Source of the DNA: Escherichia coli
Lineage (GTDB): Bacteria > Pseudomonadota > Gammaproteobacteria > Enterobacterales > Enterobacteriaceae
Length of the DNA: 64,000 nucleotides
Reading direction: 5' to 3' (one strand)
NCBI RefSeq assembly: GCF_965641715.1
Contig: NZ_OZ282453.1
Shown here: positions 1-64,000 of the stretch, piece after piece
How the letters are laid out: every line of letters starts with the position of its first letter
Numbering within the stretch: the first letter of the stretch is position 1
The notes under the pieces: model-generated
Told to the model about the DNA's origin: nothing
The model's database searches: none
Seen by the model: the letters and a program-made list of their open reading frames with translations, nothing else
Program-made: the position numbers and the translations under genes

Positions 1-546
1 ACACGCACGCGCGCTTCCGGGAGATGCACACGCAAGAACGCCGACTGCGTGATTACCCGCAGTAACGATAAAAGTATTACCTCCGTCAGAAAAAGAGGGG
101 GTAACCAAACCGTCAGAGTTGACTCTTATTATGGTATCAGTATTCAGGTTTCCACTCGTTTGACTTAGCAAACCAATTGAGTAATCCCCCGTTGTGACAA
201 TCGTATTATTACCCCGCAAAGTGACAGCACCGCCATATTCACTTACGACTGCGCTAGCTGTATATGCTTTGCTTAGAGGACTATTGTCAGAAGGATATAA
301 ACCGCCCGTTGTTACAATGACGCCATTGTTAATGGCTAAATTGCTACCCTCTCCTGCAACAGATACACCGTAACTTCCATTACCCGTTGTTATAACTAGC
401 GCATTATCAATATCTTTTACTTCTCCATCTTTTATTTCCACAGCATGTTTATACTCATCGTGATGAATAAACTGATCAGCATATGCATTACCCACCGCCA
501 GAGCAATAAGTCCTAAACTAAACCCGGGGAGTTTTTTCAGTTTCAT
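1..546 (-). CDS. ycgH: Autotransporter/adhesin-like protein, N-terminal part; gene runs off the window start
   Basis: Minus-strand ATG at 544-546; translation MKLKKLPGFSLGLIALAVGNAYA is a signal peptide followed by Gly/Thr/Asn-rich passenger-like repeats; position next to ymgF fits the ycgG-ymgF-ycgH order. Confidence 0.5.
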   Translation of the reverse strand, partial: MKLKKLPGFSLGLIALAVGNAYADQFIHHDEYKHAVEIKDGEVKDIDNALVITTGNGSYGVSVAGEGSNLAINNGVIVTTGGLYPSDNSPLSKAYTASAVVSEYGGAVTLRGNNTIVTTGDYSIGLLSQTSGNLNTDTIIRVNSDGLVTPSFSDGGNTFIVTAGNHAVGVLACASPGSARAC

Positions 547-945
547 AGATTAACCATCCATTCATTGGATTAACAAACATTCCTGGTCAAATAACCTATG
601 AGTTCAGATTACCAAAACGGAGGGTAAAGACAAAAACAAAAGCACAAGAAATTTAAATAGATAAACAGCGACAATATATAAATGATAAATAAGTCGGCAT
701 TATCATTTTTCACCTTATTTTCATGACATTGATCACTTTGAGGTGACGATTTTGTTTAACAAATAACTCTTCGACATCACAATCATTGATAGTTGCCATA
801 GAAATTATTTAAATGATATATAAAAACAACTGTGATAACACCAGGGTTGACAACTATTTGCGCAATAATTCCTTTCCTTCAATGATCCAGGCGTTCACTG
901 TCAGCACCCCATTCAGCCGCATACTGACAGTGAGAAACTGAAAGA

Positions 946-1164
946 TTATTGCTGATCCCTGTGGCTGACGAGTCTTTCCCTTAATCGATTAACCAGATTG
1001 ATCGCCAGCCAAACAAGGGCATTAAGCAAATTTATCGTCACAAGCACTTCTCCCAGCCCGGTACTGGGTTTTGCAATAAGGATGACCAGGAGAGTGATCA
1101 GCATAAATGCAATGGAAAAGATGATATAGAGAGTGAAATAATCCAGATTATTACTATTGTTCAT
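946..1164 (-). CDS. ymgF: Small inner-membrane protein YmgF
   Basis: ORF 946-1200; likely start at MNNSNNLDYFTLYIIFSIAFML; two hydrophobic helices; synteny. Confidence 0.6.
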   Translation of the reverse strand: MNNSNNLDYFTLYIIFSIAFMLITLLVILIAKPSTGLGEVLVTINLLNALVWLAINLVNRLRERLVSHRDQQ

Positions 1165-1295
1165 GCTACTAATGGCAATCCTGTCAAAACTTTCAAACAA
1201 TTATAGCAAACAAAATAATGAACAATAGTAACAAGAGGCAACGAGCTAATTAGCTGTCTATAATTACACCGCACCATGGCCTTATTGATCAATTT

Positions 1296-2819
1296 TCACT
1301 CAACCACAACCTTCACCTTCGGTTTAGAAAGGATAATTTTGACCAGGTTTATGTATGTAACAGGTTTATAGAAATAATAACCCTGCTGAAATGTAATATT
1401 ATTTTGATTCAGATAGTCAAGTTGTTCTTTCGTTTCGACACCTTCAGCGACGATACTGATCGAAAGTTTACGCGCCAGATCCAATACACAATCCAGAATT
1501 CGGGTTGATTCTGGGTCTGCGTTGACGCGGCCAACGAAACTGTGATCAATTTTGATATAATCAATATGCAGGTCATGCAGATAAGAAAGCCCTGAGTAGC
1601 CAGTACCGAAATCATCCAGCGCGATGACAAAACCATTTTCATGCAGAATGTTCAACCGCTGAACCAGACTTTCATCAACATTTAATGGCTCACGCTCGGT
1701 AACTTCCAGAACGAGGTTTAAATCGCGGCGGGTAAAACTGTCACGGTAATTTAAGCACTCGTCGACAAACGTCGGCGAAATAATATGCGAGGCGCTAAAA
1801 TTAATTCCAATATGAAAACCTTCCGGCAATTTACTCGCGATAGCGTTCATCTGTCTGGCAACCTGATTCATCAGGCTTTGCGTAAGCGGAACGATTAATC
1901 CGGATTTTTCAGCAAGTGGAATAAATGCCGCGGGTGAAATATATCCACCGTGAGGTTGTTTCCAGCGGGCTAACACCTCAACTCCCCGCAATGTCCCTTC
2001 CCGACCATTCACCACTGGTTGGTAAAAAGGGACGATCTCCCCATTATTTATAGCCCGCCGCAGGATCTCTTCAGGCGTTGCGCTTTTATTGAAATACCTA
2101 TCTAGCAGGAAGGCAGCGGCGCAGGCGATTAACAGAATAAAGATCAAAATCCCAAAGCCTTTATCGATAAGTCTGTAGAAGCTAAAGAGTGGCGGCGAGT
2201 TAAAGATAATAGTGAAATGATATTTTGTGGAGTGAACCTTCTCGGTATAGGGATAATGTCCATTAAGCGTCATCACATCACCCGTAGGTCCAATAATGTC
2301 ATCTGCCACGCGTAATACATACCTTACCCCTTTCAAGGGTACATTAAGCGCCCCGCGAATATGCTGATCACTTATCGTAACCAAAATGCGCGTATCTGCA
2401 AATTGGCTCTGATAGAGCAGGATAGGTAATCTATTAACGGTGTCGATTGCCGGAGCCAACAGTAAATTACTGTCCGGGAAAACAGGAATACGAGACAACA
2501 GGACCCGATTCCCAGGCAGGGATGTACACCAGACTATTCCCTGTTTGAGAATGATGATTGTGCGCAGGTGAGGTTTCAGAGCTGCTTCAGTGCCAAGCTG
2601 ATATTGCTCCTCGAGGTCGCATTCCTTCCCGGCAATGTTAACCGCTGTTTGAGTCGCCTGTGACGCTTCTTCAAGTATATGATTGATATTGTTGGCGGCA
2701 TATCTTGCTCCCGCCAGGTACTCTGCTTTTGCGGAATACCAGAGCTGGATGTTCAAAATAGCGACACCGGTAATAAACAAGCATATCGCAACGAGGATGG
2801 GTATGAGTGTATTGCGCAT
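1296..2819 (-). CDS. pdeG: c-di-GMP phosphodiesterase, CSS-EAL type
   Basis: 521-aa ORF (1296-2861); N-terminal TM helix, periplasmic region, C-terminal EAL domain (EVLARW...QPVV, DDFGTGYSGLSYL); likely start MRNTLIPILV. Confidence 0.8.
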   Translation of the reverse strand: MRNTLIPILVAICLFITGVAILNIQLWYSAKAEYLAGARYAANNINHILEEASQATQTAVNIAGKECDLEEQYQLGTEAALKPHLRTIIILKQGIVWCTSLPGNRVLLSRIPVFPDSNLLLAPAIDTVNRLPILLYQSQFADTRILVTISDQHIRGALNVPLKGVRYVLRVADDIIGPTGDVMTLNGHYPYTEKVHSTKYHFTIIFNSPPLFSFYRLIDKGFGILIFILLIACAAAFLLDRYFNKSATPEEILRRAINNGEIVPFYQPVVNGREGTLRGVEVLARWKQPHGGYISPAAFIPLAEKSGLIVPLTQSLMNQVARQMNAIASKLPEGFHIGINFSASHIISPTFVDECLNYRDSFTRRDLNLVLEVTEREPLNVDESLVQRLNILHENGFVIALDDFGTGYSGLSYLHDLHIDYIKIDHSFVGRVNADPESTRILDCVLDLARKLSISIVAEGVETKEQLDYLNQNNITFQQGYYFYKPVTYINLVKIILSKPKVKVVVE

Positions 2820-3150
2820 TTGCTTGTCCCGGCCAAAGGGTTTAATACATGAAAATGCCATTCATTCGCTCGCGCTGGCATCTACAGAGAGCATGGTAGA
2901 TAGCATAAGAAATATCCACGCCGAAGATAAAATTTTCTCCATCTTGATCTAACCCATTAATTATTGAGCATAATGTAGGCAGTATAAAATAAATTAGGCG
3001 GGATATCAGGCGTCAAGAATGGAGAGCGAGAACTCTCCATTCTTGACACCTGATATTGCGGACATATTAAGAAAGCATAACGCCTGAAATGCTCACTTTG
3101 CATCAGCATGGTGATACAGCTGATGTTTATTCTAAAACCTTACTCAAGTT

Positions 3151-3399
3151 CTAAGAGAGCACGGATTCCCTGTCATTAATAATGATATCCGTTAGTGTAG
3201 TCTTATGCATTTCAATGTACTGCAATATTTGCAGATAGAGATCAGAAAGAATCACACTGGTTTCATCTTTTAAACGCAAGCGTAAAGCCTGATCAATAAT
3301 ATGACTATCAACATACCCATGCGTCATGAACACCTCCCTCTCGAGATTTTTAAACAAAGCACATTGAAAAATAAATCTCTCTGGGATTGAATTGTTCAT
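3151..3399 (-). CDS. ymgC: YmgC-like small protein
   Basis: ORF 3151-3462; internal start MNNSIPERFIFQ; synteny with ariR-ymgA-ycgZ. Confidence 0.55.
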   Translation of the reverse strand: MNNSIPERFIFQCALFKNLEREVFMTHGYVDSHIIDQALRLRLKDETSVILSDLYLQILQYIEMHKTTLTDIIINDRESVLS

Positions 3400-3510
3400 G
3401 TCAGCCTCGTAGAAATATAACCCAATAAAATTATGCTGTGTATAGTCTAAAGCGACAGACAAAAATAAGATGAATGAGTTTTCTATAAACTTATACTTAA
3501 TAATTAGAAG

Positions 3511-3777
3511 TTACATATCATCAGCTGTGTATCGCAACACGATTTCCAGTGTTTTTCTAATCACATCAGCTTTGAGAATATCACTTGTTGTTTCCAGGGA
3601 GTGTATCAGACTTAAGATAATATTTTTATTATTAACATTATCGCCTGAAAGCATTAAATTGGTGACAGCCTGCCCTAACACAGCTGACTCTTCTTCTAAC
3701 AAATTACCCGAACTGCGAAAGTAACTTGCTAACGCTTTATCAGTTATTGCATTATGAATTGTAGTATCTTCAAGCAT
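3511..3777 (-). CDS. ariR: Biofilm/acid-resistance regulator AriR (YmgB)
   Basis: 88-aa ORF; position and size in the ycgZ-ymgA-ymgB cluster. Confidence 0.65.
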
Positions 3778-3805
3778 GGTAACCTCTCATCTTACTTATG
3801 AAATT

Positions 3806-4078
3806 TTAATGTATTCTGTTTATTTTCTTACCATTGAACATACTTTTATTGTCAGCTGTCGCTGTTCTTCGGTTTGGCCCTCCTGAATCACTATTGCTAA
3901 AATCACGAATTATGCTGTCAATTAAATCTCGTCGGAAAGCATTTTCCTCAGCCGATTTCATTACGAGTAATTGCTTAATAAGAGTCTGCACCGAAAAATT
4001 TATCTTCATGCGCAGTATCTGGAGCACCGCCTGGCCAGTAATTTCATATTTTATACTTTCATTATCAGATGTCTTCAT
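3806..4078 (-). CDS. ymgA: YmgA, Rcs-connector small protein
   Basis: 90-aa ORF; synteny. Confidence 0.6.
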   Translation of the reverse strand: MKTSDNESIKYEITGQAVLQILRMKINFSVQTLIKQLLVMKSAEENAFRRDLIDSIIRDFSNSDSGGPNRRTATADNKSMFNGKKINRIH

Positions 4079-4120
4079 AACGACTTCATAGCTAACCTGT
4101 TAAATAATCAGGCTGTTGCA

Positions 4121-4357
4121 TTATTCAAAAAGCAACCCAATTAGTGCATTATAATGTTTCTGTTCCTCTTCCCCTGTCGCTTGTTCCAGTCGGCAAAGAA
4201 GTTTGGCACAAAGCGACTTTCGACTCAGATTACGTCCATCTTTCAAAATCTCAGTCACAATTTCCCCGAGAGTTTCCTGCTGAGTAGGCAAGTTAGCTTT
4301 TGCAAAGTAACGAGTGATTGCTCCCGCAGAATCTGAAGTCACTGAATTTTGATGCAT
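4121..4357 (-). CDS. ycgZ: YcgZ small protein
   Basis: 78-aa ORF transcribed divergently from bluF; synteny. Confidence 0.6.
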   Translation of the reverse strand: MHQNSVTSDSAGAITRYFAKANLPTQQETLGEIVTEILKDGRNLSRKSLCAKLLCRLEQATGEEEQKHYNALIGLLFE

Positions 4358-4670
4358 GCTACGCCTCTGTTAAAAATGTTAATCAATGTTAAGTGAGGTA
4401 ACAATAGCAAACTTGTACGAAATATGTGTACAGAATGATAAATTAATTTTTTGCAATTAGTGCTAATGCATACAAAACAATACGTTATGATAAAACATAT
4501 TGCATCATTTAACTGACAACCTATACAAGATTTATCGCCAACTCGTGTTCAACTTTTTCCATTTTTTATCAATGTAAAGAAACAGTTATGTTTTGGTATT
4601 AAAAGAAAGACACCGGAAGATATGTCTGTTACCGTCTTACTCTCGCCTCTCCCATTACCCTGGACAGTTA

Positions 4671-5882
4671 ATGCTTACCACCCTTATTTATCGTAGCCAT
4701 ATACGTGACGACGAACCTGTCAAAAAAATCGAAGAAATGGTTTCGATAGCAAATCGCAGGAACATGCAGTCTGACGTAACAGGGATCTTACTGTTTAATG
4801 GTTCTCATTTTTTCCAGCTTCTGGAAGGTCCGGAAGAACAGGTTAAAATGATATATCGGGCTATATGCCAGGATCCACGGCACTATAATATTGTTGAGCT
4901 GCTGTGCGATTACGCGCCTGCTCGCCGTTTTGGCAAAGCGGGAATGGAATTATTTGATTTACGCCTGCACGAGCGAGATGACGTTTTACAGGCCGTATTC
5001 GACAAAGGCACATCAAAATTTCAGCTAACTTATGATGACAGAGCGCTACAATTTTTTCGTACTTTTGTCCTTGCAACCGAACAATCAACCTATTTCGAGA
5101 TTCCTGCTGAAGACTCCTGGCTTTTTATCGCTGACGGATCTGATAAAGAACTTGATTCCTGTACCCTTTCACCAAATATAAACGACCACTTTGCCTTTCA
5201 TCCTATTGTTGATCCCTTATCGCGGCGGATAATCGCTTTTGAAGCCATTGTGCAAAAAAATGAAGACAGCCCGTCAGCTATAGCGGTTGGGCAGCGTAAA
5301 GACGGGGAAATCTACACAGCGGATCTCAAAAGTAAGGCGCTTGTATTCGCGATGGCACACACACTTGAGCTCGGTGATAAAATGATATCTATCAATCTAT
5401 TACCTATGACCCTGGTTAACGAGCCTGACGCAGTCTCTTTTTTACTTGATGAAATAAAGGCCAATGGTCTGGTGCCTGAACAAATCATCGTTGAATTTAC
5501 TGAAAGTGAAGTCATATCTCGGTTTGATGAGTTTGCCGAAGCGGTTAAATCGCTAAAGGCTGCCGGTATCAGTGTAGCAATTGATCATTTTGGCGCAGGT
5601 TTTGCTGGTTTGTTACTCCTGTCACGCTTCCAGCCTGACAGAATTAAAATCAGTCAGGAATTGATTACCAATGTTCATAAAAGCGGACCACGGCAGGCAA
5701 TTATTCAGGCGATCATAAAATGCTGTACATCACTTGAAATTCAAGTCTCTGCTATGGGCGTGGCAACACCAGAAGAGTGGATGTGGCTTGAATCCGCAGG
5801 AATTGAGATGTTTCAGGGGGATCTGTTTGCTAAAGCTAAATTGAATGGTATCCCTTCAGTTGCGTGGCCAGAAAAAAAATAA
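4671..5882 (+). CDS. bluF: Blue-light sensor BLUF-EAL protein
   Basis: ORF 4593-5882; BLUF domain (YRSHIRDD...GILLFNGSHFFQLLEGPEE) plus degenerate EAL domain; likely start MLTTLIYRS. Confidence 0.85.
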   Translation: MLTTLIYRSHIRDDEPVKKIEEMVSIANRRNMQSDVTGILLFNGSHFFQLLEGPEEQVKMIYRAICQDPRHYNIVELLCDYAPARRFGKAGMELFDLRLHERDDVLQAVFDKGTSKFQLTYDDRALQFFRTFVLATEQSTYFEIPAEDSWLFIADGSDKELDSCTLSPNINDHFAFHPIVDPLSRRIIAFEAIVQKNEDSPSAIAVGQRKDGEIYTADLKSKALVFAMAHTLELGDKMISINLLPMTLVNEPDAVSFLLDEIKANGLVPEQIIVEFTESEVISRFDEFAEAVKSLKAAGISVAIDHFGAGFAGLLLLSRFQPDRIKISQELITNVHKSGPRQAIIQAIIKCCTSLEIQVSAMGVATPEEWMWLESAGIEMFQGDLFAKAKLNGIPSVAWPEKK

Positions 5883-5990
5883 TTTTCAGCACATGATTTC
5901 AGTAAATCATCGTGAAAATGAATACGTTATGTTTTAATTTAATCCACATTAAAAATAATGTTTCATCCAATTTAGCTGAAATCTTATTTA

Positions 5991-6026
5991 TACTTTGTAC
6001 AATTTTAGCGTATATTGTACAAAGTA
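5991..6026. promoter_or_regulatory. Perfect 13-bp inverted repeat TACTTTGTACAAT-N10-ATTGTACAAAGTA upstream of bluR; candidate MerR-type operator
   Basis: Read directly: 5991-6003 and 6014-6026 are exact reverse complements separated by 10 bp, about 50 bp upstream of the bluR start. Confidence 0.4.
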
Positions 6027-6076
6027 TTATTGGGTCGTGTACAGGCGACGGAGATTTGTGACCGCAAGGAGGAATT

Positions 6077-6808
6077 GTGGCTTATTACAGCATTGGTGAT
6101 GTTGCTGAACGTTGCGGGATTAATCCTGTCACTCTCCGGGCCTGGCAACGCCGCTACGGTTTGTTAAAACCACAGCGCAGTGAAGGCGGACACCGACTCT
6201 TTGATGAAGAAGACATACAACGTATCGAAGAGATCAAGCGTTGGATAAGTAATGGCGTCCCTGTAGGCAAAGTTAAAGCATTACTGGAAACCACCAGCCA
6301 GGATACGGAAGATGACTGGAGCCGCTTGCAAGAAGAGATGATGTCAATTCTTCGTATGGCTAATCCTGCCAAACTACGCGCGAGAATTATTTCACTGGGT
6401 CGAGAGTACCCAGTAGATCAATTGATTAATCATGTTTACCTTCCTGTTCGCCAGCGTCTCGTGCTTGATCACAACACCTCCCGCATTATGAGCAGTATGT
6501 TTGACGGCGCACTAATTGAATACGCAGCAGCCTCGCTTTTCGAAATGCGCCGTAAGCCCGGTAAAGAAGCCATTCTGATGGCATGGAATGTTGAAGAGAG
6601 AGCACGATTGTGGCTGGAAGCATGGCGTTTATCATTGTCAGGATGGCACATTTCTGTTCTTGCTGATCCCATTGAATCGCCGCGCCCGGAACTGTTCCCG
6701 ACGCAAACATTGATTGTCTGGACAGGCATGGCACCAACGAGAAGGCAAAACGAACTTTTACAACACTGGGGTGAGCAAGGTTATAAAGTCATCTTTCATG
6801 CCCCCTAA
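6077..6808 (+). CDS. bluR: MerR-family repressor BluR (YcgE)
   Basis: 243 aa; N-terminal MerR HTH ([29 protein letters not shown]); synteny next to bluF. Confidence 0.85.
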
Positions 6809-7028
6809 TTTCACCTTTATCCCGCCCCTTAGACAGAATGTTATAATCTGAACCCACAACAGCATTTGTACCGGAGCTGGTCCGTTGCAAAATGCTCACC
6901 GGGAGAATTCAGGTAATCCCTCTATCACACTCTGTACATATCACAGCCAAAGGACAGACCAGATTGAAGTGGTAAAACCGATCGTGCACACTACGCAGTC
7001 TCACAACTAACAAGAGGTTATTATCCTG

Positions 7029-7433
7029 ATGGATCAGGTCGTTGTTTTTCAAAAGATGTTTGAGCAAGTGAGAAAAGAGCAAAACTTCTCCTGGTTTTAT
7101 TCAGAATTAAAACATCACCGTATTGCACATTACATTTATTATCTGGCTACGGATAACATCAGAATTATTACTCACGATGACACGGTTTTGTTATTAAGAG
7201 GAACCAGGAACCTGTTAAAAGTTAGTACGACCAAGAACCCTGCTAAAATAAAAGAGGCCGCATTGCTTCATATTTGCGGAAAATCTACATTTCGGGAATA
7301 CTGTTCAACACTGGCAGGCGCGGGCGTTTTCCGTTGGGTTACTGATGTTAATCATAACAAACGCAGTTACTACGCCATTGATAATACTCTTTTATATATT
7401 GAAGATGTAGAAAATAATAAACCATTAATCTAG
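7029..7433 (+). CDS. ycgX: YcgX (DUF1398-like) protein
   Basis: 134-aa ORF; synteny. Confidence 0.65.
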   Translation: MDQVVVFQKMFEQVRKEQNFSWFYSELKHHRIAHYIYYLATDNIRIITHDDTVLLLRGTRNLLKVSTTKNPAKIKEAALLHICGKSTFREYCSTLAGAGVFRWVTDVNHNKRSYYAIDNTLLYIEDVENNKPLI

Positions 7434-7644
7434 CTAAAGTTGGATGCTTAAGAAGTGCTTCATAATTCAGTAAGGCATTAGCATAATGGGAATAAAAGTA
7501 CAGAGACTATCCCTATGGATGATAAATACTGTCCTTTTATTGCTACCCATAAATAATCACCAGGCCAATACTATCAAATTGATATTTGAAATGTGATCAC
7601 TTGACTTTCTATACGTTATTTTATAACGGTTAACATATTTATAA

Positions 7645-7694
7645 AACCAACGGGCGTGCCATACGCCCGTTTTAATACTTAACGCACATGTGTT
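7645..7694. repeat. About 50-bp imperfect direct copy of the sequence immediately 3' of icd (hairpin AACGGGCGTG..ATACGCCCGTT)
   Basis: 7645-7694 aligns with 8505-8554 with a few mismatches; the two copies flank iraM. Confidence 0.5.
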
Positions 7695-8128
7695 TTGGTT
7701 TAGTCATCATCCAGTTATATGTATTTTAGCCAGGAACAGGTTAAACCTTTCCTATATAACTCAAAAATTGAAACCTTATTCTCATGTCATGCTTATATTC
7801 ATTATTATCGTTATATAAAAAGGCAACCATAATGTTTAGCAAATTGGCACAAAGTAGCATAAAGGCGATGTTTTAATTACAGGATGTTCAGTCATTTGAA
7901 TGTATAACATTATAGCTAAACAAATCTAAAACGAAGTGAATAATTTATTGTTTTCACTAAATCTCATTTTGTTTAACATCCATTGAGATTCCTTGCTTTA
8001 AATTTTGTTTTATATAAGCAATCGTTTTAATTAATTTATTTTTTGAAGGGGTAATATACTCATATGCAAAATAAAGAAATGAACATCCAAATGAACTATA
8101 TTAAATACCGTGGGATAAGACATAACAA

Positions 8129-8452
8129 ATGAAGTGGGTAGTAATTGACACGGTCATTCAACCTACATGCGGCATATCTTTTTCAGCCATATGGGGTGAT
8201 ATAAAAATGATCATCTGGTATCAATCTACTATATTTCTTCCTCCTGGAAGTATATTTACACCGGTTAAGCCAGGTATTATCCTTAAGGATAAAGAATATC
8301 CTATTACTATTTATAACATTGCACCATTCAACAAGAATTTATGGAGTTTACTTAAAAGCAGTCAAGAGTGTCCTCCAGGAGAAAGCGAAATAACAAATAA
8401 ATGTTTGCATAAGAGTTGTATTATAAAAATATGCCCGTATGGGCTCAAGTAA
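8129..8452 (+). CDS. iraM: Anti-adaptor protein IraM (RssB inhibitor)
   Basis: 107-aa [26 protein letters not shown]...; very AT-rich flanks. Confidence 0.75.
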
Positions 8453-8504
8453 TGGGTTTTATATAAATATGCTCGATATGCTATTAATAATATCCACATA
8501 AATA

Positions 8505-8554
8505 AAACAACGGGCGTGTTATACGCCCGTTTCAATATTTAACACATGTAGTGA
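8505..8554 (-). terminator. icd rho-independent terminator hairpin
   Basis: GC hairpin AACGGGCGTataacaCGCCCGTT followed by T-run on the minus strand, directly after the icd stop. Confidence 0.5.
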
Positions 8555-9805
8555 TTACATATTCTTGATGATCGCATCACCAAACTCTGAACATTTCAGC
8601 AGTTTAGCGCCTTCCATCAGACGTTCGAAGTCATAGGTTACGGTCTTCGCATTGATTGCGCCTTCCATACCTTTAACAATCAGGTCAGCCGCTTCAGTCC
8701 AACCCATATGGCGTAACATCATCTCAGCAGAGAGAATAATAGAGCCTGGGTTAACTTTGTCCTGACCGGCATATTTCGGCGCAGTACCGTGGGTAGCTTC
8801 AAACAGGGCGCATTCGTCACCGATGTTTGCGCCAGGGGCGATACCGATACCGCCAACCTGCGCTGCCAGGGCGTCAGAAATGTAGTCACCGTTCAGGTTC
8901 ATACAGGCGATAACATCATATTCAGCCGGACGCAGCAGGATCTGTTGCAGGAATGCATCAGCAATCACGTCTTTAATGACGATCTCTTTGCCGGTGTTCG
9001 GATTTTTAACTTTCAGCCACGGGCCGCCGTCGATCAGTTCACCGCCAAACTCTTCACGCGCCAGCTGGTAGCCCCAGTCTTTAAACGCGCCTTCGGTGAA
9101 CTTCATGATGTTGCCTTTGTGCACCAGAGTCACAGAGTCACGATCGTTAGCAATTGCGTATTCGATCGCTGCACGAACCAGACGTTTGGTGCCTTCTTCC
9201 GAACACGGCTTAATACCGATACCACAATGTTCCGGGAAGCGAATTTTCTTCACACCCATCTCTTCACGCAGGAATTTAATCACTTTCTCGGCGTCGGCAG
9301 AGTCTGCTTTCCATTCGATACCCGCATAAATGTCTTCCGAGTTTTCACGGAAGATAACCATATCGGTCAGTTCAGGGTGTTTAACCGGGCTTGGAGTGCC
9401 CTGATAGTAACGTACCGGACGCAGGCAGATGTAGAGATCCAGTTCCTGGCGCAGGGCAACGTTCAGAGAGCGAATACCGCCACCAACAGGAGTGGTCAGC
9501 GGACCTTTAATGGCAACGCGATATTCACGAATCAGATCAAGGGTTTCAGCAGGCAGCCAGACGTCCTGACCATAAACCTGTGTGGATTTTTCACCGGTGT
9601 AAATTTCCATCCAGGAGATTTTACGCTCGCCTTTATAGGCTTTCTCGACTGCAGCGTCGACCACTTTCAGCATGGCTGGGGTTACATCTACACCGATTCC
9701 ATCACCTTCAATGTAAGGGATAATCGGATTTTCAGGAACGTTGAGTTTGCCGTTTTGCAGGGTGATCTTCTTGCCTTGTGCCGGAACAACTACTTTACTT
9801 TCCAT
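8555..9805 (-). CDS. icd: Isocitrate dehydrogenase (NADP)
   Basis: 416 aa [38 protein letters not shown]...; intact, no e14 prophage attached. Confidence 0.95.
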
Positions 9806-9976
9806 TCACCTCTCCTTCGAGCGCTACTGGTTTGCTCGTCTGCCACCACGTTGCATATGCGTTTGCGTCCTGCGATACGGATGCTTTAGAGCAATTTTTT
9901 GTTAATGATTTGTAATTGGCTTGTCAATACTACCCTATTGTTTGCCGTCATGAAAGATGCGCGTTATTAGGCTATA

Positions 9977-10630
9977 ATGCGGCAATTCATAATCTCTGAA
10001 AATACCATGCAAAAAACTTCTTTTAGAAATCACCAGGTTAAGCGATTCAGCTCGCAACGTTCTACCAGGCGTAAACCTGAAAACCAGCCCACGCGTGTGA
10101 TCCTGTTCAATAAACCCTACGATGTTCTTCCGCAGTTCACCGATGAAGCCGGACGCAAAACATTAAAAGAATTCATCCCGGTTCAGGGCGTTTATGCGGC
10201 AGGTCGTCTTGACCGCGATAGCGAAGGGTTACTGGTGCTGACCAATAACGGTGCGTTGCAGGCGCGTTTAACTCAGCCGGGTAAACGCACCGGGAAAATC
10301 TATTATGTGCAGGTGGAAGGTATTCCCACACAAGACGCCCTTGAAGCCTTGCGCAATGGCGTAACCTTAAATGATGGCCCTACCCTGCCCGCCGGCGCGG
10401 AGCTGGTTGACGAACCTGCGTGGTTATGGCCGCGGAATCCACCAATTCGTGAACGCAAAAGTATTCCCACCAGCTGGCTGAAGATCACCTTATATGAAGG
10501 ACGTAATCGCCAGGTGCGCCGCATGACCGCCCATGTTGGTTTCCCCACGCTGCGACTGATTCGCTATGCGATGGGTGATTACTCTTTGGATAATCTTGCT
10601 AATGGCGAATGGCGAGAAGTGACAGATTAA
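9977..10630 (+). CDS. rluE: 23S rRNA pseudouridine synthase RluE
   Basis: 217 aa; pseudouridine-synthase motif [17 protein letters not shown]. Confidence 0.85.
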
Positions 10631-10639
10631 GGATGCAAA

Positions 10640-12261
<1,622 letters not shown>

Positions 12262-12296
12262 TTATTATCTTTACTTAAAACAAGGAAGCAGTGAAC

Positions 12297-12938
12297 GTGG
12301 CAAAGAATTACTATGACATCACCCTCGCCCTGGCCGGTATTTGTCAGTCGGCACGCCTGGTGCAACAACTCGCTCACCAGGGGCATTGTGATGCCGATGC
12401 GCTACACGTCTCACTCAACAGTATTATTGATATGAACCCCAGCTCGACGCTGGCGGTTTTTGGCGGTAGCGAAGCCAACCTGCGCGTCGGGCTGGAAACC
12501 CTGCTCGGCGTGCTCAATGCCAGCAGTCGCCAGGGCTTAAACGCCGAATTAACCCGCTACACACTCAGTCTGATGGTGCTTGAGCGCAAACTCTCCTCAG
12601 CGAAAGGTGCGCTCGACACTCTGGGCAACCGGATCAACGGCCTGCAACGCCAGCTCGAACACTTCGATTTACAGTCCGAAACGCTGATGAGCGCGATGGC
12701 TGCTATCTATGTTGATGTGATTAGCCCGCTTGGCCCGCGCATTCAGGTCACCGGTTCCCCTGCTGTACTGCAAAGCCCACAAGTGCAGGCGAAAGTTCGC
12801 GCAACCCTGCTGGCAGGCATTCGCGCCGCCGTGCTCTGGCACCAGGTCGGCGGCGGACGTCTGCAACTGATGTTTTCTCGTAATCGCCTGACCACTCAGG
12901 CAAAACAAATTCTTGCTCATTTAACCCCGGAGTTGTGA
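12297..12938 (+). CDS. hflD: Lysogenization regulator HflD
   Basis: ORF 12291-12938; [26 protein letters not shown]. Confidence 0.85.
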
Positions 12939-14312
<1,374 letters not shown>

Positions 14313-14479
14313 ACTCGTATCAGTGCCGGATGGCGATGCTGTCCGGCCTGCTTATTAAGATTATCCGCTTTTTATTTTTTCACTTTACCTCCCCTCCCCG
14401 CTGGTTTATTTAATGTTTACCCCCATAACCACATAATCGCGTTACACTATTTTAATAATTAAGACAGGGAGAAATAAAA

Positions 14480-15151
14480 ATGCGCGTACTGGTTGTTGAA
14501 GACAATGCGTTGTTACGTCACCACCTTAAAGTTCAGATTCAGGATGCTGGTCATCAGGTCGATGATGCAGAAGATGCCAAAGAAGCCGATTATTATCTCA
14601 ATGAACATTTACCGGATATTGCGATTGTCGATCTCGGATTGCCAGACGAGGACGGTCTGTCACTGATTCGCCGCTGGCGTAGCAATGATGTTTCACTGCC
14701 GATTCTGGTATTAACCGCCCGTGAAAGCTGGCAGGACAAAGTCGAAGTATTAAGTGCCGGTGCTGATGATTACGTGACTAAACCATTTCATATTGAAGAG
14801 GTGATGGCGCGAATGCAGGCATTAATGCGGCGTAATAGCGGCCTGGCTTCACAGGTCATTTCGCTCCCCCCGTTTCAGGTTGATCTCTCTCGCCGTGAAT
14901 TATCTATTAATGACGAAGTGATCAAACTGACCGCGTTCGAATACACCATTATGGAAACGTTGATACGCAATAATGGCAAAGTGGTCAGCAAAGATTCGTT
15001 AATGCTACAACTCTATCCGGATGCGGAGCTGCGGGAAAGCCATACCATTGATGTACTGATGGGACGTCTGCGCAAAAAAATTCAGGCACAATATCCGCAA
15101 GAAGTGATTACTACCGTTCGCGGCCAGGGCTATTTGTTCGAATTGCGCTGA
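14480..15151 (+). CDS. phoP: Response regulator PhoP
   Basis: 223 aa [19 protein letters not shown]...; receiver plus winged-helix domains. Confidence 0.95.
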
Positions 15152-16611
15152 TGAAAAAATTACTGCGTCTTTTTTTCCCGCTCTCGCTGCGGGTACGTTT
15201 TCTGTTAGCAACGGCAGCAGTAGTATTAGTGCTTTCGCTTGCCTACGGAATGGTCGCGCTGATCGGTTATAGCGTCAGTTTCGATAAAACTACGTTTCGG
15301 CTGTTACGTGGCGAGAGCAATCTGTTCTATACCCTTGCGAAGTGGGAAAACAATAAGCTGCATGTCGAGTTACCCGAAAATATCGACAAGCAAAGCCCCA
15401 CCATGACGCTAATTTATGATGAGAACGGGCAGCTTTTATGGACGCAACGTGACGTGCCCTGGCTGATGAAGATGATCCAGCCTGACTGGCTGAAATCGAA
15501 TGGTTTTCATGAAATTGAAGCGGATGTTAACGATACCAGCCTCTTGCTGAGTGGAGATCATTCGATACAGCAACAGTTGCAGGAAGTGCGGGAAGATGAT
15601 GACGACGCGGAGATGACCCACTCGGTGGCGGTAAACGTCTACCCGGCAACATCGCGGATGCCAAAGTTAACCATTGTGGTGGTGGATACCATTCCGGTGG
15701 AGCTAAAAAGTTCCTATATGGTCTGGAGCTGGTTTATCTATGTGCTCTCAGCCAATCTGCTGTTAGTGATCCCGCTGCTGTGGGTCGCCGCCTGGTGGAG
15801 TTTACGCCCCATCGAAGCCCTGGCAAAAGAAGTCCGCGAACTGGAAGAACATAACCGCGAATTGCTCAATCCAGCCACAACGCGAGAACTGACCAGTCTG
15901 GTACGAAACCTGAACCGATTGTTAAAAAGTGAACGCGAACGTTACGACAAATACCGTACGACGCTCACCGACCTGACCCATAGTCTGAAAACGCCACTGG
16001 CGGTGCTGCAAAGTACGCTGCGTTCTCTGCGTAGTGAAAAGATGAGCGTCAGTGATGCTGAACCGGTAATGCTGGAGCAAATCAGCCGCATTTCACAGCA
16101 AATTGGCTACTACCTGCATCGTGCCAGTATGCGCGGCGGGACATTGCTTAGCCGCGAGCTGCATCCGGTCGCCCCACTGCTGGACAATCTCACCTCGGCG
16201 CTGAACAAAGTGTATCAACGCAAAGGGGTCAATATCTCTCTCGATATTTCGCCAGAGATCAGCTTTGTCGGTGAGCAGAACGATTTTGTCGAGGTGATGG
16301 GCAATGTGCTGGATAATGCCTGTAAATATTGCCTCGAGTTTGTCGAAATTTCTGCAAGGCAAACCGACGAGCATCTCTATATTGTGGTCGAGGATGATGG
16401 ACCCGGTATTCCATTAAGCAAGCGAGAGGTCATTTTCGACCGTGGTCAACGGGTTGATACTTTACGCCCTGGGCAAGGTGTAGGGCTGGCGGTAGCCCGC
16501 GAAATCACCGAGCAATATGAGGGTAAAATCGTCGCCGGAGAGAGCATGCTGGGCGGTGCGCGGATGGAGGTGATTTTTGGTCGCCAGCATTCTGCGCCGA
16601 AAGATGAATAA
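15151..16611 (+). CDS. phoQ: Sensor histidine kinase PhoQ
   Basis: 486 aa; TM helices, H-box [11 protein letters not shown], ATPase domain; start overlaps the phoP stop. Confidence 0.95.
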
Positions 16612-16686
16612 ATATGTCCATACTTCACGCATTACGTTAAGCATCCGTTATAATCGGTTGCAGATACCAGCCTGTGGATGCTTAAC

Positions 16687-17808
16687 ATGGAATACCAACT
16701 CACTCTTAACTGGCCCGATTTTCTTGAACGTCACTGGCAGAAACGCCCGGTGGTGTTAAAACGCGGCTTTAATAATTTTATTGACCCGATCTCTCCAGAC
16801 GAGTTGGCGGGTCTGGCGATGGAAAGCGAAGTCGACAGTCGACTGGTCAGTCACCAGGATGGCAAATGGCAGGTCAGCCACGGTCCGTTCGAAAGCTACG
16901 ATCATCTCGGTGAAACTAACTGGTCATTGTTAGTGCAAGCAGTGAATCACTGGCATGAGCCGACCGCCGCGCTGATGCGACCGTTCCGTGAACTACCGGA
17001 CTGGCGTATTGATGATCTGATGATCTCTTTTTCTGTACCTGGCGGCGGCGTCGGCCCGCATCTCGATCAGTACGACGTGTTTATCATTCAGGGTACCGGT
17101 CGTCGTCGCTGGCGAGTGGGCGAAAAGCTGCAAATGAAACAGCACTGTCCGCACCCGGATCTGTTACAGGTCGATCCGTTCGAAGCCATCATCGATGAAG
17201 AGCTGGAGCCTGGCGATATTCTTTATATTCCGCCAGGATTCCCGCATGAAGGCTACGCGCTGGAAAATGCGATGAACTATTCCGTGGGTTTTCGCGCGCC
17301 AAATACGCGGGAATTAATTAGCGGATTTGCCGATTATGTGCTGCAACGTGAACTGGGCGGCAACTACTACAGCGATCCGGATGTTCCACCTCGCGCTCAT
17401 CCTGCGGATGTTCTGCCGCAAGAGATGGATAAACTGCGTGAGATGATGCTCGAATTGATCAACCAGCCGGAACACTTTAAGCAATGGTTTGGCGAGTTTA
17501 TATCCCAGTCACGTCATGAACTGGATATCGCGCCGCCAGAGCCGCCTTATCAGCCGGATGAAATCTACGATGCGCTGAAACAAGGTGATGTGCTGGTGCG
17601 CCTGGGTGGTCTGCGCGTATTGCGCATTGGCGACGACGTGTATGCCAATGGTGAGAAGATCGATTCCCCGCACCGTCCGGCACTGGATGCACTCGCCAGC
17701 AACATTGCGCTGACTGCGGAGAATTTTGGCGATGCGCTGGAAGATCCGTCATTCCTCGCGATGCTCGCGGCGCTGGTCAATAGCGGGTATTGGTTCTTCG
17801 AAGGGTAA
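16687..17808 (+). CDS. roxA: Ribosomal oxygenase RoxA (YcfD), JmjC/cupin
   Basis: ORF 16678-17808; MEYQLTLNWPDFLERHWQKRPVVLKRGF. Confidence 0.8.
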   Translation: MEYQLTLNWPDFLERHWQKRPVVLKRGFNNFIDPISPDELAGLAMESEVDSRLVSHQDGKWQVSHGPFESYDHLGETNWSLLVQAVNHWHEPTAALMRPFRELPDWRIDDLMISFSVPGGGVGPHLDQYDVFIIQGTGRRRWRVGEKLQMKQHCPHPDLLQVDPFEAIIDEELEPGDILYIPPGFPHEGYALENAMNYSVGFRAPNTRELISGFADYVLQRELGGNYYSDPDVPPRAHPADVLPQEMDKLREMMLELINQPEHFKQWFGEFISQSRHELDIAPPEPPYQPDEIYDALKQGDVLVRLGGLRVLRIGDDVYANGEKIDSPHRPALDALASNIALTAENFGDALEDPSFLAMLAALVNSGYWFFEG

Positions 17809-17856
17809 GTTTGGATTTAAGCCGGATGCGGCATCACATGCCGCATCCCTTTTCGC

Positions 17857-19083
17857 TTACTTCCGTTGCGCCGTTAACTCGGCAATACGGACGATCACCT
17901 GCACCGCTTTTTCCATACCTTCCAGAGTCACAAACTCATGCTTACCATGATAGTTGTAACCGCCAGTGAACAGGTTCGGGCACGGTAATCCCATAAACGA
18001 CAACTGCGCGCCGTCGGTACCACCGCGGATCGGTTTCAGTTCCGGTTCAATATCGCAGTCACGCATCGCCTGCTGGGCGATATCGAGAATATGCGGATGC
18101 TCAACCACTTTCTCGCGCATATTGTAGTAACTGTCTTCAATCACCAATTCAATGTAGCAATCAGGATGTAACCCTTTGCCCACTTTTTTGGCGATCTCCA
18201 TCATTTTACGTTTACGCGCTTCAAACTGTTTACGGTCGAAATCACGGATGATGTAGTGCATATCGGCCCGTTCAACGGTGCCTTTCATGCTCGCCAGGTG
18301 ATAGAAACCTTCATAGCCTTCTGTCATTTCCGGGCTTTCATCCGCCGGAACTTCCGCATGAATACGTGCCGCCAGCGACAGCGCATTTACCATCACTCCT
18401 TTCGCCGTGCCCGGATGAACATTGTTACCGACAATTTTGATATTGACCGATGCGGCGTTGAAGTTTTCAAACTCCAGTTCGCCTACGCCACCACCATCAA
18501 CAGTGTAAGCCCAGCGGGCATCGAAGGCATCAACATCAAAATGTTTCGCCCCTTTGCCCACTTCTTCATCCGGGGTAAAGGCGACGCGAATATCACCATG
18601 CGGAATGTTTTTCTGTTGCAATACCGCCAGCGCGGTCATGATTTCTGCAATACCTGCTTTGTCATCGGCACCTAACAAGGTTTTACCATCGGTGGTAATC
18701 AGCGTCTGACCCAGTAGCTGATGCAGCACCGGGAACATAACCGGTGATAAAACTTCATCGCCGATACCCAGCGCAATATCGCCACCGCGATAGTTTTCAA
18801 CAATTTGCGGATTAACATTTTTGCCGCTGCAATCCGGTGAGGTATCCACATGAGAAATAAAGCCAATCGCCGGGATATCGCCAGGGACGTTAGCCGGTAA
18901 CGTCGCCATCAAAGTGCCCTTCTCACTTAAGGTCACATTGATAAGCCCCATCTCTTCGAGCTGCTCTTTCAGCAGATGCAATAACTTCCATTGGCCTTCC
19001 GTGCTGGGAACCTGTCTCACCCCTGCTTTTGATTGGGTATCCAGAGACACGTAGTTCAAAAATCGCTCAAGTAGTTTATCCAT
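17857..19083 (-). CDS. pepT: Peptidase T (tripeptide aminopeptidase)
   Basis: ORF 17857-19125; M20 peptidase motifs; likely start [16 protein letters not shown]. Confidence 0.9.
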
Positions 19084-19332
19084 GTAGTCACCCTCACTTT
19101 TTGTGACAACATTATTAAGAAGCAAGAAAAGACAAATATTGCGTCAGGTCACTTTTACCCCTGCAAGCGGGAATATTTATCAGCATTACCTTAATGAATA
19201 TAAAGCTAAGCCAGTAATTCACAACAAAGATTGGCGATTCAAGCGGTTTGCCGTAGAATTACCGCCCTCATTAAGAGTCACCAAGGTGGTTAACCACAAA
19301 CCCCGCATCGGTAAGCCATCCGTTGCGTTTAC

Positions 19333-20469
19333 ATGGGACAGAGTAAAAAATTGAATAAACAACCGAGTTCGCTTTCACCGCTGGTGCAATTGGCGGGAAT
19401 TCGCAAATGCTTTGATGGTAAAGAGGTCATTCCCCAGCTGGATCTGACTATCAACAATGGCGAGTTCCTCACGCTGCTTGGCCCTTCTGGCTGCGGTAAA
19501 ACAACCGTTCTTCGCCTGATTGCAGGTCTGGAAACTGTTGATTCCGGACGCATCATGCTGGATAACGAGGACATCACCCACGTTCCGGCGGAAAACCGCT
19601 ATGTGAACACTGTTTTCCAAAGCTACGCACTTTTCCCCCACATGACCGTGTTCGAAAATGTGGCCTTTGGGTTGCGCATGCAAAAAACCCCCGCTGCTGA
19701 AATTACGCCCCGCGTGATGGAAGCCCTGCGGATGGTGCAGCTGGAAACCTTCGCTCAACGCAAACCGCATCAGCTCTCTGGTGGTCAACAGCAACGCGTC
19801 GCCATTGCTCGCGCGGTGGTTAACAAGCCTCGTCTGTTGTTGCTGGATGAGTCGCTCTCAGCGCTGGATTACAAACTGCGTAAGCAAATGCAGAACGAGC
19901 TGAAAGCGTTACAGCGTAAGCTTGGCATTACATTCGTCTTCGTGACTCACGATCAGGAAGAAGCACTCACCATGTCAGACAGGATTGTGGTGATGCGCGA
20001 TGGTCGCATTGAGCAAGACGGCACGCCGCGTGAAATCTACGAAGAGCCGAAAAACCTGTTTGTTGCCGGCTTCATTGGCGAAATCAATATGTTTAACGCC
20101 ACTGTCATCGAACGTCTCGACGAGCAGCGCGTACGCGCCAACGTTGAAGGCCGCGAATGTAATATCTACGTTAACTTCGCCGTTGAACCGGGGCAAAAAC
20201 TGCATGTTCTGCTGCGCCCGGAAGACTTACGTGTTGAAGAGATTAACGACGACAACCACGCTGAAGGGCTGATTGGTTACGTTCGCGAGCGTAACTACAA
20301 AGGCATGACGCTGGAGTCGGTTGTTGAACTGGAAAATGGCAAGATGGTGATGGTCAGCGAATTCTTCAATGAAGACGATCCTGACTTTGACCACTCTCTC
20401 GACCAAAAAATGGCCATTAATTGGGTAGAAAGCTGGGAGGTCGTACTGGCTGATGAAGAACACAAGTAA
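19333..20469 (+). CDS. potA: Spermidine/putrescine ABC transporter ATPase
   Basis: 378 aa; Walker [13 protein letters not shown] signature [14 protein letters not shown]. Confidence 0.95.
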
Positions 20470-21316
20470 GTTCCAGAATGTAGTGATTGTCACTATTGTC
20501 GGTTGGCTTGTGTTGTTTGTCTTTCTGCCCAACCTGATGATCATTGGCACCAGCTTTTTGACCCGCGACGACGCCAGTTTCGTCAAAATGGTCTTTACGC
20601 TGGATAACTACACGCGTCTGCTCGATCCGCTCTATTTTGAAGTGCTATTGCACTCGCTGAATATGGCGCTGATCGCCACCCTCGCCTGCCTGGTGCTGGG
20701 CTACCCGTTTGCCTGGTTTCTGGCGAAGCTGCCACACAAGGTGCGTCCGCTGCTGCTGTTTCTGCTGATTGTTCCCTTCTGGACCAACTCACTGATTCGC
20801 ATCTACGGGCTGAAAATTTTCCTCAGCACCAAAGGCTACCTCAACGAGTTTTTGCTCTGGCTGGGCGTTATCGACACACCAATTCGTATCATGTTCACGC
20901 CCAGTGCGGTGATTATCGGTCTGGTTTACATTCTGCTGCCGTTTATGGTGATGCCACTGTACTCCAGTATCGAAAAACTGGATAAGCCGTTGCTTGAGGC
21001 GGCGCGCGATCTCGGTGCCAGCAAGTTACAGACTTTTATCCGCATCATTATTCCACTGACGATGCCGGGGATTATTGCCGGATGTCTGCTGGTGATGCTG
21101 CCAGCGATGGGCCTGTTCTATGTGTCCGACCTGATGGGCGGTGCGAAAAACCTGCTGATCGGTAACGTCATCAAGGTCCAGTTCCTTAATATTCGTGACT
21201 GGCCGTTTGGTGCAGCTACCAGCATTACGCTGACTATCGTAATGGGCCTGATGTTGCTGGTTTACTGGCGCGCTTCTCGTTTGCTGAATAAGAAGGTGAG
21301 CGAATTAGATGATTAA
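20453..21316 (+). CDS. potB: Spermidine/putrescine ABC transporter permease
   Basis: 287-aa ORF with multiple TM helices; overlaps potA end; prophage DNA begins within about 430 bp downstream. Confidence 0.9.
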
Positions 21317-21749
21317 TCCTTTATATTCAATGCATTAAGTTTGTTTTTGAGTGGTTTTGCCGTTTAAGGTAACGACGTTATAGATCCTATCAAAATCAAT
21401 CAATTCCATTCTGGTTTTGGAGAAAGATTTTTCGAGAGCTTCGGTCTTTAACTAAAACTGATTGCGTATAATCCCAATACCCCTCCCCGACTATCTGAAT
21501 GGTCGGGGAGGCACTTCAAGCACAAAATATCATCCCTGCGCCGTTGATTACTCTGCAGGTGAAGTCGGCCACTCAATATCAGGTGCAGTTGATGTATCAA
21601 CACGGTTCAGCAACACCCGATACTTTTTCCAGGTTGTTACCAGACTCACATTCGTTCATTAATATGTCCTGTGATTTGCGTGCGGTGAGGTAGCCTTTTC
21701 CCAACCTCACCATCATCCGGCAATTTGTATTTATCACAAACGGCCTGTA

Positions 21750-24152
21750 TCAGTTGTCTGTTGCACCAACCATACCCGCAAATTTGAGCCATTGTCCTGA
21801 TGGACTTCTGTTACCGCGGTAGTGATAAACAAGGATTGCATTTGTTACTCCACCATAGTCAGCTTTATGTGATGTGGTTAAGCGAATTGTATAATCACCA
21901 TCGGGCAGGTTAAAAACTTCAATTACAGTCCCTGCTAATTCAACCGCTCCAAACCCCGTTATATTGTTGATGCTGCCCGCATTGAATCCCATCATATCGC
22001 CAAAACCAATCCAGTACTTTTTGCTGAACGCACCATTTGACCTCAGGTGGTTAATAAATGTGGACATACTCATGCCCATTTCGCCGCCAGTTATGGCTGA
22101 TGTACGTACCGAAATACTTGGCAGAGCACTACTCTTCACATAAGAGCTCAGAAGATTTATGACTTCTGTTTTCGTATAAGCATTAACGTTAGCCGCAGTC
22201 AACGTTATATCCGCAGTGCCATCAAACTTCACACCAGCAATTTCCCTTGCAGTCTGCAATTTCGTGGCACTGGCTGCGTTACCCGTTGTATCCTGATTGC
22301 CTGCCGCATTCACCCCCGGGATCAAATCTTTTACTGTATAAATCTGCGCCCAGTCCGACTCAAACCCATACTCATCCCGTGAGGAACGATAAAACAGCCC
22401 ACCATTTTTATAATTGGCCCTGATTTGCAACGTCCGGCAACTTCCACCCCCTGTATAGAAGTTTGCAACAATATAGCTGCTGCCTGTCCGGGTGACATTG
22501 TATGCACCAGATTTGGCATTCCACGGAACGCCTCCCTCTGACTCTGCGTGCACACCGGACGATCCAAGAGCAAAAGCAGAGACATCTGCAGCGGACAGCC
22601 TGATGTCTGATTTCAATGCCTTACCATTCACCTTACGACCAGATGGAACCCGGTCATTTGCATTATCATTCACCGCTTTCACCGCCATTGGTGTTGCCGC
22701 CAGCGATTCACTGTCACTGTCCGTGGCACTGCTGAGCTGTACCACCCCCTTTCTCGTCGTGCTCGCATCCTCTAGCGCCACGGCAGATGCAATATCCTCT
22801 GCCCGTTTTGCTGCTGTCTCGGCACGCGTTGCTGCAGATTCCGACGTACTTTTGCTCTGAGCTGCCGCTGTCGCACTACCAGCTGCCTCTGTCGCCTTCG
22901 TGGATGCCGTCGTGGCACTGACCTTCGCCTCTGACGCCTGTCTTACCGCCTCATCTTTTGAAGCAGACGCCGATGATGCTGATGACGCCGCCGAACTGGC
23001 GGACGATGCGGCTGCCGTTTCTGAGGCTCCTGCGCGGGTTTCCGACGCTTTCGCATTCGTCTCAGATGTCTTCGCTGCGGAAGCAGAACTCGCAGCTGCA
23101 GTGGCCTGTTCAGTGGCTTCGCCAGCCTTCGTTGTGGCTGTTGAAGCGGACGATGCAGCGCTTTCTGCCGATTTTCCGGCGGCAGCGGCACTGGCTACAG
23201 CCTCCCCTGCCTTCACTGATGCCTCACGGGCCGATGATGCAGCCGCGGTTTCTGAGCCTGCCGCAGCTGAGGCACTCTGTCCCGCTGCCGTTTCAGAAGA
23301 CCTGGCGTTCGTCTCGGACGTTTTTGCCGCTTTCGCGGAATTGCCTGCCGCTGTTGCCGAGGAAGCTGCGCTACTGGCGCTCGAGGATGCGTTCGTTTCT
23401 GATGATTTTGCCGCCTCTTTTGAAGCCGCCGCATCCCGGGCTGAGGTGGCAGCTTCTGACGCTTTCGTAGTCGCGGTGGATGCAGAAGTGGCTGCTGATT
23501 GTTGTGACGCTGCCGCATTCGTTTCTGACGTTTTCGCGGCACTGGCACTGGTAGCTGCCGCGCTTTTTGAGGACTCTGCAGCGGCAGCACTTTTTGATGC
23601 TTCAGTGGCCTTTGTTGATGCCGTTCCTGCGCTGGAAGTCGCTGACTGAGCCGACGACGCGGCCTGTCCGGCTGACGTGCTGGCTGCGCGTGCTGAGTCC
23701 GCAGCATCAGTCGCATGGGTTGCCGCCTCACGGGCTGATGTGCTGGCATCACTGGCTGACTTCTTCGCGGCTGCCGTGTTCTGTGCCACCACGGACGCGT
23801 TACGCGCCACCTCTTCCACCATCAGCTCAAAACGGCGCAGTGCCTCCGGACGGGCATCATCCTCCGTCATGGCACCGAGAAAATCATTCAGCGTACCGGG
23901 TCGGGAATCTTCATACACGGTGATGGTCCCGGCATGTGACGGCGGGAATCCTTCCACCAACAGAATAACGCTGTACTGACCGTACTCAACGTCCATGCTG
24001 TAACGCCCGGCTTCATCCGGATTTTCTGAGGCCAGCGTGTTCACCACCACCGTGGTACTGTTACGTTTTGCTTTCAGCTGGATTGTGCAGTTCTGTACCG
24101 GTTTTCCTGTGCCGTCTTTCAGTACACCTGAAATCTTTACTGCCATATTCAC
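21750..24152 (-). CDS. Phage tail fibre protein with Ala/Ser-rich repetitive shaft
   Basis: 800 aa; N-terminus MNMAVKISGVLKDGTGKPVQNCTIQLKA; long low-complexity repeat region; follows lom as the lambda side tail fibre does. Confidence 0.8.
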   Translation of the reverse strand: MNMAVKISGVLKDGTGKPVQNCTIQLKAKRNSTTVVVNTLASENPDEAGRYSMDVEYGQYSVILLVEGFPPSHAGTITVYEDSRPGTLNDFLGAMTEDDARPEALRRFELMVEEVARNASVVAQNTAAAKKSASDASTSAREAATHATDAADSARAASTSAGQAASSAQSATSSAGTASTKATEASKSAAAAESSKSAAATSASAAKTSETNAAASQQSAATSASTATTKASEAATSARDAAASKEAAKSSETNASSSASSAASSATAAGNSAKAAKTSETNARSSETAAGQSASAAAGSETAAASSAREASVKAGEAVASAAAAGKSAESAASSASTATTKAGEATEQATAAASSASAAKTSETNAKASETRAGASETAAASSASSAASSASSASASKDEAVRQASEAKVSATTASTKATEAAGSATAAAQSKSTSESAATRAETAAKRAEDIASAVALEDASTTRKGVVQLSSATDSDSESLAATPMAVKAVNDNANDRVPSGRKVNGKALKSDIRLSAADVSAFALGSSGVHAESEGGVPWNAKSGAYNVTRTGSSYIVANFYTGGGSCRTLQIRANYKNGGLFYRSSRDEYGFESDWAQIYTVKDLIPGVNAAGNQDTTGNAASATKLQTAREIAGVKFDGTADITLTAANVNAYTKTEVINLLSSYVKSSALPSISVRTSAITGGEMGMSMSTFINHLRSNGAFSKKYWIGFGDMMGFNAGSINNITGFGAVELAGTVIEVFNLPDGDYTIRLTTSHKADYGGVTNAILVYHYRGNRSPSGQWLKFAGMVGATDN
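22895..23825 (-). repeat. Imperfect tandem coding repeats inside the tail fibre gene (peptide units containing KTSETNA / SSASSA)
   Basis: KTSETNA and KSSETNA units recur at least four times in the translation; many long antisense ORFs in this interval are a by-product. Confidence 0.6.
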
Positions 24153-24210
24153 CCCACAAAAAAGCCCGCCTGAACCGGCGGGCTGTCATAACACTGTGTT
24201 ACCTGGCTAA

Positions 24211-24810
24211 TCAGAATTTATAACCGACACCCACGATGAAACCGTCAGTGCGCCAGTCACCACTGCCGGAGCCTTCATAAGCGACATCAATGGCCACGGA
24301 TTCGGTCGGGTTAAACTGCACGCCAGCCCCCCACGCCAGAGACGTGTTGCTGTGGCGACCGTCATCACTTCCGGTCAGCACGTCGTGCGTTTTCCCCTTG
24401 TTATCAGTTACGCGGAGATAATCCCCGGAAAAAGTCGACACACGGCTGTAAGCCACACCCGCCATCGCATACGCGCTGAACCATTCATTCACGCGCACAG
24501 ACGGCCCCGCCATCACGCTGAACCAGCGGTTACGCACGGAATCTTCATGCCAGCGGGTATCGCTGTAACGGGTCAGCTGGCGATTCTTGTCTCCTGCATA
24601 GCTGAACGACGTCACCATCCCCAGTGTGTCCGTAAACTCATAACGGTATTTCACGTTAATCCCGTTCAGATCATCGCTGCCGGGGACGTTCGTCGAGGCA
24701 TGAAGATAGCCCGCGCTCAGCGTGGACTGATGTTCAGACGCCCATGCAGGCGCACAGGATGCGGCCAGACAAATGGCTGCGGACAAAATGGCGGCATAAA
24801 GTTTACGCAT
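24211..24810 (-). CDS. lom: Lom-like outer-membrane beta-barrel protein
   Basis: 199 aa; signal peptide MRKLYAAILSAAICLAASCAPAWA; C-terminal aromatic residue; position between J and tail fibre. Confidence 0.85.
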   Translation of the reverse strand: MRKLYAAILSAAICLAASCAPAWASEHQSTLSAGYLHASTNVPGSDDLNGINVKYRYEFTDTLGMVTSFSYAGDKNRQLTRYSDTRWHEDSVRNRWFSVMAGPSVRVNEWFSAYAMAGVAYSRVSTFSGDYLRVTDNKGKTHDVLTGSDDGRHSNTSLAWGAGVQFNPTESVAIDVAYEGSGSGDWRTDGFIVGVGYKF

Positions 24811-24879
24811 AATTACCTCTCGCTTTTCTGCAATAAAAAAGGCACCATTTCTGGTGCCCTTATCTGGGTTATAAATATT

Positions 24880-35830: not shown

Positions 35831-36276
35831 TTGCTTAAGACCTCATCAATAGCCTGATTCATTCGCTGTATGGCAACCTGCGCCGCCAGTTCTTCTGTCG
35901 TATCAAACGCCGGACGAATGAACGGGTGAGCAGGCATGTTTACCGTTCCCAGTTCGACAAAGCGCCAGTAAAACGCATTTCGGGGATCGCTGGCTTTCAT
36001 GCTGTTATCACTGTTTCCGGTTCGCAGATTTCGTCCACGAATGTGGACACCCGAGATAATTTCCCCCCGACGTTTTGATCGCTGAGTGAGAACAACCACA
36101 TTTTTCTTCAGTTTTCCGGTTCGCTCCGGCGCTCGCTCAACAACCGCATCCCGCATAGCTTCAGCACCGGCACGGGTGGCATCGCGCAGTACCTTATTGT
36201 TTTCTGCCCTGCTGAGCGTCTCCAGATCCCGTGCAATATCCGCCAGACCTGAAAAATCAAGACTGAAATCCATCAC
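35827..36276 (-). CDS. Head-tail joining protein (HK97 gp10-like / gpZ-like)
   Basis: 149 aa; order in the head-tail module. Confidence 0.55.
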   Translation of the reverse strand: MMDFSLDFSGLADIARDLETLSRAENNKVLRDATRAGAEAMRDAVVERAPERTGKLKKNVVVLTQRSKRRGEIISGVHIRGRNLRTGNSDNSMKASDPRNAFYWRFVELGTVNMPAHPFIRPAFDTTEELAAQVAIQRMNQAIDEVLSK

Positions 36277-36611
36277 ACATTCCCCTTCTGAGAACAGAGT
36301 ATCTCAAGCCGGGTAGCACGAGCATCCGGTATCGGCGGACCGTCTATACTCAGAATCGCGCCTTTGAATGCACCAGTCAGCACTTTCAGACATGAAGTTG
36401 CTGTCACATCTCGCCGGAATCTCATCCAGACCCTCACTGTAGCCTGAGCAGTTTCTGCACCTCCGGATATTCTCTCCCTGCCACTGATCCCCTTAACTTC
36501 TGCCCATATGGTTGCCCCCTCCGTCATTGTTTCCACAGGGTGCCCTGACGGAGACCGAACGGTGGTGGCATTCAGAATAACCACACGATCACGTAATCTT
36601 CCTGCCTGCAT
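36273..36611 (-). CDS. Head closure / head-tail adaptor protein
   Basis: 112 aa; order. Confidence 0.55.
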   Translation of the reverse strand: MQAGRLRDRVVILNATTVRSPSGHPVETMTEGATIWAEVKGISGRERISGGAETAQATVRVWMRFRRDVTATSCLKVLTGAFKGAILSIDGPPIPDARATRLEILCSQKGNV

Positions 36612-36619
36612 GAATCCCC

Positions 36620-36925
36620 CTATGTTCCGGGATGAAACCGATACATCCGCAGTCCGGTGTAGAAAAAATCAGGCACTGCATCCTGCATTTCCCTGTTCTC
36701 GTACCAGTAGCCAACCAGTTGCATAAGACGCAGCTTTATCAGCGGTGTTATTACAAGCCCGGTCGTATCCTGCTCAGAAACAGTTTCATCGTAAAGCGTC
36801 CGGTTTAAAAACTTTTCAGCCTCTTCCCTGGCAGCAGCCAGATACATCATAAGAAGAGCATTCTCCTGTTCATTGTCATCATCAATCCGGCACTGAACAC
36901 GAAGCTCTTCCAGAGTGGGCATCAT
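36620..36925 (-). CDS. gp6-like head-tail connector protein
   Basis: 101 aa MMPTLEELRVQCRIDDDNEQENALLMMYLAAAREEAEKF...; related to the satellite protein at 44445-44744. Confidence 0.6.
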   Translation of the reverse strand: MMPTLEELRVQCRIDDDNEQENALLMMYLAAAREEAEKFLNRTLYDETVSEQDTTGLVITPLIKLRLMQLVGYWYENREMQDAVPDFFYTGLRMYRFHPGT

Positions 36926-36936
36926 TTGGGCAACCT

Positions 36937-37125
36937 CTATGAATGCTGTTTTTTAGACTTATCAGCCCCCCGCGCAACAGGTGTTCTCTTATCAGAGACA
37001 ATCCCAGCTGCAGTGGCAATTTCGCGTACCCGTTCGGGTAATTCTTTATCTTCATACTCACCGGCCCGAATAACCTCAACACGCATACCGTCCGGTGACC
37101 ATTTCAGATCTTGTTTCAGGATCAT
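36937..37125 (-). CDS. Small hypothetical protein between capsid and connector genes
   Basis: 62-aa ORF only. Confidence 0.3.
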   Translation of the reverse strand: MILKQDLKWSPDGMRVEVIRAGEYEDKELPERVREIATAAGIVSDKRTPVARGADKSKKQHS

Positions 37126-37175
37126 GATTCTTTCACCTGTCAGAACAGGGGCGCACTTCTGCGCCCCCTGAATGA

Positions 37176-38381
37176 TTACGCCGCTGCAATCTTCAGCAGT
37201 TTAATGGCCTGCGAATCGACCAGCATGCCGCCGGTGCGCTTGGTGGTATAAAAACCGACAAACGGTTTATTGGTGTACGGGTCACGCAGAATGCGGGTGC
37301 CGATACGGTCAACGATGGTGTAACCCCGTTTGAAGTTACCAAATGCAATGGCTTTCGCATCAGCGGCGATATCCGGCATCTGTTCGTTTTCAGCGATACC
37401 GTAACCCGCCAGAGAGGACGGCTGCCCCAGCTCCAGCCCCGGACGCCACAGATAGTTACCCTCGCTGTCTTTCAGCAGACGGATGGCAAACAGGCTGTTG
37501 TTGTTCATCATGAACTTCGCGCCAGTGCGGTGTGCCTTACGCAGCGTGTAAATCAGTTTGATAATGGCGTCTGCGGTCACCGTCGTCGCTTCGCCGGATA
37601 CAATATGCTGAAGTTTGCCGAACGCCCGGACCTTATCGGTTTCATCGGTGGATTCATACGCCAGGAACCCTTTTGGCTTCTTGGTACCATCGCCGGAGGT
37701 AAAGGCAATTTCTTCCTGTTCGGCAAATTCGGTTGCCAGCTCGCTGTTGATCCAGGCCTCCACGTTGAAGAAAGCATCATCCAGCATTTTCTGGGTGGCC
37801 TGCGGGTTACCGTAGATTTCCCCCATGAAAGGTTCAATCAGTCCCAGTTTTGAGGTGGCAGTCTGGGAGCGCGCGTCAGTCTCGCCCACCCACCCGGAAG
37901 CCGTGCCGCCCAGATTCACCAGTTTTTTGTAGTCGGAACCGCCAACGGTGATCACCGTGGCTTCCTGGCGCATCACCACTTCATCTTTCAGCAGGGTGAG
38001 AATGTTGCGATCCAGTGCTTCCGGCACGGCATAGCCGCCGTCTTCATCGGTGCCCACCTGTAATGCCTTGCGCTCCAGATCGCGCAGACCATCTTCACGG
38101 CCTTTACGCAGGAAGCCCACAAACGCTTCTTTATGCTCGGTGGCCAGTTTATTTTGCGCACCACCTGCCGGACGTTTCAGCTCAAGCAGCTCTTTTTCAA
38201 GATCGCTTTTGAGATTTTCCAGCTCGCTGAGTTTCCCGTTCAGGGTTTCCACCTGCCCGGCAAGTTTGCCTTTTTCCTGCTCAATCGCATCCACGCGCTT
38301 GTCGTTCTTTGCTTTGAAGTCGTCAAACTTCTGCTGCAGCTCCTGCGCGACCTGTTCGACATCTTTAATATCTACCGCCAT
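37176..38381 (-). CDS. Major capsid protein, HK97 family (prophage copy)
   Basis: 401 aa; N-terminal coiled-coil delta domain; conserved GDGTKKPKGF motif. Confidence 0.9.
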   Translation of the reverse strand: MAVDIKDVEQVAQELQQKFDDFKAKNDKRVDAIEQEKGKLAGQVETLNGKLSELENLKSDLEKELLELKRPAGGAQNKLATEHKEAFVGFLRKGREDGLRDLERKALQVGTDEDGGYAVPEALDRNILTLLKDEVVMRQEATVITVGGSDYKKLVNLGGTASGWVGETDARSQTATSKLGLIEPFMGEIYGNPQATQKMLDDAFFNVEAWINSELATEFAEQEEIAFTSGDGTKKPKGFLAYESTDETDKVRAFGKLQHIVSGEATTVTADAIIKLIYTLRKAHRTGAKFMMNNNSLFAIRLLKDSEGNYLWRPGLELGQPSSLAGYGIAENEQMPDIAADAKAIAFGNFKRGYTIVDRIGTRILRDPYTNKPFVGFYTTKRTGGMLVDSQAIKLLKIAAA

Positions 38382-38395
38382 CGTATTTCTCCTGA

Positions 38396-39082
38396 TTAGA
38401 AGTTCAGATTTTTCAGTGCATTCAGTGCAGAGCCCACATCCTCAGCGTCGCGCAGGGACAGTGCGCCATAGCCCCCGGCCATGAATGCTTTGGCCTGGGT
38501 ACGGGAGAGTCCGACATCACGCAGGACTCTTTCGATTTTTTTCTGTTCGGGGATTTCCCCGCGGGCCAGCGCGTTCTTGACGTCGCTGATCCGCGCCTCG
38601 TCGTTAGACGGAAACGTCACCAGACTGACTTCCCAGAGGTCGATTTCTTTCAGCAGAAAGGCTTCTTTCGTCCGGTCGTATTCCCAGTCCTTCAGGACGT
38701 ACCCAATAGAAAGGCCGGTTAACGAACCGGCCTTCATGTGTGCATGTGCGCGTTTTGCCAGGGGATCATCATCAATGAGCAACCGCCCCCTGACGTAAAG
38801 CCCGACATCGTCTTCCTTCATTTCGGTGTAAACACCGATGGGCTCATCCATGCGGTGCTGCCAGAGCAGCGCAGGCAACGCTTTTCTGTCACTCCACGCC
38901 CGCAGGGAAGCAGCAAATGCCCCGGACATCACCACATCATCGTGACTGTCCTTTACACCAAAGACGGAGCCATATCCTTCAAACTCACCGGAGTCACTGA
39001 CAGATTTCAGACTCAGCGGTACATCAAGACGTTGTTTCGTCTGCATTGGCGTTATCCTTCTGCTTACCGGCTTTACTGCCAT
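38396..39082 (-). CDS. Prohead protease, HK97 family
   Basis: 228 aa; GEFEGYGSVFGVKD...MSGAF motif region. Confidence 0.85.
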   Translation of the reverse strand: MAVKPVSRRITPMQTKQRLDVPLSLKSVSDSGEFEGYGSVFGVKDSHDDVVMSGAFAASLRAWSDRKALPALLWQHRMDEPIGVYTEMKEDDVGLYVRGRLLIDDDPLAKRAHAHMKAGSLTGLSIGYVLKDWEYDRTKEAFLLKEIDLWEVSLVTFPSNDEARISDVKNALARGEIPEQKKIERVLRDVGLSRTQAKAFMAGGYGALSLRDAEDVGSALNALKNLNF

Positions 39083-40265
39083 CGGAGGGTTTCGTGGTCA
39101 TGTTCATCGGTGTGAGATAGACATCACCACCGGGACGCGGATTCATATCTTCCAGGTCACGGCAGTCATTGGGAGAGTAAATTCCCCAGTTAATCCCGGT
39201 GGCGTAGGCTTCAAAACGGGACTTCATATCCCCGCGCAGTAACGCCCCGGCGTTAAATTTGGCGTAATAAACGCCCTGCTTACTTTTTCGTACCAGTCCG
39301 GTGTTGATCCGCTGTTCGATGCGGGTCAGATACGGCACCAGTGAATAGTTGATAAATCCGAGCCCCAGTTCTTCGATATTGTTGAAGGTGGCGCGATCGG
39401 TGTTCTGTACCATGTGCAACGGCACCCGGAACAAACGACAGATTTCTTCAAGCTGAAACTTGCGGGTTTCCAGGAACTGGCTGTCCTCGGCGTTCAGCGC
39501 CATCGACTTCCAGTCCAGCCCCATCTCAAGGATCATCGGGCGGTGAGCATTGCCAAGCCCGGTGTGGCGCTCCTCAAAATCTTTCTTCAGGCGCTCATAA
39601 GCCTGATCCGACAGCGTCTGCTCTGTACGCAATACACCCGACGTCACCGCGCCATTGCTGAACAGTCTGGCCCCGTGCTCTTCGGTCGCTGCCGCCAGCG
39701 ATATTGCCTCGCGGGCATAGGCGATGGGATTCAGTCCCACCAGGCCGTCCAGCGTCAGCGTGCGCACATGCCAGATATCCTCCTGGGTCAGCACATCCGT
39801 GGAGCCGTCCGGGAATGTGACCTGATAGACCGGCTCCCAGCTACTGTTAAGCTTCGGTACCACACAGCCAGGATCGACGGGCAGCAGTTCAGCCACTTCG
39901 CCAAATGCTTTCACTTTGTAGGCGTAAAAGTTCCCCCTCAGGCACAGACAGGTGACCACCAGCTCCCAGAACTCCTGCGGCGTCATATATCCATTGGGAT
40001 GCGTGGAGATCAGCTTATGCAGACGTTCGCCGGTGGCTCTCTGTTTCAGGCTGCCGTTCAGGTGATACAGATTGCAGGGCAACATCCCGACCGACTCTGC
40101 CAGCACCCTGACGCAGGAAAAAACCGCCGTCAGTCGCATGGCCCGCTGGCTGCTGATCTGCTTTCCGGTATAGGTGTCGTATGACAGCCCGATAGCATCT
40201 GCCAGCTCTGCTGGCGTGGTCACCGGCGCGTCACTTTTTCGTTGAAATAATCCCGAAAAGAACAC
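39024..40265 (-). CDS. Portal protein, HK97 family
   Basis: 413 aa; LEEICRLFRVPLHMV motif region. Confidence 0.85.
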   Translation of the reverse strand: MFFSGLFQRKSDAPVTTPAELADAIGLSYDTYTGKQISSQRAMRLTAVFSCVRVLAESVGMLPCNLYHLNGSLKQRATGERLHKLISTHPNGYMTPQEFWELVVTCLCLRGNFYAYKVKAFGEVAELLPVDPGCVVPKLNSSWEPVYQVTFPDGSTDVLTQEDIWHVRTLTLDGLVGLNPIAYAREAISLAAATEEHGARLFSNGAVTSGVLRTEQTLSDQAYERLKKDFEERHTGLGNAHRPMILEMGLDWKSMALNAEDSQFLETRKFQLEEICRLFRVPLHMVQNTDRATFNNIEELGLGFINYSLVPYLTRIEQRINTGLVRKSKQGVYYAKFNAGALLRGDMKSRFEAYATGINWGIYSPNDCRDLEDMNPRPGGDVYLTPMNMTTKPSDGSKAGKQKDNANADETTS

Positions 40266-40447
40266 TATTTACCTCCGCCGACAGACGGCTGTGTACGGTC
40301 GAGATATCGCGCCACCAGCCACGACCAGAACAGGCACAGCCCCCCGGCAACAACAAAACCCGCCGGGGGATAAATCAGCCAGGCACCATACGCCAGCAAA
40401 AGCGCACCCAGCACGCCCACCAGTGGTGCGAGAATTATCAGAAACAT
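40265..40447 (-). CDS. Small two-helix membrane protein between terL and portal
   Basis: 60 aa [49 protein letters not shown]; two hydrophobic helices. Confidence 0.35.
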
Positions 40448-40458
40448 AATGACCTCGG

Positions 40459-41195
40459 TTAAAGCGAGCGGATGCCCACGCTGACCAGATGTTCAGACAG
40501 ATCCGGCTCCGGTTCACCACCATTGACCAGCATCCGGCTCATTGCTGTAAACATCGCAACAGGGCCGTCGATTTTGGCTTCCAGCGTGGATTTATTCGGG
40601 AAGATATTGTCGTTTTTGTCCGGTTTTACCGTAACGTTAGACATCATCCAGTTCATGACCGGATGATTGCTGTGATGGAAACGCCCGGCATAGACCAGTG
40701 ATTCCGTTTCCTTCATGGCCTCTGACAGATTGCGAACCGTCTGCGGAACCTCCACCAGCGGTATCCCTTCTTCAGCCAGTGCCAGGCTGAACTGCATCGC
40801 GCTCCACGGGTCAAATCCCAGCTCCCTGAGGTTTTCACCACCAATCCATTCCAGTAAGTCACTTTTTATCTGAGCATGATCGATAACATCACCATCCGTC
40901 AGAATCAGCTTATCCATCTCCGCCCACTTCCGGTAAAGTTCTGCCTGCTGCCGCGAGCATCGTTCCAGCCGTCCTTCCGGAAGCCAGAATTTAAAATCGG
41001 CATGAACATGCCCGTTATCCGTTCGCCAGAGTTTTGCCGCCGCACAGATATCAATCTTATGAGCAAGGTCAACGCCGACCCACATGGGATACGTTTTCAG
41101 CTCATGTCGTGGGGCAATGTATTCGCACTTCTCCCACTTAATCATGTCCATCCAGGCAGACTCTGCTGTTACCCACACATTCATGTGTTTTGTGA
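40459..41195 (-). pseudogene. Prophage terminase large subunit, C-terminal fragment, separated from its N-terminal part by the satellite insertion
   Basis: 241-aa ORF MNVWVTAESAWMDMIKWEKC... aligns residue-for-residue with the middle of the satellite TerL (NIWCQGATPWMGNGAWAEC...). Confidence 0.8.
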
Positions 41196-41270
41196 GAATA
41201 TTTCAAGTTTTTTAAAATCACCTGTATATCAATCATTTAAAATGAAAAAACAGTCTTTATAAATCATCGA

Positions 41271-41292
41271 GCAATACACAGCGCAATACACG
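41271..41292. repeat. Tandem GCAATACACAG / CGCAATACACG motif near the satellite left end; candidate integrase arm site
   Basis: Same motif occurs as a tandem pair at 56094-56116 beside the int start. Confidence 0.45.
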
Positions 41293-41479
41293 TATCTGTA
41301 TTGTTTTAATGCTGATACACACCGTTTTTTGATACAGTGATTCGACCTACCATCGCGAAGCATTTTTTATTTCTTGTGTGTAACAATCTGACGAGGTGAG
41401 CACTCAAAGAGATAAGAGGCAGTAGAAATTTCGATCCCCCCCCTGAATGCAATTTTTCGTATATATATATACAAAACAG

Positions 41480-41636
41480 TGCGGGTTATGCGGGTTAGCG
41501 GGTTATCTTCGCGTGCTAAGTATTTTTTACTCTTTAATATCAATACGTTAAAAAACAACGTATCTAAATATCAGCCAGAATGTAACCCGCAAGACATTCA
41601 AAATAACCCGCAAACACCACTCAAATAACCCGCAAA
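41480..41636. repeat. Iteron cluster B: three direct TGCGGGTTAT-like copies and three inverted ATAACCCGCAA copies around an AT-rich spacer
   Basis: Direct copies at 41480-41508; inverted at 41582-41591, 41603-41613, 41626-41636; same consensus as cluster A. Confidence 0.6.
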
Positions 41637-41714
41637 AACATCCCTGAAAGTGGGTGCCGATAATACTGAAAATTTATTCCATTAAATGAGCATTGTCCTC
41701 TCTCATCCATTCCG

Positions 41715-43376
41715 TTACACACCATCAAACGTCGCAAGCCGCTCTTTGTGGCTGTCGCTCATATCGAATGCAAATTCCTCATGCTCTGCCTGGAATGTGC
41801 CAAACGCCATCAGCGCCGCAACGCTCGGGTCTATCTTGTTGGATGATTTTTTCTTGTTCGGCTTGATATTGGCGTTCGCGTCACTCTGCATCACAACATT
41901 ACTCATTGACCAGGCCAGCACCGGATCACCACGATGCACAATCACCTTCCGGTTAACAAAAACTTCGAACGATTTCGCCGCCGGACTGAAACGAAGGTAC
42001 GTTTGCGGGAACGGCTCCACCTCAAATCCCGCCCCCTGTAGCTGTGTTCTCAGGTGAGTGGCGTTCCATGTATCGAAGCCCACCAGCCTGATACTGAAAT
42101 TCTCTGCATCCACCATGATGTCATCACGGATACGGTCATAATCAATGCAGTCACCCGGTGTTGTGCGTATCCAGCCCGCCTTTACCCACTGGCGATAAAT
42201 GGCGCGGTTTTTATTGGCGGGGTTCTGTAACTGAAATTCCGGCAGATAGTGACGGGAAACCAGCATAATCTTTTTACCGACCGGAAAGGCATAGCACACG
42301 CTGGAAATATCGCTGGTTGATGATAAGTCCAGCCCCACGTAGCACTCCTGCCCGTATAAATCCGCCTCCGCGAACGTTCCGGCGCACTCCGCCCATGCAC
42401 CGTTACCCATCCACGGCGTAGCCCCCTGACACCAGATATTGAATCGCTTGGTGAGCATTTCCACCCACTGCGACGGAATACCCCGCGCTTTCTGGATGGT
42501 TGAGGCCAGTTTTTCACGATCGACGGAAACATCGATATTGGGATTCGCCTTTATCCACATCGCCGGATCGTCAACCTCGCTTTCATCATCCAGCTCGTAA
42601 ATCAGTACGAACATGGATTCGTTCACCTCTTCACCATCCAGTATCTGGCAGCAATAGTCGTAGTGTTGTTTACAGGCTGAAACAACGTTGCTCCCCGATG
42701 TGGTGATGGCAAATAATAACCCCTCCGGACGCGCCCCCATTCCCAGTTCAAGCGCGGAATAAACCCCGTTGTCAGGGTGCAGGTGATATTCATCTACAAT
42801 GGCAAGACTCGGGTTTGTACCTTCAATGGTTGCCGCTTTTGCTGCCAGTGGCTTTAACAGGCTGTTGGTTTTCGGGTGTATCACCTTGTGTGCCTGAATA
42901 TTTACCCGCTTTCGTAACGGTCGGGATAAAAGGCACATCTGACGCGCATCATCAAACACGATCCGCGCCTGATCACGACTCACGGCGGCGGTGTAAATAT
43001 CCTGCTGCCCGTTTTCCATAACCAGAAACCAGTTAGCCAGGATAGCGGCGACCGTGGATTTGGCATTTTTTCGCGGTACTTCAATGAATGCGCTGGTGTA
43101 TTTGCGCCGTCCGGTGGCCTTAACCTTAAAGCCCAGGATGCACGCAAAGGCGAACTGCTGCCACGGCTCCAGCTCAATGGGGCTACCGCGCATTGCGCCT
43201 TTTACGTGCGGACACACCCTGGAAAAGGCAATAAACTGCTCCACGACCTCCGGATCGAACGTGTAAAGGGGGTTTTCAAGGTCAGAAAAATACCGTTTAA
43301 CGGCCTGTTTCAGTCGTTTACAGGCCGTAATTTTGCCGTTTTTTACGCCTTCTGCGTACTCATGCCAGGCGGTCAA
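41715..43376 (-). CDS. Terminase large subunit (satellite copy, intact)
   Basis: 553 aa; ATPase and nuclease regions; homologous to but diverged from the interrupted prophage TerL. Confidence 0.9.
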   Translation of the reverse strand: MTAWHEYAEGVKNGKITACKRLKQAVKRYFSDLENPLYTFDPEVVEQFIAFSRVCPHVKGAMRGSPIELEPWQQFAFACILGFKVKATGRRKYTSAFIEVPRKNAKSTVAAILANWFLVMENGQQDIYTAAVSRDQARIVFDDARQMCLLSRPLRKRVNIQAHKVIHPKTNSLLKPLAAKAATIEGTNPSLAIVDEYHLHPDNGVYSALELGMGARPEGLLFAITTSGSNVVSACKQHYDYCCQILDGEEVNESMFVLIYELDDESEVDDPAMWIKANPNIDVSVDREKLASTIQKARGIPSQWVEMLTKRFNIWCQGATPWMGNGAWAECAGTFAEADLYGQECYVGLDLSSTSDISSVCYAFPVGKKIMLVSRHYLPEFQLQNPANKNRAIYRQWVKAGWIRTTPGDCIDYDRIRDDIMVDAENFSIRLVGFDTWNATHLRTQLQGAGFEVEPFPQTYLRFSPAAKSFEVFVNRKVIVHRGDPVLAWSMSNVVMQSDANANIKPNKKKSSNKIDPSVAALMAFGTFQAEHEEFAFDMSDSHKERLATFDGV

Positions 43377-43716
43377 GCTCGTCCTCTTCCTCTGTTTCCG
43401 GTGGATTTCTGCGGCGACTTACCGGGTCAAAACCCAGCAAAGAAGCCATTTTGATCATTATTCTTTCAGCGTCAGCCTTTGCGCTCAGGGCGGGGTTTCT
43501 GCTCTCGCTGCCCTGACTGTTAACAATGCTGAACCCGCGCGTGGCAAGGTCTTCGACGGCTTTGCGGTATATGGAGTAGTTAACGCAATACAGCTCCAGA
43601 TTGCTCCAGTCGGCGGGGGTAAGGTCTTCCCGTCCGGAAAGCTGGCGCGATTTTTCCTTCCACTGCCTGACCGCGATTTCATCCAGGTAAGCGGGGGCTT
43701 TTGGTGGTCTTGCCAT
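43360..43716 (-). CDS. Terminase small subunit, P27-like (satellite copy)
   Basis: ORF 43360-43857; likely start MARPPKAPAYLDEIAVRQWKEK; homologous to prophage TerS at 57273-57755. Confidence 0.75.
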   Translation of the reverse strand: MARPPKAPAYLDEIAVRQWKEKSRQLSGREDLTPADWSNLELYCVNYSIYRKAVEDLATRGFSIVNSQGSESRNPALSAKADAERIMIKMASLLGFDPVSRRRNPPETEEEDELDRLA

Positions 43717-43814
43717 GTTCTTTTTTCGCCCAATTATTTTCAAAAAAATTCCCGTGCACAAAAATTTGAGGAGGCGGTCGGTGTCCGGCAGGGACGGTTT
43801 TGTCCTGAAAACCT

Positions 43815-43825
43815 CCCCCCCCCCC
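43815..43825. repeat. Homopolymeric C11 tract between satellite HNH and terS
   Basis: Counted directly: 11 consecutive C on the plus strand, about 100 bp upstream of the terS start. Confidence 0.6.
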
Positions 43826-43835
43826 TCTGACGGCC

Positions 43836-44021
43836 TCACCAGCGATTGCGAAAACATTCCATGACCTCGCGGTCACGGTCGGTTAATCGCTTCGCTGTGG
43901 TGCGTTCTGTGCGCCCTGTCCTGTTGGCTTTGTGCCCTGTCTCCTGTGTCTTCCATAAGTCACGCTGCCTTATCAGTCCACGTATCAGCCTGTTTTGCTC
44001 CTGTTCAGTCATCATCGCCAT
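43836..44021 (-). CDS. Small hypothetical ORF between HNH and terS
   Basis: About 61 aa MAMMTEQEQNRLIRGLIRQRDLW...; basic protein; may not be expressed. Confidence 0.25.
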   Translation of the reverse strand: MAMMTEQEQNRLIRGLIRQRDLWKTQETGHKANRTGRTERTTAKRLTDRDREVMECFRNRW

Positions 44022-44445
44022 ACATCCAGTCGTTACGGTGTGCCGCCCGTTCTTCCTGCTCGCGATACATACCCGCCTTACGGTTCGCTTTCGTGGCTGG
44101 ATCTTCCCGTGTTGTCTTACGGTTATGGCACGTCTGGCACAATGCCTGGTGGTTCCACTCAGGCCAGAAGAGAACATCACCGCCGCCATTGATGGGAATG
44201 ATGTGATCCACCACAAGAGCTGGCGTATAAATCCCCTTAGCCAGACAACGCACGCATAACGGATTTTTGCTCAGGTACAGGGCGCGGTATTTGTCCCACT
44301 GTCGGGAATACCCGCGCGCGCGGCGGTGTCCCCGTCTGGCATCCTCTGCACGCCATGCAGCCCGCCTGTGATCTTCGCACTTGCCGGACTTCACGCGCTT
44401 ATTACAGCCCGGCTCAGTGCATCGCCTTAATGGTTGCCACGGCAT
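44005..44445 (-). CDS. HNH endonuclease (packaging-associated, satellite copy)
   Basis: 146 aa; Cys-rich HNH core VDHIIPINGGGD...CQTCHNRKT; sits next to terS. Confidence 0.85.
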   Translation of the reverse strand: MPWQPLRRCTEPGCNKRVKSGKCEDHRRAAWRAEDARRGHRRARGYSRQWDKYRALYLSKNPLCVRCLAKGIYTPALVVDHIIPINGGGDVLFWPEWNHQALCQTCHNRKTTREDPATKANRKAGMYREQEERAAHRNDWMYGDDD

Positions 44446-44744
44446 CAGTACACCCCTACATCACGATAAACCGACCAGAGCGCAGAAATAGCCATAGGCA
44501 GTTCAGACTGCTCCACAGGTGAAACCGCTTCCCTGTTCTCGTACAGGAAAGCGATGTACATCAGGCAACCAACACGTATTGCCGGGGTAAATTCCAGCCC
44601 GTCTTCAAAACGTTTCCCGATATGCTTCTGGCAGGCTTCCAGCGCCGCATCGGTATACATTTTCAGAAGTTCGCCCTCACCTGAGAAGTCATCAAGGCGA
44701 AGATGTGCCCTGACTTCATCAGGTGTAATTTTTTCTTCACTCAT
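44445..44744 (-). CDS. gp6-like head-tail connector protein (satellite copy)
   Basis: ORF 44445-44825; likely start MSEEKITPDEVRAHLRLDDFSGEGELLKMYTDAALEA. Confidence 0.6.
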   Translation of the reverse strand: MSEEKITPDEVRAHLRLDDFSGEGELLKMYTDAALEACQKHIGKRFEDGLEFTPAIRVGCLMYIAFLYENREAVSPVEQSELPMAISALWSVYRDVGVY

Positions 44745-46041
44745 CTTTTTCACCTTTAATTTCCACCGTCTGCTTCCATGCCTGGCTGAACTCGTCACCA
44801 CCTTCACGCGGCGGCATCCCCTCACGTTCGCGGGCTTCGTTCGGATTCATGATCCCGTTCTTAATCCCTTTCTCATACGTGGCGTAACGCTCGGTTGGAG
44901 TAGCGCGCAGTAAATCGGCTGAATCAAACTCAACCAGATAACGGGTACCAGGTATGGGAGAAGCCACCAGCAAAGCGGCCTTAATTTGCTGTTCGAAGTT
45001 CGCCAGCCATGGGCGCATTGTCATGGTCAGAAACGCGCGGCTTGCCTCACTGAAATTGCTGTAGGTGCTGTTGCTGTATTCCTGAAGAAAAATCGGCGAC
45101 ACGTTGAACATCCGGGCGATGTCTTCAATGGAGAAGCGACGGGAGGCCAGCCATTCTGCATCCTGGTTACTCATCCCCAGTTGCTTGTAATCCATACCCC
45201 CTTCAAGGATTGGCGTTTTTCCGGCATTTTTCGCCCCCTTGTAGCGTTCCAGGGCGTCTAATGCCTGTTTACCTTTCACGCCGTCCAGCCATTCGCCTGA
45301 CGTGATAATCCCTGCCGCCATCATGCCATCTTTCATAATGCTGGCTCCGTGACGCTGTTGAGCAAGGCCAAGCCCCAGCGCCTCACGGCAAATCGTGACA
45401 GGGGAGCGCCCCAGAAAGCCATCATCCGAGGCATAGCGGAGATGCAGAACTTCTTCCTGCAAATACGTGCGCACCGTTCCTGTATAGGGTTCGGTGATGG
45501 TATAGCGGTATTTGTGTGCGCCAGTGCGTTCCGGTACAACACACCCCGGCGCATAAGGATGAAGTGATTTTGGCTGACCGTCCCGCCCCCACTCAATAAC
45601 CGCATAGGCGTTACCGTTCAGCAGGCAGTGACGCATCATTGTGCGTTTAAACTGGTAAGGTGTCTGGCACGAATTAGGCTGCTCATTCAGCAGAATATCG
45701 ACCGGGTGACTGTCCAGCCATTCCCGCGCCTCCCTGCCCTTGTCATTGCGTACCAGATACAGATAACACGGCATCGTGGCCACCGCCTCAGCGATGACAG
45801 AAACCGCGTTCATCACAGCAGGCAATGATTCAGCCGTCCCGGCAGAAACATATTCTCCGGATCCGGTATTCGGTACGCCGGACAGCGCCAGAAAATCATC
45901 AATGGACAGGTTACGCAGATCGCTTTTTTTACGACTAAAAGGCCACCACATATCACAACCCCGCCAGTTCAGCCCAGCGATGACGATTATTTCCTGTCGG
46001 GCGTAATTCAGGGTGCTGTGCAAACAACGAACGGTGGGCAA
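44737..46041 (-). CDS. Portal protein, HK97 family (satellite copy)
   Basis: 434-aa ORF; FSIEDIARMFNVSPIFL region; true start may be MWWPF near 45951. Confidence 0.85.
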   Translation of the reverse strand: MPTVRCLHSTLNYARQEIIVIAGLNWRGCDMWWPFSRKKSDLRNLSIDDFLALSGVPNTGSGEYVSAGTAESLPAVMNAVSVIAEAVATMPCYLYLVRNDKGREAREWLDSHPVDILLNEQPNSCQTPYQFKRTMMRHCLLNGNAYAVIEWGRDGQPKSLHPYAPGCVVPERTGAHKYRYTITEPYTGTVRTYLQEEVLHLRYASDDGFLGRSPVTICREALGLGLAQQRHGASIMKDGMMAAGIITSGEWLDGVKGKQALDALERYKGAKNAGKTPILEGGMDYKQLGMSNQDAEWLASRRFSIEDIARMFNVSPIFLQEYSNSTYSNFSEASRAFLTMTMRPWLANFEQQIKAALLVASPIPGTRYLVEFDSADLLRATPTERYATYEKGIKNGIMNPNEAREREGMPPREGGDEFSQAWKQTVEIKGEKDE

Positions 46042-46513
46042 TCTCCACGCCGGATTCGGGATAAGCAGGCATCGACGTTATCGTGATTTCACGGAGTTCT
46101 GCGGCGGTAACAGTGCGCAGATACGGTTTTTGCGCGATATTCCACTCTTCGCATAATGCGCGAAAGCCAAAGCTCATTCCTGTAATGTCGCCACGCTCCA
46201 CCAGCGTAAGCACATCTTTTCCAAGCTGGGTATCAGGCGGTGTCAGTTCAAAACGTAGCCCGGTGTTGTCCTCAGTCAGTACCAGTGTTCCGGATTTGGT
46301 GCGCCCCAGCAGTCGGGTATAGTCATGCTCATACAGGCAGCGCACATCATTACCCGCCGCCAGATAGTCAGCAAAAGCCCCCGGCGTGAACTGTTCGCGG
46401 AATTCGTCCCAGATAATTTCTGAAAGGCTGTTCCAGCGAACGGCATACCCCACCAGCTTTTTATTGCTGGCGGTCAGTTCAGATGTGCGGATTTCAAAAT
46501 CGGTGTTTTTCAT
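45953..46513 (-). CDS. Prohead protease, HK97 family (satellite copy)
   Basis: 186 aa; VGYAVRWNSLSE...FTPGAF motif region. Confidence 0.85.
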   Translation of the reverse strand: MKNTDFEIRTSELTASNKKLVGYAVRWNSLSEIIWDEFREQFTPGAFADYLAAGNDVRCLYEHDYTRLLGRTKSGTLVLTEDNTGLRFELTPPDTQLGKDVLTLVERGDITGMSFGFRALCEEWNIAQKPYLRTVTAAELREITITSMPAYPESGVEIAHRSLFAQHPELRPTGNNRHRWAELAGL

Positions 46514-46567
46514 CGGTGTACTCCATAAAGCTGAAAAAGGAGGCCGCAGCCTCCTCCTTACTCATGA

Positions 46568-47737
46568 CTAGCCAGCTTTCATTTCCAGAATTTTGATGGC
46601 GTTTGAATCCACCACACCACCGCCCAGATATTTATCCGTGTGGACCTTGTAGAATCCGGGCTCAGTAATGTTGTCCGGTCGGGTGCGAATCCCTGTTACA
46701 TGATCAACGATGAAATAACCACGACTGAAATCGCCAACCGCTAGCGGTGCTTTTCCTGCGCCGATGTCCGGCATGGACTCCAGGCAGAAAACAGGACGAC
46801 CAAGCAACATATCCGGCGCACCTTCTTTAAGGCTGTCGCGCCAGATATAATCGCCATTCTCATTTTTCAGCTTCTGTAGTGTCCCTGCCGTGCCCGAGTT
46901 CATCACCCAGACGGCATTTTTGCGGTATTTCGCTTTCAGCTTGTAGAGAATGTCGATCAGTTCGTCCGCTGTAATGGCGGTTCCACTTGCCGCTACCACT
47001 TTTTCAATGGTGCCAAAAGCGCGGGTTTTGTCACTGGTCGCCGCACGGGTGTAAGCCATGAAGCCTTTCGGCTTGCCGTTACCGTCGCCATTAACAAAAT
47101 CATCCTCTTCGGTGCTGGCGAACGTGTCGGCAATTTCGGAGGATAACCAGCCCAGAATATCCACCTCTGAAAAATCCAGGATTTCCTGCGTGGTTTTCGG
47201 GTAGGCGTAGATCGGATTCAGCTTGATGGTTACACGTTCAATTTTCGGGGTGTTGGTTTCACTACGTGCGCAGCCTTCTGTGCCTCGTCCTACAGTTGCG
47301 CCGCCAGTGGAAACCAGTTTCTGAAACTCATTTGATTTTGCGGTCTTCACGGTCGCGATCACGCGCATAACACTGTCATCCTGTAGCTGGCGCATGACTT
47401 CGCGATCAAGCTCAGGAATTACGGTATATCCGCCATCCCTGCCGCTGTCAGTGCTGGTGGACAGTGATCGCACATCTCCGGTTACGATGTAGTTACGCAA
47501 TTCATCAGATGATAATTTCTGGATGCCCGTTCCTGGCTTGCTGCGTTCTTCATCAGCCACAGACTCGAGGCGGTAAATTTCTGTGTCGAGGGAATCGGCT
47601 TTTGCACGCAGTTCATCAAACTGTTTGCCCTCGTCATCGTTCAGGCTGCGGTTTTCACTGTCGGCTTTTTCCAGCAGGGATCGCATCTGGTTTTTCAGGG
47701 CGGTTTTTTGCTGGCGGAGTTCGATTAATTTCTTCAT
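46568..47737 (-). CDS. Major capsid protein, HK97 family (satellite copy)
   Basis: 389 aa; coiled-coil delta domain; GDGNGKPKGF motif; diverged from prophage copy. Confidence 0.9.
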   Translation of the reverse strand: MKKLIELRQQKTALKNQMRSLLEKADSENRSLNDDEGKQFDELRAKADSLDTEIYRLESVADEERSKPGTGIQKLSSDELRNYIVTGDVRSLSTSTDSGRDGGYTVIPELDREVMRQLQDDSVMRVIATVKTAKSNEFQKLVSTGGATVGRGTEGCARSETNTPKIERVTIKLNPIYAYPKTTQEILDFSEVDILGWLSSEIADTFASTEEDDFVNGDGNGKPKGFMAYTRAATSDKTRAFGTIEKVVAASGTAITADELIDILYKLKAKYRKNAVWVMNSGTAGTLQKLKNENGDYIWRDSLKEGAPDMLLGRPVFCLESMPDIGAGKAPLAVGDFSRGYFIVDHVTGIRTRPDNITEPGFYKVHTDKYLGGGVVDSNAIKILEMKAG

Positions 47738-47973
47738 GAAGGTTTTCTCGTATTGGTTAAGATTCAGGACGTGAAACCAACACGGAGGGAGCGCCGCCCG
47801 ACACTCTCGGCATCTCGCAGATCAACCCGGCATCGCGCAGGGGGTCAGGCGGCATTGTGGCGGCTCACGTCTGAGTGCCACACGCCAACATATACATAAA
47901 AATCAGTATGTAAACATCAGCCAGAATCACCGAACAACCTGGAACAACCACGAACAAATAATTTACAAAACCT

Positions 47974-48000
47974 GAAAAAAAGACCTGGAGAAAATCCAGG
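47974..48000 (-). terminator. Rho-independent terminator separating the satellite replication block from its capsid operon
   Basis: Hairpin CCTGGA-gaaaa-TCCAGG followed on the minus strand by TCTTTTTTT; lies between the 82-aa ORF and the capsid gene. Confidence 0.5.
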
Positions 48001-48011
48001 CCTTTATCGCT

Positions 48012-48260
48012 TTATTGTTTCACTGGATCCCGCATTCTGCGTCTTATTTTCCACAGATATTCGATCATCGCTTCCACCTGCTCACGATTGGTTGCGAAAA
48101 TTTCCCCGGTCAGTGAGCTGCGCAGAAAATCATGATGATCCACAACAAACAACGCATCGGAAGAAAGCAGACGGCGATATTTTTTTGCTGTCGTGGTTTC
48201 CAGATCATCAAAACCATGAAACTTTTTATGTTGCTGGACTTCTTCAAATGTCACTGGCAT
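48012..48260 (-). CDS. Hypothetical small protein
   Basis: 82-aa ORF MPVTFEEVQQHKKFHGFDDLETT... Confidence 0.4.
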   Translation of the reverse strand: MPVTFEEVQQHKKFHGFDDLETTTAKKYRRLLSSDALFVVDHHDFLRSSLTGEIFATNREQVEAMIEYLWKIRRRMRDPVKQ

Positions 48261-48793
48261 GTATCCCCCTTTGCCGCCCGGCGCTGGCGCTTGTGCTTCT
48301 CATTCAGCGCCATCAGCCGCGTTTCTGCCTCCTGCTGTTCCTGTGGTGTCACTTCCCCACATGGCTGGCCTTTCAGGTCGTATCGTACCCCACCAGCAAC
48401 CAGGGCGCGGTAATAGCGCGGAGACTGCGCATAAGATGCCAGCGTCGCACGTAATGCCCCCGGCCCGAATGCCAGCCCCCTGACGGCGAGATCCTGCATC
48501 AGGTCGTCGAATATCCCCACCTTAAGCGGCTTCGGTGCTTCCCTGTTGAATAAGTCAGGCCACATCTCAGTGAGGCGGTTAACGCGCCTGCGGTTTTTGC
48601 GCTGGCGTTTGGTCATATGCCGCCACGGTGTCACCCCTGTGGGCTGCCCTTTGCGGCTCTGCTGTGCGTTCTGATTGCCGGGTATCACTTTATGCGCCGA
48701 TGTGGTTTTATCCCGCTCTTGCGCCGCCTGCGTCGTTTTCTGCGGCGTGCCGTAAATGCCTTTCGGTTTTCGGTTAATGGTCAGCTTTGTCAT
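48251..48793 (-). CDS. FinO/ProQ-domain RNA-binding protein (putative)
   Basis: 180 aa; PLKVGIFDDLMQDL...RATLASYAQSPRYYRALVAGGVRYDLKGQPCGEVT matches the ProQ/FinO N-domain pattern from memory. Confidence 0.55.
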   Translation of the reverse strand: MTKLTINRKPKGIYGTPQKTTQAAQERDKTTSAHKVIPGNQNAQQSRKGQPTGVTPWRHMTKRQRKNRRRVNRLTEMWPDLFNREAPKPLKVGIFDDLMQDLAVRGLAFGPGALRATLASYAQSPRYYRALVAGGVRYDLKGQPCGEVTPQEQQEAETRLMALNEKHKRQRRAAKGDTCQ

Positions 48794-48957
48794 GCCTTCC
48801 CCTGTAATTACTCTGTTCGCTGTTGTGAATTAAAACGGTATGTTATCCCCGTACAGGTCATCGTGCTGGCCTGTCTGTTGTTTTGCCCTGTTCAGTGCGT
48901 CAGTGGCCTGCCCCTGTTGGCCTTTTTTGCCGCCCGGTCGCGCCGTTCTCGCACTGA

Positions 48958-49254
48958 TTACGCTGTCTGCGATGACCTGCCAGCCCTGCCGCGTTTCGCC
49001 GTTCTGCCCTGTCCACTGCTTACCTGCATGTTACCCGCCACGCTCACCAGTTCGCCTTTGCGGTGTTTTGCCAGTGCGTCGGCCTGTCTGCCAAACGCCA
49101 GGACGGATAACCACATCGTCGCCGTTCCGTCATCTGCCTGGCTGCATGGCAGGGGAACCGCCATACTCGCCATCGCCATTTGTGTTCCCTTGCTGGTGGT
49201 CTTTAACTGCGGGTCAGCCACCAGCCGCCCGTAAGCCGCTATCTGTGCTGTCAT
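48958..49254 (-). CDS. SSB-like OB-fold protein (short)
   Basis: 98 aa; GRLVADPQLKTTSKGTQMAMASMAV...WLSVLAFGRQADALAKHRKGELVSVAGNMQ follows the SSB OB-fold pattern. Confidence 0.4.
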   Translation of the reverse strand: MTAQIAAYGRLVADPQLKTTSKGTQMAMASMAVPLPCSQADDGTATMWLSVLAFGRQADALAKHRKGELVSVAGNMQVSSGQGRTAKRGRAGRSSQTA

Positions 49255-49317
49255 GCTGTCTGCTCTCCGGTTTTAACGTTGATGGTTACGCTTGTTTACA
49301 CCCTTACGGTGAAATTC

Positions 49318-49442
49318 TGCGGGTTATAATCGCACTTTTGCGGGTTATAACTGCCGTTTTGCGGGTTACGTGCGGGTTATTGATTTCCTTTTTATTCATA
49401 CAGTTAATGCACTTATATACATGATAACCCGCATAACCCGCA
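49318..49442. repeat. Iteron cluster A (candidate satellite replication origin): four direct TGCGGGTTAT-like copies, an AT-rich spacer, two inverted copies
   Basis: Direct copies at 49318, 49339, 49359, 49371; inverted ATAACCCGCATAACCCGCAA at 49423-49442; immediately 3' of the primase gene. Confidence 0.65.
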
Positions 49443-49464
49443 ACTTTTCACCTCACACAGGGGG

Positions 49465-51588
49465 TTAATCTTCTGCCTCAGGCTGGAACATCAGCACGTA
49501 AAAAACATGCTGCTTCCCCCCAATTTTGCCGAGCGCCTTTTTCTTGTAACGGCGATCGTTACCCGCTTCCAGCATTCCGGCAGCACTCAACGCGCGGGCA
49601 AAGTGAGACGGATTAAATCCCTGTGCTATCTCACCCTCAAATACATGCGGGAACGTGTAAAAACGGAACTCGTCATCTTCGTTTCTGATACTCCCCTTTC
49701 TGTATCCGGCAAGTTCTTTAATCGATAAATCACGCTCGTCGGTATTGGGCCACGGAAGGTATCTGCTGAATCCGAACGACGCTAAAAAAGCTTCTGCCTG
49801 TTCAACCATCTGTTTAAATTCCCTGTTACCCGTGCCGAACTCCTTCACCCAGGCATTAAAATTATGCTGTATGGCATCGCGGCATTCCTGCTCATCCCAG
49901 CCAGTAACATGACCTGAAAGCACAAGCGCGGCCTCCAGTATGGCAAATCGCTCCCCCACACGGTGAACCTGTTCGCCGTAGCTCTCCGGTATCAGGTTGC
50001 GCCACCGCTCACGGCATGTCCTTACCGTGTCCTTTGCCTCCTGCTGGTGTTCTGCCAGCCATTTAACCCACTCACGACCCGCCGCCCCGTGATTTTCTGT
50101 CCAGGCATCCTTTAACGCGTCTGCGTGCGCCTTTCCGGTGCTGTATTCGTGAAATTGCGTGGCTTTTTCCATCGGAACGTTAAGCAGGCGGACAAGCTGC
50201 CCCGCTTTGACTTTTATCCCCTCCGTTTTGAGGAATGTCTCAACGTCCATTTCTCCGGTGCTGATTGCCACCGTGCGCCAGTGTTTGATCTCCCTGTTGC
50301 CGCCGTCCTTCGCCCCCTGTAATTTCCCCGAACCGTTAAACAGCGTATAGGCTGACGTGGACACCTCCCGCGCGTTTCCGGCCTGGCCTATTTCATCCAG
50401 GGGTAAAAGCCCGTCATTGTGTGCCTCTGCTTCGTTGGCGATACCTAACGCTGTGCCGTACCAGGTCAGCCGCTGCGCGTCCGGCTCTCCCCATAAACTT
50501 GATGCGATGTTCTGTGTGGTGGTTTTCCCTGCCGATGACTGTTCGAAAAGATGTACCCCGAAGCCGTCAGCGCCCACCAGCCCGATTAATGGTGCGGATA
50601 ACGATACCGCCACACCCAGCATCATGGACGGATTACCACCAGCCAGCCGCGCAACGGTATCGCGCCAGCCCTCCGCCGTTCCTGCCACGGAATAGCCATT
50701 AACAGCAGCCGTTTTTCCGGTAAACAGGACTGGCTTTTCGCAATCACCAATGACCGAACCGTCCGGCATGATGTACGCGCCAAAATGCCAGCCCGTTGTT
50801 GTGCTTAACTGCCATTCCTCATGGCTTCCGCTTAACTGCATCCAGTCAGCCAGGATAGCCCTGTATTTACCGTTGGTTGTTACGTTCAGTCCGTGGTCTT
50901 TCAGCAACCGCCAGCCGTCACGGTCGCCAATGCCACCGCACGGAACCGCCATTGTGATGACTTCATGGTTTGCTAATTTTTTCCAGCGCATCACGCGGTA
51001 ATGCTCTTTACCGATTGTCCCCGTTCCCAGTAGTTCAAGCGGGGAACATAACCACGTCTCAGGCCGGATAATTTCGCCTGACTGCTTATCCACTTTTGGC
51101 GTTACCCAGAAAACACCATCGGCGCGACTTTCAACGCGGGGCTTTAATTCATCATCGCCCTGGATTTCTGTGATTTTTTTCTTTAAGGGCAACACCAGAC
51201 TTTCCCCGCGCTCGTATTCGTCTTTGAGGCGAGGCAACTGGTCGGATAAATCCGCCGGGCTGATGTCAGTTATCCCCGCGTATTCGTATACGGTCTTCAC
51301 GCCAGCCACAGCCAGCAACGTGACGATCTGTGTAAGGCTACGTTCAGTGATGTGCCCTGCGCGGTAAACACGCACACACTGACGGCTATCATCAATAATT
51401 TGATAACCGGTAATATCTTTCAGGTGTTCATCTGACAGAACGACAGGCGGCACATTGTCGGCGGCAATATGCTTACCTGCCCATTCCTGCCACTCTTTCG
51501 CATGGCTCCACGCATCACTACCCGCAAAGATGATAACCTCCGTCATTTTGTCGGCTGGCTGGTGCTTTAAGTTTGGTGCGCGCTTCAT
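49465..51588 (-). CDS. Replication primase/helicase with P-loop NTPase
   Basis: 707 aa; Walker A-like SSAGKTT; largest non-structural gene; adjacent to iterons. Confidence 0.75.
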   Translation of the reverse strand: MKRAPNLKHQPADKMTEVIIFAGSDAWSHAKEWQEWAGKHIAADNVPPVVLSDEHLKDITGYQIIDDSRQCVRVYRAGHITERSLTQIVTLLAVAGVKTVYEYAGITDISPADLSDQLPRLKDEYERGESLVLPLKKKITEIQGDDELKPRVESRADGVFWVTPKVDKQSGEIIRPETWLCSPLELLGTGTIGKEHYRVMRWKKLANHEVITMAVPCGGIGDRDGWRLLKDHGLNVTTNGKYRAILADWMQLSGSHEEWQLSTTTGWHFGAYIMPDGSVIGDCEKPVLFTGKTAAVNGYSVAGTAEGWRDTVARLAGGNPSMMLGVAVSLSAPLIGLVGADGFGVHLFEQSSAGKTTTQNIASSLWGEPDAQRLTWYGTALGIANEAEAHNDGLLPLDEIGQAGNAREVSTSAYTLFNGSGKLQGAKDGGNREIKHWRTVAISTGEMDVETFLKTEGIKVKAGQLVRLLNVPMEKATQFHEYSTGKAHADALKDAWTENHGAAGREWVKWLAEHQQEAKDTVRTCRERWRNLIPESYGEQVHRVGERFAILEAALVLSGHVTGWDEQECRDAIQHNFNAWVKEFGTGNREFKQMVEQAEAFLASFGFSRYLPWPNTDERDLSIKELAGYRKGSIRNEDDEFRFYTFPHVFEGEIAQGFNPSHFARALSAAGMLEAGNDRRYKKKALGKIGGKQHVFYVLMFQPEAED

Positions 51589-51899
51589 TTTGCCTTTCCC
51601 CGTTCACGAATAATTTCACGTACTGCCTTAATGCGTTCCATTCCTGTAACGCGCATGATTCTGTCGATGTCGCTTAATTCTGCTGGTGGTGCTTTACTTA
51701 CCAAGGTGAACTCCCTGTCAAAGCGCATATGTGACGACACGCAGGGATGCGCATAACCTTCGCGGATATAGGTCACACGAAAATCATCGACGGTTTTGAT
51801 CGTTATCGTGCTGCCGTATTTATCCTGGAAAATATCGCCGGGGCGGATTTCAGGCCGAGCGGGGCCGCTGGCAGTAAAGCCAGAATTTTTCTTTTTCAT
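51585..51899 (-). CDS. Hypothetical protein
   Basis: 104-aa ORF directly upstream of and overlapping the primase start. Confidence 0.45.
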   Translation of the reverse strand: MKKKNSGFTASGPARPEIRPGDIFQDKYGSTITIKTVDDFRVTYIREGYAHPCVSSHMRFDREFTLVSKAPPAELSDIDRIMRVTGMERIKAVREIIRERGKAK

Positions 51900-51904
51900 G
51901 TTTT

Positions 51905-52153
51905 TTACTCCAGAGGCAGCTTTTTAGCGGCGAGCTCAATATCAGATGTCAGAGAAACCTGTGTATTTGCCAGGTCTAACAACAAAGAAATAAGAATTTC
52001 TTCTCTGCTATCGGATTTATCGGTGCTAAGGCTGTTCATCCACATATTGACGACTTCCCTGATTTTTTTCGCAGAGTGCAGGGCTTCAAATGCCAGGTCT
52101 TCAATATCATGTTTATTTCGCATAATCGCCCCCGCCATTTTCACAATCAGCAA
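51905..52153 (-). CDS. Hypothetical small protein
   Basis: 82-aa ORF. Confidence 0.35.
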   Translation of the reverse strand: MLIVKMAGAIMRNKHDIEDLAFEALHSAKKIREVVNMWMNSLSTDKSDSREEILISLLLDLANTQVSLTSDIELAAKKLPLE

Positions 52154-52358
52154 TCAGGATGGCTTTTGCCTCATTCAGCGCCATATCAGCACTAAATTGC
52201 ATAACAGCCAGTGAGTGAGGAACGAAAGCCCCGGCATATTCTGTTTCGCTGGTGGCGTGCTTATGCGCCTTGTCTGCGATAACAGAAATATCAATCAGCG
52301 CGTGCATCAGCGTTTTGATGGCTTCGGCGGCTGCGTCCGGACGGGTGTTATTGCACAT
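52113..52358 (-). CDS. Hypothetical small protein
   Basis: 81-aa ORF. Confidence 0.35.
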   Translation of the reverse strand: MCNNTRPDAAAEAIKTLMHALIDISVIADKAHKHATSETEYAGAFVPHSLAVMQFSADMALNEAKAILIADCENGGGDYAK

Positions 52359-52554
52359 GGCGCACCTCCTGACGAATACGGGCAGCGAATACCATCACGC
52401 AGCCAGCCGGGGATTGCTGGCGTGCTTCCTGTTCGCTAGTGGCCTCAATGGTAATCACACGCGGTTGTGCCGTGCTCAGGGCGATAAAACGCCAGATGTA
52501 TTTATTCAGGTTGTGCGAGTCCCGCCCTTGCGGGTGTGTGGTATGATTTAACAT
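52348..52554 (-). CDS. Small Icd-like protein (putative host cell division inhibitor family)
   Basis: ATG at 52554 with GAGGT ribosome-binding site 7 nt upstream; 68 aa ending ...SEQEARQQ...FAARIRQEVRHVQ; family assignment is from memory. Confidence 0.45.
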   Translation of the reverse strand: MLNHTTHPQGRDSHNLNKYIWRFIALSTAQPRVITIEATSEQEARQQSPAGCVMVFAARIRQEVRHVQ

Positions 52555-52750
52555 AGCTACCTCGATAATCTTGCTATCGTTGGTGGTTAGAAGCCCGGTT
52601 AGTGTTAGCGCACTGCCGGGTTTCGTCGTTTGTATTTCAATAAAACCATTGGTGTGTTTCATGTTATTTTGGAGTGAAACACACGTCAAGCCTTTTTTGT
52701 ATTTCTTTTTTGTGTATACTGAAACACACCAAATTTGAGGAGTTTCAGTT

Positions 52751-53056
52751 ATGGCGACTACCAACAAAAACGCTAAATCACAATTGACCACCGTCAGAGT
52801 CCCCCACGATGTTATGGAGGGCATGGAATCCGTAAAACTGGACGGCGAAAGCAACGCCGGATTCATAGTAACCGCCATGCGCGGTGAGATCGCCCGCCGC
52901 CAGGCAGAAGGAAGCGGAGAAAATCCCCTGGTTTCTTCGCTCGATGCACTGGCGCAGGTGGAAAAAATTGGAGTCAAGGCTGCCGAGGAGATCGGGCAAC
53001 TCGTCACCGTCGCGCGTGAAGAACTCCAGCGACGCAAGGTCAAAGAGCAGGAATAG
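52751..53056 (+). CDS. Putative transcriptional regulator, divergently transcribed
   Basis: ATG at 52751 with GAGGA ribosome-binding site 9 nt upstream; 101 aa; only confident plus-strand gene in the satellite. Confidence 0.55.
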   Translation: MATTNKNAKSQLTTVRVPHDVMEGMESVKLDGESNAGFIVTAMRGEIARRQAEGSGENPLVSSLDALAQVEKIGVKAAEEIGQLVTVAREELQRRKVKEQE

Positions 53057-53113
53057 CCACTATCAGCGCCATAGTTTGAGGAACGCAGGCGCATTGCTTT
53101 ACAGGACAGCACC

Positions 53114-53293
53114 ATGAGCGACACAGAATCAACCAAAACACCATCACCAACTCGTAAGAGACGACGCAAAAATATAGCGCATGAACATGAATCAGAAAGA
53201 TTCGCACCTTGTTCGTTTGCTCTTGAGAAATTCCTTAAAGAGCACAGGAAAAAGCTCTCGTTGCAAACCTTGGAACGAACCAAATCTGACTGA
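53114..53293 (+). CDS. Small basic protein (possible)
   Basis: 59-aa ORF MSDTESTKTPSPTRKRRRKN... below the ORF-track cutoff; followed by terminators. Confidence 0.3.
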   Translation: MSDTESTKTPSPTRKRRRKNIAHEHESERFAPCSFALEKFLKEHRKKLSLQTLERTKSD

Positions 53294-53358
53294 TCACATT
53301 GCCCACCAGCCGCAAATGTGGCATTGTTGGTGATGCTTTTGTTTTCCCTTGTTCCCAC

Positions 53359-53388
53359 TGGCGACCCTTTTGCGGTCGCCTTTGTTTT
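53359..53388 (+). terminator. Rho-independent terminator of the plus-strand cassette
   Basis: Hairpin GGCGACC-cttttgc-GGTCGCC followed by TTTGTTTTG; a second hairpin plus T-run at about 53484-53515. Confidence 0.45.
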
Positions 53389-53673
53389 GCCTGTTATCCG
53401 GCAATAGTGGCGCTTCGTCACCTGTCTGATATAATTCCACAGCTTATATTCATTTTTTGCGCAGTAGGTTAATTGTTCGCAAGGGCGCTCCGGCAACGGG
53501 GCGCTTTTTGTTTTTACCCACCAGCACAATAAAAATCTTCATTTTCCATTTTTGTAAAATTTCATGCTTTCCGGACGACTGGTCATATGTCATTTTTTAG
53601 CAGAAGATTTTGCCTTGCTGGTGGGTAGCTTCCCGGTCAACACGATGTACCGTATAATCAACACCGCGTGTGG

Positions 53674-54252
53674 TTACTGAATACGCTCACCAAAGTAAAA
53701 CTCAGGCTGGTATTCACGTATCAGCCTTTTTTCTTCTTCCTCCAGCTCACGCTTTTTGCGCTTACATGCCTGTAGCTCCCTCCCCTTCTCACTGGCACTT
53801 ATCTGGTATTGCTCTTTGCGGCGGGAAAAATCCTGTAATGCGCCCCACGGGATACCATAAGCCCCCGTTTTTCTGATACCCGGTATCACATTTCTGAATA
53901 CCCAGTTACTGAAACGATGAGCAAATGTGCCAGGCGTCGTTGCTTTGCGGCTGCGGGCTATTAGTTTGTAGAAACCTGACTCGGAGATAATGCTCATATT
54001 CTGATTTCCTCCGGGGGTGTAAGTTAAATTTACTCCCTTTTCGTCATCATCAAGCATCTGCAACGCCGTACGCGAATTGGTCAATTCCAGCGCAGCACAA
54101 ACATCCTTTGCAACAAACCACGGATCGCCGTTTAGATACACCACACGAACATCCACGCCATCAAAGCGCAGAACGACCAGATCACGAATATCACAGAATT
54201 TTTTCACATGACGTGCGTCACCCTTGCCCGTCACGGCAATATTTTTATTCAT
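53674..54252 (-). CDS. Bro-N domain protein (antirepressor-like)
   Basis: 192 aa; Bro-N pattern RVVYLNGDPWFVAKDVCAALEL...ISESGFYKLIARSRK; C-terminal charged coiled coil. Confidence 0.65.
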   Translation of the reverse strand: MNKNIAVTGKGDARHVKKFCDIRDLVVLRFDGVDVRVVYLNGDPWFVAKDVCAALELTNSRTALQMLDDDEKGVNLTYTPGGNQNMSIISESGFYKLIARSRKATTPGTFAHRFSNWVFRNVIPGIRKTGAYGIPWGALQDFSRRKEQYQISASEKGRELQACKRKKRELEEEEKRLIREYQPEFYFGERIQ

Positions 54253-54309
54253 TGCTTTTTACCTCACATACAAAAAACCCCGCATTGCGTGGTGCGGGGT
54301 TGTCGGTAA

Positions 54310-54588
54310 TTACTTATTGGCGTTTTTGTATGGGCTGTTTACTTCCTTTACTCCTGGCGGATGCATAACCCACCAGAGCACATCAGAGAGCAACCAGGAA
54401 ACAGACACTTTCCCTAAATGAGCACGAGCAGGAAATGCTCCCTCCTGTTCAAGTACCCAACGTCTGCTTCTTGAAAGCCCGGTACGATTGGCACACTCAT
54501 GTTCGCGTATACGGCGATCATACGGTTCGCCATGATCTTTCAGAATCTGAATGCGTTCTTCGGGTGTAGGATAAATAAATTTTTGCAT
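54310..54588 (-). CDS. AlpA-like HTH regulator (second copy)
   Basis: ORF 54310-54618; HTH region ECANRTGLSRSRRWVLEQEGAFPARAHLG. Confidence 0.5.
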   Translation of the reverse strand: MQKFIYPTPEERIQILKDHGEPYDRRIREHECANRTGLSRSRRWVLEQEGAFPARAHLGKVSVSWLLSDVLWWVMHPPGVKEVNSPYKNANK

Positions 54589-54651
54589 AAAAATATCACC
54601 TATAAAAAAACCCGCCAAAAGACGGGTTGATTATATCTCATTTAATTTAGC

Positions 54652-54822
54652 TCAGGGTTTCCATTCACCTTTTACCCATTCCAGCACCTCAGATAAGCGC
54701 CAGACTTTTGTTTGTGGGCCAATACATATTTTTCGTGGAAATTTTCCTTCCTTTTCAAGTAACGATCTGTGTCTCCTGCCAAGAGCGGTTAACCATGCAC
54801 ATTCATCCTCCTTAATCATCCT
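54652..54822 (-). CDS. alpA: AlpA-family excisionase/regulator
   Basis: ORF 54652-54885; HTH WLTALGRRHRSLLEKEGKFPRKICIGPQTKVW; directly downstream of int. Confidence 0.65.
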   Translation of the reverse strand, partial: RMIKEDECAWLTALGRRHRSLLEKEGKFPRKICIGPQTKVWRLSEVLEWVKGEWKP

Positions 54823-54850
54823 GTCGATTGTTTCATCATTTTCAAGTTCT

Positions 54851-56074
54851 TCACGCGTAACTATTTGAATCATTACTGTCACCACTAATTTGCTTATTCA
54901 GATAGTCGTACCACCAGTTCATAGCTTCTTTTTTTCTGTCCATATACTGGCTTCTGTTATAAACCCCGGCAACACCGCCTAATGTGTGCCCAAGCAACTG
55001 TTCAACCACATTATGTTCAAAACCATGATCACTTAGTTTTGTGGCAAACACTCTTCGCATATCATGCGCCGTCCATTTCTCCGAGTGTTTCATCCTTTTC
55101 CATGTCTTACCGATAGTTACGCTTGCCGTACACTGACGCATATCAAACCCAATCACATTTTCTTTGTTACCTGTTATTTTTTTTAACGTAACTAACCAGT
55201 TAAACATGCCATCAGGAATCGGTCTGATTATTTCCCTGCCATTTTTGCTATGATCAGCGGGAACGCGCCATAATTTCTTATCAAAATCCCACTCTACCCA
55301 GGACGACAGTAATACTTCTGACAGTCGACAACCAAAAACTACCAGGAAACGTAAAATAATTCGGTTTTCATATGATAATTCGTGATTGTCATAATCAGTA
55401 TTAATACTTCGCCATAAATCTCTGATTTCATCATCTGTTAAAACCCTGCTTCTTCGCGCAGACTTTTTTCCCACATCACAGACCTCAAGATCATCAATTT
55501 CATGACTAATCGCGTATTTTCTTACCCTACAAAATTTAAGCGCCTGTTTTGATATACGCAACAAAGCTCCGGCCTGTACAGGTGCTACTTTTTTTATTTT
55601 GTCAAAACACTTAATCCACATAGATATAGAGCAATCACTAAGTGGTACATGACCAATCACCGGATAAATATGTTTACCAAAGCACTGCCTGATATGTTCT
55701 GCTCCCCTACGCTTATCCATTGCATAATTATCAAGCCAGTATTCAAGTGCCTCACGAACGGTAACAGGTTGCAAGGTGGCTTCCCGTTCAATTTTTATCT
55801 GAATCCGTGGATCTCTGCCCTCCGCAAGCCAGGTTCGACACTGATCGCGCATCTCTCTCGCTGATTTGAGACTCAGATCAGGATATTTTCCAAGTGTCAG
55901 CCAGATGGGCGCGGTTCCCCTTCCCGCCAGTCTGTAAAAGAAAACAAAACTAACACATCCGTATTTACTGACCCGTACCGAAAGCCCGTTACCATCAGCG
56001 ATGGTTTCCTGCCTCTCACTCCTGCGCCCAAGCAGGGAACGAAGTTTTTTATCGCTCAGTTTGTTTAGCGCCAT
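54851..56074 (-). CDS. int: Tyrosine integrase, P4 type
   Basis: ORF 54851-56110; likely start MALNKLSDKKL; arm-binding N-domain; catalytic C-domain with HxxR and terminal Tyr region. Confidence 0.9.
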   Translation of the reverse strand: MALNKLSDKKLRSLLGRRSERQETIADGNGLSVRVSKYGCVSFVFFYRLAGRGTAPIWLTLGKYPDLSLKSAREMRDQCRTWLAEGRDPRIQIKIEREATLQPVTVREALEYWLDNYAMDKRRGAEHIRQCFGKHIYPVIGHVPLSDCSISMWIKCFDKIKKVAPVQAGALLRISKQALKFCRVRKYAISHEIDDLEVCDVGKKSARRSRVLTDDEIRDLWRSINTDYDNHELSYENRIILRFLVVFGCRLSEVLLSSWVEWDFDKKLWRVPADHSKNGREIIRPIPDGMFNWLVTLKKITGNKENVIGFDMRQCTASVTIGKTWKRMKHSEKWTAHDMRRVFATKLSDHGFEHNVVEQLLGHTLGGVAGVYNRSQYMDRKKEAMNWWYDYLNKQISGDSNDSNSYA

Positions 56075-56093
56075 GTGATTTATAACCCGTTTT

Positions 56094-56116
56094 TGCAATA
56101 CACAGTGCAATACACA
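56094..56116. repeat. Tandem TGCAATACACAG x2 near the satellite right end; candidate integrase arm site
   Basis: Same motif as 41271-41292; 20-40 bp upstream of the int start. Confidence 0.45.
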
Positions 56117-56245
56117 AATGATGAAAACAGCCAGAACCTTCCAGAAAAAACAAAAACGACGAACAAGAAAAAATCTTTTTCTTTCATTTGGTTACTAAAA
56201 AAATCAGGACAGGTCGCACTGTTGTTACGGCGTGATGTTACTTTC

Positions 56246-57273
56246 TTTGTGAAAAAATTCACCCGCGCCGAGACCTGCTCCTTCGCCTTTTTCGCCAGAC
56301 GACGCAGATCATCCCAGCGTTTACAGATGCCCAGGCCGGGATTCGCTTTCTGCCAGACCGTTTCATCAAACGGATCATCTCCCTCATCGAGCGTGTAAAT
56401 GATCGCAAAGTAAGAGTCGTCTTTTACCGCGCCCTCCACGTCACTGTTATAGCCACGCAATACCTTAATGGCGTAATCACGCTGCTCGTAACAAATCCCT
56501 TCCTTGTTAAACCCTGCCGTGGTGATACCAAATAAAAGGGACTGCAGACGGGCACCGGTTGCCGTTTCCAGAACGTCCCACACGTCACGGGTTTTATGTG
56601 CATGCAGCTCATCAATAATGGCGCAGTGGATGTTCAGACCGTCCAGGTTGTTTGCATCCGAGGAAAGCGGTTCAAATTTTGATGCGCTCTGCTCCTGGTA
56701 GATCGCCAGCTTGTTGAAATCAAATAACCGCCCGAGTGTCGACCGGGCTTTTCTGACCATATTTTTGGCGTCTTCAAACACGATTCTGGCCTGGTCACGC
56801 GTGGTTGCGGCTGAATACACCTCAGCTCCACCTTCACCATCTGCCCCCGTCATATACAGGCCGATACCCGATGACAGAGTTGATTTTGCGTTTTTACGGG
56901 CGACTTCGTTGTACGCCGTCCGGAACCGGCGCACCATCACCGGACGTCCGCTGCCATCGCTGCGCATGACAACTTCCCCGGTCTCTTCATTCACCAGCGG
57001 AATGACAAAACCAAAAATATTAATGAGGATAAATACATGCCAGTCCATCAACTCAATGGGCTGGCCTGCCAGCGCCCCTTTTACATGAGGCACAAATTTG
57101 TAGAAATTCAGGATGTGCTGCGCACGGGGTTCACTGAAATAAATCCCCCGCTCTTCGCCGTACTTCAGATCATCAAGAAAACGCTGGCAGGCCAGACGGA
57201 CAAATTCCCCAGCAACAATTTCTCCTGCAACAACACGTTCGGCGTAGCGGATCCCGTCAGCCACTTTTGCCAT
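56246..57273 (-). pseudogene. Prophage terminase large subunit, N-terminal fragment (about 343 codons), interrupted by the satellite
   Basis: ORF 56080-57273; terminase ATPase region through ...ARVNFFTKK, then non-terminase read-through into satellite DNA. Confidence 0.8.
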
Positions 57274-57755
57274 CAGTCTCTCGCTTTTAAAAGCTCTGCC
57301 AGCGGATCAACATCATCCGGTCCGGCGATATTTACTTTCGCCCGGCTTGCCGGTGACATACCAAACTCTGCAAGCATTGCCCGGATCCGCTTCCAGGCAT
57401 CCGCTTTCATTGCCGCCGCGGGGTGCGCCTTAATCAGTACATCACCGCTCTGCGTTTCCGTGCGGTAGGTATACCCCTCAACATCGAGTGTTTCGCAGTG
57501 ATGCCGATATTCGGTGTAGGCTTCCACCAGCAACTCGAGCGCACGCGCATCAAGCTGAGAAATGATCCCTTCCGCATTCAGCTCTTCCGCCATTCGCCTG
57601 AACCAGTACTTCCCCTGAGCCCCTAAATGCTGCGGAATTTTAGGAAGACCTTTTTCATCCTTTTTAGCGGTTTTTTTGGGGTCTTTAACGGGGCGCTTTG
57701 AGGGATTGCCTCGTATCAAATGCAGGCGTGGCGGGGTTTTCGGAGGTCCTGACAT
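57273..57755 (-). CDS. Terminase small subunit, P27-like (prophage copy)
   Basis: 160 aa; overlaps terL start by 1 nt. Confidence 0.8.
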   Translation of the reverse strand: MSGPPKTPPRLHLIRGNPSKRPVKDPKKTAKKDEKGLPKIPQHLGAQGKYWFRRMAEELNAEGIISQLDARALELLVEAYTEYRHHCETLDVEGYTYRTETQSGDVLIKAHPAAAMKADAWKRIRAMLAEFGMSPASRAKVNIAGPDDVDPLAELLKARD

Positions 57756-57903
57756 AATCGGTTTTACCTATCAATCATTTAATCACATTCCCAAAAAAAA
57801 GTTTTCGAACCTGCGGCGATGCGAGGAAAGGTCAGGCGGCGGTACTGAGCAGCCAGGGCTGCAGAGATTTGACCCGCCCCTCCCCTACAGATGGGAACTG
57901 TTA

Positions 57904-58254
57904 TCAATTGATGCGTTCGCGTGCTGTTTTTGCTTTATGACAGGGGCAGCACAGACTCTGCAGGTTACTGTCTGCATCCGTGCCACCATGAGCTTTCGGA
58001 ATGATGTGGTCCACAGTTCTGGCTTCAACGGCTCTCCCATTGCGCATGCAGTTCTGACACAGATGATTATCACGCTTCAGTATGCGCGCACGTATGGCAT
58101 CCCATTTCGAGCCATAGCCACGCTGGTGGCGGCTCAGTCCGCGCTGATGCTGTACCCATCCTTCGCCACGATGTTTATCGCAGTAACCAGAACTGTCTGT
58201 GGTTGTACCTGCACATCCACGCTTACGGCAGGCGCGGGGGATTTGTGATGGCAT
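57904..58254 (-). CDS. HNH endonuclease (prophage copy)
   Basis: ORF 57904-58290; VDHIIPKAHGGTDADSNLQSLCCPCH. Confidence 0.8.
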   Translation of the reverse strand: MPSQIPRACRKRGCAGTTTDSSGYCDKHRGEGWVQHQRGLSRHQRGYGSKWDAIRARILKRDNHLCQNCMRNGRAVEARTVDHIIPKAHGGTDADSNLQSLCCPCHKAKTARERIN

Positions 58255-58296
58255 AGAATTTCGCTCCGCTAAAAAATATTCTGCTCTCACCGTCGG

Positions 58297-58479
58297 TCAG
58301 TTCTGCAGACACTGCCGGACACTATCAACAATTTCGCAGACCTGAGAAGCTGTATCGAAAAGCTGACGCGCCTTATCCAGGCTGACGCATCCCGCCAAGA
58401 AAAAAGGCACCAGTATCGCTACCAGTGCCCATTTCGCCGCCACTCGTGGCATTCTGTGTGTCCAGTGTTTTCTGCTCAT
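58297..58479 (-). CDS. Spanin-like lipoprotein (Rz1-like)
   Basis: About 60 aa with signal peptide and LAGC lipobox; directly after the endolysin. Confidence 0.45.
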   Translation of the reverse strand: MSRKHWTHRMPRVAAKWALVAILVPFFLAGCVSLDKARQLFDTASQVCEIVDSVRQCLQN

Positions 58480-58493
58480 AACACACCTGGTTA

Positions 58494-58877
58494 TCAGCGT
58501 TTCAACTGAAAGTGAGGCCCGTCTTTCAGTGTTTTCCAGTCCCCGCCCCATTCGATGGCAGTTCCCAGCTCTGCGGCAGCCTGCTTAAATGCCTGCGCGA
58601 TTTTCTCGTACAGAGCCCAGTCCCATGACACCTGGCTGCCAACGTAAGCCACAACATCCACCGCATCACCGGTCAGGTGACGACTGTTCATGGTCTGGCT
58701 CTTGCCTTCTGCAACCAGCTGTTTCTGGCGTTCTTTCGTGCGCAGGCCTTCCGTAATACCGAAATCAACCTCCGTCAGCTCCAGCGCACGGCGAACCACG
58801 GCAACCAGCTGTGGTTTGACGCCCTCCAGATTCTTTTCGCTGCGACGACTAAATCTGAATTTACCCGACATATTCAC
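58494..58877 (-). CDS. Endolysin, peptidase M15 family
   Basis: 127 aa; HLTGDAVD and GGDW motifs. Confidence 0.75.
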   Translation of the reverse strand: MNMSGKFRFSRRSEKNLEGVKPQLVAVVRRALELTEVDFGITEGLRTKERQKQLVAEGKSQTMNSRHLTGDAVDVVAYVGSQVSWDWALYEKIAQAFKQAAAELGTAIEWGGDWKTLKDGPHFQLKR

Positions 58878-59149
58878 CTCAACAATGGAAAGATTTTTGT
58901 GACGTTCCCGCGTGCGCGTATTACCAGTACGCAGAACAACAGATTAAAAAACACGACCAGCCAGTTACCGGGAAGAATGGTGCCACAGAGAAAGGCAAGT
59001 GGCGGAAGCGCATATACCGTCATCAACAACCAGGCCAGCCATGACATCAGCGGTTTGTGTCTGGAGTCACGACGGCGATAAAAAAAGAGCGTCGGCACGA
59101 TAAACGAGCACAACGCCACATTCAGCAATCCGGGAAGGTTATTTAACAT
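58874..59149 (-). CDS. Small multi-pass membrane protein (holin or antiholin candidate)
   Basis: About 92 aa with three hydrophobic helices; between holin candidate and endolysin. Confidence 0.45.
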   Translation of the reverse strand: MLNNLPGLLNVALCSFIVPTLFFYRRRDSRHKPLMSWLAWLLMTVYALPPLAFLCGTILPGNWLVVFFNLLFCVLVIRARGNVTKIFPLLR

Positions 59150-59531
59150 TGCCGCCTCCTCCGCCCCGCAGGCGGGAGAACAGGCCGGACACCAGTGATG
59201 CAATATCCTGCTGGTGGATGAACGACAGAATCTTTACCGACACCACTGACACCAGTACTGCACACAATGCGTCAACAGGTGCACCGTCAAACCCTGTATG
59301 CTTTACCAGCCAGGACGCCAGAACCTCTGCGCCCAGCACGCCGATAATGAACGACACAAGAAAATGCGCCACCACACGCCAGGCTGAAAGCGCCTGCGGC
59401 ATCGTTGCCACAAATAACGCCCCGGCGAACGCACCAAACACAATCCCGAAATCCGTTCCGGTAAACAGCCCGAAGACCGTCGCTCCACCGAGCGCCGCAG
59501 CCGTGCCGGAACCGGATAAGGGTTCAGACAT
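59139..59531 (-). CDS. Holin-like membrane protein
   Basis: ORF 59139-59654; likely start MSEPLSGSG; Gly/Ala-rich TM helices; first gene of the lysis cassette. Confidence 0.5.
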   Translation of the reverse strand: MSEPLSGSGTAAALGGATVFGLFTGTDFGIVFGAFAGALFVATMPQALSAWRVVAHFLVSFIIGVLGAEVLASWLVKHTGFDGAPVDALCAVLVSVVSVKILSFIHQQDIASLVSGLFSRLRGGGGGNVK

Positions 59532-59896
59532 ACTTTTTCTCCTGTAAATAAAAAAGGGCCACCAGCGGCCCGTAAAAAACACCCCGTCAAAAGCACCGGC
59601 ATCCGCAGATGCCCTTTGTGTGGCGTTATTTGATGCGCACCAGATGTGGCGCAAAGAAATGAAATAAGACTTACCGAAAATTAAGGTTAATTTGAGGATT
59701 TAAACCACTTCTGAAGCTTAGTAGTATGAACATGTCCCCGGAAGGGGGCCAATACTTATTATTCTTCATGGACTTTGTCCCGCGGTCTTAATCCGACGAC
59801 CGCGCTACTTTTTACCCTCTCGCAAATTGCTATCTAAAGGACGTTGTCCCACGAGTATTCCTGGATGCTCGTGTCTTTTTTTGTCCTGAGAAAGGA

Positions 59897-59923
59897 ATAA
59901 AAAAAACCGCCAGATATGGCGGT
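59897..59923 (-). terminator. Rho-independent terminator between the tRNAs and the lysis cassette
   Basis: Hairpin ACCGCCA-gata-TGGCGGT followed by a T8 run on the minus strand. Confidence 0.45.
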
Positions 59924-60858
59924 TGGTCAATGCAAGGGATGAATTTTTTAATTGTTATTAAACCGAGGCGCCGGGTGCCTCCCGAAGTATTCCGTGCTGT
60001 ATGGATACTGTGGTTTCCCGCTAAACCGACTCTATAAACCACCCTCGCGCTGAGGAACGCCCCAATTCATGTTTTTCAACACAGAGAAGCGCATCACTGG
60101 TTACTCAACGCTAAATCCGGCTTCCTGTCGTGGGCAATGCGCCATTTCTGTGTCATAAAAAAATACAGCACTGAATCCGTAACCGATCTCCATTACAGAA
60201 TGAGGCCCAACAAAGGAATTAACGAGATCTGTTCCTCACAAAAAACGCCAGTGCTGTAAAAACTCATCAAAGAACAATGAAGGTACGGAGAACAGGAATC
60301 GAACCAGTATCACTAACCTAAAAGGCTGAAGTAATAGCCACTGTACGATACCTGTATATAGAGCGGGCCTCCGTAACCACAGTAATGATACTATAACAAT
60401 ATGATTAAACGGATGCCAGCAATGACCCGCGAGGCAGCTGGTCATGCGCCAGTGAACACAGACTCGCTGCCTTTTGGGTCGGGAGTAATATTACCGATAA
60501 ATCATATGACATCAAAAAATAATTGGTTTTAAGATTTTAATATGTGTATAAATATGTATCAGATAAATACAAATTATTTTATTTCATCCAGAATTCTGAT
60601 TTTACGCAAGAGATTGCTAAAAAATAACACAAACATGATCAGTTTGGGAACAAACCAATTCCGTTGTCGCAATAAATAACAGGAAATACTCCGGGAACAA
60701 CGGAGCGCAAGAATTACATCAGCAGTGGTTTTTGTAACGTTTAACGTTAATTGTATCGTTGATAGAAAAGCTTTGACGCAATATAGTGAACTAACAGGGC
60801 CTGACGAATAGCCCTATTACGCCGAGCTAATAGCGCTGCCAGCTAAACTTGCATGGAA

Positions 60859-60935
60859 TGGTCCGCCACCGAGGACTCGAACCTCGCACCATCAACTTAG
60901 AAGGTTGATGCTCTATCCCGATGAGCTAGTGGCGG
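60859..60935 (-). tRNA. tRNA-Arg (anticodon UCU)
   Basis: Folded by hand: acceptor CCGCCAC/GTGGCGG, anticodon loop CT-TCT-AA, T-loop TTCGAGT, 3' ACCA. Confidence 0.85.
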
Positions 60936-60936
60936 T

Positions 60937-61012
60937 TGGTGGCCCTTGCTGGATTTGAACCAGCGACCTGGCGATTATGAGTCGCTCGCTCTCACCACTG
61001 AGCTAAAGGGCC
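60937..61012 (-). tRNA. tRNA-Ile2 / Met-like (anticodon CAU), ileX/ileZ-like
   Basis: Reverse complement GGCCCTTTAGCTCAGTGG...GACTCATAATCGC...GGTTCAAATCC...GGGCCACCA; near-identical in layout to E. coli ileX. Confidence 0.85.
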
Positions 61013-61221
61013 GGGCGCAGGATAATAACGTTACAAAATCAATGTTGCAAGCATTCAAAAATCACCTGGTTAAAAATCCCCCTTACTTCCTCCACCAGCG
61101 CATTCACCATGTCTATCCGAGATAAGTGGCACAAAAAACCCGCATTTCGGCGGGTTTTGTTTGCTTTTGCCATCACGTACAAAATCGGCAAAATATCAGA
61201 TTTGCGTGAAATATATGCCTT

Positions 61222-61917
61222 TCAATCTACTTTTGCAACACTTTGCTTTGAAAATGCCGCCTTTTGTTTTGAACGCGTTCTCATTACAAACAATAAAGCC
61301 CCACTATCCAGTCGGTAAAAAATGTGTTTCATTGCAACCCAGTGACGAGTAAATGTTTTGGACCAGTTTTTAGTTGTCACTCCCGCCAGTAATGCCAGCT
61401 CCTGGTATTCATAACCTTCCCCACCAAAAAGTTCTGCTTTTACTGCCTGCGCCGCCAGCCAGATTAATTTTTTCAGGCGTTCCTGCGTTTTCCCTGCAAT
61501 TTTTCTGGTACCGGATTGAGTATTAAATTCATTCCACGCCCACTGTGTTATCGCGATCTGATATTCCCAACAAATACTCCCGCTGTAACACCACAACAAC
61601 CAGGCTTTATGATGTTCTTCAAGAGACAGAACAGCCCGCCGCCACGATGATGTCGAAAACTCAACCGGACTGACCAGAGGAATTGACGTCCCCTTCGCCA
61701 GCGATTGCTTTCCCGGAATTGGTGGATTATCCCGCGTTATCATTTTTCCAGTCACTTCATCGCGGTACCGGATTTTTTTTCGCCTGTAACGCCCTGTATC
61801 GAACATGGCATTCTCTTGCCAGGCTTCAAGCTGACCTTTTGTTGCCCCACTCAAATCAGCGGTGGCGATAATGAGCTGCTCACGCACAAACTGTAAATAC
61901 TGGTTATTCATGCGCAC
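61222..61917 (-). CDS. Late-gene antiterminator Q-like protein (putative)
   Basis: 231-aa ORF directly upstream of the tRNAs and lysis cassette and downstream of rusA. Confidence 0.5.
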   Translation of the reverse strand: MRMNNQYLQFVREQLIIATADLSGATKGQLEAWQENAMFDTGRYRRKKIRYRDEVTGKMITRDNPPIPGKQSLAKGTSIPLVSPVEFSTSSWRRAVLSLEEHHKAWLLWCYSGSICWEYQIAITQWAWNEFNTQSGTRKIAGKTQERLKKLIWLAAQAVKAELFGGEGYEYQELALLAGVTTKNWSKTFTRHWVAMKHIFYRLDSGALLFVMRTRSKQKAAFSKQSVAKVD

Positions 61918-62273
61918 TCCAGTTCTGTGATTTTTATCCCCAGCCGCCCACCAGGAACGAGCTGACCGCGCACAATATTGATTTCATCAAACTGCTCGTC
62001 GTCTATAAGTAGTCCGGCATGCGTCAGCGCATCCAGTGGTGCCTTCAGGATATTGTCCAGGTCGCGGCGGCGCTTATCCGGTGGCTCTGCAATAATCTTT
62101 ATCGCCAGCCTTCCGGACAGGCTTAATTTCAGCCGCTGCTGGCGAACAATTAGCGCCACATCACGGCGATAACGCTTTCCGGCTTCCGAGATGAAATACG
62201 TATTGCCATGACGTCGCCAGTAGGTATTCACCGTCGGCGGGTAAGGCAAAACAAATTCTATGCGTTCAGTCAT
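61908..62273 (-). CDS. rusA: Holliday-junction resolvase RusA
   Basis: 121 aa; RusA motifs PPTVNTYWRRHG and DKRRRDLDNILKAPLDAL. Confidence 0.8.
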   Translation of the reverse strand: MTERIEFVLPYPPTVNTYWRRHGNTYFISEAGKRYRRDVALIVRQQRLKLSLSGRLAIKIIAEPPDKRRRDLDNILKAPLDALTHAGLLIDDEQFDEINIVRGQLVPGGRLGIKITELECA

Positions 62274-63329
62274 TCATGCTTTCCACTTCAGGACACCCGA
62301 ATTTCTCGCGTGCATTAAAAAACGAATCAGCAACAACAGCTGGCTGCCGTGTTTTTCTTCAAAATCTTTTACCCCGGCGTGCAGTTCGTTATGACATTTA
62401 CGGCACAGCGGAATAACAAACAAATCATCAGCCTTTGTTCCCATCCCTCCCAGTCCATGACCAATGATGTGATGCGGATCATCTGCCTGATTACCGCACG
62501 TCATGCATTTCTGCGTTTTTACCCAACGCGTGTATACAGGCATCTCTTCCCGTTGTGGTTTCTGGCGCTGGAGATACTGAGCCGGTGACTCCGGATCAAC
62601 GGCAATGCTGACCACCGTCTTTTCCTGTGGCGGGTTTTGCTGGTGGGCGTGAGGCAGCGGCGCAAGATTTTTTGTGCACTGCTTCAGTATGCTGGTGGCG
62701 GTCTGCTCTCCCGGTACGATGTCGCTTTCACGGTACATTGGGCGGATTTTTTCCGCACGCAACCCCAGCGAACGACGTAATACCGCTTCCGGTAGCGCGT
62801 CCGCCACCTGATTGCGGACCGCCCACCAGGATAATTCAGCCAGCGATAATTCCCGCTCCTGTGTGCCATTCATTGCGTGACGGATGACGTCAATCATCCA
62901 TGCTGACAGGTTTTGTTGAGCAAGTTGCCCGAGTGACTCTGATGTCTGGTCGCGCAGCTGGTTGTCACAGTGCCAGCACAATACCATCGCGCCAGTACCG
63001 TAACGATGTATGACGGTTTCACTGTGATGGTAGTCACCATGAGGCCACTGGCAGGATTTAATATGACGCAGGAGCCAGTCAGACAATGCGCCTGCGCCGC
63101 CAGCAGCACGAATCACCCGTTCGTCGCTGAAAAATGGCAGTAATGATTTATCTTCCATCAGTGGCTGGCGAACGGCAGGAACAATCCCGGATGGCAGACC
63201 GCGCATGCTTTTCGGTTCCGGCTCCACCAGCACTCGAGGGTTATGAAATACCTGCATGGATTCACGGCCCGGCTTTAGCACCACCAGCCCAAGTTCCGGT
63301 ACCGGAACAGGTCGAAGTAATACCCGCAC
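62274..63329 (-). CDS. DUF968 / YdfU-like phage protein with Cys-His zinc-finger-like motif
   Basis: 351 aa; CMTCGNQADDPHHIIGHG...CRKCHNELH. Confidence 0.55.
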   Translation of the reverse strand: MRVLLRPVPVPELGLVVLKPGRESMQVFHNPRVLVEPEPKSMRGLPSGIVPAVRQPLMEDKSLLPFFSDERVIRAAGGAGALSDWLLRHIKSCQWPHGDYHHSETVIHRYGTGAMVLCWHCDNQLRDQTSESLGQLAQQNLSAWMIDVIRHAMNGTQERELSLAELSWWAVRNQVADALPEAVLRRSLGLRAEKIRPMYRESDIVPGEQTATSILKQCTKNLAPLPHAHQQNPPQEKTVVSIAVDPESPAQYLQRQKPQREEMPVYTRWVKTQKCMTCGNQADDPHHIIGHGLGGMGTKADDLFVIPLCRKCHNELHAGVKDFEEKHGSQLLLLIRFLMHARNSGVLKWKA

Positions 63330-63330
63330 G

Positions 63331-63738
63331 TTACCTCCAGATCCGTTGCTGGAATGTGCGGGACGGACGCGGTGGGCGTTCGGAGTAAGGAAGCCTGACG
63401 GAGATTATCCAGTGACGATAATCGAGGCTGAGGGCTTTCTTAATCTCGTATCCGTGTCTGCGGTAGCACTGAATTAGCCATTCAGCTTGTTCTTCAGTAC
63501 ATGGGGGATGCTGGTACCAATCAGATTTAAATGCGTGAGAGCGCCGCCCGTGCCTGCTGGCAAAGACGGCTGAATTATCAGAATTGTGTAATTTGGTATC
63601 GTGCGCCATCGGTTGTCTCTGCTGGCGCAGCAGGTGCCAGTTGTTCAGGCTGGCGTGCGAATTGTAAACCAGAATGCCAGGAAAAAACAAAACCCGCCGA
63701 AGCGGGTTAAGTGCGGGTGCGTTGAGGATGCCTGACAC
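63331..63738 (-). CDS. Hypothetical nin-region phage protein
   Basis: 135-aa ORF; start uncertain. Confidence 0.35.
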   Translation of the reverse strand: MSGILNAPALNPLRRVLFFPGILVYNSHASLNNWHLLRQQRQPMAHDTKLHNSDNSAVFASRHGRRSHAFKSDWYQHPPCTEEQAEWLIQCYRRHGYEIKKALSLDYRHWIISVRLPYSERPPRPSRTFQQRIWR

Positions 63739-63776
63739 ATCAGAGGTGGCGAGGGATTTCTCCCCCGCCAGGTCTC

Positions 63777-63932
63777 TTACTCCTCAGGTTCGTAAGCTGT
63801 GAAGACAGCGACCCCCGTCTGGCCGGTTCGGATTCGTACCTCGCAGAGGTCTTTCCTCGTTACCAGTGCCGTCACAATGACGGTTAAACAGATGACGATC
63901 AGGGCGATTAACATCGCCTTTTGCTGCTTCAT
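63777..63932 (-). CDS. hok: Hok/Gef-family type I toxin
   Basis: MKQQKAMLIALIVICLTVIVTALVTRKDLCEVRIRTGQTGVAVFTAYEPEE matches Hok-family sequence; the longer 63777-63989 ORF corresponds to the overlapping mok frame. Confidence 0.8.
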   Translation of the reverse strand: MKQQKAMLIALIVICLTVIVTALVTRKDLCEVRIRTGQTGVAVFTAYEPEE

Positions 63933-64000
63933 AGCCTGCTTCTCCTTGCCTTTCGGCACGTAAGAGGCTAACCTAGATTTGCCGTTCATAGATTGAGCCT

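Follow-up and report, generated by a model that had tools for sequence, protein, structure and literature searches.

The bluR (ycgE) gene of Escherichia coli is preceded by a long inverted repeat, and the locus raises the question of which function, and which protein, this repeat might serve. A 64-kb stretch of E. coli DNA (the window) was analysed, in which ariR, ymgA and ycgZ lie on the minus strand and are followed on the plus strand by bluF and bluR. A first-pass annotation had described the repeat as an exact dyad just upstream of a MerR-family gene and proposed it as a plausible operator for BluR. The results below suggest that the dyad is probably an operator of the BluR/MlrA family, placed in the sigma-70 promoter of bluR, via which BluR represses its own transcription.

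The inverted repeat and the bluR promoter

The exact inverted repeat was found where it had been placed, at 5991–6026, and the sequence there reads TACTTTGTACAAT-N10-ATTGTACAAAGTA. The arm length of 13 bp was correct in that these 13 bp pair perfectly, but the true arms are 14 nt long, with one extra base on each side: ATACTTTGTACAAT and ATTGTACAAAGTAT are 100% complementary and are separated by a 10-nt gap. The repeat does lie upstream of bluR, 50–87 bp before the GTG at 6077 that is the start codon in the K-12 annotation, within the 194-bp spacer between bluF and bluR, and a Pfam MerR_1 domain was found in BluR, in agreement with the family named by the annotation. An 8-bp palindrome, TTGTACAA, is present inside both arms, so the arms are also direct repeats of each other, 20 bp apart; its two copies in the dyad are the only ones in the whole 64 kb. 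The gap measured from core to core (TGTACA to TGTACA) is 14 nt in E. coli as against 13 nt in most genera, giving a core spacing of 20 bp from centre to centre in E. coli, and neither of the two half-sites has a mismatch to the motif defined in PMC3509220.

Only two places in the window have a perfect inverted repeat whose arms reach 14 nt or more and whose loop is 30 nt or shorter. Chance expectation was obtained from 200 dinucleotide-preserving shuffles of the window, which contained a mean of 0.005 such repeats, with any at all in 0.5% of the shuffles. The second place is 3012–3047, where the sequence is GTCAAGAATGGAGAG-N6-CTCTCCATTCTTGAC and pairing continues imperfectly to about 3003–3056. 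The hexamer TGTACA has 11 copies in the window, 7 of them within 2523–6938.

Among the 4969 E. coli genomes that carry the 66-bp core at 5980–6045, 3844 are 100% identical over it, K-12 among them. The bluF–bluR spacer as a whole is 10 bp shorter here than in K-12 (194 against 204 bp); the indel falls in 5883–5979, upstream of the dyad, and the distance from dyad to start codon is unchanged.

The bluR gene is driven by its own sigma-70 promoter, here called PbluR (Tschowri, Lindenberg and Hengge 2012, PMC3509220), and primer extension in the same study located the 5′ end 54 nt upstream of the start codon. With the start codon of the K-12 annotation as reference, this published distance corresponds to a start site at 6023. 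The −35 and −10 elements (Table 1) were assigned by a consensus scan together with this start site, taken from the text of PMC3509220; the spacer between TTTATA and TATATT is 18 bp. The counting was checked at the ycgZ promoter, PycgZ, where the same rule puts the published ycgZ start 7 nt after a sigma-S-like CTATTGT and the footprinted BluR half-sites map over the −35 element and spacer, matching PMC3509220. The dyad as a whole spans −33 to +5, from the edge of the −35 element across spacer and −10 hexamer to beyond the start site; its right arm holds both the transcription start site and the three final bases of the −10 hexamer.

Table 1 Features of the ycgZ–bluF–bluR region (positions in the window; signed positions relative to the bluR start site)
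Feature	Position	Strand	Remarks
BluR operator in PycgZ	4413..4432	-	TGTACACATATTTCGTACAA on the ycgZ strand; GTAC cores 13 bp apart
bluF (ycgF)	4671..5882	+	BLUF-EAL antagonist of BluR; transcribed separately from bluR
−35-like hexamer TTTATA of PbluR	5987..5992	+	Consensus scan, inferred; fits the mapped start site
Dyad, left arm ATACTTTGTACAAT	5990..6003	.	−33 to −20 of PbluR
Left core half-site TGTACA	5996..6001	.	−27 to −22; nearly invariant across genera
Dyad, centre TTTAGCGTAT	6004..6013	.	10 nt
−10 hexamer TATATT of PbluR	6011..6016	+	Consensus scan; −12 to −7, canonical distance to start
Dyad, right arm ATTGTACAAAGTAT	6014..6027	.	−9 to +5 of PbluR
Right core half-site TGTACA	6016..6021	.	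−7 to −2
bluR transcription start site	6023	+	Primer extension, PMC3509220; coordinate transferred via K-12 annotation
Third TGTACA	6038..6043	.	+16 to +21; 22 bp past the right-arm core
bluR (ycgE)	6077..6808	+	243 aa; MerR_1, MlrA_helical and MlrA_C domains

The third TGTACA, downstream of the start site, is possibly an auxiliary half-site for BluR. It is polymorphic in E. coli: strain T309.Ta3 reads TGTAGA at this position, with the dyad itself unaltered.

Known BluR and MlrA sites and the architecture of BluR

BluR protects a site made up of GTACA/TGTAC motifs in PycgZ from DNase, and point mutations in this operator abolish both BluR binding and repression (PMC3509220). Comparison of the dyad with the ycgZ promoter region, which the first-pass annotation had proposed as a check, was favourable as to the core, TGTACA being common to both, but not as to the spacing, which is 20 bp in the dyad and 13 bp in PycgZ. 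The likeness extends to the type of half-site (TGTACA/GTACA), to the extended half-sites, which are similar (GTACAAGT and GTACAAAGT), to the overlap with a promoter in the same locus and to the presumed protein, BluR. The promoters differ, however: PycgZ is sigma-S dependent and has its operator over the −35 element and spacer, whereas PbluR is a sigma-70 promoter with the dyad over the spacer, −10 element and +1. The PycgZ operator has been footprinted and mutated, whereas the bluR dyad is a predicted site. When the whole window was scanned for pairs of TGTACA with up to one mismatch and gaps of 6–8 or 12–14 nt, the PycgZ operator and the bluR dyad were the only matches.

The MlrA box at csgD was described by Ogasawara et al. 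(2010) and is quoted in PMC3509220 and PMC9662190 as AAAGTTGTACA-N12-TGCACAATTTT. In its quoted form (AAAATTGTACA-N12-TGTACAATTTT) this box resembles the dyad in being a long interrupted palindrome with TTGTACA half-sites nearly two turns apart, but its gap is N12 where that of the bluR dyad is N14 (N13 in most genera). The spacing of the dyad equals that of neither proven site, PycgZ for BluR (13 bp) or csgD for MlrA (18 bp), and at 20 bp is nearer to the MlrA box. The MlrA box is also far upstream of the csgD promoter and activating, whereas the bluR dyad overlaps the core promoter. BluR shifts a csgD fragment carrying the MlrA box, at lower affinity than PycgZ (PMC3509220); since the box in that fragment is TTGTACA-N12-TGCACAA, BluR tolerates widely spaced half-sites.

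The closest solved relatives of BluR by sequence are CarH/LitR-type proteins. An AlphaFold2 model of BluR (pLDDT 89.8, about 60 at residues 71–80, the linker after the DNA-binding domain) matches Thermus thermophilus CarH from end to end (Foldseek E = 2e-10; 5c8f, 5c8e and 5c8d), while classical MerR proteins align with about the first 110 residues of the model only. Among full-length structural matches CarH ranks first, and the model predicts a CarH-like fold for BluR, consisting of a wHTH domain, a helical bundle and a Rossmann-like domain, and not that of a classical coiled-coil MerR. No paper naming MlrA together with CarH was found in the literature searched.

Each DNA-binding domain of CarH recognises an 11-bp unit, nnnnTnnACAn; the units share one DNA face and lie over −35 or −10 elements, and a single head-to-tail CarH dimer makes contact with repeats that are 22 bp apart and not adjacent (PMC9304148). 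TGTACA reads as TnnACA on both strands. Three TnnACA units are present in 5950–6076, all of them TGTACA and 20 and 22 bp apart, and no TnnACA units at 11-bp intervals were found in this stretch. CarH operators are three or four tandem 11-bp direct repeats, whereas the units at PbluR are palindromic and 20–22 bp apart; CarH-style tandem 11-bp repeats at PbluR were rejected, there being no unit between the cores. A further parallel, drawn in PMC3509220, is CarS, an acidic antirepressor that takes its repressor off DNA. CarH and CarA are B12-type photoregulators, whereas no B12 binding is known for BluR. In the 5′ UTR of ycgZ (4368–4392) the TnnACA-like hexamer TTAACA occurs three times on the ycgZ strand, 9–10 bp apart, between the ycgZ start site and the Shine–Dalgarno sequence; these units are not conserved in other genera.

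With the operators of classical MerR proteins (MerR, CueR, ZntR, SoxR) the dyad shares a regulator with a MerR-family DNA-binding domain, a position within the promoter and a longer-than-optimal spacer. The PbluR spacer is 18 bp, however, and not the classical 19–20 bp; the axis of the dyad falls at 6008/6009 (about −14.5), 7 bp downstream of the spacer centre, whereas the classical axis is mid-spacer; and the separation of the half-sites is about twice that of classical dyads. The BluR model is also without the coiled coil and effector domain typical of a classical MerR. PbluR and its dyad thus depart from the classical MerR-type promoter–operator in spacer, axis and regulator architecture.

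The flexible linker of the model could let BluR use both 13-bp and 19–20-bp spacings. By analogy with CarH, tethered domains of a BluR oligomer would bind two turns apart at PbluR and about one turn apart at PycgZ.

Conservation of the site in other genera

A scan was carried out with a BluR alignment, using one genome per species, and the best 80 of 590 loci were analysed. Of these 80, 68 are BluR-like and 12 mlrA-like. The BluR-like loci of Enterobacteriaceae (Citrobacter, Kluyvera, Enterobacter, Klebsiella, Pluralibacter, Buttiauxella and others) keep the ariR–ycgZ/bluF–bluR synteny, and those of Erwiniaceae (Pantoea, Erwinia, Mixta, Winslowiella) are without bluF or ycgZ nearby. The proteins of the mlrA-like loci are about 51% identical to BluR, and 11 of the 12 loci adjoin yehW and yehX.

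The pair TGTACA-N12-14-TGTACA, with up to one mismatch, was found at about −80/−60 of the start codon in 55 of the 68 BluR-like loci among the best 80 of 590. The gap in these 55 is N13 in 48, N12 in 4 and N14 in 3, so that the core spacing among orthologous sites is mostly 19 bp and ranges from 18 to 20 bp. Elsewhere in about 438 kb of BluR-like loci there were 24 other pair matches, 23 of them in the ycgZ–bluF control region, where the usual form is TGTACA-N7-TGTACA-N13-TGTATA; this leaves one comparable match outside these two regions. The consensus of the anchored sites is tcaagtTGTACAat.AaAaAa.a.TTGTACAa; in the aligned sites the information content of both TGTACA hexamers almost reaches its maximum, and the flanks have diverged. 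No TGTACA pair was found upstream of mlrA in any of the 12 mlrA-like loci among the best 80 of 590, nor in E. coli mlrA.

Two variations on this arrangement were seen in Enterobacteriaceae. In the Enterobacter cloacae complex (L040–L043, L046, L048, L052) the site upstream of bluR is TTATACA-N7-TGTACAA, at about −72 to −54, and its 13-bp spacing is the geometry of the footprinted PycgZ operator. In Pluralibacter and related Enterobacteriaceae (L033, L053, L055) an extra CGTACA-N6/7-TGTACA sits downstream of the N13 site, at about −39 to −24 from bluR, and L058 has a single CGTACA. PycgZ, for its part, carries three units in many genera, TGTACA-N7-TGTACA-N13-TGTATA, the third of which coincides with the −10 element (TGTATAAC); examples are L008, L009, L013, L035, L040–L043, L047, L048 and L057–L062, among others. 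Both the 13-bp and the 19-bp spacing are therefore present in one control region.

In Erwiniaceae most of the loci examined adjoin yehW and yehX, which is the position of E. coli mlrA (examples in Pantoea, Erwinia and Mixta are L010, L012, L014, L022, L029 and L030), and the gene at this position carries TTGTACA-N13-TGTACAA upstream. The encoded proteins are 65% identical to BluR, as against 53–58% to enterobacterial MlrA, with identity to BluR rising to about 90% in the DNA-binding domain; the BluR-like Enterobacteriaceae, Erwiniaceae and MlrA groups all share one recognition helix. As the site is present in Erwiniaceae without bluF or ycgZ nearby, the regulator gene is its sole constant partner. 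Such constant pairing of a site with the regulator gene downstream is the signature expected of an autoregulatory operator. The Erwiniaceae pattern fits bluR being the conservative duplicate of an autoregulated ancestor, and the comparison across genera suggests that one copy of the duplicated regulator kept an ancestral self-operator that its paralogue lost.

The position of the site relative to the promoter is not the same everywhere. A TAnnnT lies 16–18 bp (mostly 17) after the right-arm TTGTAC in 43 of the 64 loci with a pair, against a background of 3%. In most other genera, therefore, the right half-site TTGTAC probably doubles as a −35 element, with the left half-site upstream of it, a placement that would suit either activation or repression. 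E. coli is without the TAnnnT −10 element of the other genera, and the third TGTACA takes its place; the E. coli TATATT lies within a spacer that is one base longer, which agrees with the mapped start site.

Function of the dyad

The proposal that the dyad is a plausible operator for BluR is upheld, as a prediction, by the TGTACA shared with PycgZ, the overlap with the promoter, the occurrence at 55 of 68 orthologous loci and the absence at mlrA. As the operator encloses the core promoter in E. coli, the geometry there favours repression by occlusion. In the proposed mechanism, a BluR oligomer would use two of its DNA-binding domains, one for each TGTACA core (−27 to −22 and −7 to −2); the bound cores would be about two helical turns apart and on one face of the DNA, and the third TGTACA (+16 to +21) might perhaps be occupied by BluR as well. 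BluR lying on the spacer, −10 hexamer and start site would then exclude RNA polymerase. BluF, activated by blue light or cold, would remove BluR, so that PycgZ and PbluR were both derepressed, and newly made BluR would restore repression, a homeostatic loop for a protein that is toxic when overproduced. We infer BluR binding at the dyad, the sign of the regulation, the stoichiometry and the relief by BluF from the results above. Two published observations are in keeping with the mechanism, namely the toxicity of BluR overproduction and the co-induction of ycgE and the ycgZ operon in a PprM-expressing strain.

MlrA is under sigma-S and c-di-GMP control, and if the dyad served this paralogue instead of BluR, regulation of bluR by MlrA would link the curli switch to the blue-light pathway. 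The recognition helix of MlrA is identical to that of BluR, which makes MlrA a candidate binder of the dyad; the quoted MlrA box has the same TTGTACA half-site, with an 18-bp spacing that is nearer to the 20 bp of the dyad than is the 13 bp of PycgZ; and in Erwiniaceae the site accompanies positional orthologues of mlrA. The site nevertheless follows bluR-type genes and is missing from the promoter of mlrA itself, the Enterobacter cloacae complex has a PycgZ-type 13-bp site at the same position, and the N14 of the dyad exceeds the gap of the quoted box by 2 bp. MlrA is, moreover, an activator working from far upstream, and a site at −33 to +5 would occlude the promoter, unlike the action of MlrA. 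It is unlikely, on balance, that the dyad is a site for MlrA in place of BluR, and cross-binding of MlrA to it is possible. A different relationship, in which BluR binds the dyad but activates or fine-tunes bluR by positive or MerR-style autoregulation, is quite improbable. BluR acts only as a repressor, even at csgD, the right core in E. coli (−7 to −2) covers the −10 hexamer and start site, and the dyad axis at about −14.5 is unlike the mid-spacer axis of MerR-type activation; these points outweigh the suboptimal 18-bp spacer and weak hexamers given for PbluR by the consensus scan, the typical activator position of the site in most genera (at or upstream of the −35 element, near a weak TAnnnT −10) and the fact that the paralogue MlrA is an activator.

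Readings without a BluR-type protein fare less well. One of them takes the repeat as promoter sequence that is symmetric by chance, or as the target of some unrelated factor (H-NS or SrsR, for instance): AT content is high here, a genomic-SELEX study of RpoD lists the bluF–bluR spacer with H-NS and a constitutive RpoD promoter, the right-arm TTGTAC acts as a −35-like element in many genera, and SrsR (YgfI) regulates bluR. The published SrsR box, GCAGGTTTTGC, maps however to 5595–5605, inside bluF and about 480 bp upstream of bluR, and an SrsR site at the dyad was accordingly rejected; neither the H-NS entry nor the listed constitutive promoter maps to the dyad, and no fit of TTGTACAA to LexA, CRP or Fur-type consensus boxes was apparent. 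With a chance expectation of about 0.005 for the repeat, a hexamer equal to the BluR/MlrA half-site and a left core conserved as well as the right one, even though in those genera it is not part of the core promoter, chance or an unrelated factor is very unlikely. Another candidate, the degenerate middle half-site CGTATA (6009–6014; 13 bp from the left core), was rejected; it is not conserved in other genera and is for this reason taken as part of the −10 hexamer. That the repeat works as a hairpin, whether as a terminator or attenuator of bluF, a 5′-UTR structure or a DNA cruciform, is scarcely credible, even though it lies 108 nt past the bluF stop codon and RNA from 5980–6040 folds to a 14-bp stem of −16.9 kcal/mol (z = −5.0 against shuffles). 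The stem has 3 G–C pairs in 14, is followed by TATTGGGTCG and is without a U-run, a terminator scan reported no terminator at the dyad, and the bluR start site is within the right arm, so that the bluR mRNA is without the left arm. In 48 orthologous sites the complementarity beyond the TGTACA cores is at the level of column shuffles, with no compensatory change, the arm-to-arm distance among such sites varies from 12 to 14 nt, and the repeat has no Rfam match at E ≤ 1. A terminator or RNA hairpin was therefore rejected; as complementarity outside the core is not above shuffles, the conserved feature looks like a protein-binding site, and the six extra symmetric pairs of the E. coli dyad are specific to that lineage.

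BluR self-repression, the preferred reading, can be placed in a wider scheme that is put forward only tentatively. Here BluR and MlrA would be CarH-like oligomers, and not classical MerR dimers, with flexibly tethered domains that recognise TnnACA units (TGTACA in this case) along one DNA face and with two operator geometries, one of about 13 bp at PycgZ and one of about 19–20 bp at their own promoters and csgD. The self-operator would be ancestral to the whole family; bluR and the Erwiniaceae gene found at the mlrA locus would have retained it, and enterobacterial mlrA would have lost it. The promoter would have been rebuilt inside the operator in E. coli, where a one-base insertion would have created the −10 TATATT and the third TGTACA would have replaced the ancestral −10 element. 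The outcome would be a negative feedback loop relieved by light and perhaps also read by MlrA.

Repressors commonly autoregulate, and self-repression of bluR would thus be unsurprising in kind. If BluR does repress its own promoter, the blue-light/cold pathway, which runs from BluF and BluR through the Ymg proteins and Rcs on to curli and colanic acid, has a negative feedback loop that is missing from current models. Antagonism by BluF would then raise BluR synthesis, which would set a threshold, speed adaptation and bound the level of a toxic regulator. The family-wide consensus TTGTACA-N13-TGTACAA with its A-rich spacer should be usable to predict BluR/MlrA targets in other Enterobacterales. 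The literature searched, which excludes Tschowri et al. 2009 (Genes Dev), contains no description of the bluR dyad or of bluR autoregulation and no experiment (EMSA, footprint, ChIP or reporter) on BluR at the bluR promoter, and PPTP-seq offers no usable data for a bluR knock-down; PMC3509220, the source of the bluR start site and the BluR operator, does not comment on the dyad. The dyad is most likely, then, an autoregulatory operator of a characterised repressor; such feedback is of an ordinary kind and would be new for bluR in the literature searched.

A natural variant of the locus was also seen. In E. coli 2018-11-1BCC an IS1A element is inserted between the arms of the dyad, at the equivalent of about 6011, and separates the left arm and −35 element from bluR; the annotation marks the adjoining cyclic-di-GMP phosphodiesterase gene as a pseudogene that is incomplete. 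The strain is a naturally occurring disruption mutant of the bluR operator and promoter.

Follow-up and report, generated by a model that had tools for sequence, protein, structure and literature searches.

The last ~165 nt of icd are the segment swapped by phage 21-type and e14-type integration. Phage 21 and ~28 related lambdoid phages carry these ~165 nt of the icd 3′ end, with exactly the terminator described here, beside int and three arm sites; in the phage 21 relatives the attP order is int, three arm sites, terminator, icd′, and in phages 4A7, ev017 and D2 and in the icd prophage of O157:H7 int abuts the terminator. The O157:H7 element, a lambdoid prophage, reads xis-int, terminator, icd, and the ycgX-iraM region is absent there, while in E. 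albertii a truncated int lies ~40 nt from the terminator hairpin. The e14 element has a terminator variant of its own (AACGGGAGCGTAACGCTCCCGTT) followed by TTATCAAAA repeats, and the same arm sequence follows icd in Citrobacter.

Beside icd lies iraM, whose product, according to published work, acts as an anti-adaptor and protects RpoS, the stress sigma factor, from degradation at low magnesium. The presence and absence of iraM among strains, and a homologue, IraL, have already been published (PMC4045071): IraL, from uropathogenic E. coli CFT073, is an RssB anti-adaptor 58.9% identical to IraM, and iraM is absent from CFT073 (PMC4045071). No published description of a terminator duplication around iraM, or of an allele series at this site, was found in the searchable literature, which does not by itself prove that none exists.

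We analysed a 64,000-nt stretch of E. coli DNA (the window) in which iraM lies between two direct copies of the icd terminator module (Table 1). In our view the two copies are probably scars, left and right, of an ancient Campbell-type insertion at the 3′ end of icd that was followed by decay. As a preliminary description of this DNA had stated, icd is intact here without e14: no prophage lies between icd and its neighbours in the ORF list. In the window, phage matches span positions 8502 to ~8719, and the 3′ 165 nt of icd show 93-96% identity between strains, compared with 97-99% for the rest of the gene. Genes of the DUF1398 family, to which ycgX belongs, are also found in lambdoid prophages (locus L050).

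Table 1. Features around the duplicated icd terminator in the 64,000-nt window.
Feature	Coordinates	Strand	Remarks
bluF	window region, before bluR		
bluR	6077-6808		
ycgX (DUF1398 family)	7029-7433	+	ORF list; Pfam PF07166, E=1e-47; RefSeq-annotated in matching genomes; gene on the far side of the proposed scar
Flank F	7434-7643		contains ymgL; in iraM-less genomes contiguous with the single terminator
ymgL	7486-7596	+	inside flank F; translation read
Left copy (T_L)	7644-7691		putatively displaced, decaying icd terminator module; hairpin 7649-7671
Cassette interior 5′ of iraM	7692-8128	+	AT-rich; holds ymgK homologue and AriR/YmgB remnant
ymgK homologue	7832-7876		translation read
AriR/YmgB-family remnant	8064-8132		unannotated 22-codon ORF; translation read
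iraM	8129-8452	+	107 aa; RssB anti-adaptor; convergent with icd; ORF; named in matching RefSeq genomes
iraM 3′ flank	8453-8503	+	ends at deletion junction, …cataaataaaac / aacggg
Right copy (T_R)	8504-8549		predicted bidirectional icd terminator, now common to iraM; hairpin 8509-8531
icd	8555-9805	-	intact, 416 aa; ORF
rluE	from 9977	+	

The repeat finder returned one strong family, an ungapped 43-nt match of 86% identity between 7644-7686 and 8504-8546, 860 bp apart, which a 2-nt indel carries on to ACATGT to give copies of 46-48 nt. This is the imperfect ~50-bp copy of the icd terminator that had been noted from the letters alone, with coordinates accurate to a few bases. Each copy is built around a 9-bp-stem hairpin, AACGGGCGT-N5-ACGCCCGTT, a pattern with only two sites in the 64 kb, compared with none expected (100 shuffles). 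Against a profile of the icd 3′ end and terminator built from eight taxa, the right copy scored E=6e-26 and the left copy E=2e-10, the latter over profile positions 29-75 only; no other decayed terminator copy was detected by this search in the 64 kb, all remaining matches having E>=0.3 except reverse-strand matches on the two palindromic hairpins. The predicted folds of the two copies are stable (-15 to -18 kcal/mol), and each copy was flagged as terminator-like on the icd strand. The interior between them (7692-8503, 812 bp) has 29.9% G+C, compared with 50.2% for the window, in keeping with the AT-rich iraM segment described earlier, and the repeat finder revealed no similarity of the interior to its flanks.

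The two copies differ in their affinities. The right copy is identical or near-identical to the single post-icd copy of E. albertii, E. whittamii and Citrobacter and to the attP copy of phage 4A7, whose icd′/terminator segment is 99% identical to window positions 8502-8713. A spacer T>C change is seen in the left copies of all four filled allele classes but not in the right copies or the outgroups, an indication that the left copies arose once; these also bear further changes that differ between classes. As judged from these alignments, the left copy is the diverged duplicate and the right copy fits the outgroup consensus.

The hairpin is rare and confined. An exact scan of one genome per species, covering ~100,000 species, recovered it in only 42 stretches, once in each. 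A lone copy immediately follows icd in E. albertii, E. whittamii, Escherichia sp. E1V33 and three Citrobacter genomes, where the module ‘stop, ~7 nt, ACATGTGTTAAATATTGAAACGGGCGTATAACACGCCCGTTGTTTT’ is conserved after icd and neither iraM nor ycgX was found beside the icd terminator. Since these outgroups carry a single post-icd copy, one terminator copy is taken as the ancestral state. GC-rich terminator hairpins are common and can look alike, so the left copy might be a chance match or a member of an unrelated dispersed repeat; the two sites against none expected, the profile score of E=2e-10 and the 42 single-site occurrences in ~100,000 species leave this reading with negligible probability, the more so as the likeness extends beyond the hairpin and, in one allele class (L081-type, below), into icd codons. 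A dispersed family of the REP/BIME kind was likewise rejected, given two copies in the window, a cassette at one place per genome and 42 species with single sites. The finding that the preliminary description had named as fatal to its proposal, a left copy that proved to be a widespread unrelated repeat, was therefore not what emerged.

How much of icd accompanies the left copy varies between alleles. The left copy of the window spans the terminator module only and includes no icd coding sequence, and none was detectable beside the left copy in the window, K-12 or ET201 alleles. A faint by-eye likeness of 7695-7760 to the icd 3′ end was discarded, since shuffled sequences scored at least as well in 221/500 cases (interior against the last 260 nt of icd), and end-anchored 60-nt alignments of four alleles with four icd ends gave p values of 0.03-0.94, not significant after multiple testing. 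By comparison, integration of e14 or phage 21 should displace ~165 nt of icd. In L081-type alleles, however, the match of the left copy to the icd profile begins at position 7 (E=1e-11), and the copy extends collinearly into TTAACATATTCTTGAT, the reverse complement of icd I-K-N-M-stop (p=0.002 against shuffles). Some 15 nt of icd with its stop codon are recognisable there; the next possible match (p=0.2) was not significant. This collinear run of the left copy through the icd stop and into the final codons shows that it derives from icd.

The site varies across the species. Among 5,426 complete E. coli genomes, the insert interior was present in 3,945, at essentially one place in each (median 1, highest 2), and ~1,036 genomes were exactly 860 bp shorter, one terminator alone separating icd from the flank on the ycgX side. 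The latter, empty-site genomes include ATCC 11775, Nissle 1917, LF82 and NC101, which we take to be phylogroup B2 strains. The great majority of the 3,945 carriers have the 0.86 kb insert of the window. In ET201-type alleles (11 genomes) the insert measures 1.29 kb, and iraM is preceded in it by an AriR/YmgB-family gene that is intact (84 aa); at the same site the window retains the first codons only of this gene. The ymgK homologue was considered as its remnant and set aside in favour of the unannotated ORF at 8064-8132. L081-type alleles (L077-L082; 17-19 complete genomes) have ~6.2 kb between the copies, so that insert sizes form a series of 6.2 kb, 1.29 kb, 0.86 kb and 0. This comparison across E. 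coli genomes, together with the position of iraM outside e14 in K-12, is of the kind that the preliminary description had called for, and it agrees with what was proposed there.

From the ycgX side, the L081 order is left copy, TTAACATATTCTTGAT, a ~200-nt IS3-family remnant, an ariR-like gene, iraM, a AAAAACTGCCCCTTCGTAGAGGGGC hairpin, trkG, a 455-aa ORF, an e14-type arm, right copy and icd. Its trkG is 90% identical to that of the Rac prophage, its 455-aa ORF matched no Pfam family above the curated cut-off and nothing in PADLOC, and no integrase gene was found in the L081-type insert. The e14-type arm (TTTTGATAA repeats) abuts T_R. As no single lambdoid genome has trkG and iraM in this order, the L081 insert is a mosaic, and its e14-type arm could have come from a separate, later integration. 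In the window, the terminator-proximal ~50 nt of flank F also resemble the e14-type arm (collinear local alignment, z up to 5.2, 0/500 shuffles; other pairings p 0.01-0.06).

The same geometry might have arisen without an integrase, if a small DNA, circular or linear, with iraM and a terminator-like stretch recombined (in a RecA-dependent or illegitimate manner) at the ~50 nt of terminator homology, or if homologous recombination brought the cassette in from another lineage. The window cassette encodes no integrase or excisionase and no integrase ORF was found across 5-12 kb; phage 21 arm sites (YYTTCCCCAAAA) are absent from it, e14-type sites are not above shuffle expectation, and the window-type left copy starts after the icd stop codon, all as entry without an integrase would have it. 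Moreover, cassette alleles are 74-95% identical between strains whose ycgX, bluR and most of icd are 97-99% identical, and such divergent cassettes amid near-identical neighbours show that whole alleles were imported by recombination. Against this, the L081-type left copy includes the icd stop and last codons, and an e14-type arm abuts T_R in the same alleles, each of which is a signature of att-site integration; we regard entry without an integrase as unlikely on balance. A resemblance to integron cassettes was also examined and rejected, as the flanks (AAAACAAC…GTTTCAA) do not fit attC cores (RYYYAAC/GTTRRRY) and no integrase ORF lies within 5-12 kb.

IraM itself has a phage affiliation. The window protein is 94% identical to clusters named IraM that carry a precomputed PF11183 domain; hmmscan of the protein against Pfam-A returned no family at E<=0.01. 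In lambdoid and Stx prophages, IraM homologues of 56-72% identity sit between the antiterminator gene Q or stx genes and nanS-p/lysis genes and are encoded on the other strand from the late genes; further homologues occur on islands with IS elements or an integrase. An IraM homologue is encoded in 46 phage records, mostly Stx2 and Stx2c phages, and the IraM-like genes beside stx in Shiga-toxin phages are candidates for phage control of the host stress response. At the DNA level the window cassette resembles prophage iraM-like loci only across the ORF and a few bases ahead of it, and the AriR-family gene had no match in the phage collection. No terminator-like hairpin that would represent a cassette-brought copy of the repeat was found beside phage-borne iraM-like genes, nor was an iraM-like gene found near the attP/int of phage 21, 4A7, D2 or 689R6, the icd-integrating phages examined in detail. 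At the present locus iraM is transcribed towards icd, the orientation expected of anti-late-gene cargo in a prophage whose int side abuts icd.

In K-12, icd, e14, icdC, T_R, iraM, T_L, ymgL and ycgX follow one another as a stack of two scars. iraM is there only ~100 bp past the end of e14, a proximity consistent with the statement that it lies on that prophage (PMC4045071); yet it lies beyond icdC and its terminator, outside attR, it is present in the window beside an intact icd with no e14, and the icd-terminator-iraM junction is uninterrupted in >20 sampled genomes. Membership of e14 is accordingly scarcely credible, and the published statement is corrected here. Because iraM lies outside e14, e14 itself is not its source.

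The borders of the window cassette bear marks of later events. In L081, a AAAAACTGCCCCTTCGTAGAGGGGC hairpin starts 44 nt after the iraM stop (L081 and L077 alleles retain it), and the same hairpin follows prophage iraM-like genes, at the same distance in the Stx prophage L053 and ~17 nt further on in L066; the match between the L081 iraM terminator and the prophage loci is well above chance (z 5.5-6.6, 0/500 shuffles). In the window this native terminator is absent and T_R sets in at the A-run that would have opened it, so that the right boundary is a deletion junction between two A-runs, at which the phage-type terminator of iraM and ~4.8 kb were lost. The left boundary (between …ACATGTG and TTTTGG) is likewise a deletion relative to L081. 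Both cassette boundaries in the window are therefore secondary deletion junctions rather than att junctions.

Genomes that lack the cassette may be ancestral or derived. An empty-like ancestor is logically required, since the junction of the left copy with the flank on the ycgX side is exactly that of the single copy in empty sites. In a tree of 205 nt of flank, however, the ET201-type filled alleles were the deep outgroup (14% divergence) and the sampled empty sites formed one clade inside the remaining alleles (~6% divergence). L081-type filled alleles are more divergent still, and one derived base is common to the left copies of the four filled classes. Present-day empty sites are thus likely to be secondary losses, a reading that depends on 205 nt and on roughly clock-like behaviour. 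In one strain loss can be followed more closely: in strain 746 an IS200C insertion lies a few bases left of each terminator copy, and NR3736, with flanking alleles as in 746, has one IS200C and no cassette. The pattern is as recombination between two IS200C copies would give, and on this comparison of alleles the loss in NR3736 is demonstrably secondary.

The IS200C insertions, lying a few bases from each hairpin in strain 746, also bear on the idea that the cassette is a palindrome-associated, hairpin-ended mobile unit of the IS200/IS605 type moving by way of both hairpins, which are indeed similar, in direct orientation and ~0.86 kb apart. One hairpin, however, is resident in every iraM-less genome and in every outgroup, so that the cassette can bring at most one; it has a single locus per genome and encodes no transposase. 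Such a unit is extremely improbable. Local duplication of the terminator by unequal crossing-over or slippage, with foreign DNA inserted between the copies afterwards, would in purely formal terms also yield an insert between two direct repeats. It would need two independent events at one spot, the interior is unlike the flanks, and no genome with two terminator copies and no insert was found among those sampled; we consider it very unlikely.

The repeat pair might further be imagined as an active switch, with recurrent, precise 860-bp loss of iraM, perhaps regain by recombination, and the hairpin flank as a specific landing site for IS200C that opens a second route of deletion. Were this so, E. 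coli lineages would toggle a PhoPQ-to-RpoS connection. For deletion from terminator to terminator, a synthetic junction was assembled from the window-type flank, the left-type hairpin and the right-type flank, and the best of 1,039 empty sites was 96.7% identical to it; the window-type haplotype is accordingly not represented among the empty sites, and none of their hairpins is chimeric, so that repeated deletion from one copy to the other is not evident. A switch of this kind seems distinctly doubtful, although the direct repeat pair is a possible substrate for precise 860-bp loss.

The history that we favour, integration at icd and then decay, would run as follows. A phage 21- or e14-type element, with the icd 3′ end and terminator in its attP, would have integrated at the 3′ end of icd. 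Its own icd′ and terminator would have stayed on icd to become the right copy (8504-8549), and the original 3′ end and terminator of the host would have been pushed to the far side of the element to become the left copy (7644-7691). Thereafter an IS3 event and stepwise deletions, some of them between short A-rich stretches of microhomology, would have removed all but an ariR-like/iraM module, and a further deletion of ~430 bp would have truncated the ariR-like gene to a 22-codon stump. Today the right copy would terminate the convergent icd and iraM transcripts, and the left copy, to judge from its sequence and position, probably terminates ycgX/ymgL and shields the iraM promoter. We infer the integrase step, the order of the deletions and the origin of iraM-less genomes by secondary loss. 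The past integration at icd, with decay that left iraM behind, was the central proposal of the preliminary description, and it draws support from the icd-derived repeat, the outgroups, the 860-bp polymorphism, the size series, the phage relatives of IraM and the terminator in phage attP sites.

On this account iraM would be phage cargo, since domesticated, that an old integration left behind at icd. About one in five complete E. coli genomes lacks it, the difference being exactly 860 bp, and the 6.2, 1.29, 0.86 and 0 kb alleles would offer a natural series for the reduction of a prophage to one useful gene. The scar would also help to account for some of the hypervariability already known near the 3′ end of icd.

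The closest comparison is with e14 in K-12, which shares the target gene with the iraM scar; in both, on this reading, the icd 3′ end and terminator are supplied by the element and the host copy is displaced as a direct repeat. The two are physically close as well, e14 adjoining the iraM scar in K-12 and an e14-type arm abutting T_R in L081-type alleles. They differ in preservation: the e14 scar keeps a 165-nt icd fragment, an integrase and ~15 kb, whereas the iraM scar of the window keeps ~47 nt of terminator and 0.8 kb of cargo, and the e14 terminator (AACGGGAGCGTAACGCTCCCGTT) is of a different sequence. The kin of phage 21, by contrast, carry exactly this terminator with their ~165 nt of icd′ in attP, but the window cassette, unlike them, has no arm sites or int remnant; lambdoid phages, for their part, carry IraM-family cargo genes. 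IraL of CFT073 resembles iraM as a homologous anti-adaptor on horizontally acquired DNA and differs in its locus, the potB island, in its regulation and in having no association with icd. As in grounded prophages and islands at tRNA 3′ ends, a direct repeat of the target 3′ end brackets low-G+C foreign DNA and relatives hold an exact empty site; here, unlike in those systems, the target is the 3′ end and terminator of a protein-coding gene, and the insert is unusually small, with one gene. The type of mechanism is not new: the iraM scar would be the product of an ordinary kind of event, unusually well preserved, that follows the same logic as e14 and icdC and is older and almost fully decayed.

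The flank that follows the 3′ end of icd varies among strains in ways that fit repeated replacement by phage-borne copies. Some E. coli genomes carry a flank of Citrobacter type (ACAGTTTTTAAC…) over approximately 40 nt after the terminator hairpin (loci L001 (A25), L072 and L074 were compared), and one genome, A1.S1.65, carries a flank of phage 21 type. The same reading accommodates the lower identity of icd itself towards its 3′ end, where the last 165 nt are 93–96% identical between strains, compared with 97–99% for the remainder. O157:H7 strain TW14359 has a lambdoid prophage at this site (L076, 1–9000), with phage 21-type xis-int adjoining the icd terminator, and nowhere does the TW14359 genome match any of the region that begins at the bluR 3′ end, spans ycgX and iraM, and reaches the terminator.

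An earlier scar at icd may also be present on the side where ycgX lies. Approximately 50 nt on that side of the terminator resemble the integrase arm-site sequence of e14 type (best z 5.2), and three TTATCAAAA-like sites within this flank are collinear with that arm. ycgX belongs to the DUF1398 family, which is also present in lambdoid prophages (L050).

Coordinates of features at the iraM cassette and in compared loci
Feature	Locus	Position	Remarks
Arm-like flank	Window	7590–7643	Compared with L002 and L056
Arm-like flank	L002	2290–2349
Arm-like flank	L056	1597–1660
ORF of 22 codons	Window	8064–8132	Unannotated; 5′ stump of AriR/YmgB-family gene
Terminator, loop compared	Window	8509–8531	Compared with L004, L075 and L070
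Terminator, loop compared	L004	3062–3084
Terminator, loop compared	L075	3440–3462
Terminator, loop compared	L070 (phage D2)
IS200C, two copies	L075 (strain 746)	1140–1885; 2720–3462	Same orientation; equivalent window sites ~7643 and ~8503
IS200C, one copy only	L004 (NR3736)	2347–3084
trkG-like potassium transporter gene (second)	L081	8556–10013	Between iraM and icd; in 17–19 genomes
phoP and phoQ	Window	14480–16611	Only ~6 kb from iraM
IraM-family gene	L053 (Stx prophage)	3206–3541

In strain 746 each of the two terminator hairpins has an IS200C a few bases to its left. An A-run plus hairpin may be a preferred target of this element. NR3736, with the same flank alleles as strain 746, has only one IS200C and lacks the iraM cassette, an absence that looks like the product of recombination between IS200C copies. 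The 5-nt terminator loop reads GTTAT or ATAAC, both orientations occurring across strains and phages while the stem is unchanged, which looks like the result of loop inversion or of template switching at the palindrome.

Within the cassette, the stop codon of the 22-codon ORF overlaps the start codon of iraM; the AriR/YmgB-family gene is complete, at 84–86 aa, in the alleles with 1.29 kb (ET201-type) and 6.2 kb (L081-type) inserts. The trkG-like gene of the L081-type insert is 90% identical in DNA to trkG of the Rac prophage, and for the 455-aa ORF adjoining it neither PADLOC nor Pfam, at scores above the curated cut-off, gave a match. Published work describes iraM as PhoP-activated. Window IraM (8129–8452) matched no family at E≤0.01 by hmmscan against local Pfam-A, at odds with the precomputed PF11183 (PmrD) domain that the protein database gives for its close relatives.

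Stx2 and Stx2c prophages also carry IraM-family genes, directly 3′ of stxB and transcribed towards it (L053–L055 and phage records). They are 66–71% identical, and most are unannotated. Such a gene, next to the toxin genes, is a candidate phage-encoded stabiliser of RpoS.

Follow-up and report, generated by a model that had tools for sequence, protein, structure and literature searches.

The 64,000-nt stretch of Escherichia coli DNA analysed here (the window) most plausibly carries a nested composite of two mobile elements, in which a satellite splits the terL gene of a prophage reversibly and a clone-specific amber mutation in the tape-measure gene is the lesion that blocks tails; we regard this reading as likely. 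A first-pass annotation had described the prophage as doubly defective. The amber stands as a real lesion, whereas the terL split appears to be site-specific and should be reversible, with an empty site that matches natural alleles. The anatomy, the att sites, the restored open reading frame (ORF), the natural empty site and the restriction of the TAG to one clone were established by sequence analysis (Table 1).

Table 1. Features of the composite element, all on the minus strand, in order of window coordinates
Feature	Coordinates	Element	Basis or remark
tfa remnant, about 30 C-terminal codons	21548-21637	prophage	PGAP annotation of collinear EC416 and RM10740 regions
stf side tail fibre, 800-aa ORF	21750-24152	prophage	Pfam phage_tail_N; PHROG tail-fibre families at both ends
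Lom-like outer-membrane protein	24211-24810	prophage	tblastn of RM10740 proteins; full length
Tail tip J	24880-28377	prophage	full length
Tail tip I	28438-29040	prophage	full length
Tail tip K	28977-29720	prophage	full length
Tail tip L	29725-30423	prophage	full length
Tail tip M	30423-30779	prophage	full length
Tape-measure gene, 1075 codons	30757-33984	prophage	premature amber inside
Tail chaperones G and T; major tail protein; gp17-like; gp10-like; head closure protein; head-tail connector	within 34032-40447	prophage	
Major capsid protein, prohead protease, portal, 60-aa ORF	within 34032-40447	prophage	
terL C-terminal fragment (nuclease domain)	40459-41195	prophage	ends at core TCACAAA 41189-41195
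Doubled attP arm motif cgTGTATTGCgcTGTGTATTGCt	41271-41293	satellite	79-81 bp from core centre
TerL	41715-43376	satellite	
TerS	43360-43716	satellite	
HNH	44005-44445	satellite	
Head-tail connector	44445-44744	satellite	
Portal	44737-45951	satellite	
Protease	45953-46513	satellite	
Capsid	46568-47737	satellite	
ProQ-like	48251-48793	satellite	
ssb	48830-49254	satellite	-1 frameshift near 49019
DUF927 primase	49465-51588	satellite	
DUF4222	51585-51899	satellite	
Icd-like	52348-52554	satellite	
BRO-N	53674-54252	satellite	
AlpA-like genes, n=2	54652-54873 and 54310-54588	satellite	
int	54851-56074	satellite	
Doubled attP arm motif, second copy tTGTGTATTGCacTGTGTATTGCa	56095-56117	satellite	132 bp from core centre
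terL N-terminal fragment (ATPase domain and nuclease start)	56246-57273	prophage	ends at core TCACAAA 56246-56252
P27-family TerS	57273-57755	prophage	Pfam Terminase_4; 100% identity to RM10740 protein
HNH endonuclease	57904-58254	prophage	Pfam HNH; 98% identity to RM10740 protein
60-aa lipoprotein ORF, lipobox LAGC	58297-58479	prophage	phrog_7528, function unknown
M15 peptidase endolysin	58494-58871	prophage	full length
Phage_holin_3_7 holin	58874-59149	prophage	full length
Phage_holin_8 holin	59139-59531	prophage	full length
tRNA-Arg(TCT) and tRNA(CAT)	60859-61012	prophage	
Antiterminator Q	61222-61911	prophage	
RusA	61908-62273	prophage	
DUF968	62274-63329	prophage	

The satellite and its site in terL

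As the first-pass annotation had noticed, the prophage terL is interrupted: two Pfam-matched fragments are parted by a 15.06-kb element that is complete from integrase to terL. The N-terminal ORF (56080-57273) matches Pfam TerL_ATPase and positions 2-68 of the TerL_nuclease profile, continues through satellite sequence to a stop at 56080, 5 nt ahead of the int ATG (56074), and the C-terminal ORF (40459-41184) matches TerL_nuclease positions 64-283. The insertion point lies at about codon 343 (nuclease-profile position ~64-68), where 7 bp, TCACAAA, are common to both junctions. Including both core copies, the satellite occupies 41189-56252 (15,064 bp).

Joining the terL halves at the core in silico yields one intact TerL ORF of 585 aa with the predicted junction ...GTGAATTTTTTCACAAAACACATGAATGTG..., and across 1200 bp this empty site shows 100% identity with the RM10740 terL, which has no insertion. 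The gene is uninterrupted in 907 of the 935 genomes that carry this terL. An identical 397-aa junction ORF turns up in 945 index blocks, among prophages with differing lysis modules, which fits repeated site-specific integration and not a one-off accident. Given the 7-bp core, the family attP arm motifs and the agreement of the empty site with natural alleles, the terL split should be a reversible site-specific integration and not decay, and the satellite is probably able to excise and restore terL. Repair of terL by excision on induction, raised earlier as one option, is the best-supported reading, in line with the published model for helper-embedded PICIs (HE-PICIs) and with the in-silico junction.

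By its sequence, the insert is an HE-PICI with the gene content of a capsid-forming PICI (cf-PICI). The nested arrangement and the exact terL site are already described and constitute no new configuration (PMC10111431): the site A:Terminase_1:246, in potB prophages, was catalogued by Tommasini, Mageeney and Williams (2023, NAR Genomics and Bioinformatics; PMC10111431). HE-PICIs at this site likewise occupy ~15 kb within the terL of a ~57-kb E. coli potB composite prophage and share the att identity block tcacaaa. The first 160 bp of attL of the catalogued Eco14930.15.A_Terminase_1_246 are identical here, and attR is 1 SNP apart. A doubled attP motif, tgTGTATTGCantgTGTATTGCa, at 81±2 bp upstream and 132±2 bp downstream of the attP centre is unique to HE-PICIs (PMC10111431). 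The doubled TGTATTGC motif of that family is found here too, both copies lying at the published distances from the core centres, and TGTATTGCnnTGTGTATTGC has exactly two matches in the 64-kb window, with 0.00 expected in shuffled sequence. The satellite Int is 50% identical to that of the founding HE-PICI 11capE (398 aa, full length, gap-free), and the AlpA-like protein is 51% identical; pairwise identity, together with attL/attR flanks that match A_Terminase_1_246 members, places the integrase in the 11capE clade.

As is typical of HE-PICIs, a late gene is disrupted within a prophage and no replacement gene end is supplied, only the 7 bp being common to the junctions; the enclosing prophage has potB att, Q, lysis, head and tail genes. 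The zone order (integration, Bro, replication, late) and the co-orientation with helper late genes are also those of HE-PICIs, with int, both AlpA-like genes, BRO-N, Icd, DUF4222, primase, ssb and the run from capsid to terL all on the minus strand. No structural difference separates this element from the catalogued HE-PICIs, and this copy is set apart by the ssb -1 frameshift and by the private tape-measure amber of its helper.

Satellite genes were named from PGAP annotation of relatives, tblastn mapping and PHROGs, and these sources revealed no tail or lysis/holin genes within the satellite. Most of its genes share 97-100% protein identity with relatives; the capsid and packaging set, int, alpA and primase map full length at 97.5-100% (tblastn), and precomputed Pfam matches for identical neighbours include Terminase_4, TerL, Phage_capsid and Peptidase_S78. 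The satellite lesion is a 1-bp deletion in ssb, whereas int, the AlpA-like genes, the primase and the capsid and packaging module are intact. Its TerL, portal and capsid are merely 32-37% identical to the helper's own.

By gene content the satellite resembles cf-PICIs (EcCIEDL933; Alqurainy et al. 2022/2023; He et al. 2025), which likewise encode their own HNH, TerS, TerL, capsid, protease, portal and connector, carry int, alpA and a primase, and have no tail or lysis genes; its length is also that of a satellite. Helpers of cf-PICIs use HNH-dependent cos packaging (HNH, P27-type TerS, TerL), the same type as the expected helper here. cf-PICIs occupy a chromosomal site, whereas the present satellite sits inside the helper terL. 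cf-PICIs such as EcCIEDL933 form their own small capsids and need helper tails only, and they release tail-less capsids that can be completed with the tails of other phages (bioRxiv 10.1101/2022.09.08.507074, 10.1101/2025.02.11.637232). The gene content of this satellite points to small capsids and tail dependence as well. The catalogued site, the satellite's own HNH/TerS/TerL/capsid set and the predicted tail-only dependence were missing from the first-pass annotation.

The enclosing prophage and the tape-measure amber

Enclosing the satellite is a lambdoid prophage whose head and packaging module are of the HK97 type (HNH, P27-type TerS, TerL) and whose tail is lambda-type. The border of this prophage had been placed at 21317; the real border is the att core CACCTTCTTATTCA (21285-21298, minus strand) within the potB 3' end, an exact match to the att identity block given for potB by Tommasini 2023 (Supplementary Files 3 and 4), with 0.02 matches expected by chance in shuffled sequence. 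From 21299 onwards the DNA is that of the prophage, which provides the final codons of potB. The prophage extends beyond 64000, and integrase, excisionase and most early genes fall outside the 64-kb window. For the 5 kb that follow, the clonal assembly L019 shows a full-length cI-like repressor ORF of 212 aa together with annotated genes for cro, ydaT, a replisome organiser and DUF977; int and xis were not seen there.

Each of the 30 RM10740 proteins tested from the late region and the lysis cassette aligns with the window over its entire length without gaps, the tape measure differing only at the stop. From the Lom-like gene to M (24211-30779), identity is 94-100% with complete, gap-free coverage (tblastn, RM10740 proteins as queries), and all genes of 34032-40447 are full length and 96-100% identical to RM10740, again gap-free. 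The head-closure ORF (36273-36611) is intact here and broken by IS3 in RM10740, whose prophage also has IS3 in its integrase gene. stf is collinear with its RM10740 counterpart, an ORF of 798 aa; the tfa remnant gives a gap-free 96% alignment to RM10740 and is present in related prophages. The Escherichia phages phi467, Evi and vB_EcoS-640R1 share 95-97% nucleotide identity with the region from the C-terminal part of terL to J, and this similarity suggests that the helper belongs to a genuine phage lineage that forms particles. No high-identity copy of the satellite was found in these three phage records.

A single in-frame TAG, already noticed in the first pass, lies at 32164-32166 (codon 607 of 1075) of the tape-measure gene, where EC416 and RM10740 have CAG; only 3 of the 3228 nt of the gene are different in the RM10740 allele. 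The amber leaves a 606-aa N-terminal product and removes the C-terminal 469 residues, and the lambda-type C-terminal domain (Tape_meas_lam_C) sits in the untranslated 464-codon downstream fragment. The TAG occurs in none of the 877 complete genomes carrying that gene segment, and the exact 606-aa and 464-aa fragments turn up on 2-3 independent contigs in assemblies from NCBI and Logan. The amber is a recent, clone-specific lesion and, judged by sequence, the only real visible defect of the prophage. Because the lost residues include the lambda-type domain, the amber should block tail assembly, consistent with the earlier expectation of no normal tails. By this lesion, which would irreversibly inactivate a gene essential to the phage, the prophage counts as defective (cryptic), the effect on tails being predicted.

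The lysis cassette described in the first pass holds for both holins and the M15 endolysin, which are full length, but not for the spanin, in whose place only the 60-aa lipoprotein ORF is present. This ORF is conserved and is called in most related loci, with the same layout in relatives. Neither a canonical spanin pair nor a unimolecular spanin was found 3' of the endolysin, and no i-spanin-like ORF, overlapping or adjacent with a transmembrane start, occurs in any frame near it.

Expected course of induction and competing readings

The following scheme builds on the published family model, with excision, expression order, tail failure and capsid release inferred for this locus. The satellite's tyrosine integrase inserted it at the TCACAAA core in the helper terL, and while it is integrated the helper would be unable to make TerL. 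Upon induction, the whole composite would excise and replicate, and Q-antiterminated late transcription would enter the satellite, leading to expression of int and alpA. The satellite would then leave precisely, restoring the 585-aa TerL, and pack itself via its own HNH, TerS and TerL into its own small capsids, the helper supplying only tails. Excision after induction has been shown experimentally for 11capE, at a capsid-gene site (PMC10111431), whereas at the terL site we infer it from family membership.

Since the satellite would need only helper tails, the tape-measure amber takes away exactly what it depends on, and this locus would provide tails for neither phage nor satellite. With heads, packaging genes and holin and endolysin genes intact, induction could still end in lysis and free tail-less, DNA-filled capsids. 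The earlier description of the satellite as stranded seems too strong, because published cf-PICI capsids acquire tails from other phages. Counting against this scheme, the HE-PICI authors recovered no virions from their model composite (PMC10111431).

We consider it unlikely that the whole composite is inert and abandoned, with further lesions beyond the window (integrase, excisionase, replication) besides the ssb frameshift and with lysis genes merely not yet degraded. The ssb deletion and the tfa remnant mean that the composite may simply be decaying, and two private or lineage-specific lesions (the amber and the ssb frameshift) fall within 43 kb of mobile DNA, next to a 21-kb flank whose host ORFs agree in length with the annotation of a related genome. 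The relative RM10740, with its two IS3 insertions, and the many truncated helpers noted for HE-PICIs (PMC10111431) fit this possibility too. However, all visible essential late genes bar the tape measure are full length, the satellite's integrase, AlpA-like and primase genes are undamaged, as is its whole capsid and packaging module, L019 retains the full-length cI-like repressor with cro and replication genes called, and the host SSB could plausibly replace that of the satellite.

It is improbable that the TAG is harmless, whether as a base-calling error or through an amber suppressor (glutamine being the wild-type residue), useful read-through or re-initiation, and that the composite is fully functional. 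Only one C-to-T change in a near-identical gene is involved, a tail needs few tape-measure copies, and a GTG with AGGGG ahead lies four codons 3' of the TAG; read-through of the amber at a low level, suppression by a host tRNA or re-initiation at this GTG is possible. Yet the same truncated product is seen on contigs of separate origin, one of them an independent Logan assembly, the tRNAs in the window comprise only Arg-TCT and a CAT-anticodon tRNA and no suppressor, and lambda H amber mutants have a tight phenotype in hosts that lack a suppressor.

The literal double defect, with terL irreversibly pseudogenised and the prophage a dead remnant bearing two independent lethal lesions, is highly improbable: PGAP calls both terL halves pseudogenes in related genomes and helpers of such satellites are often truncated (PMC10111431), but the core at both ends, the arm motifs at the published spacing, the intact integrase with two AlpA-like genes, the identity of the in-silico empty site with natural alleles and the junction ORF recurring beside varied lysis modules all argue against it. 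The reversible terL split preferred here resembles regulated gene integrity, or active lysogeny (skin in sigK; phi10403S in Listeria comK), in which a gene is split, no replacement end is supplied and excision restores the frame at a particular stage. Unlike in those systems, the split gene is part of another mobile element, the helper phage, and the benefit of the switch would go to the satellite and not to the cell.

The split terL and its satellite

The terL gene of the helper, a lambdoid prophage at potB, occurs as two ORFs, and a complete integrase-to-terL element separates the two pieces, as the first-pass annotation had claimed. Both junctions could be read at a shared 7-bp core. When joined in silico at this core, the two halves form a single 585-aa TerL ORF, and the 1200 bp around this junction match, at 100% identity, the uninterrupted terL of Escherichia coli RM10740, a comparison strain with a related prophage. 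The gene is uninterrupted in 907 of the 935 complete genomes that have it.

Coordinates and content of the main features of the prophage and its satellite
Feature	Position	Strand	Content
Prophage att core	21285-21298		CACCTTCTTATTCA; potB-prophage identity block of Tommasini et al. 2023 (PMC10111431)
Tape-measure gene	30757-33984	minus	1075 codons
In-frame TAG (codon 607)	32164-32166	minus	single stop within the tape-measure gene
terL C-terminal ORF	40459-41184		nuclease-profile positions 64-283
terL N-terminal ORF	56080-57273		TerL ATPase domain and nuclease-profile positions 2-68
Core TCACAAA	41189-41195 and 56246-56252		both junctions read
Restored terL junction (predicted)			...GTGAATTTTTTCACAAAACACATGAATGTG...
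Satellite genes 1		minus	tyrosine integrase, two AlpA-like proteins
Satellite genes 2		minus	BRO-N protein, Icd-like protein, DUF4222 protein
Satellite genes 3		minus	DUF927 primase, SSB, ProQ-like protein
Satellite genes 4		minus	major capsid protein, prohead protease, portal, head-tail connector
Satellite genes 5		minus	HNH, TerS, TerL
Doubled attP motif	41271-41293 and 56095-56117		two copies in the window
Conserved 60-aa lipoprotein ORF	58297-58479		directly after the endolysin; full-length match to phrog_7528 (function unknown)

The satellite is 15,064 bp long and its gene content is of the capsid-forming PICI (cf-PICI) type; no tail or lysis genes were found in it by annotation of relatives, protein mapping or PHROG families. 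Tommasini, Mageeney and Williams (PMC10111431) described helper-embedded PICIs (HE-PICIs) at 14 sites in prophage late genes, co-oriented with the late operon and with an attP bearing a family-specific doubled motif, tgTGTATTGCantgTGTATTGCa, 81±2 bp upstream and 132±2 bp downstream of its centre. The window contains exactly two copies of this motif, one at 79-81 bp and the other at 132 bp from the centre of the core (chance expectation 0.00). Supplementary tables of the same study list E. coli A_Terminase_1_246 elements of ~15 kb with the att identity tcacaaa in potB composites (prophage plus satellite) of ~57 kb; for one of these elements, Eco14930, the first 160 bp of attL match the window without any difference, and a single base separates the two attR sequences. 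The window Int shares 50% identity with that of 11capE, the founding HE-PICI (strain NRG857c), over the full length and free of gaps, and the AlpA-like protein adjoining int shares 51% with its 11capE counterpart. The motif and its spacing, the att match and the likeness of Int to published HE-PICIs indicate that the configuration and the exact terL site are already known from the literature. The split is a known kind of satellite integration that should be reversible, not the defect it had been taken for.

IS1414, found in the satellite of the comparison strain EC416, is absent from the window, and P4-like immunity RNAs (Rfam C4, isrK) gave no match at the gathering threshold in the Bro zone. 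Among sequenced phage particles, the only match to the satellite was a 16.5-kb 'induced prophage' record with 76% identity in capsid and portal. The satellite ssb (48830-49254) carries a 1-bp deletion near 49019 (GTAAGCCAGTGG to GTAAGCAGTGG) compared with two relatives, which leaves an ORF of 98 instead of 141 aa; because the identical deletion is present in GCA_036953225.1 (locus L019, a clonal relative), it is real and a feature of the lineage. A 393-aa ORF (52348-53529) does not qualify as a new gene of the satellite: a match (Icd-like/repressor PHROG) is confined to the ~92 C-terminal residues, the remaining part lies over an opposite-strand YlcI-like gene (52751-52924) and over strong terminator hairpins on the plus strand (53360-53508), and the ORF is probably an artefact of the mechanical ORF list.

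The stretch from the satellite terL stop to attR contains an origin-like repeat cluster (41449-41646) with three direct TAACCCGCAA repeats at 21-22 bp spacing (41583-41635), three tandem inverted TGCGGGTTA copies (41480-41505) and an AT-rich palindrome (41449-41482), which could be a replication origin or packaging site of the satellite. At the other end, the N-terminal terL fragment (terL') runs on into the satellite for 54 codons, ending at a TAA (56080-56082) 5 nt ahead of the integrase ATG (56074), and an obvious ribosome-binding site is missing in front of int. Gene calling in a second genome (L018, 11876-14299) gives an 807-aa TerL'-Int fusion. Together these observations suggest that translation of int is possibly coupled to that of the helper late genes; homopolymer lengths differ among family members, so conservation of the terL'/int reading frame is not strict. 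Where its own terL corresponds to the helper attB (42330-42375), the satellite has CTCACCAAGCGA, with a core, TCACCAA, that is one base off TCACAAA and resembles other catalogued cores (ttaccaa). Self-integration there is probably avoided since the flanks differ.

The tape-measure amber and the helper late genes

The tape-measure gene indeed contains an in-frame TAG, as first noted, where EC416 and RM10740 have CAG. Compared with the RM10740 allele, 3 of 3228 nt and one codon differ, and the stop is the sole difference at the protein level. None of the 877 complete genomes with this segment matched a 61-bp TAG-centred query at 100%, on which grounds programmed read-through and a conserved split of the gene are both rejected. 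Sequencing error is made unlikely by the exact truncated product: 2-3 contigs in NCBI and Logan, among them the draft GCA_965259455.1 and a 5.16-Mb chromosome, carry the 606-aa and 464-aa fragments. The visible prophage encodes no suppressor tRNA by ARAGORN and Rfam, which identified only tRNA-Arg(TCT) and a tRNA with a CAT anticodon. The amber is real, of an ordinary kind and specific to the clone, and is predicted to cause loss of function. The Tape_meas_lam_C domain falls in the lost part; the tape measure of lambda-like tails has its C-terminal end at the tip complex, and amber mutants in H produce no tails, so tail failure would be the expected phenotype.

Thirty proteins from the late and lysis regions of RM10740 were mapped onto the window, every one of them at full length and free of gaps, and the head-closure gene, IS3-broken in RM10740, is intact. 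Although tfa is a remnant, related prophages have it in the identical state, and side fibres are dispensable in lambda. The sequenced phages phi467, Evi and vB_EcoS-640R1 share 95-97% identity with the helper head and tail module.

The lysis cassette, first described as retaining holin, endolysin and spanin, has two holin-family genes and an M15 endolysin at full length; a canonical spanin is lacking, with no i-spanin candidate in any frame after the endolysin, and relatives show the identical layout there. The product of the conserved 60-aa ORF has a signal peptide (lipobox LAGC), followed by a mature part of 30 aa that contains three cysteines, and the ORF could encode an o-spanin-like protein without an i-spanin partner. 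The first-pass observations hold except for the spanin, and their interpretation is supported in part, with the amber as a genuine lesion and the terL split as no defect.

Predicted excision and fate of the satellite

In 11capE, qPCR and deep sequencing revealed that excision and then replication of the composite precede the precise excision of the satellite (PMC10111431). From its HE-PICI family membership, the same order would be expected here. With the satellite integrated, helper TerL would be unavailable. Strong terminator-like hairpins follow the AlpA-like genes (54628-54609 and 54301-54276); Q-antiterminated late transcription would enter the satellite, and Q-modified polymerase would be expected to get past them. 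Int and AlpA would then be produced, the satellite would excise and terL would be restored. The 57-kb composite would exceed the capacity of a head normally holding ~42 kb. The TerL, portal and capsid of the satellite share only 32-37% identity with their helper counterparts. Substitution of helper TerL by that of the satellite is unlikely given 32% identity and the reported mutual exclusivity of phage and cf-PICI packaging. In cf-PICIs, phage and satellite packaging are reportedly independent and the helper supplies tails only (bioRxiv 10.1101/2022.09.08.507074).

The amber would remove the one function that the satellite requires from its helper; the initial proposal was that the satellite may be stranded unless other tails are supplied or terL is repaired. 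However, He et al. (bioRxiv 10.1101/2025.02.11.637232) reported that cf-PICIs release tail-less, DNA-filled capsids that are later tailed by other phages. With head, packaging and lysis genes intact here, the satellite would not necessarily be stranded, as its capsids may gain foreign tails. It seems unlikely, if conceivable, that the composite is now a producer of tail-less satellite capsids only, with excision, capsid filling, lysis and infectivity after tails are gained from unrelated phages; this reading draws on a helper that would have lost tail assembly and retains head, packaging, late-regulation and lysis genes. If it were true, an embedded cf-PICI would tolerate helper tail loss, perhaps neutrally, and would not be stranded. 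The wider interest of the amber lies only in a natural test of whether embedded cf-PICIs spread on the tails of other phages.

Distribution and chromosomal setting

The exact 397-aa terL'-junction ORF is present in 945 blocks of the assembly index, in helpers with differing lysis modules, both lambda-type S/R/Rz and holin_8/M15 (loci L008-L017), and CP025676.1 has two such composites on one chromosome (L012, L013). In GCA_036681055.1 (L009; 5286-6521, 10001-12423), the identical ORF and the satellite integrase lie in a prophage that encodes Shiga toxin upstream of the same holin/M15 lysis cassette, and the toxin A subunit has Stx2e and Stx2k as its best structure matches. The embedded satellite is therefore also carried by a toxin-converting prophage; in the literature searched, no paper joining Stx2e with satellite terms was found. 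In annotation, a split terL beside an integrase is easily scored as decay when it is probably a regulated, reversible HE-PICI insertion. The junction ORF is very common in E. coli assemblies in public databases and also occurs in a Stx2e/Stx2k-type prophage, so its recognition bears on assessments of prophage 'intactness', of inducibility and of the mobility of toxin phages.

Ordinary E. coli chromosome (ymgF, icd, phoPQ, pepT, potAB) makes up positions 1-21300; it shares 99% identity with complete genomes, and nothing is inserted at the icd site. The prophage begins at the potB 3' end, has its late genes on the minus strand and extends beyond 64000. L019, 100% identical to 61001-64000, reveals its next 5 kb, with a cI-like repressor ORF of full length (212 aa) and gene calls for cro, ydaT, a replisome organiser and DUF977; the exact cI protein is widespread (the assembly index lists it in 4698 blocks). 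The 1.2 kb (59654-60858) that separate the tRNA genes of the prophage from the first holin have no convincing ORF, and in relatives this slot carries cargo, namely TerB and DUF3927 in RM10740 and the Shiga toxin genes in L009.

Follow-up and report, generated by a model that had tools for sequence, protein, structure and literature searches.

Evidence for the tail-side junction of a lambda-like prophage at the potB/potC overlap of Escherichia coli

Described systems and the potB/potC site

The attP of phage lambda is laid out with the arm-type sites P'1-P'3 and P1/P2, and beyond it, relative to int, lies the retroregulatory hairpin sib/tI, which integration separates from int. Phage 21 and e14 integrate in the 3' end of icd and bring a substitute 3' end with them. 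The locus considered here lies within a 64,000-nt stretch of E. coli DNA (the window), in which positions 21285 to about 21545 very probably mark where the tail side of a lambda-like prophage joins the chromosome, at the overlap of potB and potC; in lambda naming this would, with the same high confidence, be an attR, with B, O and a P arm as its parts.

As in lambda, the integrase combines arm-binding and tyrosine recombinase domains, Xis adjoins it and the gene order is tfa, att, int. In the attP of around 300 bp, three tandem sites stand at a distance of 46-80 bp on the int side of the core and two at about 117-139 bp on its distal side, which mirrors P'1-P'3 and P1/P2. In contrast to lambda, the core sequence and the arm motif (TTTTGGAGA-like here) are different, the target is inside the potB/potC operon and not between gal and bio, and the motif scan finds no match to the strict IHF consensus WATCARNNNNTTR in either arm. 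The shared core is 14 bp with exchange apparently in the 6-bp AAGGTG, as against the demonstrated 7-bp overlap of lambda. With phage 21 and e14 at icd the present prophage has in common a target at the 3' end of a host gene, a substitute end supplied by the phage and a full-length product, although here the substitute is only five codons and a stop, and the insertion also splits an operon.

The insertion site is already known, potC having been described for lambdoid/Stx phages (Steyert et al. 2012, cited in PMC8065619) and as 'prophage 5 (potC)' in O157:H7 (PMC10925052). The prophages so published share the locus; in the passages of PMC8065619 and PMC10925052 that treat it, the locus is named and no core is given, and the core, exchange segment and arm sites are mapped here. 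One phage-collection record is a Stx1a prophage with the same junction as the window, and no stx is present in the part of the window prophage seen. The biology is ordinary, that of textbook lambda-type site-specific recombination. For annotation the consequence is that the prophage boundary sits 18 nt inside the annotated potB, and the 14-bp core together with the arm motifs gives an exact rule to delimit potB/potC prophages, Stx-converting ones included. Of the 5,426 complete genomes of E. coli searched, at least 1,569 (at least 29%) have this type of junction on the potC side; the window-type arm adjoins potB in 963, and with the 98 of the 2011C-3911 type the end of potB is phage-encoded in at least 1,060.

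Table 1. Features at the potB end of the prophage, in window coordinates
Feature	Position	Strand	Basis or comment
potB ORF, 287 aa	20453..21316	+	ORF list; PGAP annotation; K-12 alignment; host to 21298, then 18 nt of phage
att common core TGAATAAGAAGGTG, 14 bp	21285..21298	+	shared with empty attB, joined attP and potC-side junction
Probable strand-exchange segment AAGGTG	21293..21298	+	allele pattern at core position 8 (21292)
Integrase-distal att arm	21299..21440	+	joined to integrase-side arm in attP contigs; outer limit approximate, inferred
Replacement potB 3' end, AGC GAA TTA GAT GAT TAA = SELDD*	21299..21316	+	K-12 comparison; joined attP
ATATTCAA	21323..21330	+	invariant across three divergent arms (alignment A3)
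A/T-rich conserved block AAAATCAATCAATT	21392..21405	+	alignment A3; motif scan
Candidate Int arm-type site TTTTGGAGAAA	21415..21425	+	invariant in divergent arms; tandem triple on integrase side
Second, degenerate arm-type copy TTTTTCGAG	21429..21437	+	motif scan; directly after the first; TTTTT part invariant (A3)
G+C-rich stem-loop	21482..21511		arms 21482-21494 and 21499-21511; between att arm and tfa stop
tfa 3' remnant (lambda-type tail fibre assembly)	21548..21633	-	last 27 codons and stop; BLAST to lambda orf-194
Non-coding scar, 116 bp	21634..21749		between stf stop and tfa remnant
Side tail fibre (Stf-like) gene, 800 aa	21750..24152	-	PF08400, E = 1e-71; translation

The breakpoint, the core and strand exchange

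Aligned with K-12 the window is identical through 21298 and unrelated beyond, and in thousands of prophage-free genomes the alignment is confined to 21230-21298. The 14-bp core that ends there is present in the K-12 attB, has a single occurrence in the window, and is seen again at the potC-side junctions of three loci (L003, L004 and L027), its copy there being complete (14/14) in vB_EcoS-640R1 and matching at 13 of 14 positions in ETEC1731 and in the sister genome. After excision a restored potB-potC junction would read TGAATAAGAAGGTGGAACTCGAATG, also written ...GCTGAATAAGAAGGTGGAACTCGAATG..., and a joined attP would read ...CCACCTTATGAATAA(G/A)AAGGTGAGCGAATT.... Integration would be a recombination between the phage attP of about 300 bp and the host 14-bp TGAATAAGAAGGTG, carried out by a lambda-type tyrosine integrase.

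The initial annotation had seen in the potB-potC region a prophage-chromosome junction with its partner outside the window, and so much is borne out, host homology stopping at 21298 with phage DNA after it. Its landmarks are also sound, in that the potB ORF ends at 21316 (TAA at 21314-21316, the last 18 nt, 21299-21316, not being DNA of the core gene), the tail-fibre ORF ends at 21750 (stop at 21750-21752) and the GC hairpin given as about 21480-21512 is a strong one at 21482-21511. Its placing of the attachment site in the 430 bp between these two ORFs, and of potB as purely a core gene, does not survive: the crossover core lies upstream of this interval and inside the potB ORF, and the last six codons of potB, stop included, come from the phage. 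A crossover within 21317-21750, with potB intact core to 21316, would fit the presence of att-arm DNA in this interval and the fact that the prophage does begin here, but homology with the empty site ends at 21298 and not at 21316, nothing but 21285-21298 recurs at the far end of the prophage, and everything from 21299 on is continuous with phage DNA in the contigs that carry the joined attP. Such a crossover is refuted when attB, attP and the junctions are set side by side, and it retains practically no likelihood. Within 21317-21750 the core sequence is not found, the att arm, stem-loop, tfa remnant and 116-bp scar there all being on the phage side of the crossover, and a second direct repeat of this interval near potC is absent from the partner junctions inspected (ETEC1731 and the sister assembly).

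With the crossover core at 21285-21298, strand exchange itself seems to take place in the right-hand AAGGTG, because core position 8 is host-like on the potB side and phage-like on the potC side. At potC-side junctions this position is A in 777 genomes and G in 792. Of 3,652 alignable potB ends, no more than 2 have A; at potB-side junctions A is found in no genome with the window-type arm and in one with the 2011C-3911-type arm, versus G in 98. An inverted repeat CACCTTA/(G/A)AAGGTG centred on TGAATAA is visible and would shift the overlap leftward, but a TGAATAA overlap predicts a host-type position 8 at the potC side, where A, a base scarcely seen at empty sites, is nevertheless found in the 777 genomes, and so this model was rejected in favour of the probable exchange in AAGGTG. 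Inverted core-type sites do not form a clean pair around AAGGTG, and the 2011C-3911-type arm aligns in identity with attB only as far as GAAGG.

The potB ORF of the window is also called potB by PGAP in ETEC1731, a genome 99.4% identical. Where the window potB ends in SELDD* K-12 has its native ELE*, and the SELDD*-coding sequence lies directly 3' of the core in the joined attP contigs too; the phage would appear to carry its own short potB tail, so that PotB remains full length. On the other side of the attB core, a G and a further 7 nt separate AAGGTG from the potC ATG, and by its sequence AAGGTG resembles a potC Shine-Dalgarno or ribosome-binding site. After integration potC would retain its own start codon; most genomes regain AAGGTG at the other junction, and the sister genome has AAGGTA rather than AAGGTG at its potC-side junction.

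The partner junction, the joined attP and the distal arm

A single junction lies in the window, and the partner junction is known from a sister assembly and from relatives. The sister contig, located by an exact match to a composite exonuclease sequence, is 100% identical to the window over the 2,658 bp shared with locus L027 (the last 2.66 kb of the window), and locus L015 on the same contig has one mismatch in 11,727 bp. The core is single-copy in the window, from which its partner is absent, and the partner site and integrase predicted to lie past 64000 are there in the sister assembly, which has xis, int, the repeated core and potC some 10-12 kb beyond. In window-equivalent coordinates int is at 74114-75232, the core TGAATAAGAAGGTA at 76270-76283 and potC at 76292. 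The alternative of potC just past the window with no repeat is not what is found, potC coming after the remaining prophage and with the repeat present. A Cro-like protein gave no lead past the window, as the contig collection records it in 29,819 blocks.

The ETEC1731 partner junction reads ...CCACCTTA TGAATAAAAAGGTG gaactcgaATG, the ATG being that of potC, with xis and int just upstream. Its Int has PF09003 (the lambda arm-binding domain) and PF00589, and its Xis PF07825; the sister assembly has the same 372-aa Int at a distance of 1 kb from potC, outside the window. The int gene is a full-length ORF in the sister genome and in ETEC1731, and xis is full-length in ETEC1731. In four IMG/VR contigs (L011-L014) the two arms run uninterrupted through the core, as a joined attP. 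The GenBank phage collection, queried with the reconstructed attP, gave no record with both arms joined, the best matches being prophage records that include host flanks. With a core, a joined attP, int/xis and arm repeats all found, the sequences point to lambda-type attachment of this prophage by an arm-binding tyrosine integrase.

The integrase-distal arm would be the analogue of the lambda P arm, and blocks of it are conserved even among divergent arms (alignment A3). The TTTTGGAGA-like motif has two copies in the window arm (21415-21437) and three tandem copies in the integrase-side arm, and in 50 kb of locus L003 four of its six matches fall in the two arms, in the same orientation (2.06 expected). 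These repeats we infer to be candidate Int arm-type sites, distinct from the core. Within the conserved A/T-rich block a 12/13 match to the IHF consensus AATCAATCAATTC lies at 21394-21406, which makes the block a candidate site for a bending protein.

The stem-loop, potCD and the tail fibre module

As RNA of the + strand, the int-sense strand, the stem-loop has 13 bp including a G.U pair and folds at -24.2 kcal/mol (z = -5.0, with 0 of 200 shuffles folding as well), versus z = -2.2 for the - strand. The attP contigs and phage cdtI have it as well. As a Rho-independent terminator it was tried and rejected, the hairpin being present but with no U-run beside it on either strand; the terminator scan of both strands of 21200-21900 found no terminator-like site, and the promoter scan of the same interval, like the two scans of the potC-side arm, gave nothing useful. 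The most likely role of the stem-loop would be at the 3' ends, or in the processing, of transcripts that come in from int or from the tail operon.

That it is more specifically a sib-like retroregulator, processing or degrading int read-through RNA in the free phage and parted from int by integration, is possible but doubtful. In attP the order int, core, arm, stem-loop is on one strand with the stem-loop about 185 nt past the core, the int-sense strand is the one that folds better, and strain 08-00022, whose arm is 83% identical, keeps the structure through a C-G to T-A double change and with a longer stem, beside a different tail-fibre chaperone gene. Like sib/tI it is a stable hairpin past attP relative to int that integration separates from int, yet it has neither a U-run nor a long interrupted duplex, and an extended duplex of the RNase III type is not predicted around it, so that membership of the sib/tI class is unsupported. 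In phage cdtI, moreover, most of the att arm is gone and the stem-loop accompanies the tfa 3' end beside cdtABC. It could just as well be a palindrome bound by a protein, or the place where the tail-fibre transcript has its 3' end.

Integration would displace potC by about 55 kb from potAB. It seems rather unlikely that lysogeny here is not neutral and that the spermidine-preferential transporter is silenced or comes to depend on phage transcription from the int end. This suggestion comes from a crossover that falls on the potC ribosome-binding region, from a potCD some 55 kb away from the potA promoter, and from the potC-side phage arm, where the promoter scan found no recognisable promoter facing potC. 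If true, polyamine uptake would be tied to prophage state in 29% or more of the complete E. coli genomes, and the conserved stem-loop, as a sib-like element on the opposite arm, would act jointly with the effect on potC.

A cf-PICI-like satellite of 15 kb (41191-56245) splits the prophage terL. With terL so split and tfa truncated, the prophage may not be viable, and the junction might then be a fossil of a defective prophage unable to excise, its arm motifs and stem-loop decaying sequence without present function. The broken terL and a tfa down to 27 codons would favour this, as would the G-to-A change at position 14 of the potC-side core in the sister genome. However int and xis are full-length with the expected Pfam domains, the arm shares about 99% identity with that in the joined attP contigs, the arm-type motif and stem-loop have been kept in arms whose other sequence is down to 83% identity or less, and a precise excision of the satellite could restore terL. 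Such a fossil is on balance quite unlikely.

Between the stem-loop and the last intact gene, no complete Tfa ORF of around 194 aa is found downstream of stf, only the last 27 codons matching lambda Tfa, with six in-frame stops upstream of them in the translations, and PGAP calls tfa a pseudogene in ETEC1731. The remnant would be a dead tfa 3' end left over from an exchange of tail-fibre modules. A sub-threshold Rfam match to IS009 overlaps it, Rfam at the gathering threshold giving tRNAs only, and none of the five small ORFs of 21448-21792 has a Pfam family. The scar contains a weak hairpin at 21684-21711 (z of -1.6 to -2.2). The whole arrangement is common to only 5 genomes. The Stf-like gene, in which PF08400 is the prophage tail fibre N-terminal domain, is the last intact prophage gene at the potB end.

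The junction inside potB

In an alignment to a prophage-free potB-potC region the window is identical to K-12 as far as ...CTGAATAAGAAGGTG (21298) and unrelated beyond, K-12 continuing as GAACTCGAATGATCGG, in which the stop codon of potB overlaps the start codon of potC, and the window as AGCGAATTAGATGATTAA. A search with 21230-21480 against 5,426 complete E. coli genomes found the full stretch adjoining potB in 963; among the matches listed below that class the alignment covers query bases 1-69 (window 21230-21298), or for one divergent arm type bases 1-101. Because the K-12 alignment and the genome search both stop at 21298, sequence comparison places the boundary at 21298/21299, 18 nt inside the potB ORF. 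PotB ends ...KKVSELDD* in the window versus the usual ...KKVELE*, and this new tail is phage-derived.

The initial annotation had potB ending at 21316, a tail fibre gene ending at 21750 and a GC hairpin at about 21480-21512, and these observations are confirmed by an ORF stop, by an 800-aa ORF with a prophage tail fibre N-terminal domain (E = 1e-71) and by a stem-loop with z = -5.0 (see table). Its placing of the attachment site within 21317-21750 needs correction, as the 14-bp core (21285-21298) sits in potB rather than in the gap, and homology to empty sites ends at 21298.

Features of the junction, the prophage and its partner end
Feature	Position	Strand	Remark
pepT		-	precedes potA in window
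potA	19333-20469		
potB ORF	20453-21316	+	
TTTTGGAGAAA and degenerate neighbour	21415-21437		117-139 bp from core
Stem-loop	21482-21511		arms 21482-21494 and 21499-21511
tfa remnant	21548-21633	-	last 27 codons of lambda-type tfa; stops upstream
Scar	21634-21749		between tfa remnant and stf
stf	21750-24152	-	phage tail gene
lom	24211-24810	-	phage tail gene
J	24880-28377	-	phage tail gene
terL, C-terminal part	40459-41184		
Insert integrase	54851-56110		
terL, N-terminal part	56246-57273		
int	~74114-75232 (window-equivalent)		sister assembly
Core, potC side	76270-76283 (window-equivalent)		sister assembly
potC start	76292 (window-equivalent)		sister assembly
Three tandem motif copies	int-side arm		46-80 bp from core

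Passages of PMC8065619 (citing Steyert et al. 2012) and PMC10925052 name potC as an insertion site of lambdoid and Stx phages. The junction is a real feature of a kind already known, with one correction to its interpretation. The site is occupied in at least 1,569 of the 5,426 complete genomes (29%). The insertion is a case of ordinary lambda-type site-specific recombination, which here targets a gene 3' end and supplies a phage-borne replacement end. Phage 21 and e14 integrate likewise at the 3' end of icd and bring its replacement end, and the potB junction resembles these cases on both counts. The insertion cuts potCD off from potAB, and no promoter-like site facing potC is seen in the phage arm; potCD expression after this separation is of mild interest.

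Partner end and joined attachment site

The 64-kb window lacks potC, and the core occurs in it only once. In the closest complete genome, ETEC1731 (99.4% identity over the junction), the same prophage fills the stretch between potB and potC, xis and int lying at its far end, and the potC-side junction reads ...CCACCTTA TGAATAAAAAGGTG GAACTCGAATG(potC). Sequence past the window end was read from the sister draft assembly GCA_036953225.1, one locus of which overlaps window 52274-64000 with 1 mismatch in 11,727 bp, while a second on the same contig (100% identity to 61343-64000) runs from the early region through exonuclease, xis, int, two small cargo genes, the core TGAATAAGAAGGTA and potC to potD. 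The partner site and integrase thus lie past 64000, as had been expected, and the rest of the prophage and the core repeat precede potC there, rather than potC following the window directly with no repeat.

In this prophage lineage the two cargo genes, for a DUF2335 membrane protein and a 67-aa ORF, separate int from the att arm and are on the opposite strand (41970-42618 of the ETEC1731 locus L003, 13994-14642 of the sister locus L027); they are absent from vB_EcoS-640R1 and from four contigs with a joined attP, in which ~150 bp separate the end of int from the core. Outside the window, the sister genome is without ~1.3 kb between potD and cobB (ymfA/ycfZ region) compared with ETEC1731 (L027 16888-16893 versus L003 44864-46156).

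An attP query was made from the ETEC1731 int-side arm and the window arm joined across the core. Contiguous arms occur in no record of the GenBank phage collection, the best matches being prophage records with host flanks; an exact-pattern scan found the joined configuration in four IMG/VR contigs, all aligning end to end, in the order int 3' end, ~150 bp arm, CCACCTTATGAATAAGAAGGTG, AGCGAATTAGATGATTAATCC..., window-type arm, stem-loop and tfa 3' end. The joined attP in these contigs shows a phage origin for all the DNA from 21299 as far as the tfa remnant at least, which is contiguous with int when unintegrated.

Exchange point, arm motifs and stem-loop

Core position 8 (21292) varies between genomes: the potC-side junction has A in 777 of them and G in 792. 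A appears in at most 2 of the 3,652 genomes with alignable potB 3' ends (empty sites plus potB-side junctions). It is absent from potB-side junctions that have the window-type arm, and with the 2011C-3911-type arm there are 98 G to 1 A. Position 8 would be host-derived on the potB side and phage-derived on the potC side, and its allele patterns point to strand exchange to the right of it, within AAGGTG (21293-21298), with which the visible dyad CACCTTA / (G/A)AAGGTG, centred at TGAATAA, is at odds. The rare exceptions, NZ_CP080146.1 (PK8276) and NZ_AP045167.1 (JNEC-KY171), comprise one empty potB-potC site with A and one potB-side junction with A, and may stem from heteroduplex repair or excision.

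AAGGTG, followed by G, 7 nt and ATG, resembles the potC ribosome-binding site and is restored by the junction in most genomes; the sister genome has AAGGTA. There (L027 14928-14952, window-equivalent ~76270-76294) core position 14 is A and not G, turning the Shine-Dalgarno-like AAGGTGG before potC into AAGGTAG.

Int carries a lambda arm-binding domain and a tyrosine recombinase domain (372 aa in the sister genome, PF09003 and PF00589), and an Exc-family excisionase, a lambda Xis analogue, adjoins int. One motif is common to both arms in the same orientation; four of its six matches (<=1 mismatch) in 50 kb of ETEC1731 DNA fall in the two arms (2.06 expected). TTTTGGAGAA-G-TTTTT is invariant in divergent arms, of 83% identity or far lower, as are AAAATCAA (21392-21399) and ATATTCAA (21323-21330). 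Lambda has arm sites P1/P2 and P'1-P'3, and by analogy the repeated motifs are putative arm-type sites bound by Int. A motif scan of the arms gave no strict IHF consensus and one 12/13 match within a conserved A/T block.

The + strand of the stem-loop folds at -24.2 kcal/mol, and 0 of 200 shuffles were as stable. Strain 08-00022, its arm 83% identical and a different chaperone gene adjoining, has retained it; the stem there is longer and differs by a C-G to T-A double change. By this comparison the stem-loop is conserved. A U-run follows on neither strand, which rules out a canonical terminator.

Seen from int, the stem-loop in attP is on the far side of the core and on the int-sense strand, the strand that folds better; such a position and strand fit the logic of lambda sib. 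A sib-like role is nonetheless rather unlikely, since no extended duplex surrounds the stem-loop and in phage cdtI it travels with the tfa end, beside a partly deleted arm copy and cdtABC. That it forms the 3'-end structure of the tail-fibre transcript seems roughly as likely as the sib-like role.

In cdtI (AB285204.1 ~23600-23900) stem-loop, tfa remnant and arm copy adjoin cdtABC, the arm copy reading ...CAGAAGGTGAGCGTATTAGATGATTAATCC...ATTCAAT joined to CTTCGGTCTTTAAC and being without arm-type sites, which suggests an old att boundary as the location of the cdt toxin genes. An Rfam IS009 match at 21548-21658 (-) scores 46 bits against a gathering score of 117 (E = 2e-9), and because it overlaps the conserved tfa 3' end it probably reflects shared tfa sequence and not an RNA gene. 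The whole arrangement, scar included, is common to only five genomes.

The terL insertion and other prophage features

Compared with its ETEC1731 counterpart the prophage is collinear throughout but for one 15.06-kb stretch (41191-56245), an insert that splits terL and is flanked by the imperfect repeat TTTGTGA(G/A)AA. The insert encodes an integrase, Bro-N, a DUF927 primase-like protein, ProQ/FinO, an HK97-type capsid, protease, portal, terS and terL; tail and lysis genes are absent from it. This is the gene set of capsid-forming PICIs (phage-inducible chromosomal islands, phage satellites; bioRxiv 10.1101/2022.09.08.507074), and the insert is classed, on gene content, as a cf-PICI-like satellite. 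Its int|terL junction occurs in 35 of the 5,426 genomes, once inside an Stx1d prophage, and terL of this type is uninterrupted in about 900. A satellite knocking out the packaging enzyme of its host prophage while tails are still made deserves separate attention.

Two tRNA genes lie in the late-regulatory region of the prophage (60862-61012, -), with four at the same place in ETEC1731. In other genomes (L021-L026) one immunity module (Cro-like, truncated CI-like, YdaT) is found with three integrase/att modules, for potC, ompW and a Rac-like site, and these illustrate that the early region alone is no guide to insertion site.

Follow-up and report, generated by a model that had tools for sequence, protein, structure and literature searches.

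A lambda Stf-type gene in a potB-potC prophage

The window, a stretch of 64,000 nucleotides of Escherichia coli DNA (NZ_OZ282453.1), contains a lambdoid prophage that sits between potB and potC and has the gene order J-lom-stf-(tfa remnant) (Table 1). The true start of the stf-like gene is likely to be the ATG at 24146 (MAVKISG..., 798 aa), as in lambda Stf; its close relatives are 798 aa long and the alignment with PDB 9e7m begins at MAVKISG. The N-terminal domain matches PF08400 in Pfam (E 9.8e-72, 239.7 bits vs a cutoff of 26.6) and, in a phmmer search, the solved collar of Ur-lambda Stf (PDB 9e7m, E 9e-52), where it forms a dodecameric collar at the gpV/gpM junction (PMC12617516). By its sequence the gene belongs to the lambda Stf-type side tail fibres (PF08400 family): the PF08400 collar, the position after J and lom and the long proximal coil are all found. 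A cognate tfa immediately downstream is missing, tfa being reduced to a 102-nt C-terminal remnant after which the prophage end adjoins potB, but this leaves the family assignment unaffected. The window copy may nevertheless be non-functional as a fibre, because tfa is cut to about 100 nt and the tape-measure gene of the prophage carries an in-frame stop. In RefSeq genomes the intact stf gene is labelled a truncated pseudogene.

Table 1. Positions of the features in and around the fibre gene
Feature	Residues	Position	Strand	Basis or remark
Tail fibre assembly chaperone gene tfa, remnant (~34 codons)		21548..21649	-	RefSeq annotation, collinear ETEC1731 locus, no indels
Side tail fibre gene (stf-like)		21750..24152	-	Intact 800-aa ORF, GTG start at 24152
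Variable C-terminal receptor-binding part	503-800	21753..22646	-	Sequence matches
Coil end (ALEDA) and 'phage tail fibre repeat' motif, STTRKGVVQLSSAT...LAATPMAVK	459-502	22647..22778	-	PF03406, breakpoints, AF2
48 uninterrupted heptads x-x-S-A-x-x-A	123-458 (336 aa)	22779..23786	-	Row table, periodicity, AF2 helix, lambda row homology
KTSETNA heptad 4	361-367	23052..23072	-	Right junction of the L079 deletion
KTSETNA heptad 3	277-283	23304..23324	-	Mosaic breakpoint
KSSETNA heptad 2	249-255	23388..23408	-	Left junction of the 16-heptad deletion in locus L079
KTSETNA heptad 1	207-213	23514..23534	-
Start of helix	102-122	23787..23849	-	Heptad rows extended backwards; AF2 helix from aa 97
N-terminal collar domain	3-96	23865..24146	-	phmmer match to PDB 9e7m/9mgh, chain residues 1-94
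lom-like outer membrane protein gene, directly upstream of stf		24211..24810	-	ORF list and RefSeq annotation
Central tail fibre gene J		24880..28377	-	ORF list and RefSeq annotation of collinear loci
Spurious antisense ORF, 249 aa, homologous to lambda 'orf206b'		22900..23649	+	ORF list, shuffles
Spurious antisense ORF, 170 aa		22958..23470	+	ORF list, shuffles
Spurious same-strand off-frame ORF, 179 aa		23213..23752	-	ORF list, shuffles

Downstream of the coil, PF03406 matches aa 464-502 (E 3e-18) and the AF2 helix stops at aa 463. The C-terminal part is 77% identical to the tail fibre of phage Cyrano and also matches the Mu S/S' fibre (PDB 8ju3), gp37_C (E 2e-6) and phrog_6722. This C-terminal allele is rare: the 5' part has a match in 4914 of 5426 complete E. 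coli genomes, but at least 80% of the gene is covered in only seven.

The heptad array and its structure

The original prediction described the shaft of a tail fibre, rich in Ala, Ser and Thr, and both points hold, the stretch lying in an 800-aa ORF with PF08400 and a 48-heptad coil and consisting of these three residues to 71% over the predicted coordinates (aa 110-420) and to 73% over the full array. The extent then given, 22895-23825, covers most of the array but stops 38 residues (about 5.5 heptads) short of its end and begins 13 residues upstream of its start, and the building block is a seven-residue coiled-coil heptad rather than a longer tandem repeat based on KTSETNA. Amino-acid identity peaks at each multiple of seven residues (z 6.9-10.2, with 10.2 at lag 7) and this autocorrelation does not decay out to a lag of 63 residues, while the Fourier peaks of the array protein lie at 3.5, 2.33 and 7 residues. 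A single register is kept over 336 aa and is continuous with hydrophobic a/d residues upstream, L105, F108, V112, V115, A119 and V122 being in register with columns 4 and 7 of the array. The array thus has the 3.5-residue, in-register periodicity of a coiled coil, but not the large hydrophobics (L, I, V) that are canonical at a and d: position a (column 4) is Ala in 34 of the 48 rows, position d (column 7) is Ala in 46, and Ser stands beside a in 36. It lacks P, L, F, M, C, W and Y altogether, has a single Ile and 3% Gly, and classical hydrophobic core residues occur at its two ends only (aa 105-122 and 454-460). The array works like a coiled coil with a core of the alanine-zipper type. A near-pure Ala/Ser core is atypical among coiled coils.

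The motif K[TS]SETNA does recur as predicted, four times (aa 207, 249, 277 and 361) against a chance expectation of about 0.01 calculated from column frequencies, and 'SET' occurs eight times, each time in the identical heptad position. As a repeat unit it had to be rejected, since its copies are irregularly spaced at 6, 4 and 12 heptads and nothing beyond the heptad stands out against row shuffles: row lags of 1 to 39 all stay within the row-shuffle null (|z| < 2.4), and the best pair of three-row blocks (76% identity) lies within the null maximum.

What the flagged DNA encodes is, very probably, the proximal shaft of a side tail fibre of the lambda Stf type, an alpha-helical coiled coil. The AF2 monomer, computed as a single chain with no alignment and used for secondary structure only, is helical from aa 97 to 463. 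Its mean pLDDT is 68.8 and its pTM 0.27, and the helix folds back at aa 255-269 and 391-394, which is probably an artefact of modelling a monomer; a similar problem is described for full-length AlphaFold3 models (Yu et al. 2025, PMC12617516). The same stretch might instead be a low-complexity Ala/Ser/Thr linker, intrinsically disordered and without defined structure, as could be suggested by its extreme composition, by the just moderate AF2 confidence and by the Pfam search of the protein, in which no model covers the array. Yet disorder would conserve neither a strict heptad register over 336 residues nor insertions and deletions in whole heptads (see below), the array is free of Pro and predicted to be all helix, and the homologous segment of Ur-lambda gpStf (residues 102-393) is seen by cryo-EM and cryo-ET, with AlphaFold3, as a rod-like trimeric bundle, the proximal coiled coil (Yu et al. 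2025, PMC12617516). We therefore regard a disordered linker as very unlikely. Some databases label relatives 'PPE-repeat protein'.

The parallel trimer of E. coli Lpp-56 is an alanine zipper with Ala at the a and d core positions, in which flanking hydrophobic layers provide stability. An arrangement of this kind would explain how the coiled-coil shaft is stable with an Ala/Ser core, although Lpp has few Ala layers against the roughly 48 consecutive Ala/Ser-cored heptads here; the two are not known to be related in sequence.

Length variation and exchange between prophages

As predicted, fibre length varies among related prophages. Among 77 IMG/VR loci the number of heptad rows is 48 in 58 loci, 46 in one, 33 in five and 32 in one, while alternative distal shafts have 32 rows (six loci) or 31 rows (six loci). 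The change is in whole heptads: relatives of the window stf differ by 2, 15 or 16, which would follow from the protein tolerating only whole-heptad changes because its function depends on helix register. A 14-aa deletion lies in the array of P0003 and a 16-heptad deletion in L079 joins KSSETNA heptad 2 to KTSETNA heptad 4; the junctions of the 42-nt and 336-nt deletions show microhomology and are in register. Insertions or deletions that change the length are rare, comprise whole heptads and sit at short microhomologies. Two singleton database variants (P0057 and P0019) carry indels of +3 or -3 residues, so that breaks of register may occur in rare cases, although these variants may also be sequencing errors.

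Whether such variation reflects repetition in the DNA itself, as the original prediction held, can be judged from the nucleotide sequence. In 21000-26000 the only hit of Tandem Repeats Finder (minimum score 30) is an unrelated 9-mer at 25738, and the 1008-nt array contains no exact direct repeat of at least 14 nt; the longest run of bases shared between KTSETNA copies is 11, and over 81 nt the identity among the four copies is 46-59%. The prediction had named a lack of nucleotide periodicity as evidence against it. A 21-nt signal is in fact present (z 3.2-5.9 vs codon shuffles), but it disappears once the amino acids are held fixed, similarity beyond the protein amounting to z -0.64 to +0.68 against synonymous-codon shuffles at lags of 21-126. 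The protein sequence explains all of the 21-nt periodicity. Indeed, equivalent heptads use unrelated codons, with a choice as random as codon usage allows, and the array holds no repeated DNA able to drive intragenic homologous recombination. Recurring protein motifs, length variants among relatives and indel junctions at short in-register similarities might all suggest a VNTR or contingency locus, in which slippage or unequal crossing-over tunes fibre length on short time scales. Such a locus is hard to reconcile with the repeat searches, with the poor nucleotide identity of the motif copies, with a periodicity owed wholly to the protein and with the constancy of the array, which has exactly 48 rows in most related loci and in alleles up to 13% divergent (e.g. 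K-12 stfR). The idea is already largely refuted and we consider it highly improbable; rather, the shaft is a clean case of strong protein periodicity without DNA repetition.

What the shaft DNA does undergo is exchange between alleles. Its sequence identity across thousands of E. coli prophages is about 92-94%, and a 315-nt segment specific to the long (48-heptad) form is present in 3593 of the 5426 complete E. coli genomes, so that about two thirds of them have this form. Within the array the four-gamete test is violated by 38% of the informative site pairs, a minimum of at least 60 recombination events is required, and a PHI-like permutation test gives p < 0.001. Homology breakpoints fall into clusters at gene nt 356, 845-848 and 1427-1512, most of them at the post-coil motif (1427-1512). 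Nucleotide homology to many E. coli prophages stops at KTSETNA heptad 3 (gene nt 845-848), which is also where two alternative shaft families part. The frequent recombination pairs alleles of different prophages in register; in addition, one receptor-binding end is traded for another at the shaft borders. The prediction that the region is recombination-prone is thus borne out as heavy exchange between prophage alleles, but not as intragenic recombination driven by repeats. Shaft DNA serves as a homology platform, permitting in-register recombination between prophages and replacement of the receptor-binding end at its borders. Lambda Stf residues 1-393 or 1-528 fused to fibre ends of P2, K5, K1F or KL106 give working particles (PMC11338833), and the whole-heptad rule together with the three breakpoint regions provides design rules for chimeric Stf fibres of chosen length.

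One might further ask whether shaft length is a selected, heptad-quantised trait with preferred values. Arrays of close E. coli relatives, a sample that is not phylogenetically independent, cluster at 46-48 and 31-33 rows. At least five different sequence routes lead to the short class, namely two different 15-row deletions (the lambda type and another in L045) that both give rise to the 33-row class, the 16-row deletion in L079 and the two alternative distal shafts. If selection were at work, fibre reach could be tuned to an object of fixed size, for example the central fibre or a layer of O-antigen or capsule. Two length classes across the whole family are unsupported by a crude survey of 92 diverse family representatives, where rod lengths, approximated by the stretch free of Pro and aromatic residues, vary almost continuously from under 35 to 380 residues. 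A strict 'heptad walker' demanding hydrophobic residues at a and d was dropped for this purpose, as it stopped early and returned 14 rows for the window protein itself. All in all, selection for preferred lengths seems unlikely. Literature searches found no paper on heptad count or its variation.

Related fibres, proposed role and overlapping frames

Lambda Stf resembles the window protein in its collar domain, its position after J and lom, its heptad pattern and register (rows 1-26 and the last six align one to one), its KTSETNA heptads and its post-coil PF03406 motif. It differs in having 33 rows, the window shaft being 105 residues (about 16 nm) longer, in an intact tfa where the window has a remnant, and in its unrelated C-terminal part, which is T4 gp37-like and OmpC-binding in lambda but Mu S/S'- and Cyrano-like here. 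With StfR of the K-12 Rac prophage and the family that RefSeq names 'prophage tail fiber N-terminal domain-containing protein', the window gene is collinear and gapless over nt 1-1494 (92.6% identity), so that the 48-row shaft is shared, and the C-terminal module differs from about aa 498 onward. The 48-row form is also that of ev099, mEp460 and Salmonella phage SPF_0923. The phage Mu fibre S/S' (PDB 8ju3, 5yvq) shares the post-coil motif and aa 525-608 and 691-783 but has neither the PF08400 collar nor the 48-heptad Ala/Ser shaft; the latter two segments occur in the opposite order in 8ju3_A, a chain named as an S + S' fusion, so this order is possibly meaningless. The window shaft is an ordinary, already described structure whose lambda homologue has been visualised before, and as the same 48-heptad form as K-12 StfR it carries little weight as a discovery.

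For Ur-lambda, and for it only, Stf is known to be a homotrimer with four fibres per virion at the gpV/gpM junction (PMC12617516). By analogy, three chains of the window Stf would attach to the tail via their N-terminal collar domains and zip into a parallel trimeric rod, nucleated by L105, F108, V112, V115 and V122, that would run on for 48 heptads with core positions that are almost all Ala and Ser adjacent to them. At about 0.1485 nm per residue this amounts to some 50 nm. The rod may serve as a passive spacer between the tail and the exchangeable receptor-binding module at the C terminus, which would then meet the cell surface ahead of the central fibre J.

The predicted long spurious ORFs on both strands of the array are indeed present (249 and 170 aa on the plus strand, 179 and 82 aa on the minus strand), and frames equally long are open in shuffled sense sequence. 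It is possible to imagine that one of them is a real gene, the 249-aa antisense ORF being the main candidate: its frame runs for 249 codons without a stop, its sequence is conserved with that of lambda orf206b (68% identity in 192 aa) and its pN/pS of 0.18 is near the 0.15 of the sense frame. The pN/pS values cannot serve as a ground for dismissing it either, since the wobble positions of its frame (a1) coincide with those of the sense frame, and a low antisense ratio is therefore expected. What speaks against a gene is that codon and heptad-row shuffles of the sense sequence give mean open frames of 224 codons (p = 0.32) and 203 codons (p = 0.13), that the product would be a low-complexity string of A, D, F, V and S, and that the sense frame runs on into two recognised domains. 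A real antisense gene is thus most improbable, and the long off-frame ORFs are by-products of composition; even frame a2, which codon shuffles made look unusually open (p = 0.004), is unremarkable when heptad rows are shuffled instead (p = 0.17). Gene calling and curation both go wrong in the shaft region, antisense ORFs being annotated as genes in lambda (orf206b) and ev099, which could be taken in favour of the candidate. Many assemblies break within the shaft region.

The flagged repeats and the coiled-coil shaft

The original prediction described the flagged stretch, which lies in an stf-like gene (table below), as a tail fibre shaft built from imperfect tandem repeats. At the DNA level this description fails, and the supposed repeats are coiled-coil heptads. 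Run with a permissive score, Tandem Repeats Finder returned no matches in the stf-like gene, exact direct repeats of at least 14 nt are absent from the 1008-nt array, and the four KTSETNA units differ in their codons: their longest run of shared bases is 11, and over 81 nt they are 46-59% identical. A 21-nt periodicity is present in the array DNA (z 3.2-5.9 versus codon shuffles), but it is lost against synonymous-codon shuffles in which the protein is fixed (z -0.64 to +0.68) and is only a shadow of the protein heptad. Since this signal vanishes with the protein fixed and no longer period exists, nucleotide-level repeat periodicity is in essence absent.

Features of the window in and around the fibre gene
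Feature	Position	Strand	Source
stf-like side tail fibre ORF, 800 aa, containing the flagged stretch	21750-24152	-	ORF list
Heptad array, aa 123-458	22779-23786	-	
Lom-like gene, upstream of the stf-like ORF	24211-24810	-	ORF list
J-like gene, upstream of the stf-like ORF	24880-28377	-	ORF list
C-terminal segments matching PDB 8ju3_A	within 21753-22646	-	
tfa (tail fibre assembly chaperone) remnant, ~34 codons, in region 21317-21749	~21548-21649	-	
Tape-measure gene	30757-34110	-	
In-frame stop in the tape-measure gene	32164-32166	-	
tRNA-Arg(tct) and tRNA-Met genes, side by side	60859-61012	-	

In the protein, the stretch is indeed rich in Ala, Ser and Thr, which make up 73% of aa 123-458 (37.5%, 23% and 12%), while Pro, Leu, Phe, Met, Cys, Trp and Tyr do not occur there. 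It consists of 48 successive rows of seven residues, x-x-S-A-x-x-A, with zero register shifts, column 3 being Ser in 36, column 4 Ala in 34 and column 7 Ala in 46 of the 48 rows. Amino-acid identity peaks at all multiples of 7 (z 6.9-10.2 versus shuffles), undiminished to lag 63, and the Fourier spectrum has peaks at 3.5, 2.33 and 7 residues. No period longer than the heptad was found in the array, as no row lag among 1-39 stands out, and the top match between 3-row blocks (76%) falls inside the row-shuffle null, giving no higher-order repeat. KTSETNA does recur as predicted: K[TS]SETNA is present four times in the protein and SET eight times, always in identical row columns. By our arithmetic from column frequencies, about 0.01 copies of K[TS]SETNA would be expected by chance, and 28 of 150 diverse representatives of the family also have the KTSETNA heptad. 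This is a non-random, old and conserved variety of heptad, not a repeat unit.

The array register runs on upstream into L105, F108, V112, V115, A119 and V122, classical hydrophobic core residues (800-aa numbering; lambda-style numbers are lower by 2). Since these share columns 4 and 7 in continuous register, those columns of the array take the a and d positions. AlphaFold2, run on a single chain, places a helix at aa 97-463 (mean pLDDT 68.8), with two low-confidence fold-backs that we read as probable monomer artefacts, and the lambda side tail fibre (Stf) aligns with the window protein row by row, with 33 rows in the same register. In Ur-lambda, gpStf comprises a collar (1-91), a linker (92-101) and a trimeric proximal coiled coil (102-393), followed by a hinge and a distal part, and the virion carries four trimeric Stf fibres that contact the cell surface (OmpC) ahead of the central fibre (Yu et al., Sci Adv 2025, PMC12617516). 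Together, register, model, lambda alignment and the Ur-lambda description argue that the flagged region is the predicted proximal coiled-coil shaft of an Stf-type fibre. At ~0.1485 nm per residue, its 336 residues would span ~50 nm, ~16 nm more than in lambda. Structurally such a shaft is well understood: lambda's has been described before, and most E. coli genomes carry one.

The N-terminus carries PF08400 ('prophage tail fibre N-terminal'; aa 3-136, E 9.8e-72), and aa 3-96 align with the collar of the Ur-lambda side tail fibre, a domain of solved structure (PDB 9e7m, E 9e-52). From this alignment, and from the 798-aa length of relatives, translation probably starts at the ATG at 24146 (MAVKISG). 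The Lom-like and J-like genes lie on one side of the ORF and potB and potA on the other; in collinear RefSeq loci, a lambdoid prophage of ~42 kb occupies the interval between potB and potC. Two tRNA genes are found within the prophage (table), and the related prophage of ETEC1731 carries four different ones (Gly, Thr, Lys, Ile) clustered beside the antiterminator Q gene.

Shaft length and recombination

We fetched 80 IMG/VR loci with the window's N-terminal domain and scored 77, three being cut by contig ends. Variation in fibre length, as anticipated, is real among these loci and occurs in whole heptads.

Shaft forms among the 77 scored loci
Rows	Loci	Form
48	58	Window's own form
46	1	42-nt deletion between AATSA...AATSA
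33	5	Lambda type, plus a separate 15-row deletion in one locus (L045)
32	1	336-nt deletion in L079, KSSETNA(249) fused to KTSETNA(361)
32	6	Alternative distal shaft A, splitting off right after the third KTSETNA
31	6	Alternative distal shaft B, splitting off where A does

A further relative (P0003) has 14 residues fewer, and two singleton database entries differ by +3 or -3 residues. Of the seven indel events observed, five are exact multiples of 7 residues; we calculate a chance of ~1e-3 for this under arbitrary in-frame lengths. The 48-row form also occurs in phages ev099, mEp460 and SPF_0923 and in K-12 stfR (Rac prophage). Of 5426 complete E. coli genomes, 3593 contain a 315-nt segment that only the long form has, and 97, mostly laboratory strains, contain the lambda-type junction. 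In 50%-identity representatives covering the whole family, lengths of the rod free of Pro and aromatic residues form a near-continuous range from <35 to 380 residues, the window protein having the maximum. In the distant relative HdK1 (Nonagvirus; L086 1501-5167), PF08400 and shaft lie on two overlapping CDSs, reflecting a frameshift or a programmed shift; heptad periodicity is seen in its shaft too, along with KTSETNA/KASETNA heptads and a core richer in Leu and Val.

That the shaft is recombination-prone stands for exchange between alleles and falls for events within the gene. There is little support for homologous recombination inside the gene, since the gene offers no repeated DNA. Matches at the junctions of the observed shaft deletions span just a few bases, as is typical when slippage or illegitimate recombination is filtered by selection for register. 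Exchange between shaft alleles, in contrast, is pervasive. In a set of 55 distinct alleles of 48 rows, the four-gamete test fails for 38% of informative site pairs, compatibility is much higher between neighbouring sites than between permuted ones (p < 0.001), and at least 60 recombination events are required inside the array. Homology to other E. coli prophages stops at gene nt 356 (collar end), 845-848 (third KTSETNA) and 1427-1512 (the PF03406 motif). The median number of matching places per genome is 2, and the maximum 14. In engineering work, the lambda Stf N-terminal part (1-393 or 1-528) takes foreign receptor-binding ends (PMC11338833).

Off-frame ORFs and annotation

The long ORFs in other frames are spurious, as proposed: shuffling sense codons or whole heptad rows reproduces them, their lengths being unexceptional in all frames under at least one appropriate null (p = 0.13-0.59), and they follow from the GCN/TCN/ACN-rich codons. 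The 249-aa antisense ORF, whose lambda counterpart is the annotated orf206b, has a pN/pS of 0.18 versus 0.15 in the sense frame, a low value that is expected since the two frames share their third codon positions. Equivalents of these ORFs are annotated as antisense 'hypothetical protein' genes inside the stf coiled coil in lambda (NC_001416 orf206b, L084 2004-2624 (-)) and ev099 (gp23 and gp24, L085 2004-2866 (-)); in the ev099 RefSeq record they replace the shaft, which has no sense annotation. In the closest RefSeq genomes, PEC41 and ETEC1731, NCBI's PGAP calls the first ~1490 nt of the intact 800-aa ORF a pseudogene 'missing C-terminus' and leaves the C-terminal 300 aa unannotated despite 77% identity to the tail fibre end of phage Cyrano. 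Family proteins P0004-P0120 are mostly 'partial' and at contig ends, which fits assembly breaks in a multi-copy region, and some are plainly misnamed ('PPE-repeat protein', 'short-chain fatty acid transporter').

C-terminal part and condition of the prophage

Past the coil lies PF03406 ('phage tail fibre repeat'; aa 464-502, E 3e-18), and the C-terminal part, besides its likeness to Cyrano, resembles the Mu S/S' fibre (PDB 8ju3). Here aa 525-608 and 691-783 match 8ju3_A residues 323-406 and 218-308, in opposite order, which could mean that domains were swapped or are repeated, or could stem from the engineered S/S' fusion in 8ju3. Downstream of stf only the tfa remnant is left, and the prophage adjoins potB directly past it, a junction shared with other lineages, O104:H4 included. 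It is possible that the fibre cannot assemble unless another prophage supplies the chaperone. The in-frame stop (...GNELLQ*RQGLV...) divides the tape-measure gene into two ORFs, 648 and 464 aa long, and points to either a sequencing error or a prophage that is defective. E. coli PEC41 carries the identical stf allele in another prophage, beside prfC (L081 22507-24680), followed downstream by a tfa remnant, a frameshifted recombinase, possibly the invertase relic of an invertible fibre segment, and a TIR-domain protein and reverse transcriptase that probably form a defence system.

Follow-up and report, generated by a model that had tools for sequence, protein, structure and literature searches.

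A YmfR-family membrane hairpin gene between terL and portal of an Escherichia coli prophage, a possible accessory of the head-assembly module

In phage lambda, the slot between terL (gene A) and the portal gene (gene B) is occupied by the gene of a small protein, gpW, which binds the portal and acts there. A moron is a different kind of small element, an autonomous cassette inside a late operon, with a promoter and a terminator of its own and a base composition unlike that of its surroundings. HK97 has no gene of the kind described here between terL and portal, since the stop of gp2 and the start of gp3 coincide at position 2056. In T4, the portal assembles on the inner membrane with a phage chaperone, gp40, and the host protein YidC (PMC4493910). 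Meanwhile, the cryptic prophage e14 of E. coli K-12 carries the gene ymfR (b1150; IPR020297), which the papers that name it only list among e14 deletions or as SOS-induced (e.g., PMC10012262). A literature search retrieved no functional study of the YmfR family, and the public labels of its homologs conflict, being either "membrane protein", "head-tail joining protein W", or none. The family is among the few unexplained genes inside the well-understood terL-portal-protease-capsid block.

The window analysed here, a stretch of 64,000 nucleotides of E. coli DNA, holds a prophage with a small ORF of 60 codons (183 nt) in this same slot (Table 1), in agreement with the original prediction, which had placed a 60-aa ORF at these positions. 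This ORF is a real phage gene and belongs to the YmfR / phrog_502 family. Its residues 1-55 align to positions 3-57 of the 58 positions of the phrog_502 profile (hmmscan, E 7.2e-27). It shares 55 of 60 residues with K-12 YmfR (92%), which has the same length, the same position between terL and portal, and the same overlap with the portal start, and it is 90% identical to Sb3 of ST64B. Sb3, SfII_03, and the "membrane protein" of phiP27 and SfI are orthologs, grouped with YmfR in phrog_502. The gene family is therefore one that was already known, if uncharacterised, and its member in this window is an ordinary annotated prophage gene. Searches of Pfam returned no family for the ORF at E <= 0.1, NCBIfam was likewise without a model, and PADLOC gave no match.

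Compared to YmfR and Sb3, the window copy differs in what precedes it and otherwise shows no substantive difference. It follows a terL of the Evi/phi467 type (blastn against phi467), not of the ST64B type, and the last ~14 residues of this terL are ST64B-like (tail alignment). Downstream, the portal protein aligns to that of ST64B with zero mismatches across 413 residues. A 15-kb satellite resembling cf-PICIs splits the terL gene in two, and the terL "fragment" itself is the right half.

Table 1 Features of the terL-portal junction in the window
Feature	Positions	Strand	Basis and remarks
Prophage terL, C-terminal part	40459..41202	-	PF20441, E 9.5e-37, for the fragment at 40459-41184; upstream of the hairpin ORF
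Shine-Dalgarno GAGGT of the hairpin ORF	40452..40456	-	Read from the sequence; 4 nt (CATT) 5' of the ATG
YmfR-family hairpin CDS, 60 aa	40265..40447	-	ATG 40447-40445, TAG 40267-40265; phrog_502 match, conservation
Predicted transmembrane helix 1, residues 2-25	40373..40444	-	Hydropathy, AF2; conserved G11, G14, G21, W23
Predicted tight extracytoplasmic turn, Y26-P27-P28	40364..40372	-	Centre of the most conserved stretch (16 residues)
Predicted transmembrane helix 2, residues 29-46	40310..40363	-	Hydropathy, AF2; invariant G35, then R47
Predicted cytoplasmic tail, residues 47-60, variable, disordered	40268..40309	-	pLDDT 58 for residues 51-60
Portal Shine-Dalgarno GGAGGT	40271..40276	-	Read from the sequence; within the hairpin ORF, 5 nt 5' of the portal GTG
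Portal gene, 413 aa	39024..40265	-	PF04860, E 5e-108; downstream of the hairpin ORF

The start of the ORF had been thought to overlap terL, which is not the case. A spacer of 11 nt (CCGAGGTCATT) separates the terL TAA (40461-40459) from the ATG, and the Shine-Dalgarno motif of the ORF sits within it. Both spacer and motif are kept in ST64B, K-12, and phi467 (TGAGGTAATT / CCGAGGTCATT). What overlaps terL instead is an unconserved 84-aa ORF in another frame (40269-40523); pN/pS is 0.9-2.2 in the frames other than that of the hairpin ORF. At the opposite end, the ORF does abut the portal gene as had been claimed, its TAG sharing one base with the portal GTG (40265-40263) in the string TAGTG. The last hairpin codons, GGA GGT AAA, double as the ribosome-binding site of the portal gene. 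To judge from these signals, the hairpin ORF is translationally coupled to the portal gene.

Around the ORF, the minus strand shows neither promoter nor terminator, and the GC3 of the ORF is 62.3%, compared to 58.7-67.9% in terL, portal, protease, and MCP. The sequence upstream of the gene is wholly different between the two terL types, save for its last ~20 nt, which argues that there is no conserved internal promoter. Since the gene has no transcription signals of its own and lies inside the head (late) operon, expression of terL and portal should always entail that of the hairpin. In K-12, SOS induction raises the transcript of ymfR by a log2FC of 4.5, to the same degree as those of the flanking e14 genes (PMC10012262). 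Two further ideas about this junction were considered and rejected. A functional RNA or internal terminator is annotated inside the ORF in the SfII record, but none is predicted here, and the RNA fold of the region is unremarkable (z -0.88). A programmed frameshift between terL and the hairpin, an idea prompted by protein P0260, is contradicted by an upstream open frame that ranges from 3 to 46 codons, with no conserved length, and by the lack of a shared slippery site.

The length of the ORF is by itself not significant, as 107 ORFs of at least 30 aa occur within 9 kb. Within its lineage, the hairpin gene is always present; it is intact in 94 of 94 related loci and found in all ST64B-like matches, so that the absence from related phages which had been envisaged does not occur at this level. 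The pN/pS ratio in the hairpin frame (0.37) is the lowest of the six frames, and the variable sites are distributed as 12/5/18 over the three codon positions. A search by single sequence recovered 163 homologs, one by family profile 997, and the YmfR family amounts to 141 clusters at 50% identity and about 1000 at 90% identity. YmfR-related sequence is present in 2026 of 5426 complete E. coli genomes. In addition to ST64B (Sb3), SfII (SfII_03), phiP27, and SfI, the gene occurs in phages of Klebsiella, Yersinia, Vibrio, Pseudomonas, Mycobacterium, and Streptomyces. The picture changes in the wider portal family, where, among 14 phages sampled from the portal side, the hairpin is present in five and absent from nine. 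The notion that HK97-like phages normally have no gene at this place thus holds for HK97 itself, but not for this lineage and many others. By this comparison of genomes, the hairpin is dispensable for a head of the HK97 type.

Where the gene occurs, its neighbour is the portal. In all 44 genome loci, which represent several phyla, the gene occupies the same terL-to-portal slot with the portal gene next, and distant homologs (38-49% identity) span Proteobacteria, Actinomycetota, Bacillota, and Planctomycetota. Portal is also the next gene for six of the seven metagenomic homologs in this identity range, the seventh (P0145, locus L011) having one gene between. The overlap of hairpin stop and portal start was seen in 28 of the 36 loci examined, and none of ~60 hairpin loci lay outside a head module. 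Mantel tests gave a partial correlation of 0.61 between hairpin and portal given terL (p 0.0005), and of 0.03 between hairpin and terL given portal. For pairs of loci in which terL and portal are discordant, the hairpin sides with the portal in 29 of 29. Evi and phi467 illustrate this pattern, as they diverge by 3% in terL, 74% in portal, and 75% in the hairpin. Collectively, these sequence comparisons indicate that the hairpin is an old companion of the portal, which it tracks, rather than terL, where those two genes have recombined. A hydrophobic motif at the N-terminus of the portal (MFFSGLF / xGLFG) was rejected as a hairpin-specific partner, since comparable motifs are also found in portals that lack a hairpin, such as those of the cf-PICI and Sfi21.

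The description of the product as a small two-helix hydrophobic protein agrees with our predictions. Its Kyte-Doolittle hydropathy (19-residue window) peaks at 2.7, and the AlphaFold2 model contains helices at residues 2-25 and 27-51 with a mean pLDDT of 83. The protein is predicted to be a tight membrane hairpin of two very hydrophobic helices. An N-in/C-in topology, with both ends cytoplasmic, is predicted because lysines and arginines favour the two tails over the loop (K+R of 1.6 in the N tail and 2.2 in the C tail vs 0.17 in the loop). Among 123 family members, P28 is found in 92%, G30 in 88%, and Y26 in 76%. The residues G14, G21, W23, P28, and G35 are near-invariant across phyla, and all five are present in the window ORF. 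Family C-termini often end in GG[KEN], KEG, or EGD. Naturally tandem-duplicated hairpins also exist (P0142, P0160, P0230, and P0252), and P0252 is encoded directly upstream of a portal gene. A Foldseek search of the AF2 hairpin against the PDB returned only V-ATPase subunit e, at an E of 4.8 that is not meaningful. A lipoprotein or spanin was also considered and rejected, as there is no lipobox and the cysteine at position 38 is a leucine in 54% of the family.

Based on these findings, we tentatively infer that the hairpin is a late-expressed, dispensable membrane accessory of the portal/head-assembly module. It would act in the cytoplasmic membrane during lytic growth, probably as an oligomer of hairpins; an oligomer is proposed because tandem-duplicated hairpins occur and because the small residues G11, G14, G21, G30, and G35 are conserved. 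One possibility is that it would provide a membrane site for portal-initiated prohead assembly, as gp40 does for the portal gp20 in T4. In its full form, this proposal would have portal-coupled hairpins form oligomers in the membrane, where they would site or chaperone head assembly initiated by the portal, in many HK97-like phages of several phyla, which we regard as rather unlikely. A role at the portal sits uneasily with the conservation pattern, as conservation peaks in the extracytoplasmic turn with its flanks, and contact with a soluble portal would fall to the cytoplasmic tails, which are both short and variable. Comparison of T4 gp40 to the hairpin family gave no homology (hhalign probability 0.04%). 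That HK97 and most of the phages sampled from the portal side do without the gene also counts against this reading. The co-inheritance of hairpin and portal could also be a by-product of the stop/start overlap together with a conserved, recombination-prone 3' end of terL.

The alternative that survives best, possible if somewhat unlikely, is that of a generic late membrane effector unrelated to the portal, to which the overlap of stop and start would link it in a purely physical way. Such an effector might keep the DNA of superinfecting phages out of the cell in the lytic cycle, or it might alter membrane potential or the timing of lysis. The small size, the two transmembrane helices, and the small-residue faces of these helices are features shared with class II holins and T4 Imm, the conserved part of the hairpin faces the membrane exterior, and the tandem fusions suggest an oligomer or pore. 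The gene is moreover dispensable in many relatives, as accessory functions are. However, if the effector excluded phages through a host-specific target, that target would not be shared all the way from Enterobacterales to Actinomycetota, Bacillota, and Planctomycetota, and a free-standing effector is difficult to reconcile with the confinement of the hairpin to head modules. Judging from the annotation of a near-identical record of E. coli O177:H21, a class II holin, a lysozyme, and Rz1 are also encoded elsewhere in the prophage. Class II holins and the hairpin do share two transmembrane domains and a charged C-terminus, but this trait is generic and not diagnostic, and the holins sit in the lysis cassette by the endolysin, whereas the hairpin gene lies between terL and portal. 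HK97 gp15 and T4 Imm, two superinfection-exclusion proteins, are likewise small inner-membrane proteins of similar size, yet neither is homologous to the hairpin (hhalign probability 0.2% for both), which also lacks a match in PADLOC.

The original prediction had offered two readings of this small membrane protein, a moron and a spurious ORF, and neither of them fared well. As a moron of lysogenic conversion, the gene would be expressed from the repressed prophage and protect the lysogen by superinfection exclusion, in the manner of HK97 gp15. We consider this improbable, even if the product is a small inner-membrane protein and PHROGs places the family in the category "moron, auxiliary metabolic gene and host takeover". 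The anatomy of the locus does not support it, as there is neither promoter nor terminator but only the 11-nt spacer, GC3 reveals no compositional anomaly, the gene is coupled to portal, and its slot is fixed over deep divergence. HK97 gp15 bears all the moron hallmarks that the hairpin ORF lacks, with its own spacer, an AT-rich coding sequence, and a strong terminator. The sequence upstream of the hairpin, moreover, is not kept between terL types, and ymfR is co-induced with the lytic genes of e14 under SOS rather than being constitutive (PMC10012262). The ORF has stayed intact beside pseudogenes of terL and portal in the decayed e14 of K-12, and beside the split terL in the interrupted prophage of this window, but an ORF of 183 nt can be expected to outlast the decay of a prophage by chance.

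We give equally little credence to a leader acting in cis, in which the ORF would set portal translation by termination-reinitiation and the peptide itself would have little function. Such a leader would account for the near-universal overlap of stop and start, for the portal Shine-Dalgarno motif in the last codons, and for the way in which this motif shapes the C-terminal residues. Nevertheless, a coupling device needs no conserved hairpin with near-invariant glycines, tryptophan, and proline, pN/pS is below 1, and HK97 couples terL straight to portal without any such ORF. Finally, the idea that the frame is open by chance in this GC-rich junction can be dismissed in spite of the many chance ORFs of similar size nearby and the absence of a Pfam or NCBIfam model, given the profile match, the deep conservation in a family of ~1000 clusters, the frame-specific purifying selection, the good ribosome-binding site, the confident AF2 hairpin, and the conserved synteny.

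Among known occupants of the slot, lambda gpW is the best described, yet gpW is soluble, whereas the window ORF encodes a predicted membrane hairpin and has no match to the Pfam gpW model (PF02831); for these reasons, the public label "head-tail joining protein W" on YmfR homologs is a misannotation. Closer in kind is phrog_7105, represented by a 53-aa ORF of Escherichia phage Evi and by F1055_0003 of a Salmonella phage, which has the same slot and the same two-helix hairpin and is a distant homolog of phrog_502 (hmmscan E 1.3e-6; hhalign probability 85%). It differs in being shorter, in having a tyrosine in place of W23 and a looser turn (AGLPA), and in accompanying another portal lineage (29% identity). 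DUF1056 (PF06341), exemplified by orf59c of Streptococcus phage Sfi21, has 59 aa and two predicted transmembrane helices, and its gene lies between those for terL and portal in a head module of the HK97 type; it shows no detectable sequence relationship to the hairpin family (hhalign probability 0.2%, no Pfam match) and is a positional analog only. T4 gp40, the head vertex assembly chaperone, is likewise small, phage-encoded, and membrane-associated, and it is tied to head assembly that starts from the portal (PMC4493910 and record annotation). At 114 aa, encoded far from the portal gene and non-homologous to the hairpin, it would be comparable in function by analogy only. Should the hairpin nonetheless site or chaperone head assembly, head initiation at the membrane, for which T4 (gp20, gp40, YidC) is so far the only described case, would prove widespread, and the two-helix ORFs of phrog_7105 and DUF1056, taken as non-homologous occupants of the same slot, would be analogs of the hairpin.

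The 60-residue two-helix ORF (the hairpin) between the prophage terL and portal genes is a genuine gene, belonging to a family that is known but uncharacterised. The presence of an ORF by itself proves nothing, since 107 ORFs of at least 30 aa lie in the surrounding 9 kb, many of them expected by chance. The hairpin protein matched phrog_502 ("membrane protein", E 7e-27), with no match in Pfam, NCBIfam or PADLOC. It is identical at 55 of 60 residues to YmfR of E. coli K-12 (b1150, e14 prophage, "IPR020297 domain-containing protein"), whose gene is flanked by remnants of a terminase gene (ymfN/aaaE) and of a portal gene (beeE). It also shows 90% identity to Sb3 of phage ST64B, and homologs occupy the matching position in SfII (SfII_03), phiP27, SfI, SfIV and one Klebsiella phage. 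A single-sequence search recovered 163 homologs, each of about 60 aa, from Escherichia, Salmonella, Shigella, Citrobacter, Yersinia, Hafnia, Klebsiella, Enterobacter and Buttiauxella; the family comprised 141 clusters at 50% identity in an exhaustive search and 997 at 90% in a profile search. Conservation in related prophages, proposed originally as a check, was borne out by an intact frame in every one of 94 loci taken from phage records and from IMG/VR and metagenome contigs. Among 37 distinct DNA alleles, pN/pS was 0.37 in the hairpin frame vs 0.69-2.2 in the other five, and variable sites were distributed 12/5/18 over codon positions 1/2/3. Because the ratio is low in this frame alone, an overlapping 84-aa ORF (40269-40523) and a plus-strand 52-aa ORF were rejected as genes. 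The gene was already known, being annotated in thousands of genomes under the named families YmfR, IPR020297 and phrog_502.

Coordinates of the hairpin gene, its neighbours, the satellite and tandem hairpin proteins (window numbering unless a locus is named)
Feature	Position	Strand	Details
Hairpin ORF	40265-40447	-	ATG at 40447, TAG at 40267-40265; 60 residues
terL C-terminal fragment, upstream of hairpin	40459-41184	-	241 codons; PF20441, E 9.5e-37
terL last ~20 codons	40459-40520		Evi-type body, last ~14 residues ST64B/Klebsiella-like
Portal gene, downstream of hairpin	39024-40265	-	413 codons; PF04860, E 5e-108
Island (cf-PICI-like satellite)	~41203-56245		~15 kb; starts with tyrosine integrase
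Island junctions	41189-41202 and 56246-56259		14-nt core AATTTTTTCACAAA, imperfect at right junction
AT-rich stretch	41185-41714		530 nt; 36% GC vs 50% in window; short ORFs only
P0252	locus L146, 64-399		Two tandem hairpins, immediately upstream of portal gene
P0160	locus L144, 1500-1808		Two tandem hairpins, different head-module context

Annotation of the family is uneven. Several phage records call YmfR homologs "head-tail joining protein W", which looks like a positional misannotation, as there is no gpW Pfam match; homologs are left unannotated in SfIV, PY54 and Pseudomonas phage SC_9 (59-aa ORF, L154 1319-1498). The public records concerned are ON470580.1, ON470584.1, ON470603.1 and PQ793804.1; NC_022749.1 (SfIV), NC_005069.1 (PY54) and MT121967.1. 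For the family member P0284 the source gives the name "membrane-bound ClpP family serine protease", probably through a spurious transmembrane-segment match. A distant hairpin-bearing phage (L006/L007, 5424-6359) encodes an S49/ClpP-type prohead protease with an NfeD1b_N domain, not S78.

The two hydrophobic helices first proposed were recovered: hydropathy over 19 residues peaked at 2.7, and AlphaFold2, with a 123-sequence alignment, placed helices at residues 2-25 and 27-51 (mean pLDDT 83) before a disordered tail. Mean K+R across the family is 1.6 in the N tail, 2.2 in the C tail and 0.17 in the loop, so the positive-inside rule predicts that the N and C ends are both cytoplasmic and that the Tyr-Pro-Pro turn faces outward. 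Conservation is highest in a 16-residue stretch that runs from the last part of helix 1 through the turn into the first part of helix 2. G35 does not vary, and at least 97% of members have G14 and G21, 92% have P28 and 86% have W23. Small residues align on the helix faces and tandem duplications occur in nature (P0142, P0160, P0230, P0252), from which we infer that hairpins pack against one another. P0160 is preceded by an unrecognised 320-aa protein and followed by an S78 protease. A Foldseek search of the hairpin against the PDB gave no significant match.

The hairpin is a late-operon gene coupled to the portal gene and inherited with it. The original prediction had its start overlapping the terL region and its stop abutting the portal start. 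Only the latter held: the terL TAA (40461-40459) is separated from the ATG by an 11-nt spacer, CCGAGGTCATT, that includes a GAGGT Shine-Dalgarno, whereas TAG and the portal GTG share one base (GGC GGA GGT AAA TAG TG). The same order recurs far beyond enterobacteria. All seven metagenomic homologs at 38-49% identity directly follow terL, and six directly precede the portal gene, the seventh with one extra gene between. Purpose-built portal and terL HMMs were applied to 45 loci from a one-genome-per-species scan covering Enterobacterales, other Gamma-, Beta- and Alphaproteobacteria, Ruminococcaceae, Yanshouia, Streptosporangium, Planobispora, another Actinomycetota genome and one Planctomycetota genome. 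The portal gene lay downstream in 44 of 44 loci having downstream sequence, and terL was the nearest recognisable upstream gene in 44 of 44 having upstream sequence, ending within ~130 nt in 36 of those. With start codons by our own assignment, 28 of 36 loci had a portal start overlapping the stop of the hairpin.

Over 40 loci, hairpin divergence correlated with that of the portal at r 0.71 and of terL at r 0.45; the partial correlation was 0.61 with the portal (terL controlled, permutation p 0.0005) and 0.03 with terL (portal controlled, p 0.23). Where terL and portal histories disagree, the hairpin goes with the portal in 29 of 29 pairs; just a few independent recombination events underlie these pairs. 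The window shows the same discordance: the terL is of Evi/phi467 type, 95% identical to Evi at the nt level and 37% identical to ST64B at the aa level, and its hairpin and portal are of ST64B type (the portal with 0 mismatches over 413 aligned residues). In Evi a different portal is accompanied by another hairpin, of 53 aa (phrog_7105), that is distantly related (hhalign probability 85%, hmmscan E 1.3e-6). The window terL tail resembles the ST64B/Klebsiella tail LSDHIESYGIRSL, unlike the Evi tail LSTLDPDEDLLIL, on an Evi-type body, indicating that this tail travels with hairpin and portal; by analogy with other phages, this fits a putative portal-docking role. As far as the searchable literature shows, the cross-phylum synteny, portal coupling and portal-side co-inheritance are undescribed, as comparative observations and not as a demonstrated new mechanism.

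Portals downstream of the hairpin open with a short hydrophobic motif (MFFSGLFQRK, MAGLFGAIGR, MSFLASIFG and similar; window 40235-40265, L099-L143). It was rejected as a hairpin-specific feature, the hairpin-less island portal starting MWWPFSRKKS. In P0260 (130 aa; compare L105 3880-4010) the terL tail reads into the hairpin frame. This fusion is probably a frameshift mutation or an assembly error and not programmed frameshifting, since the open length upstream is unconserved (3-46 codons).

The terL "fragment" is not a product of decay. Aligned to the window, the terS-terL-hairpin-portal block of phi467 is split into two segments (57857-56246 and 41202-38976) that overlap on the 14-nt core at terL codon ~339. 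The intervening island encodes a tyrosine integrase, regulators, DUF927 primase, SSB, PerC, capsid, protease, portal, connectors, HNH, terS and terL, with no tail or lysis genes found; this is the published set of capsid-forming PICIs (10.1101/2025.02.11.637232). A cf-PICI-like satellite has thus integrated site-specifically in the prophage terL. Together the two terL halves account for all 585 aa of the phi467 terL, and an exact excision would therefore regenerate the gene. The island/terL-C junction occurs in 25 of 5426 complete E. coli genomes. The AT-rich stretch, between the island terL stop and the right attachment junction, might hold a candidate cos/att region of the island.

We tentatively favour a role in lytic growth, in which the hairpin would serve the portal/head module as an accessory at the cytoplasmic membrane. 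Its conservation in hosts whose envelopes differ widely suggests a link to the machinery of the phage and not to a target in the host. Three points speak against this role: the tails in the cytoplasm are variable as well as short, the turn that faces outward is conserved, and many relatives can dispense with the gene. A generic late membrane effector, acting in exclusion, membrane potential or lysis timing, is an alternative only slightly less likely than the favoured role; homology to T4 Imm or to the HK97 moron gp15 was not found. A small chance falls to mechanisms outside those considered here.

The moron first suggested, if expressed in the lysogen, is improbable, and the gene is not built like one. 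The scan of its own strand gave no usable promoter or terminator, and GC3 is 62% vs 59-68% in the terL, portal, protease and capsid genes; HK97 gp15, in contrast, has a 57-nt spacer, an AT-rich coding sequence and a strong terminator. Only ~20-30 nt upstream of the ATG are conserved between phages of different terL types, making a conserved internal promoter unlikely. Under SOS-inducing treatment K-12 ymfR rose by log2FC 4.52, alongside ymfM (4.54), ymfQ (4.78) and tfaP (4.52) (PMC10012262), consistent with a single transcription unit that comes on together with the lytic genes. The SfII record places a "putative rho-independent terminator" within the 5' part of the ORF (L002 2370-2419, window ~40390-40439); none was predicted in the window, where the RNA fold is not unusual (z -0.88). 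A mainly cis-acting coupling ORF is just as doubtful; in its favour, the portal GGAGGT lies inside the hairpin's Gly-Gly-Lys codons, but the low pN/pS speaks against it. Given the phrog_502 match, intact frames and low pN/pS, a spurious ORF can be practically discounted.

The hairpin is old and positionally fixed, yet dispensable for this head type, as HK97 and many relatives lack it. The expectation that HK97-like phages have no gene in this slot holds for HK97 and for nine of 14 phages sampled from 1490 records of the same portal family (26-39% identity); it fails for the window family loci and for the other five, which carry two-helix ORFs: Vibrio K263, Mycobacterium Yeet gp9 ("membrane protein"), Streptomyces Chymera gp03, the unannotated 59-aa ORF of Pseudomonas phage SC_9 and Salmonella F1055. 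In Sfi21-like phages, which infect Gram-positive hosts, this place is also taken by a two-helix ORF of 59 aa (orf59c, DUF1056); no sequence relationship to the hairpin was detected. In lambda, the slot holds the soluble portal-binding gpW. The single citable precedent for a portal accessory at the membrane comes from T4, where portal assembly takes place on the inner membrane and involves host YidC and a phage chaperone, gp40 (PMC4493910). T4 gp40 is not homologous to the hairpin.
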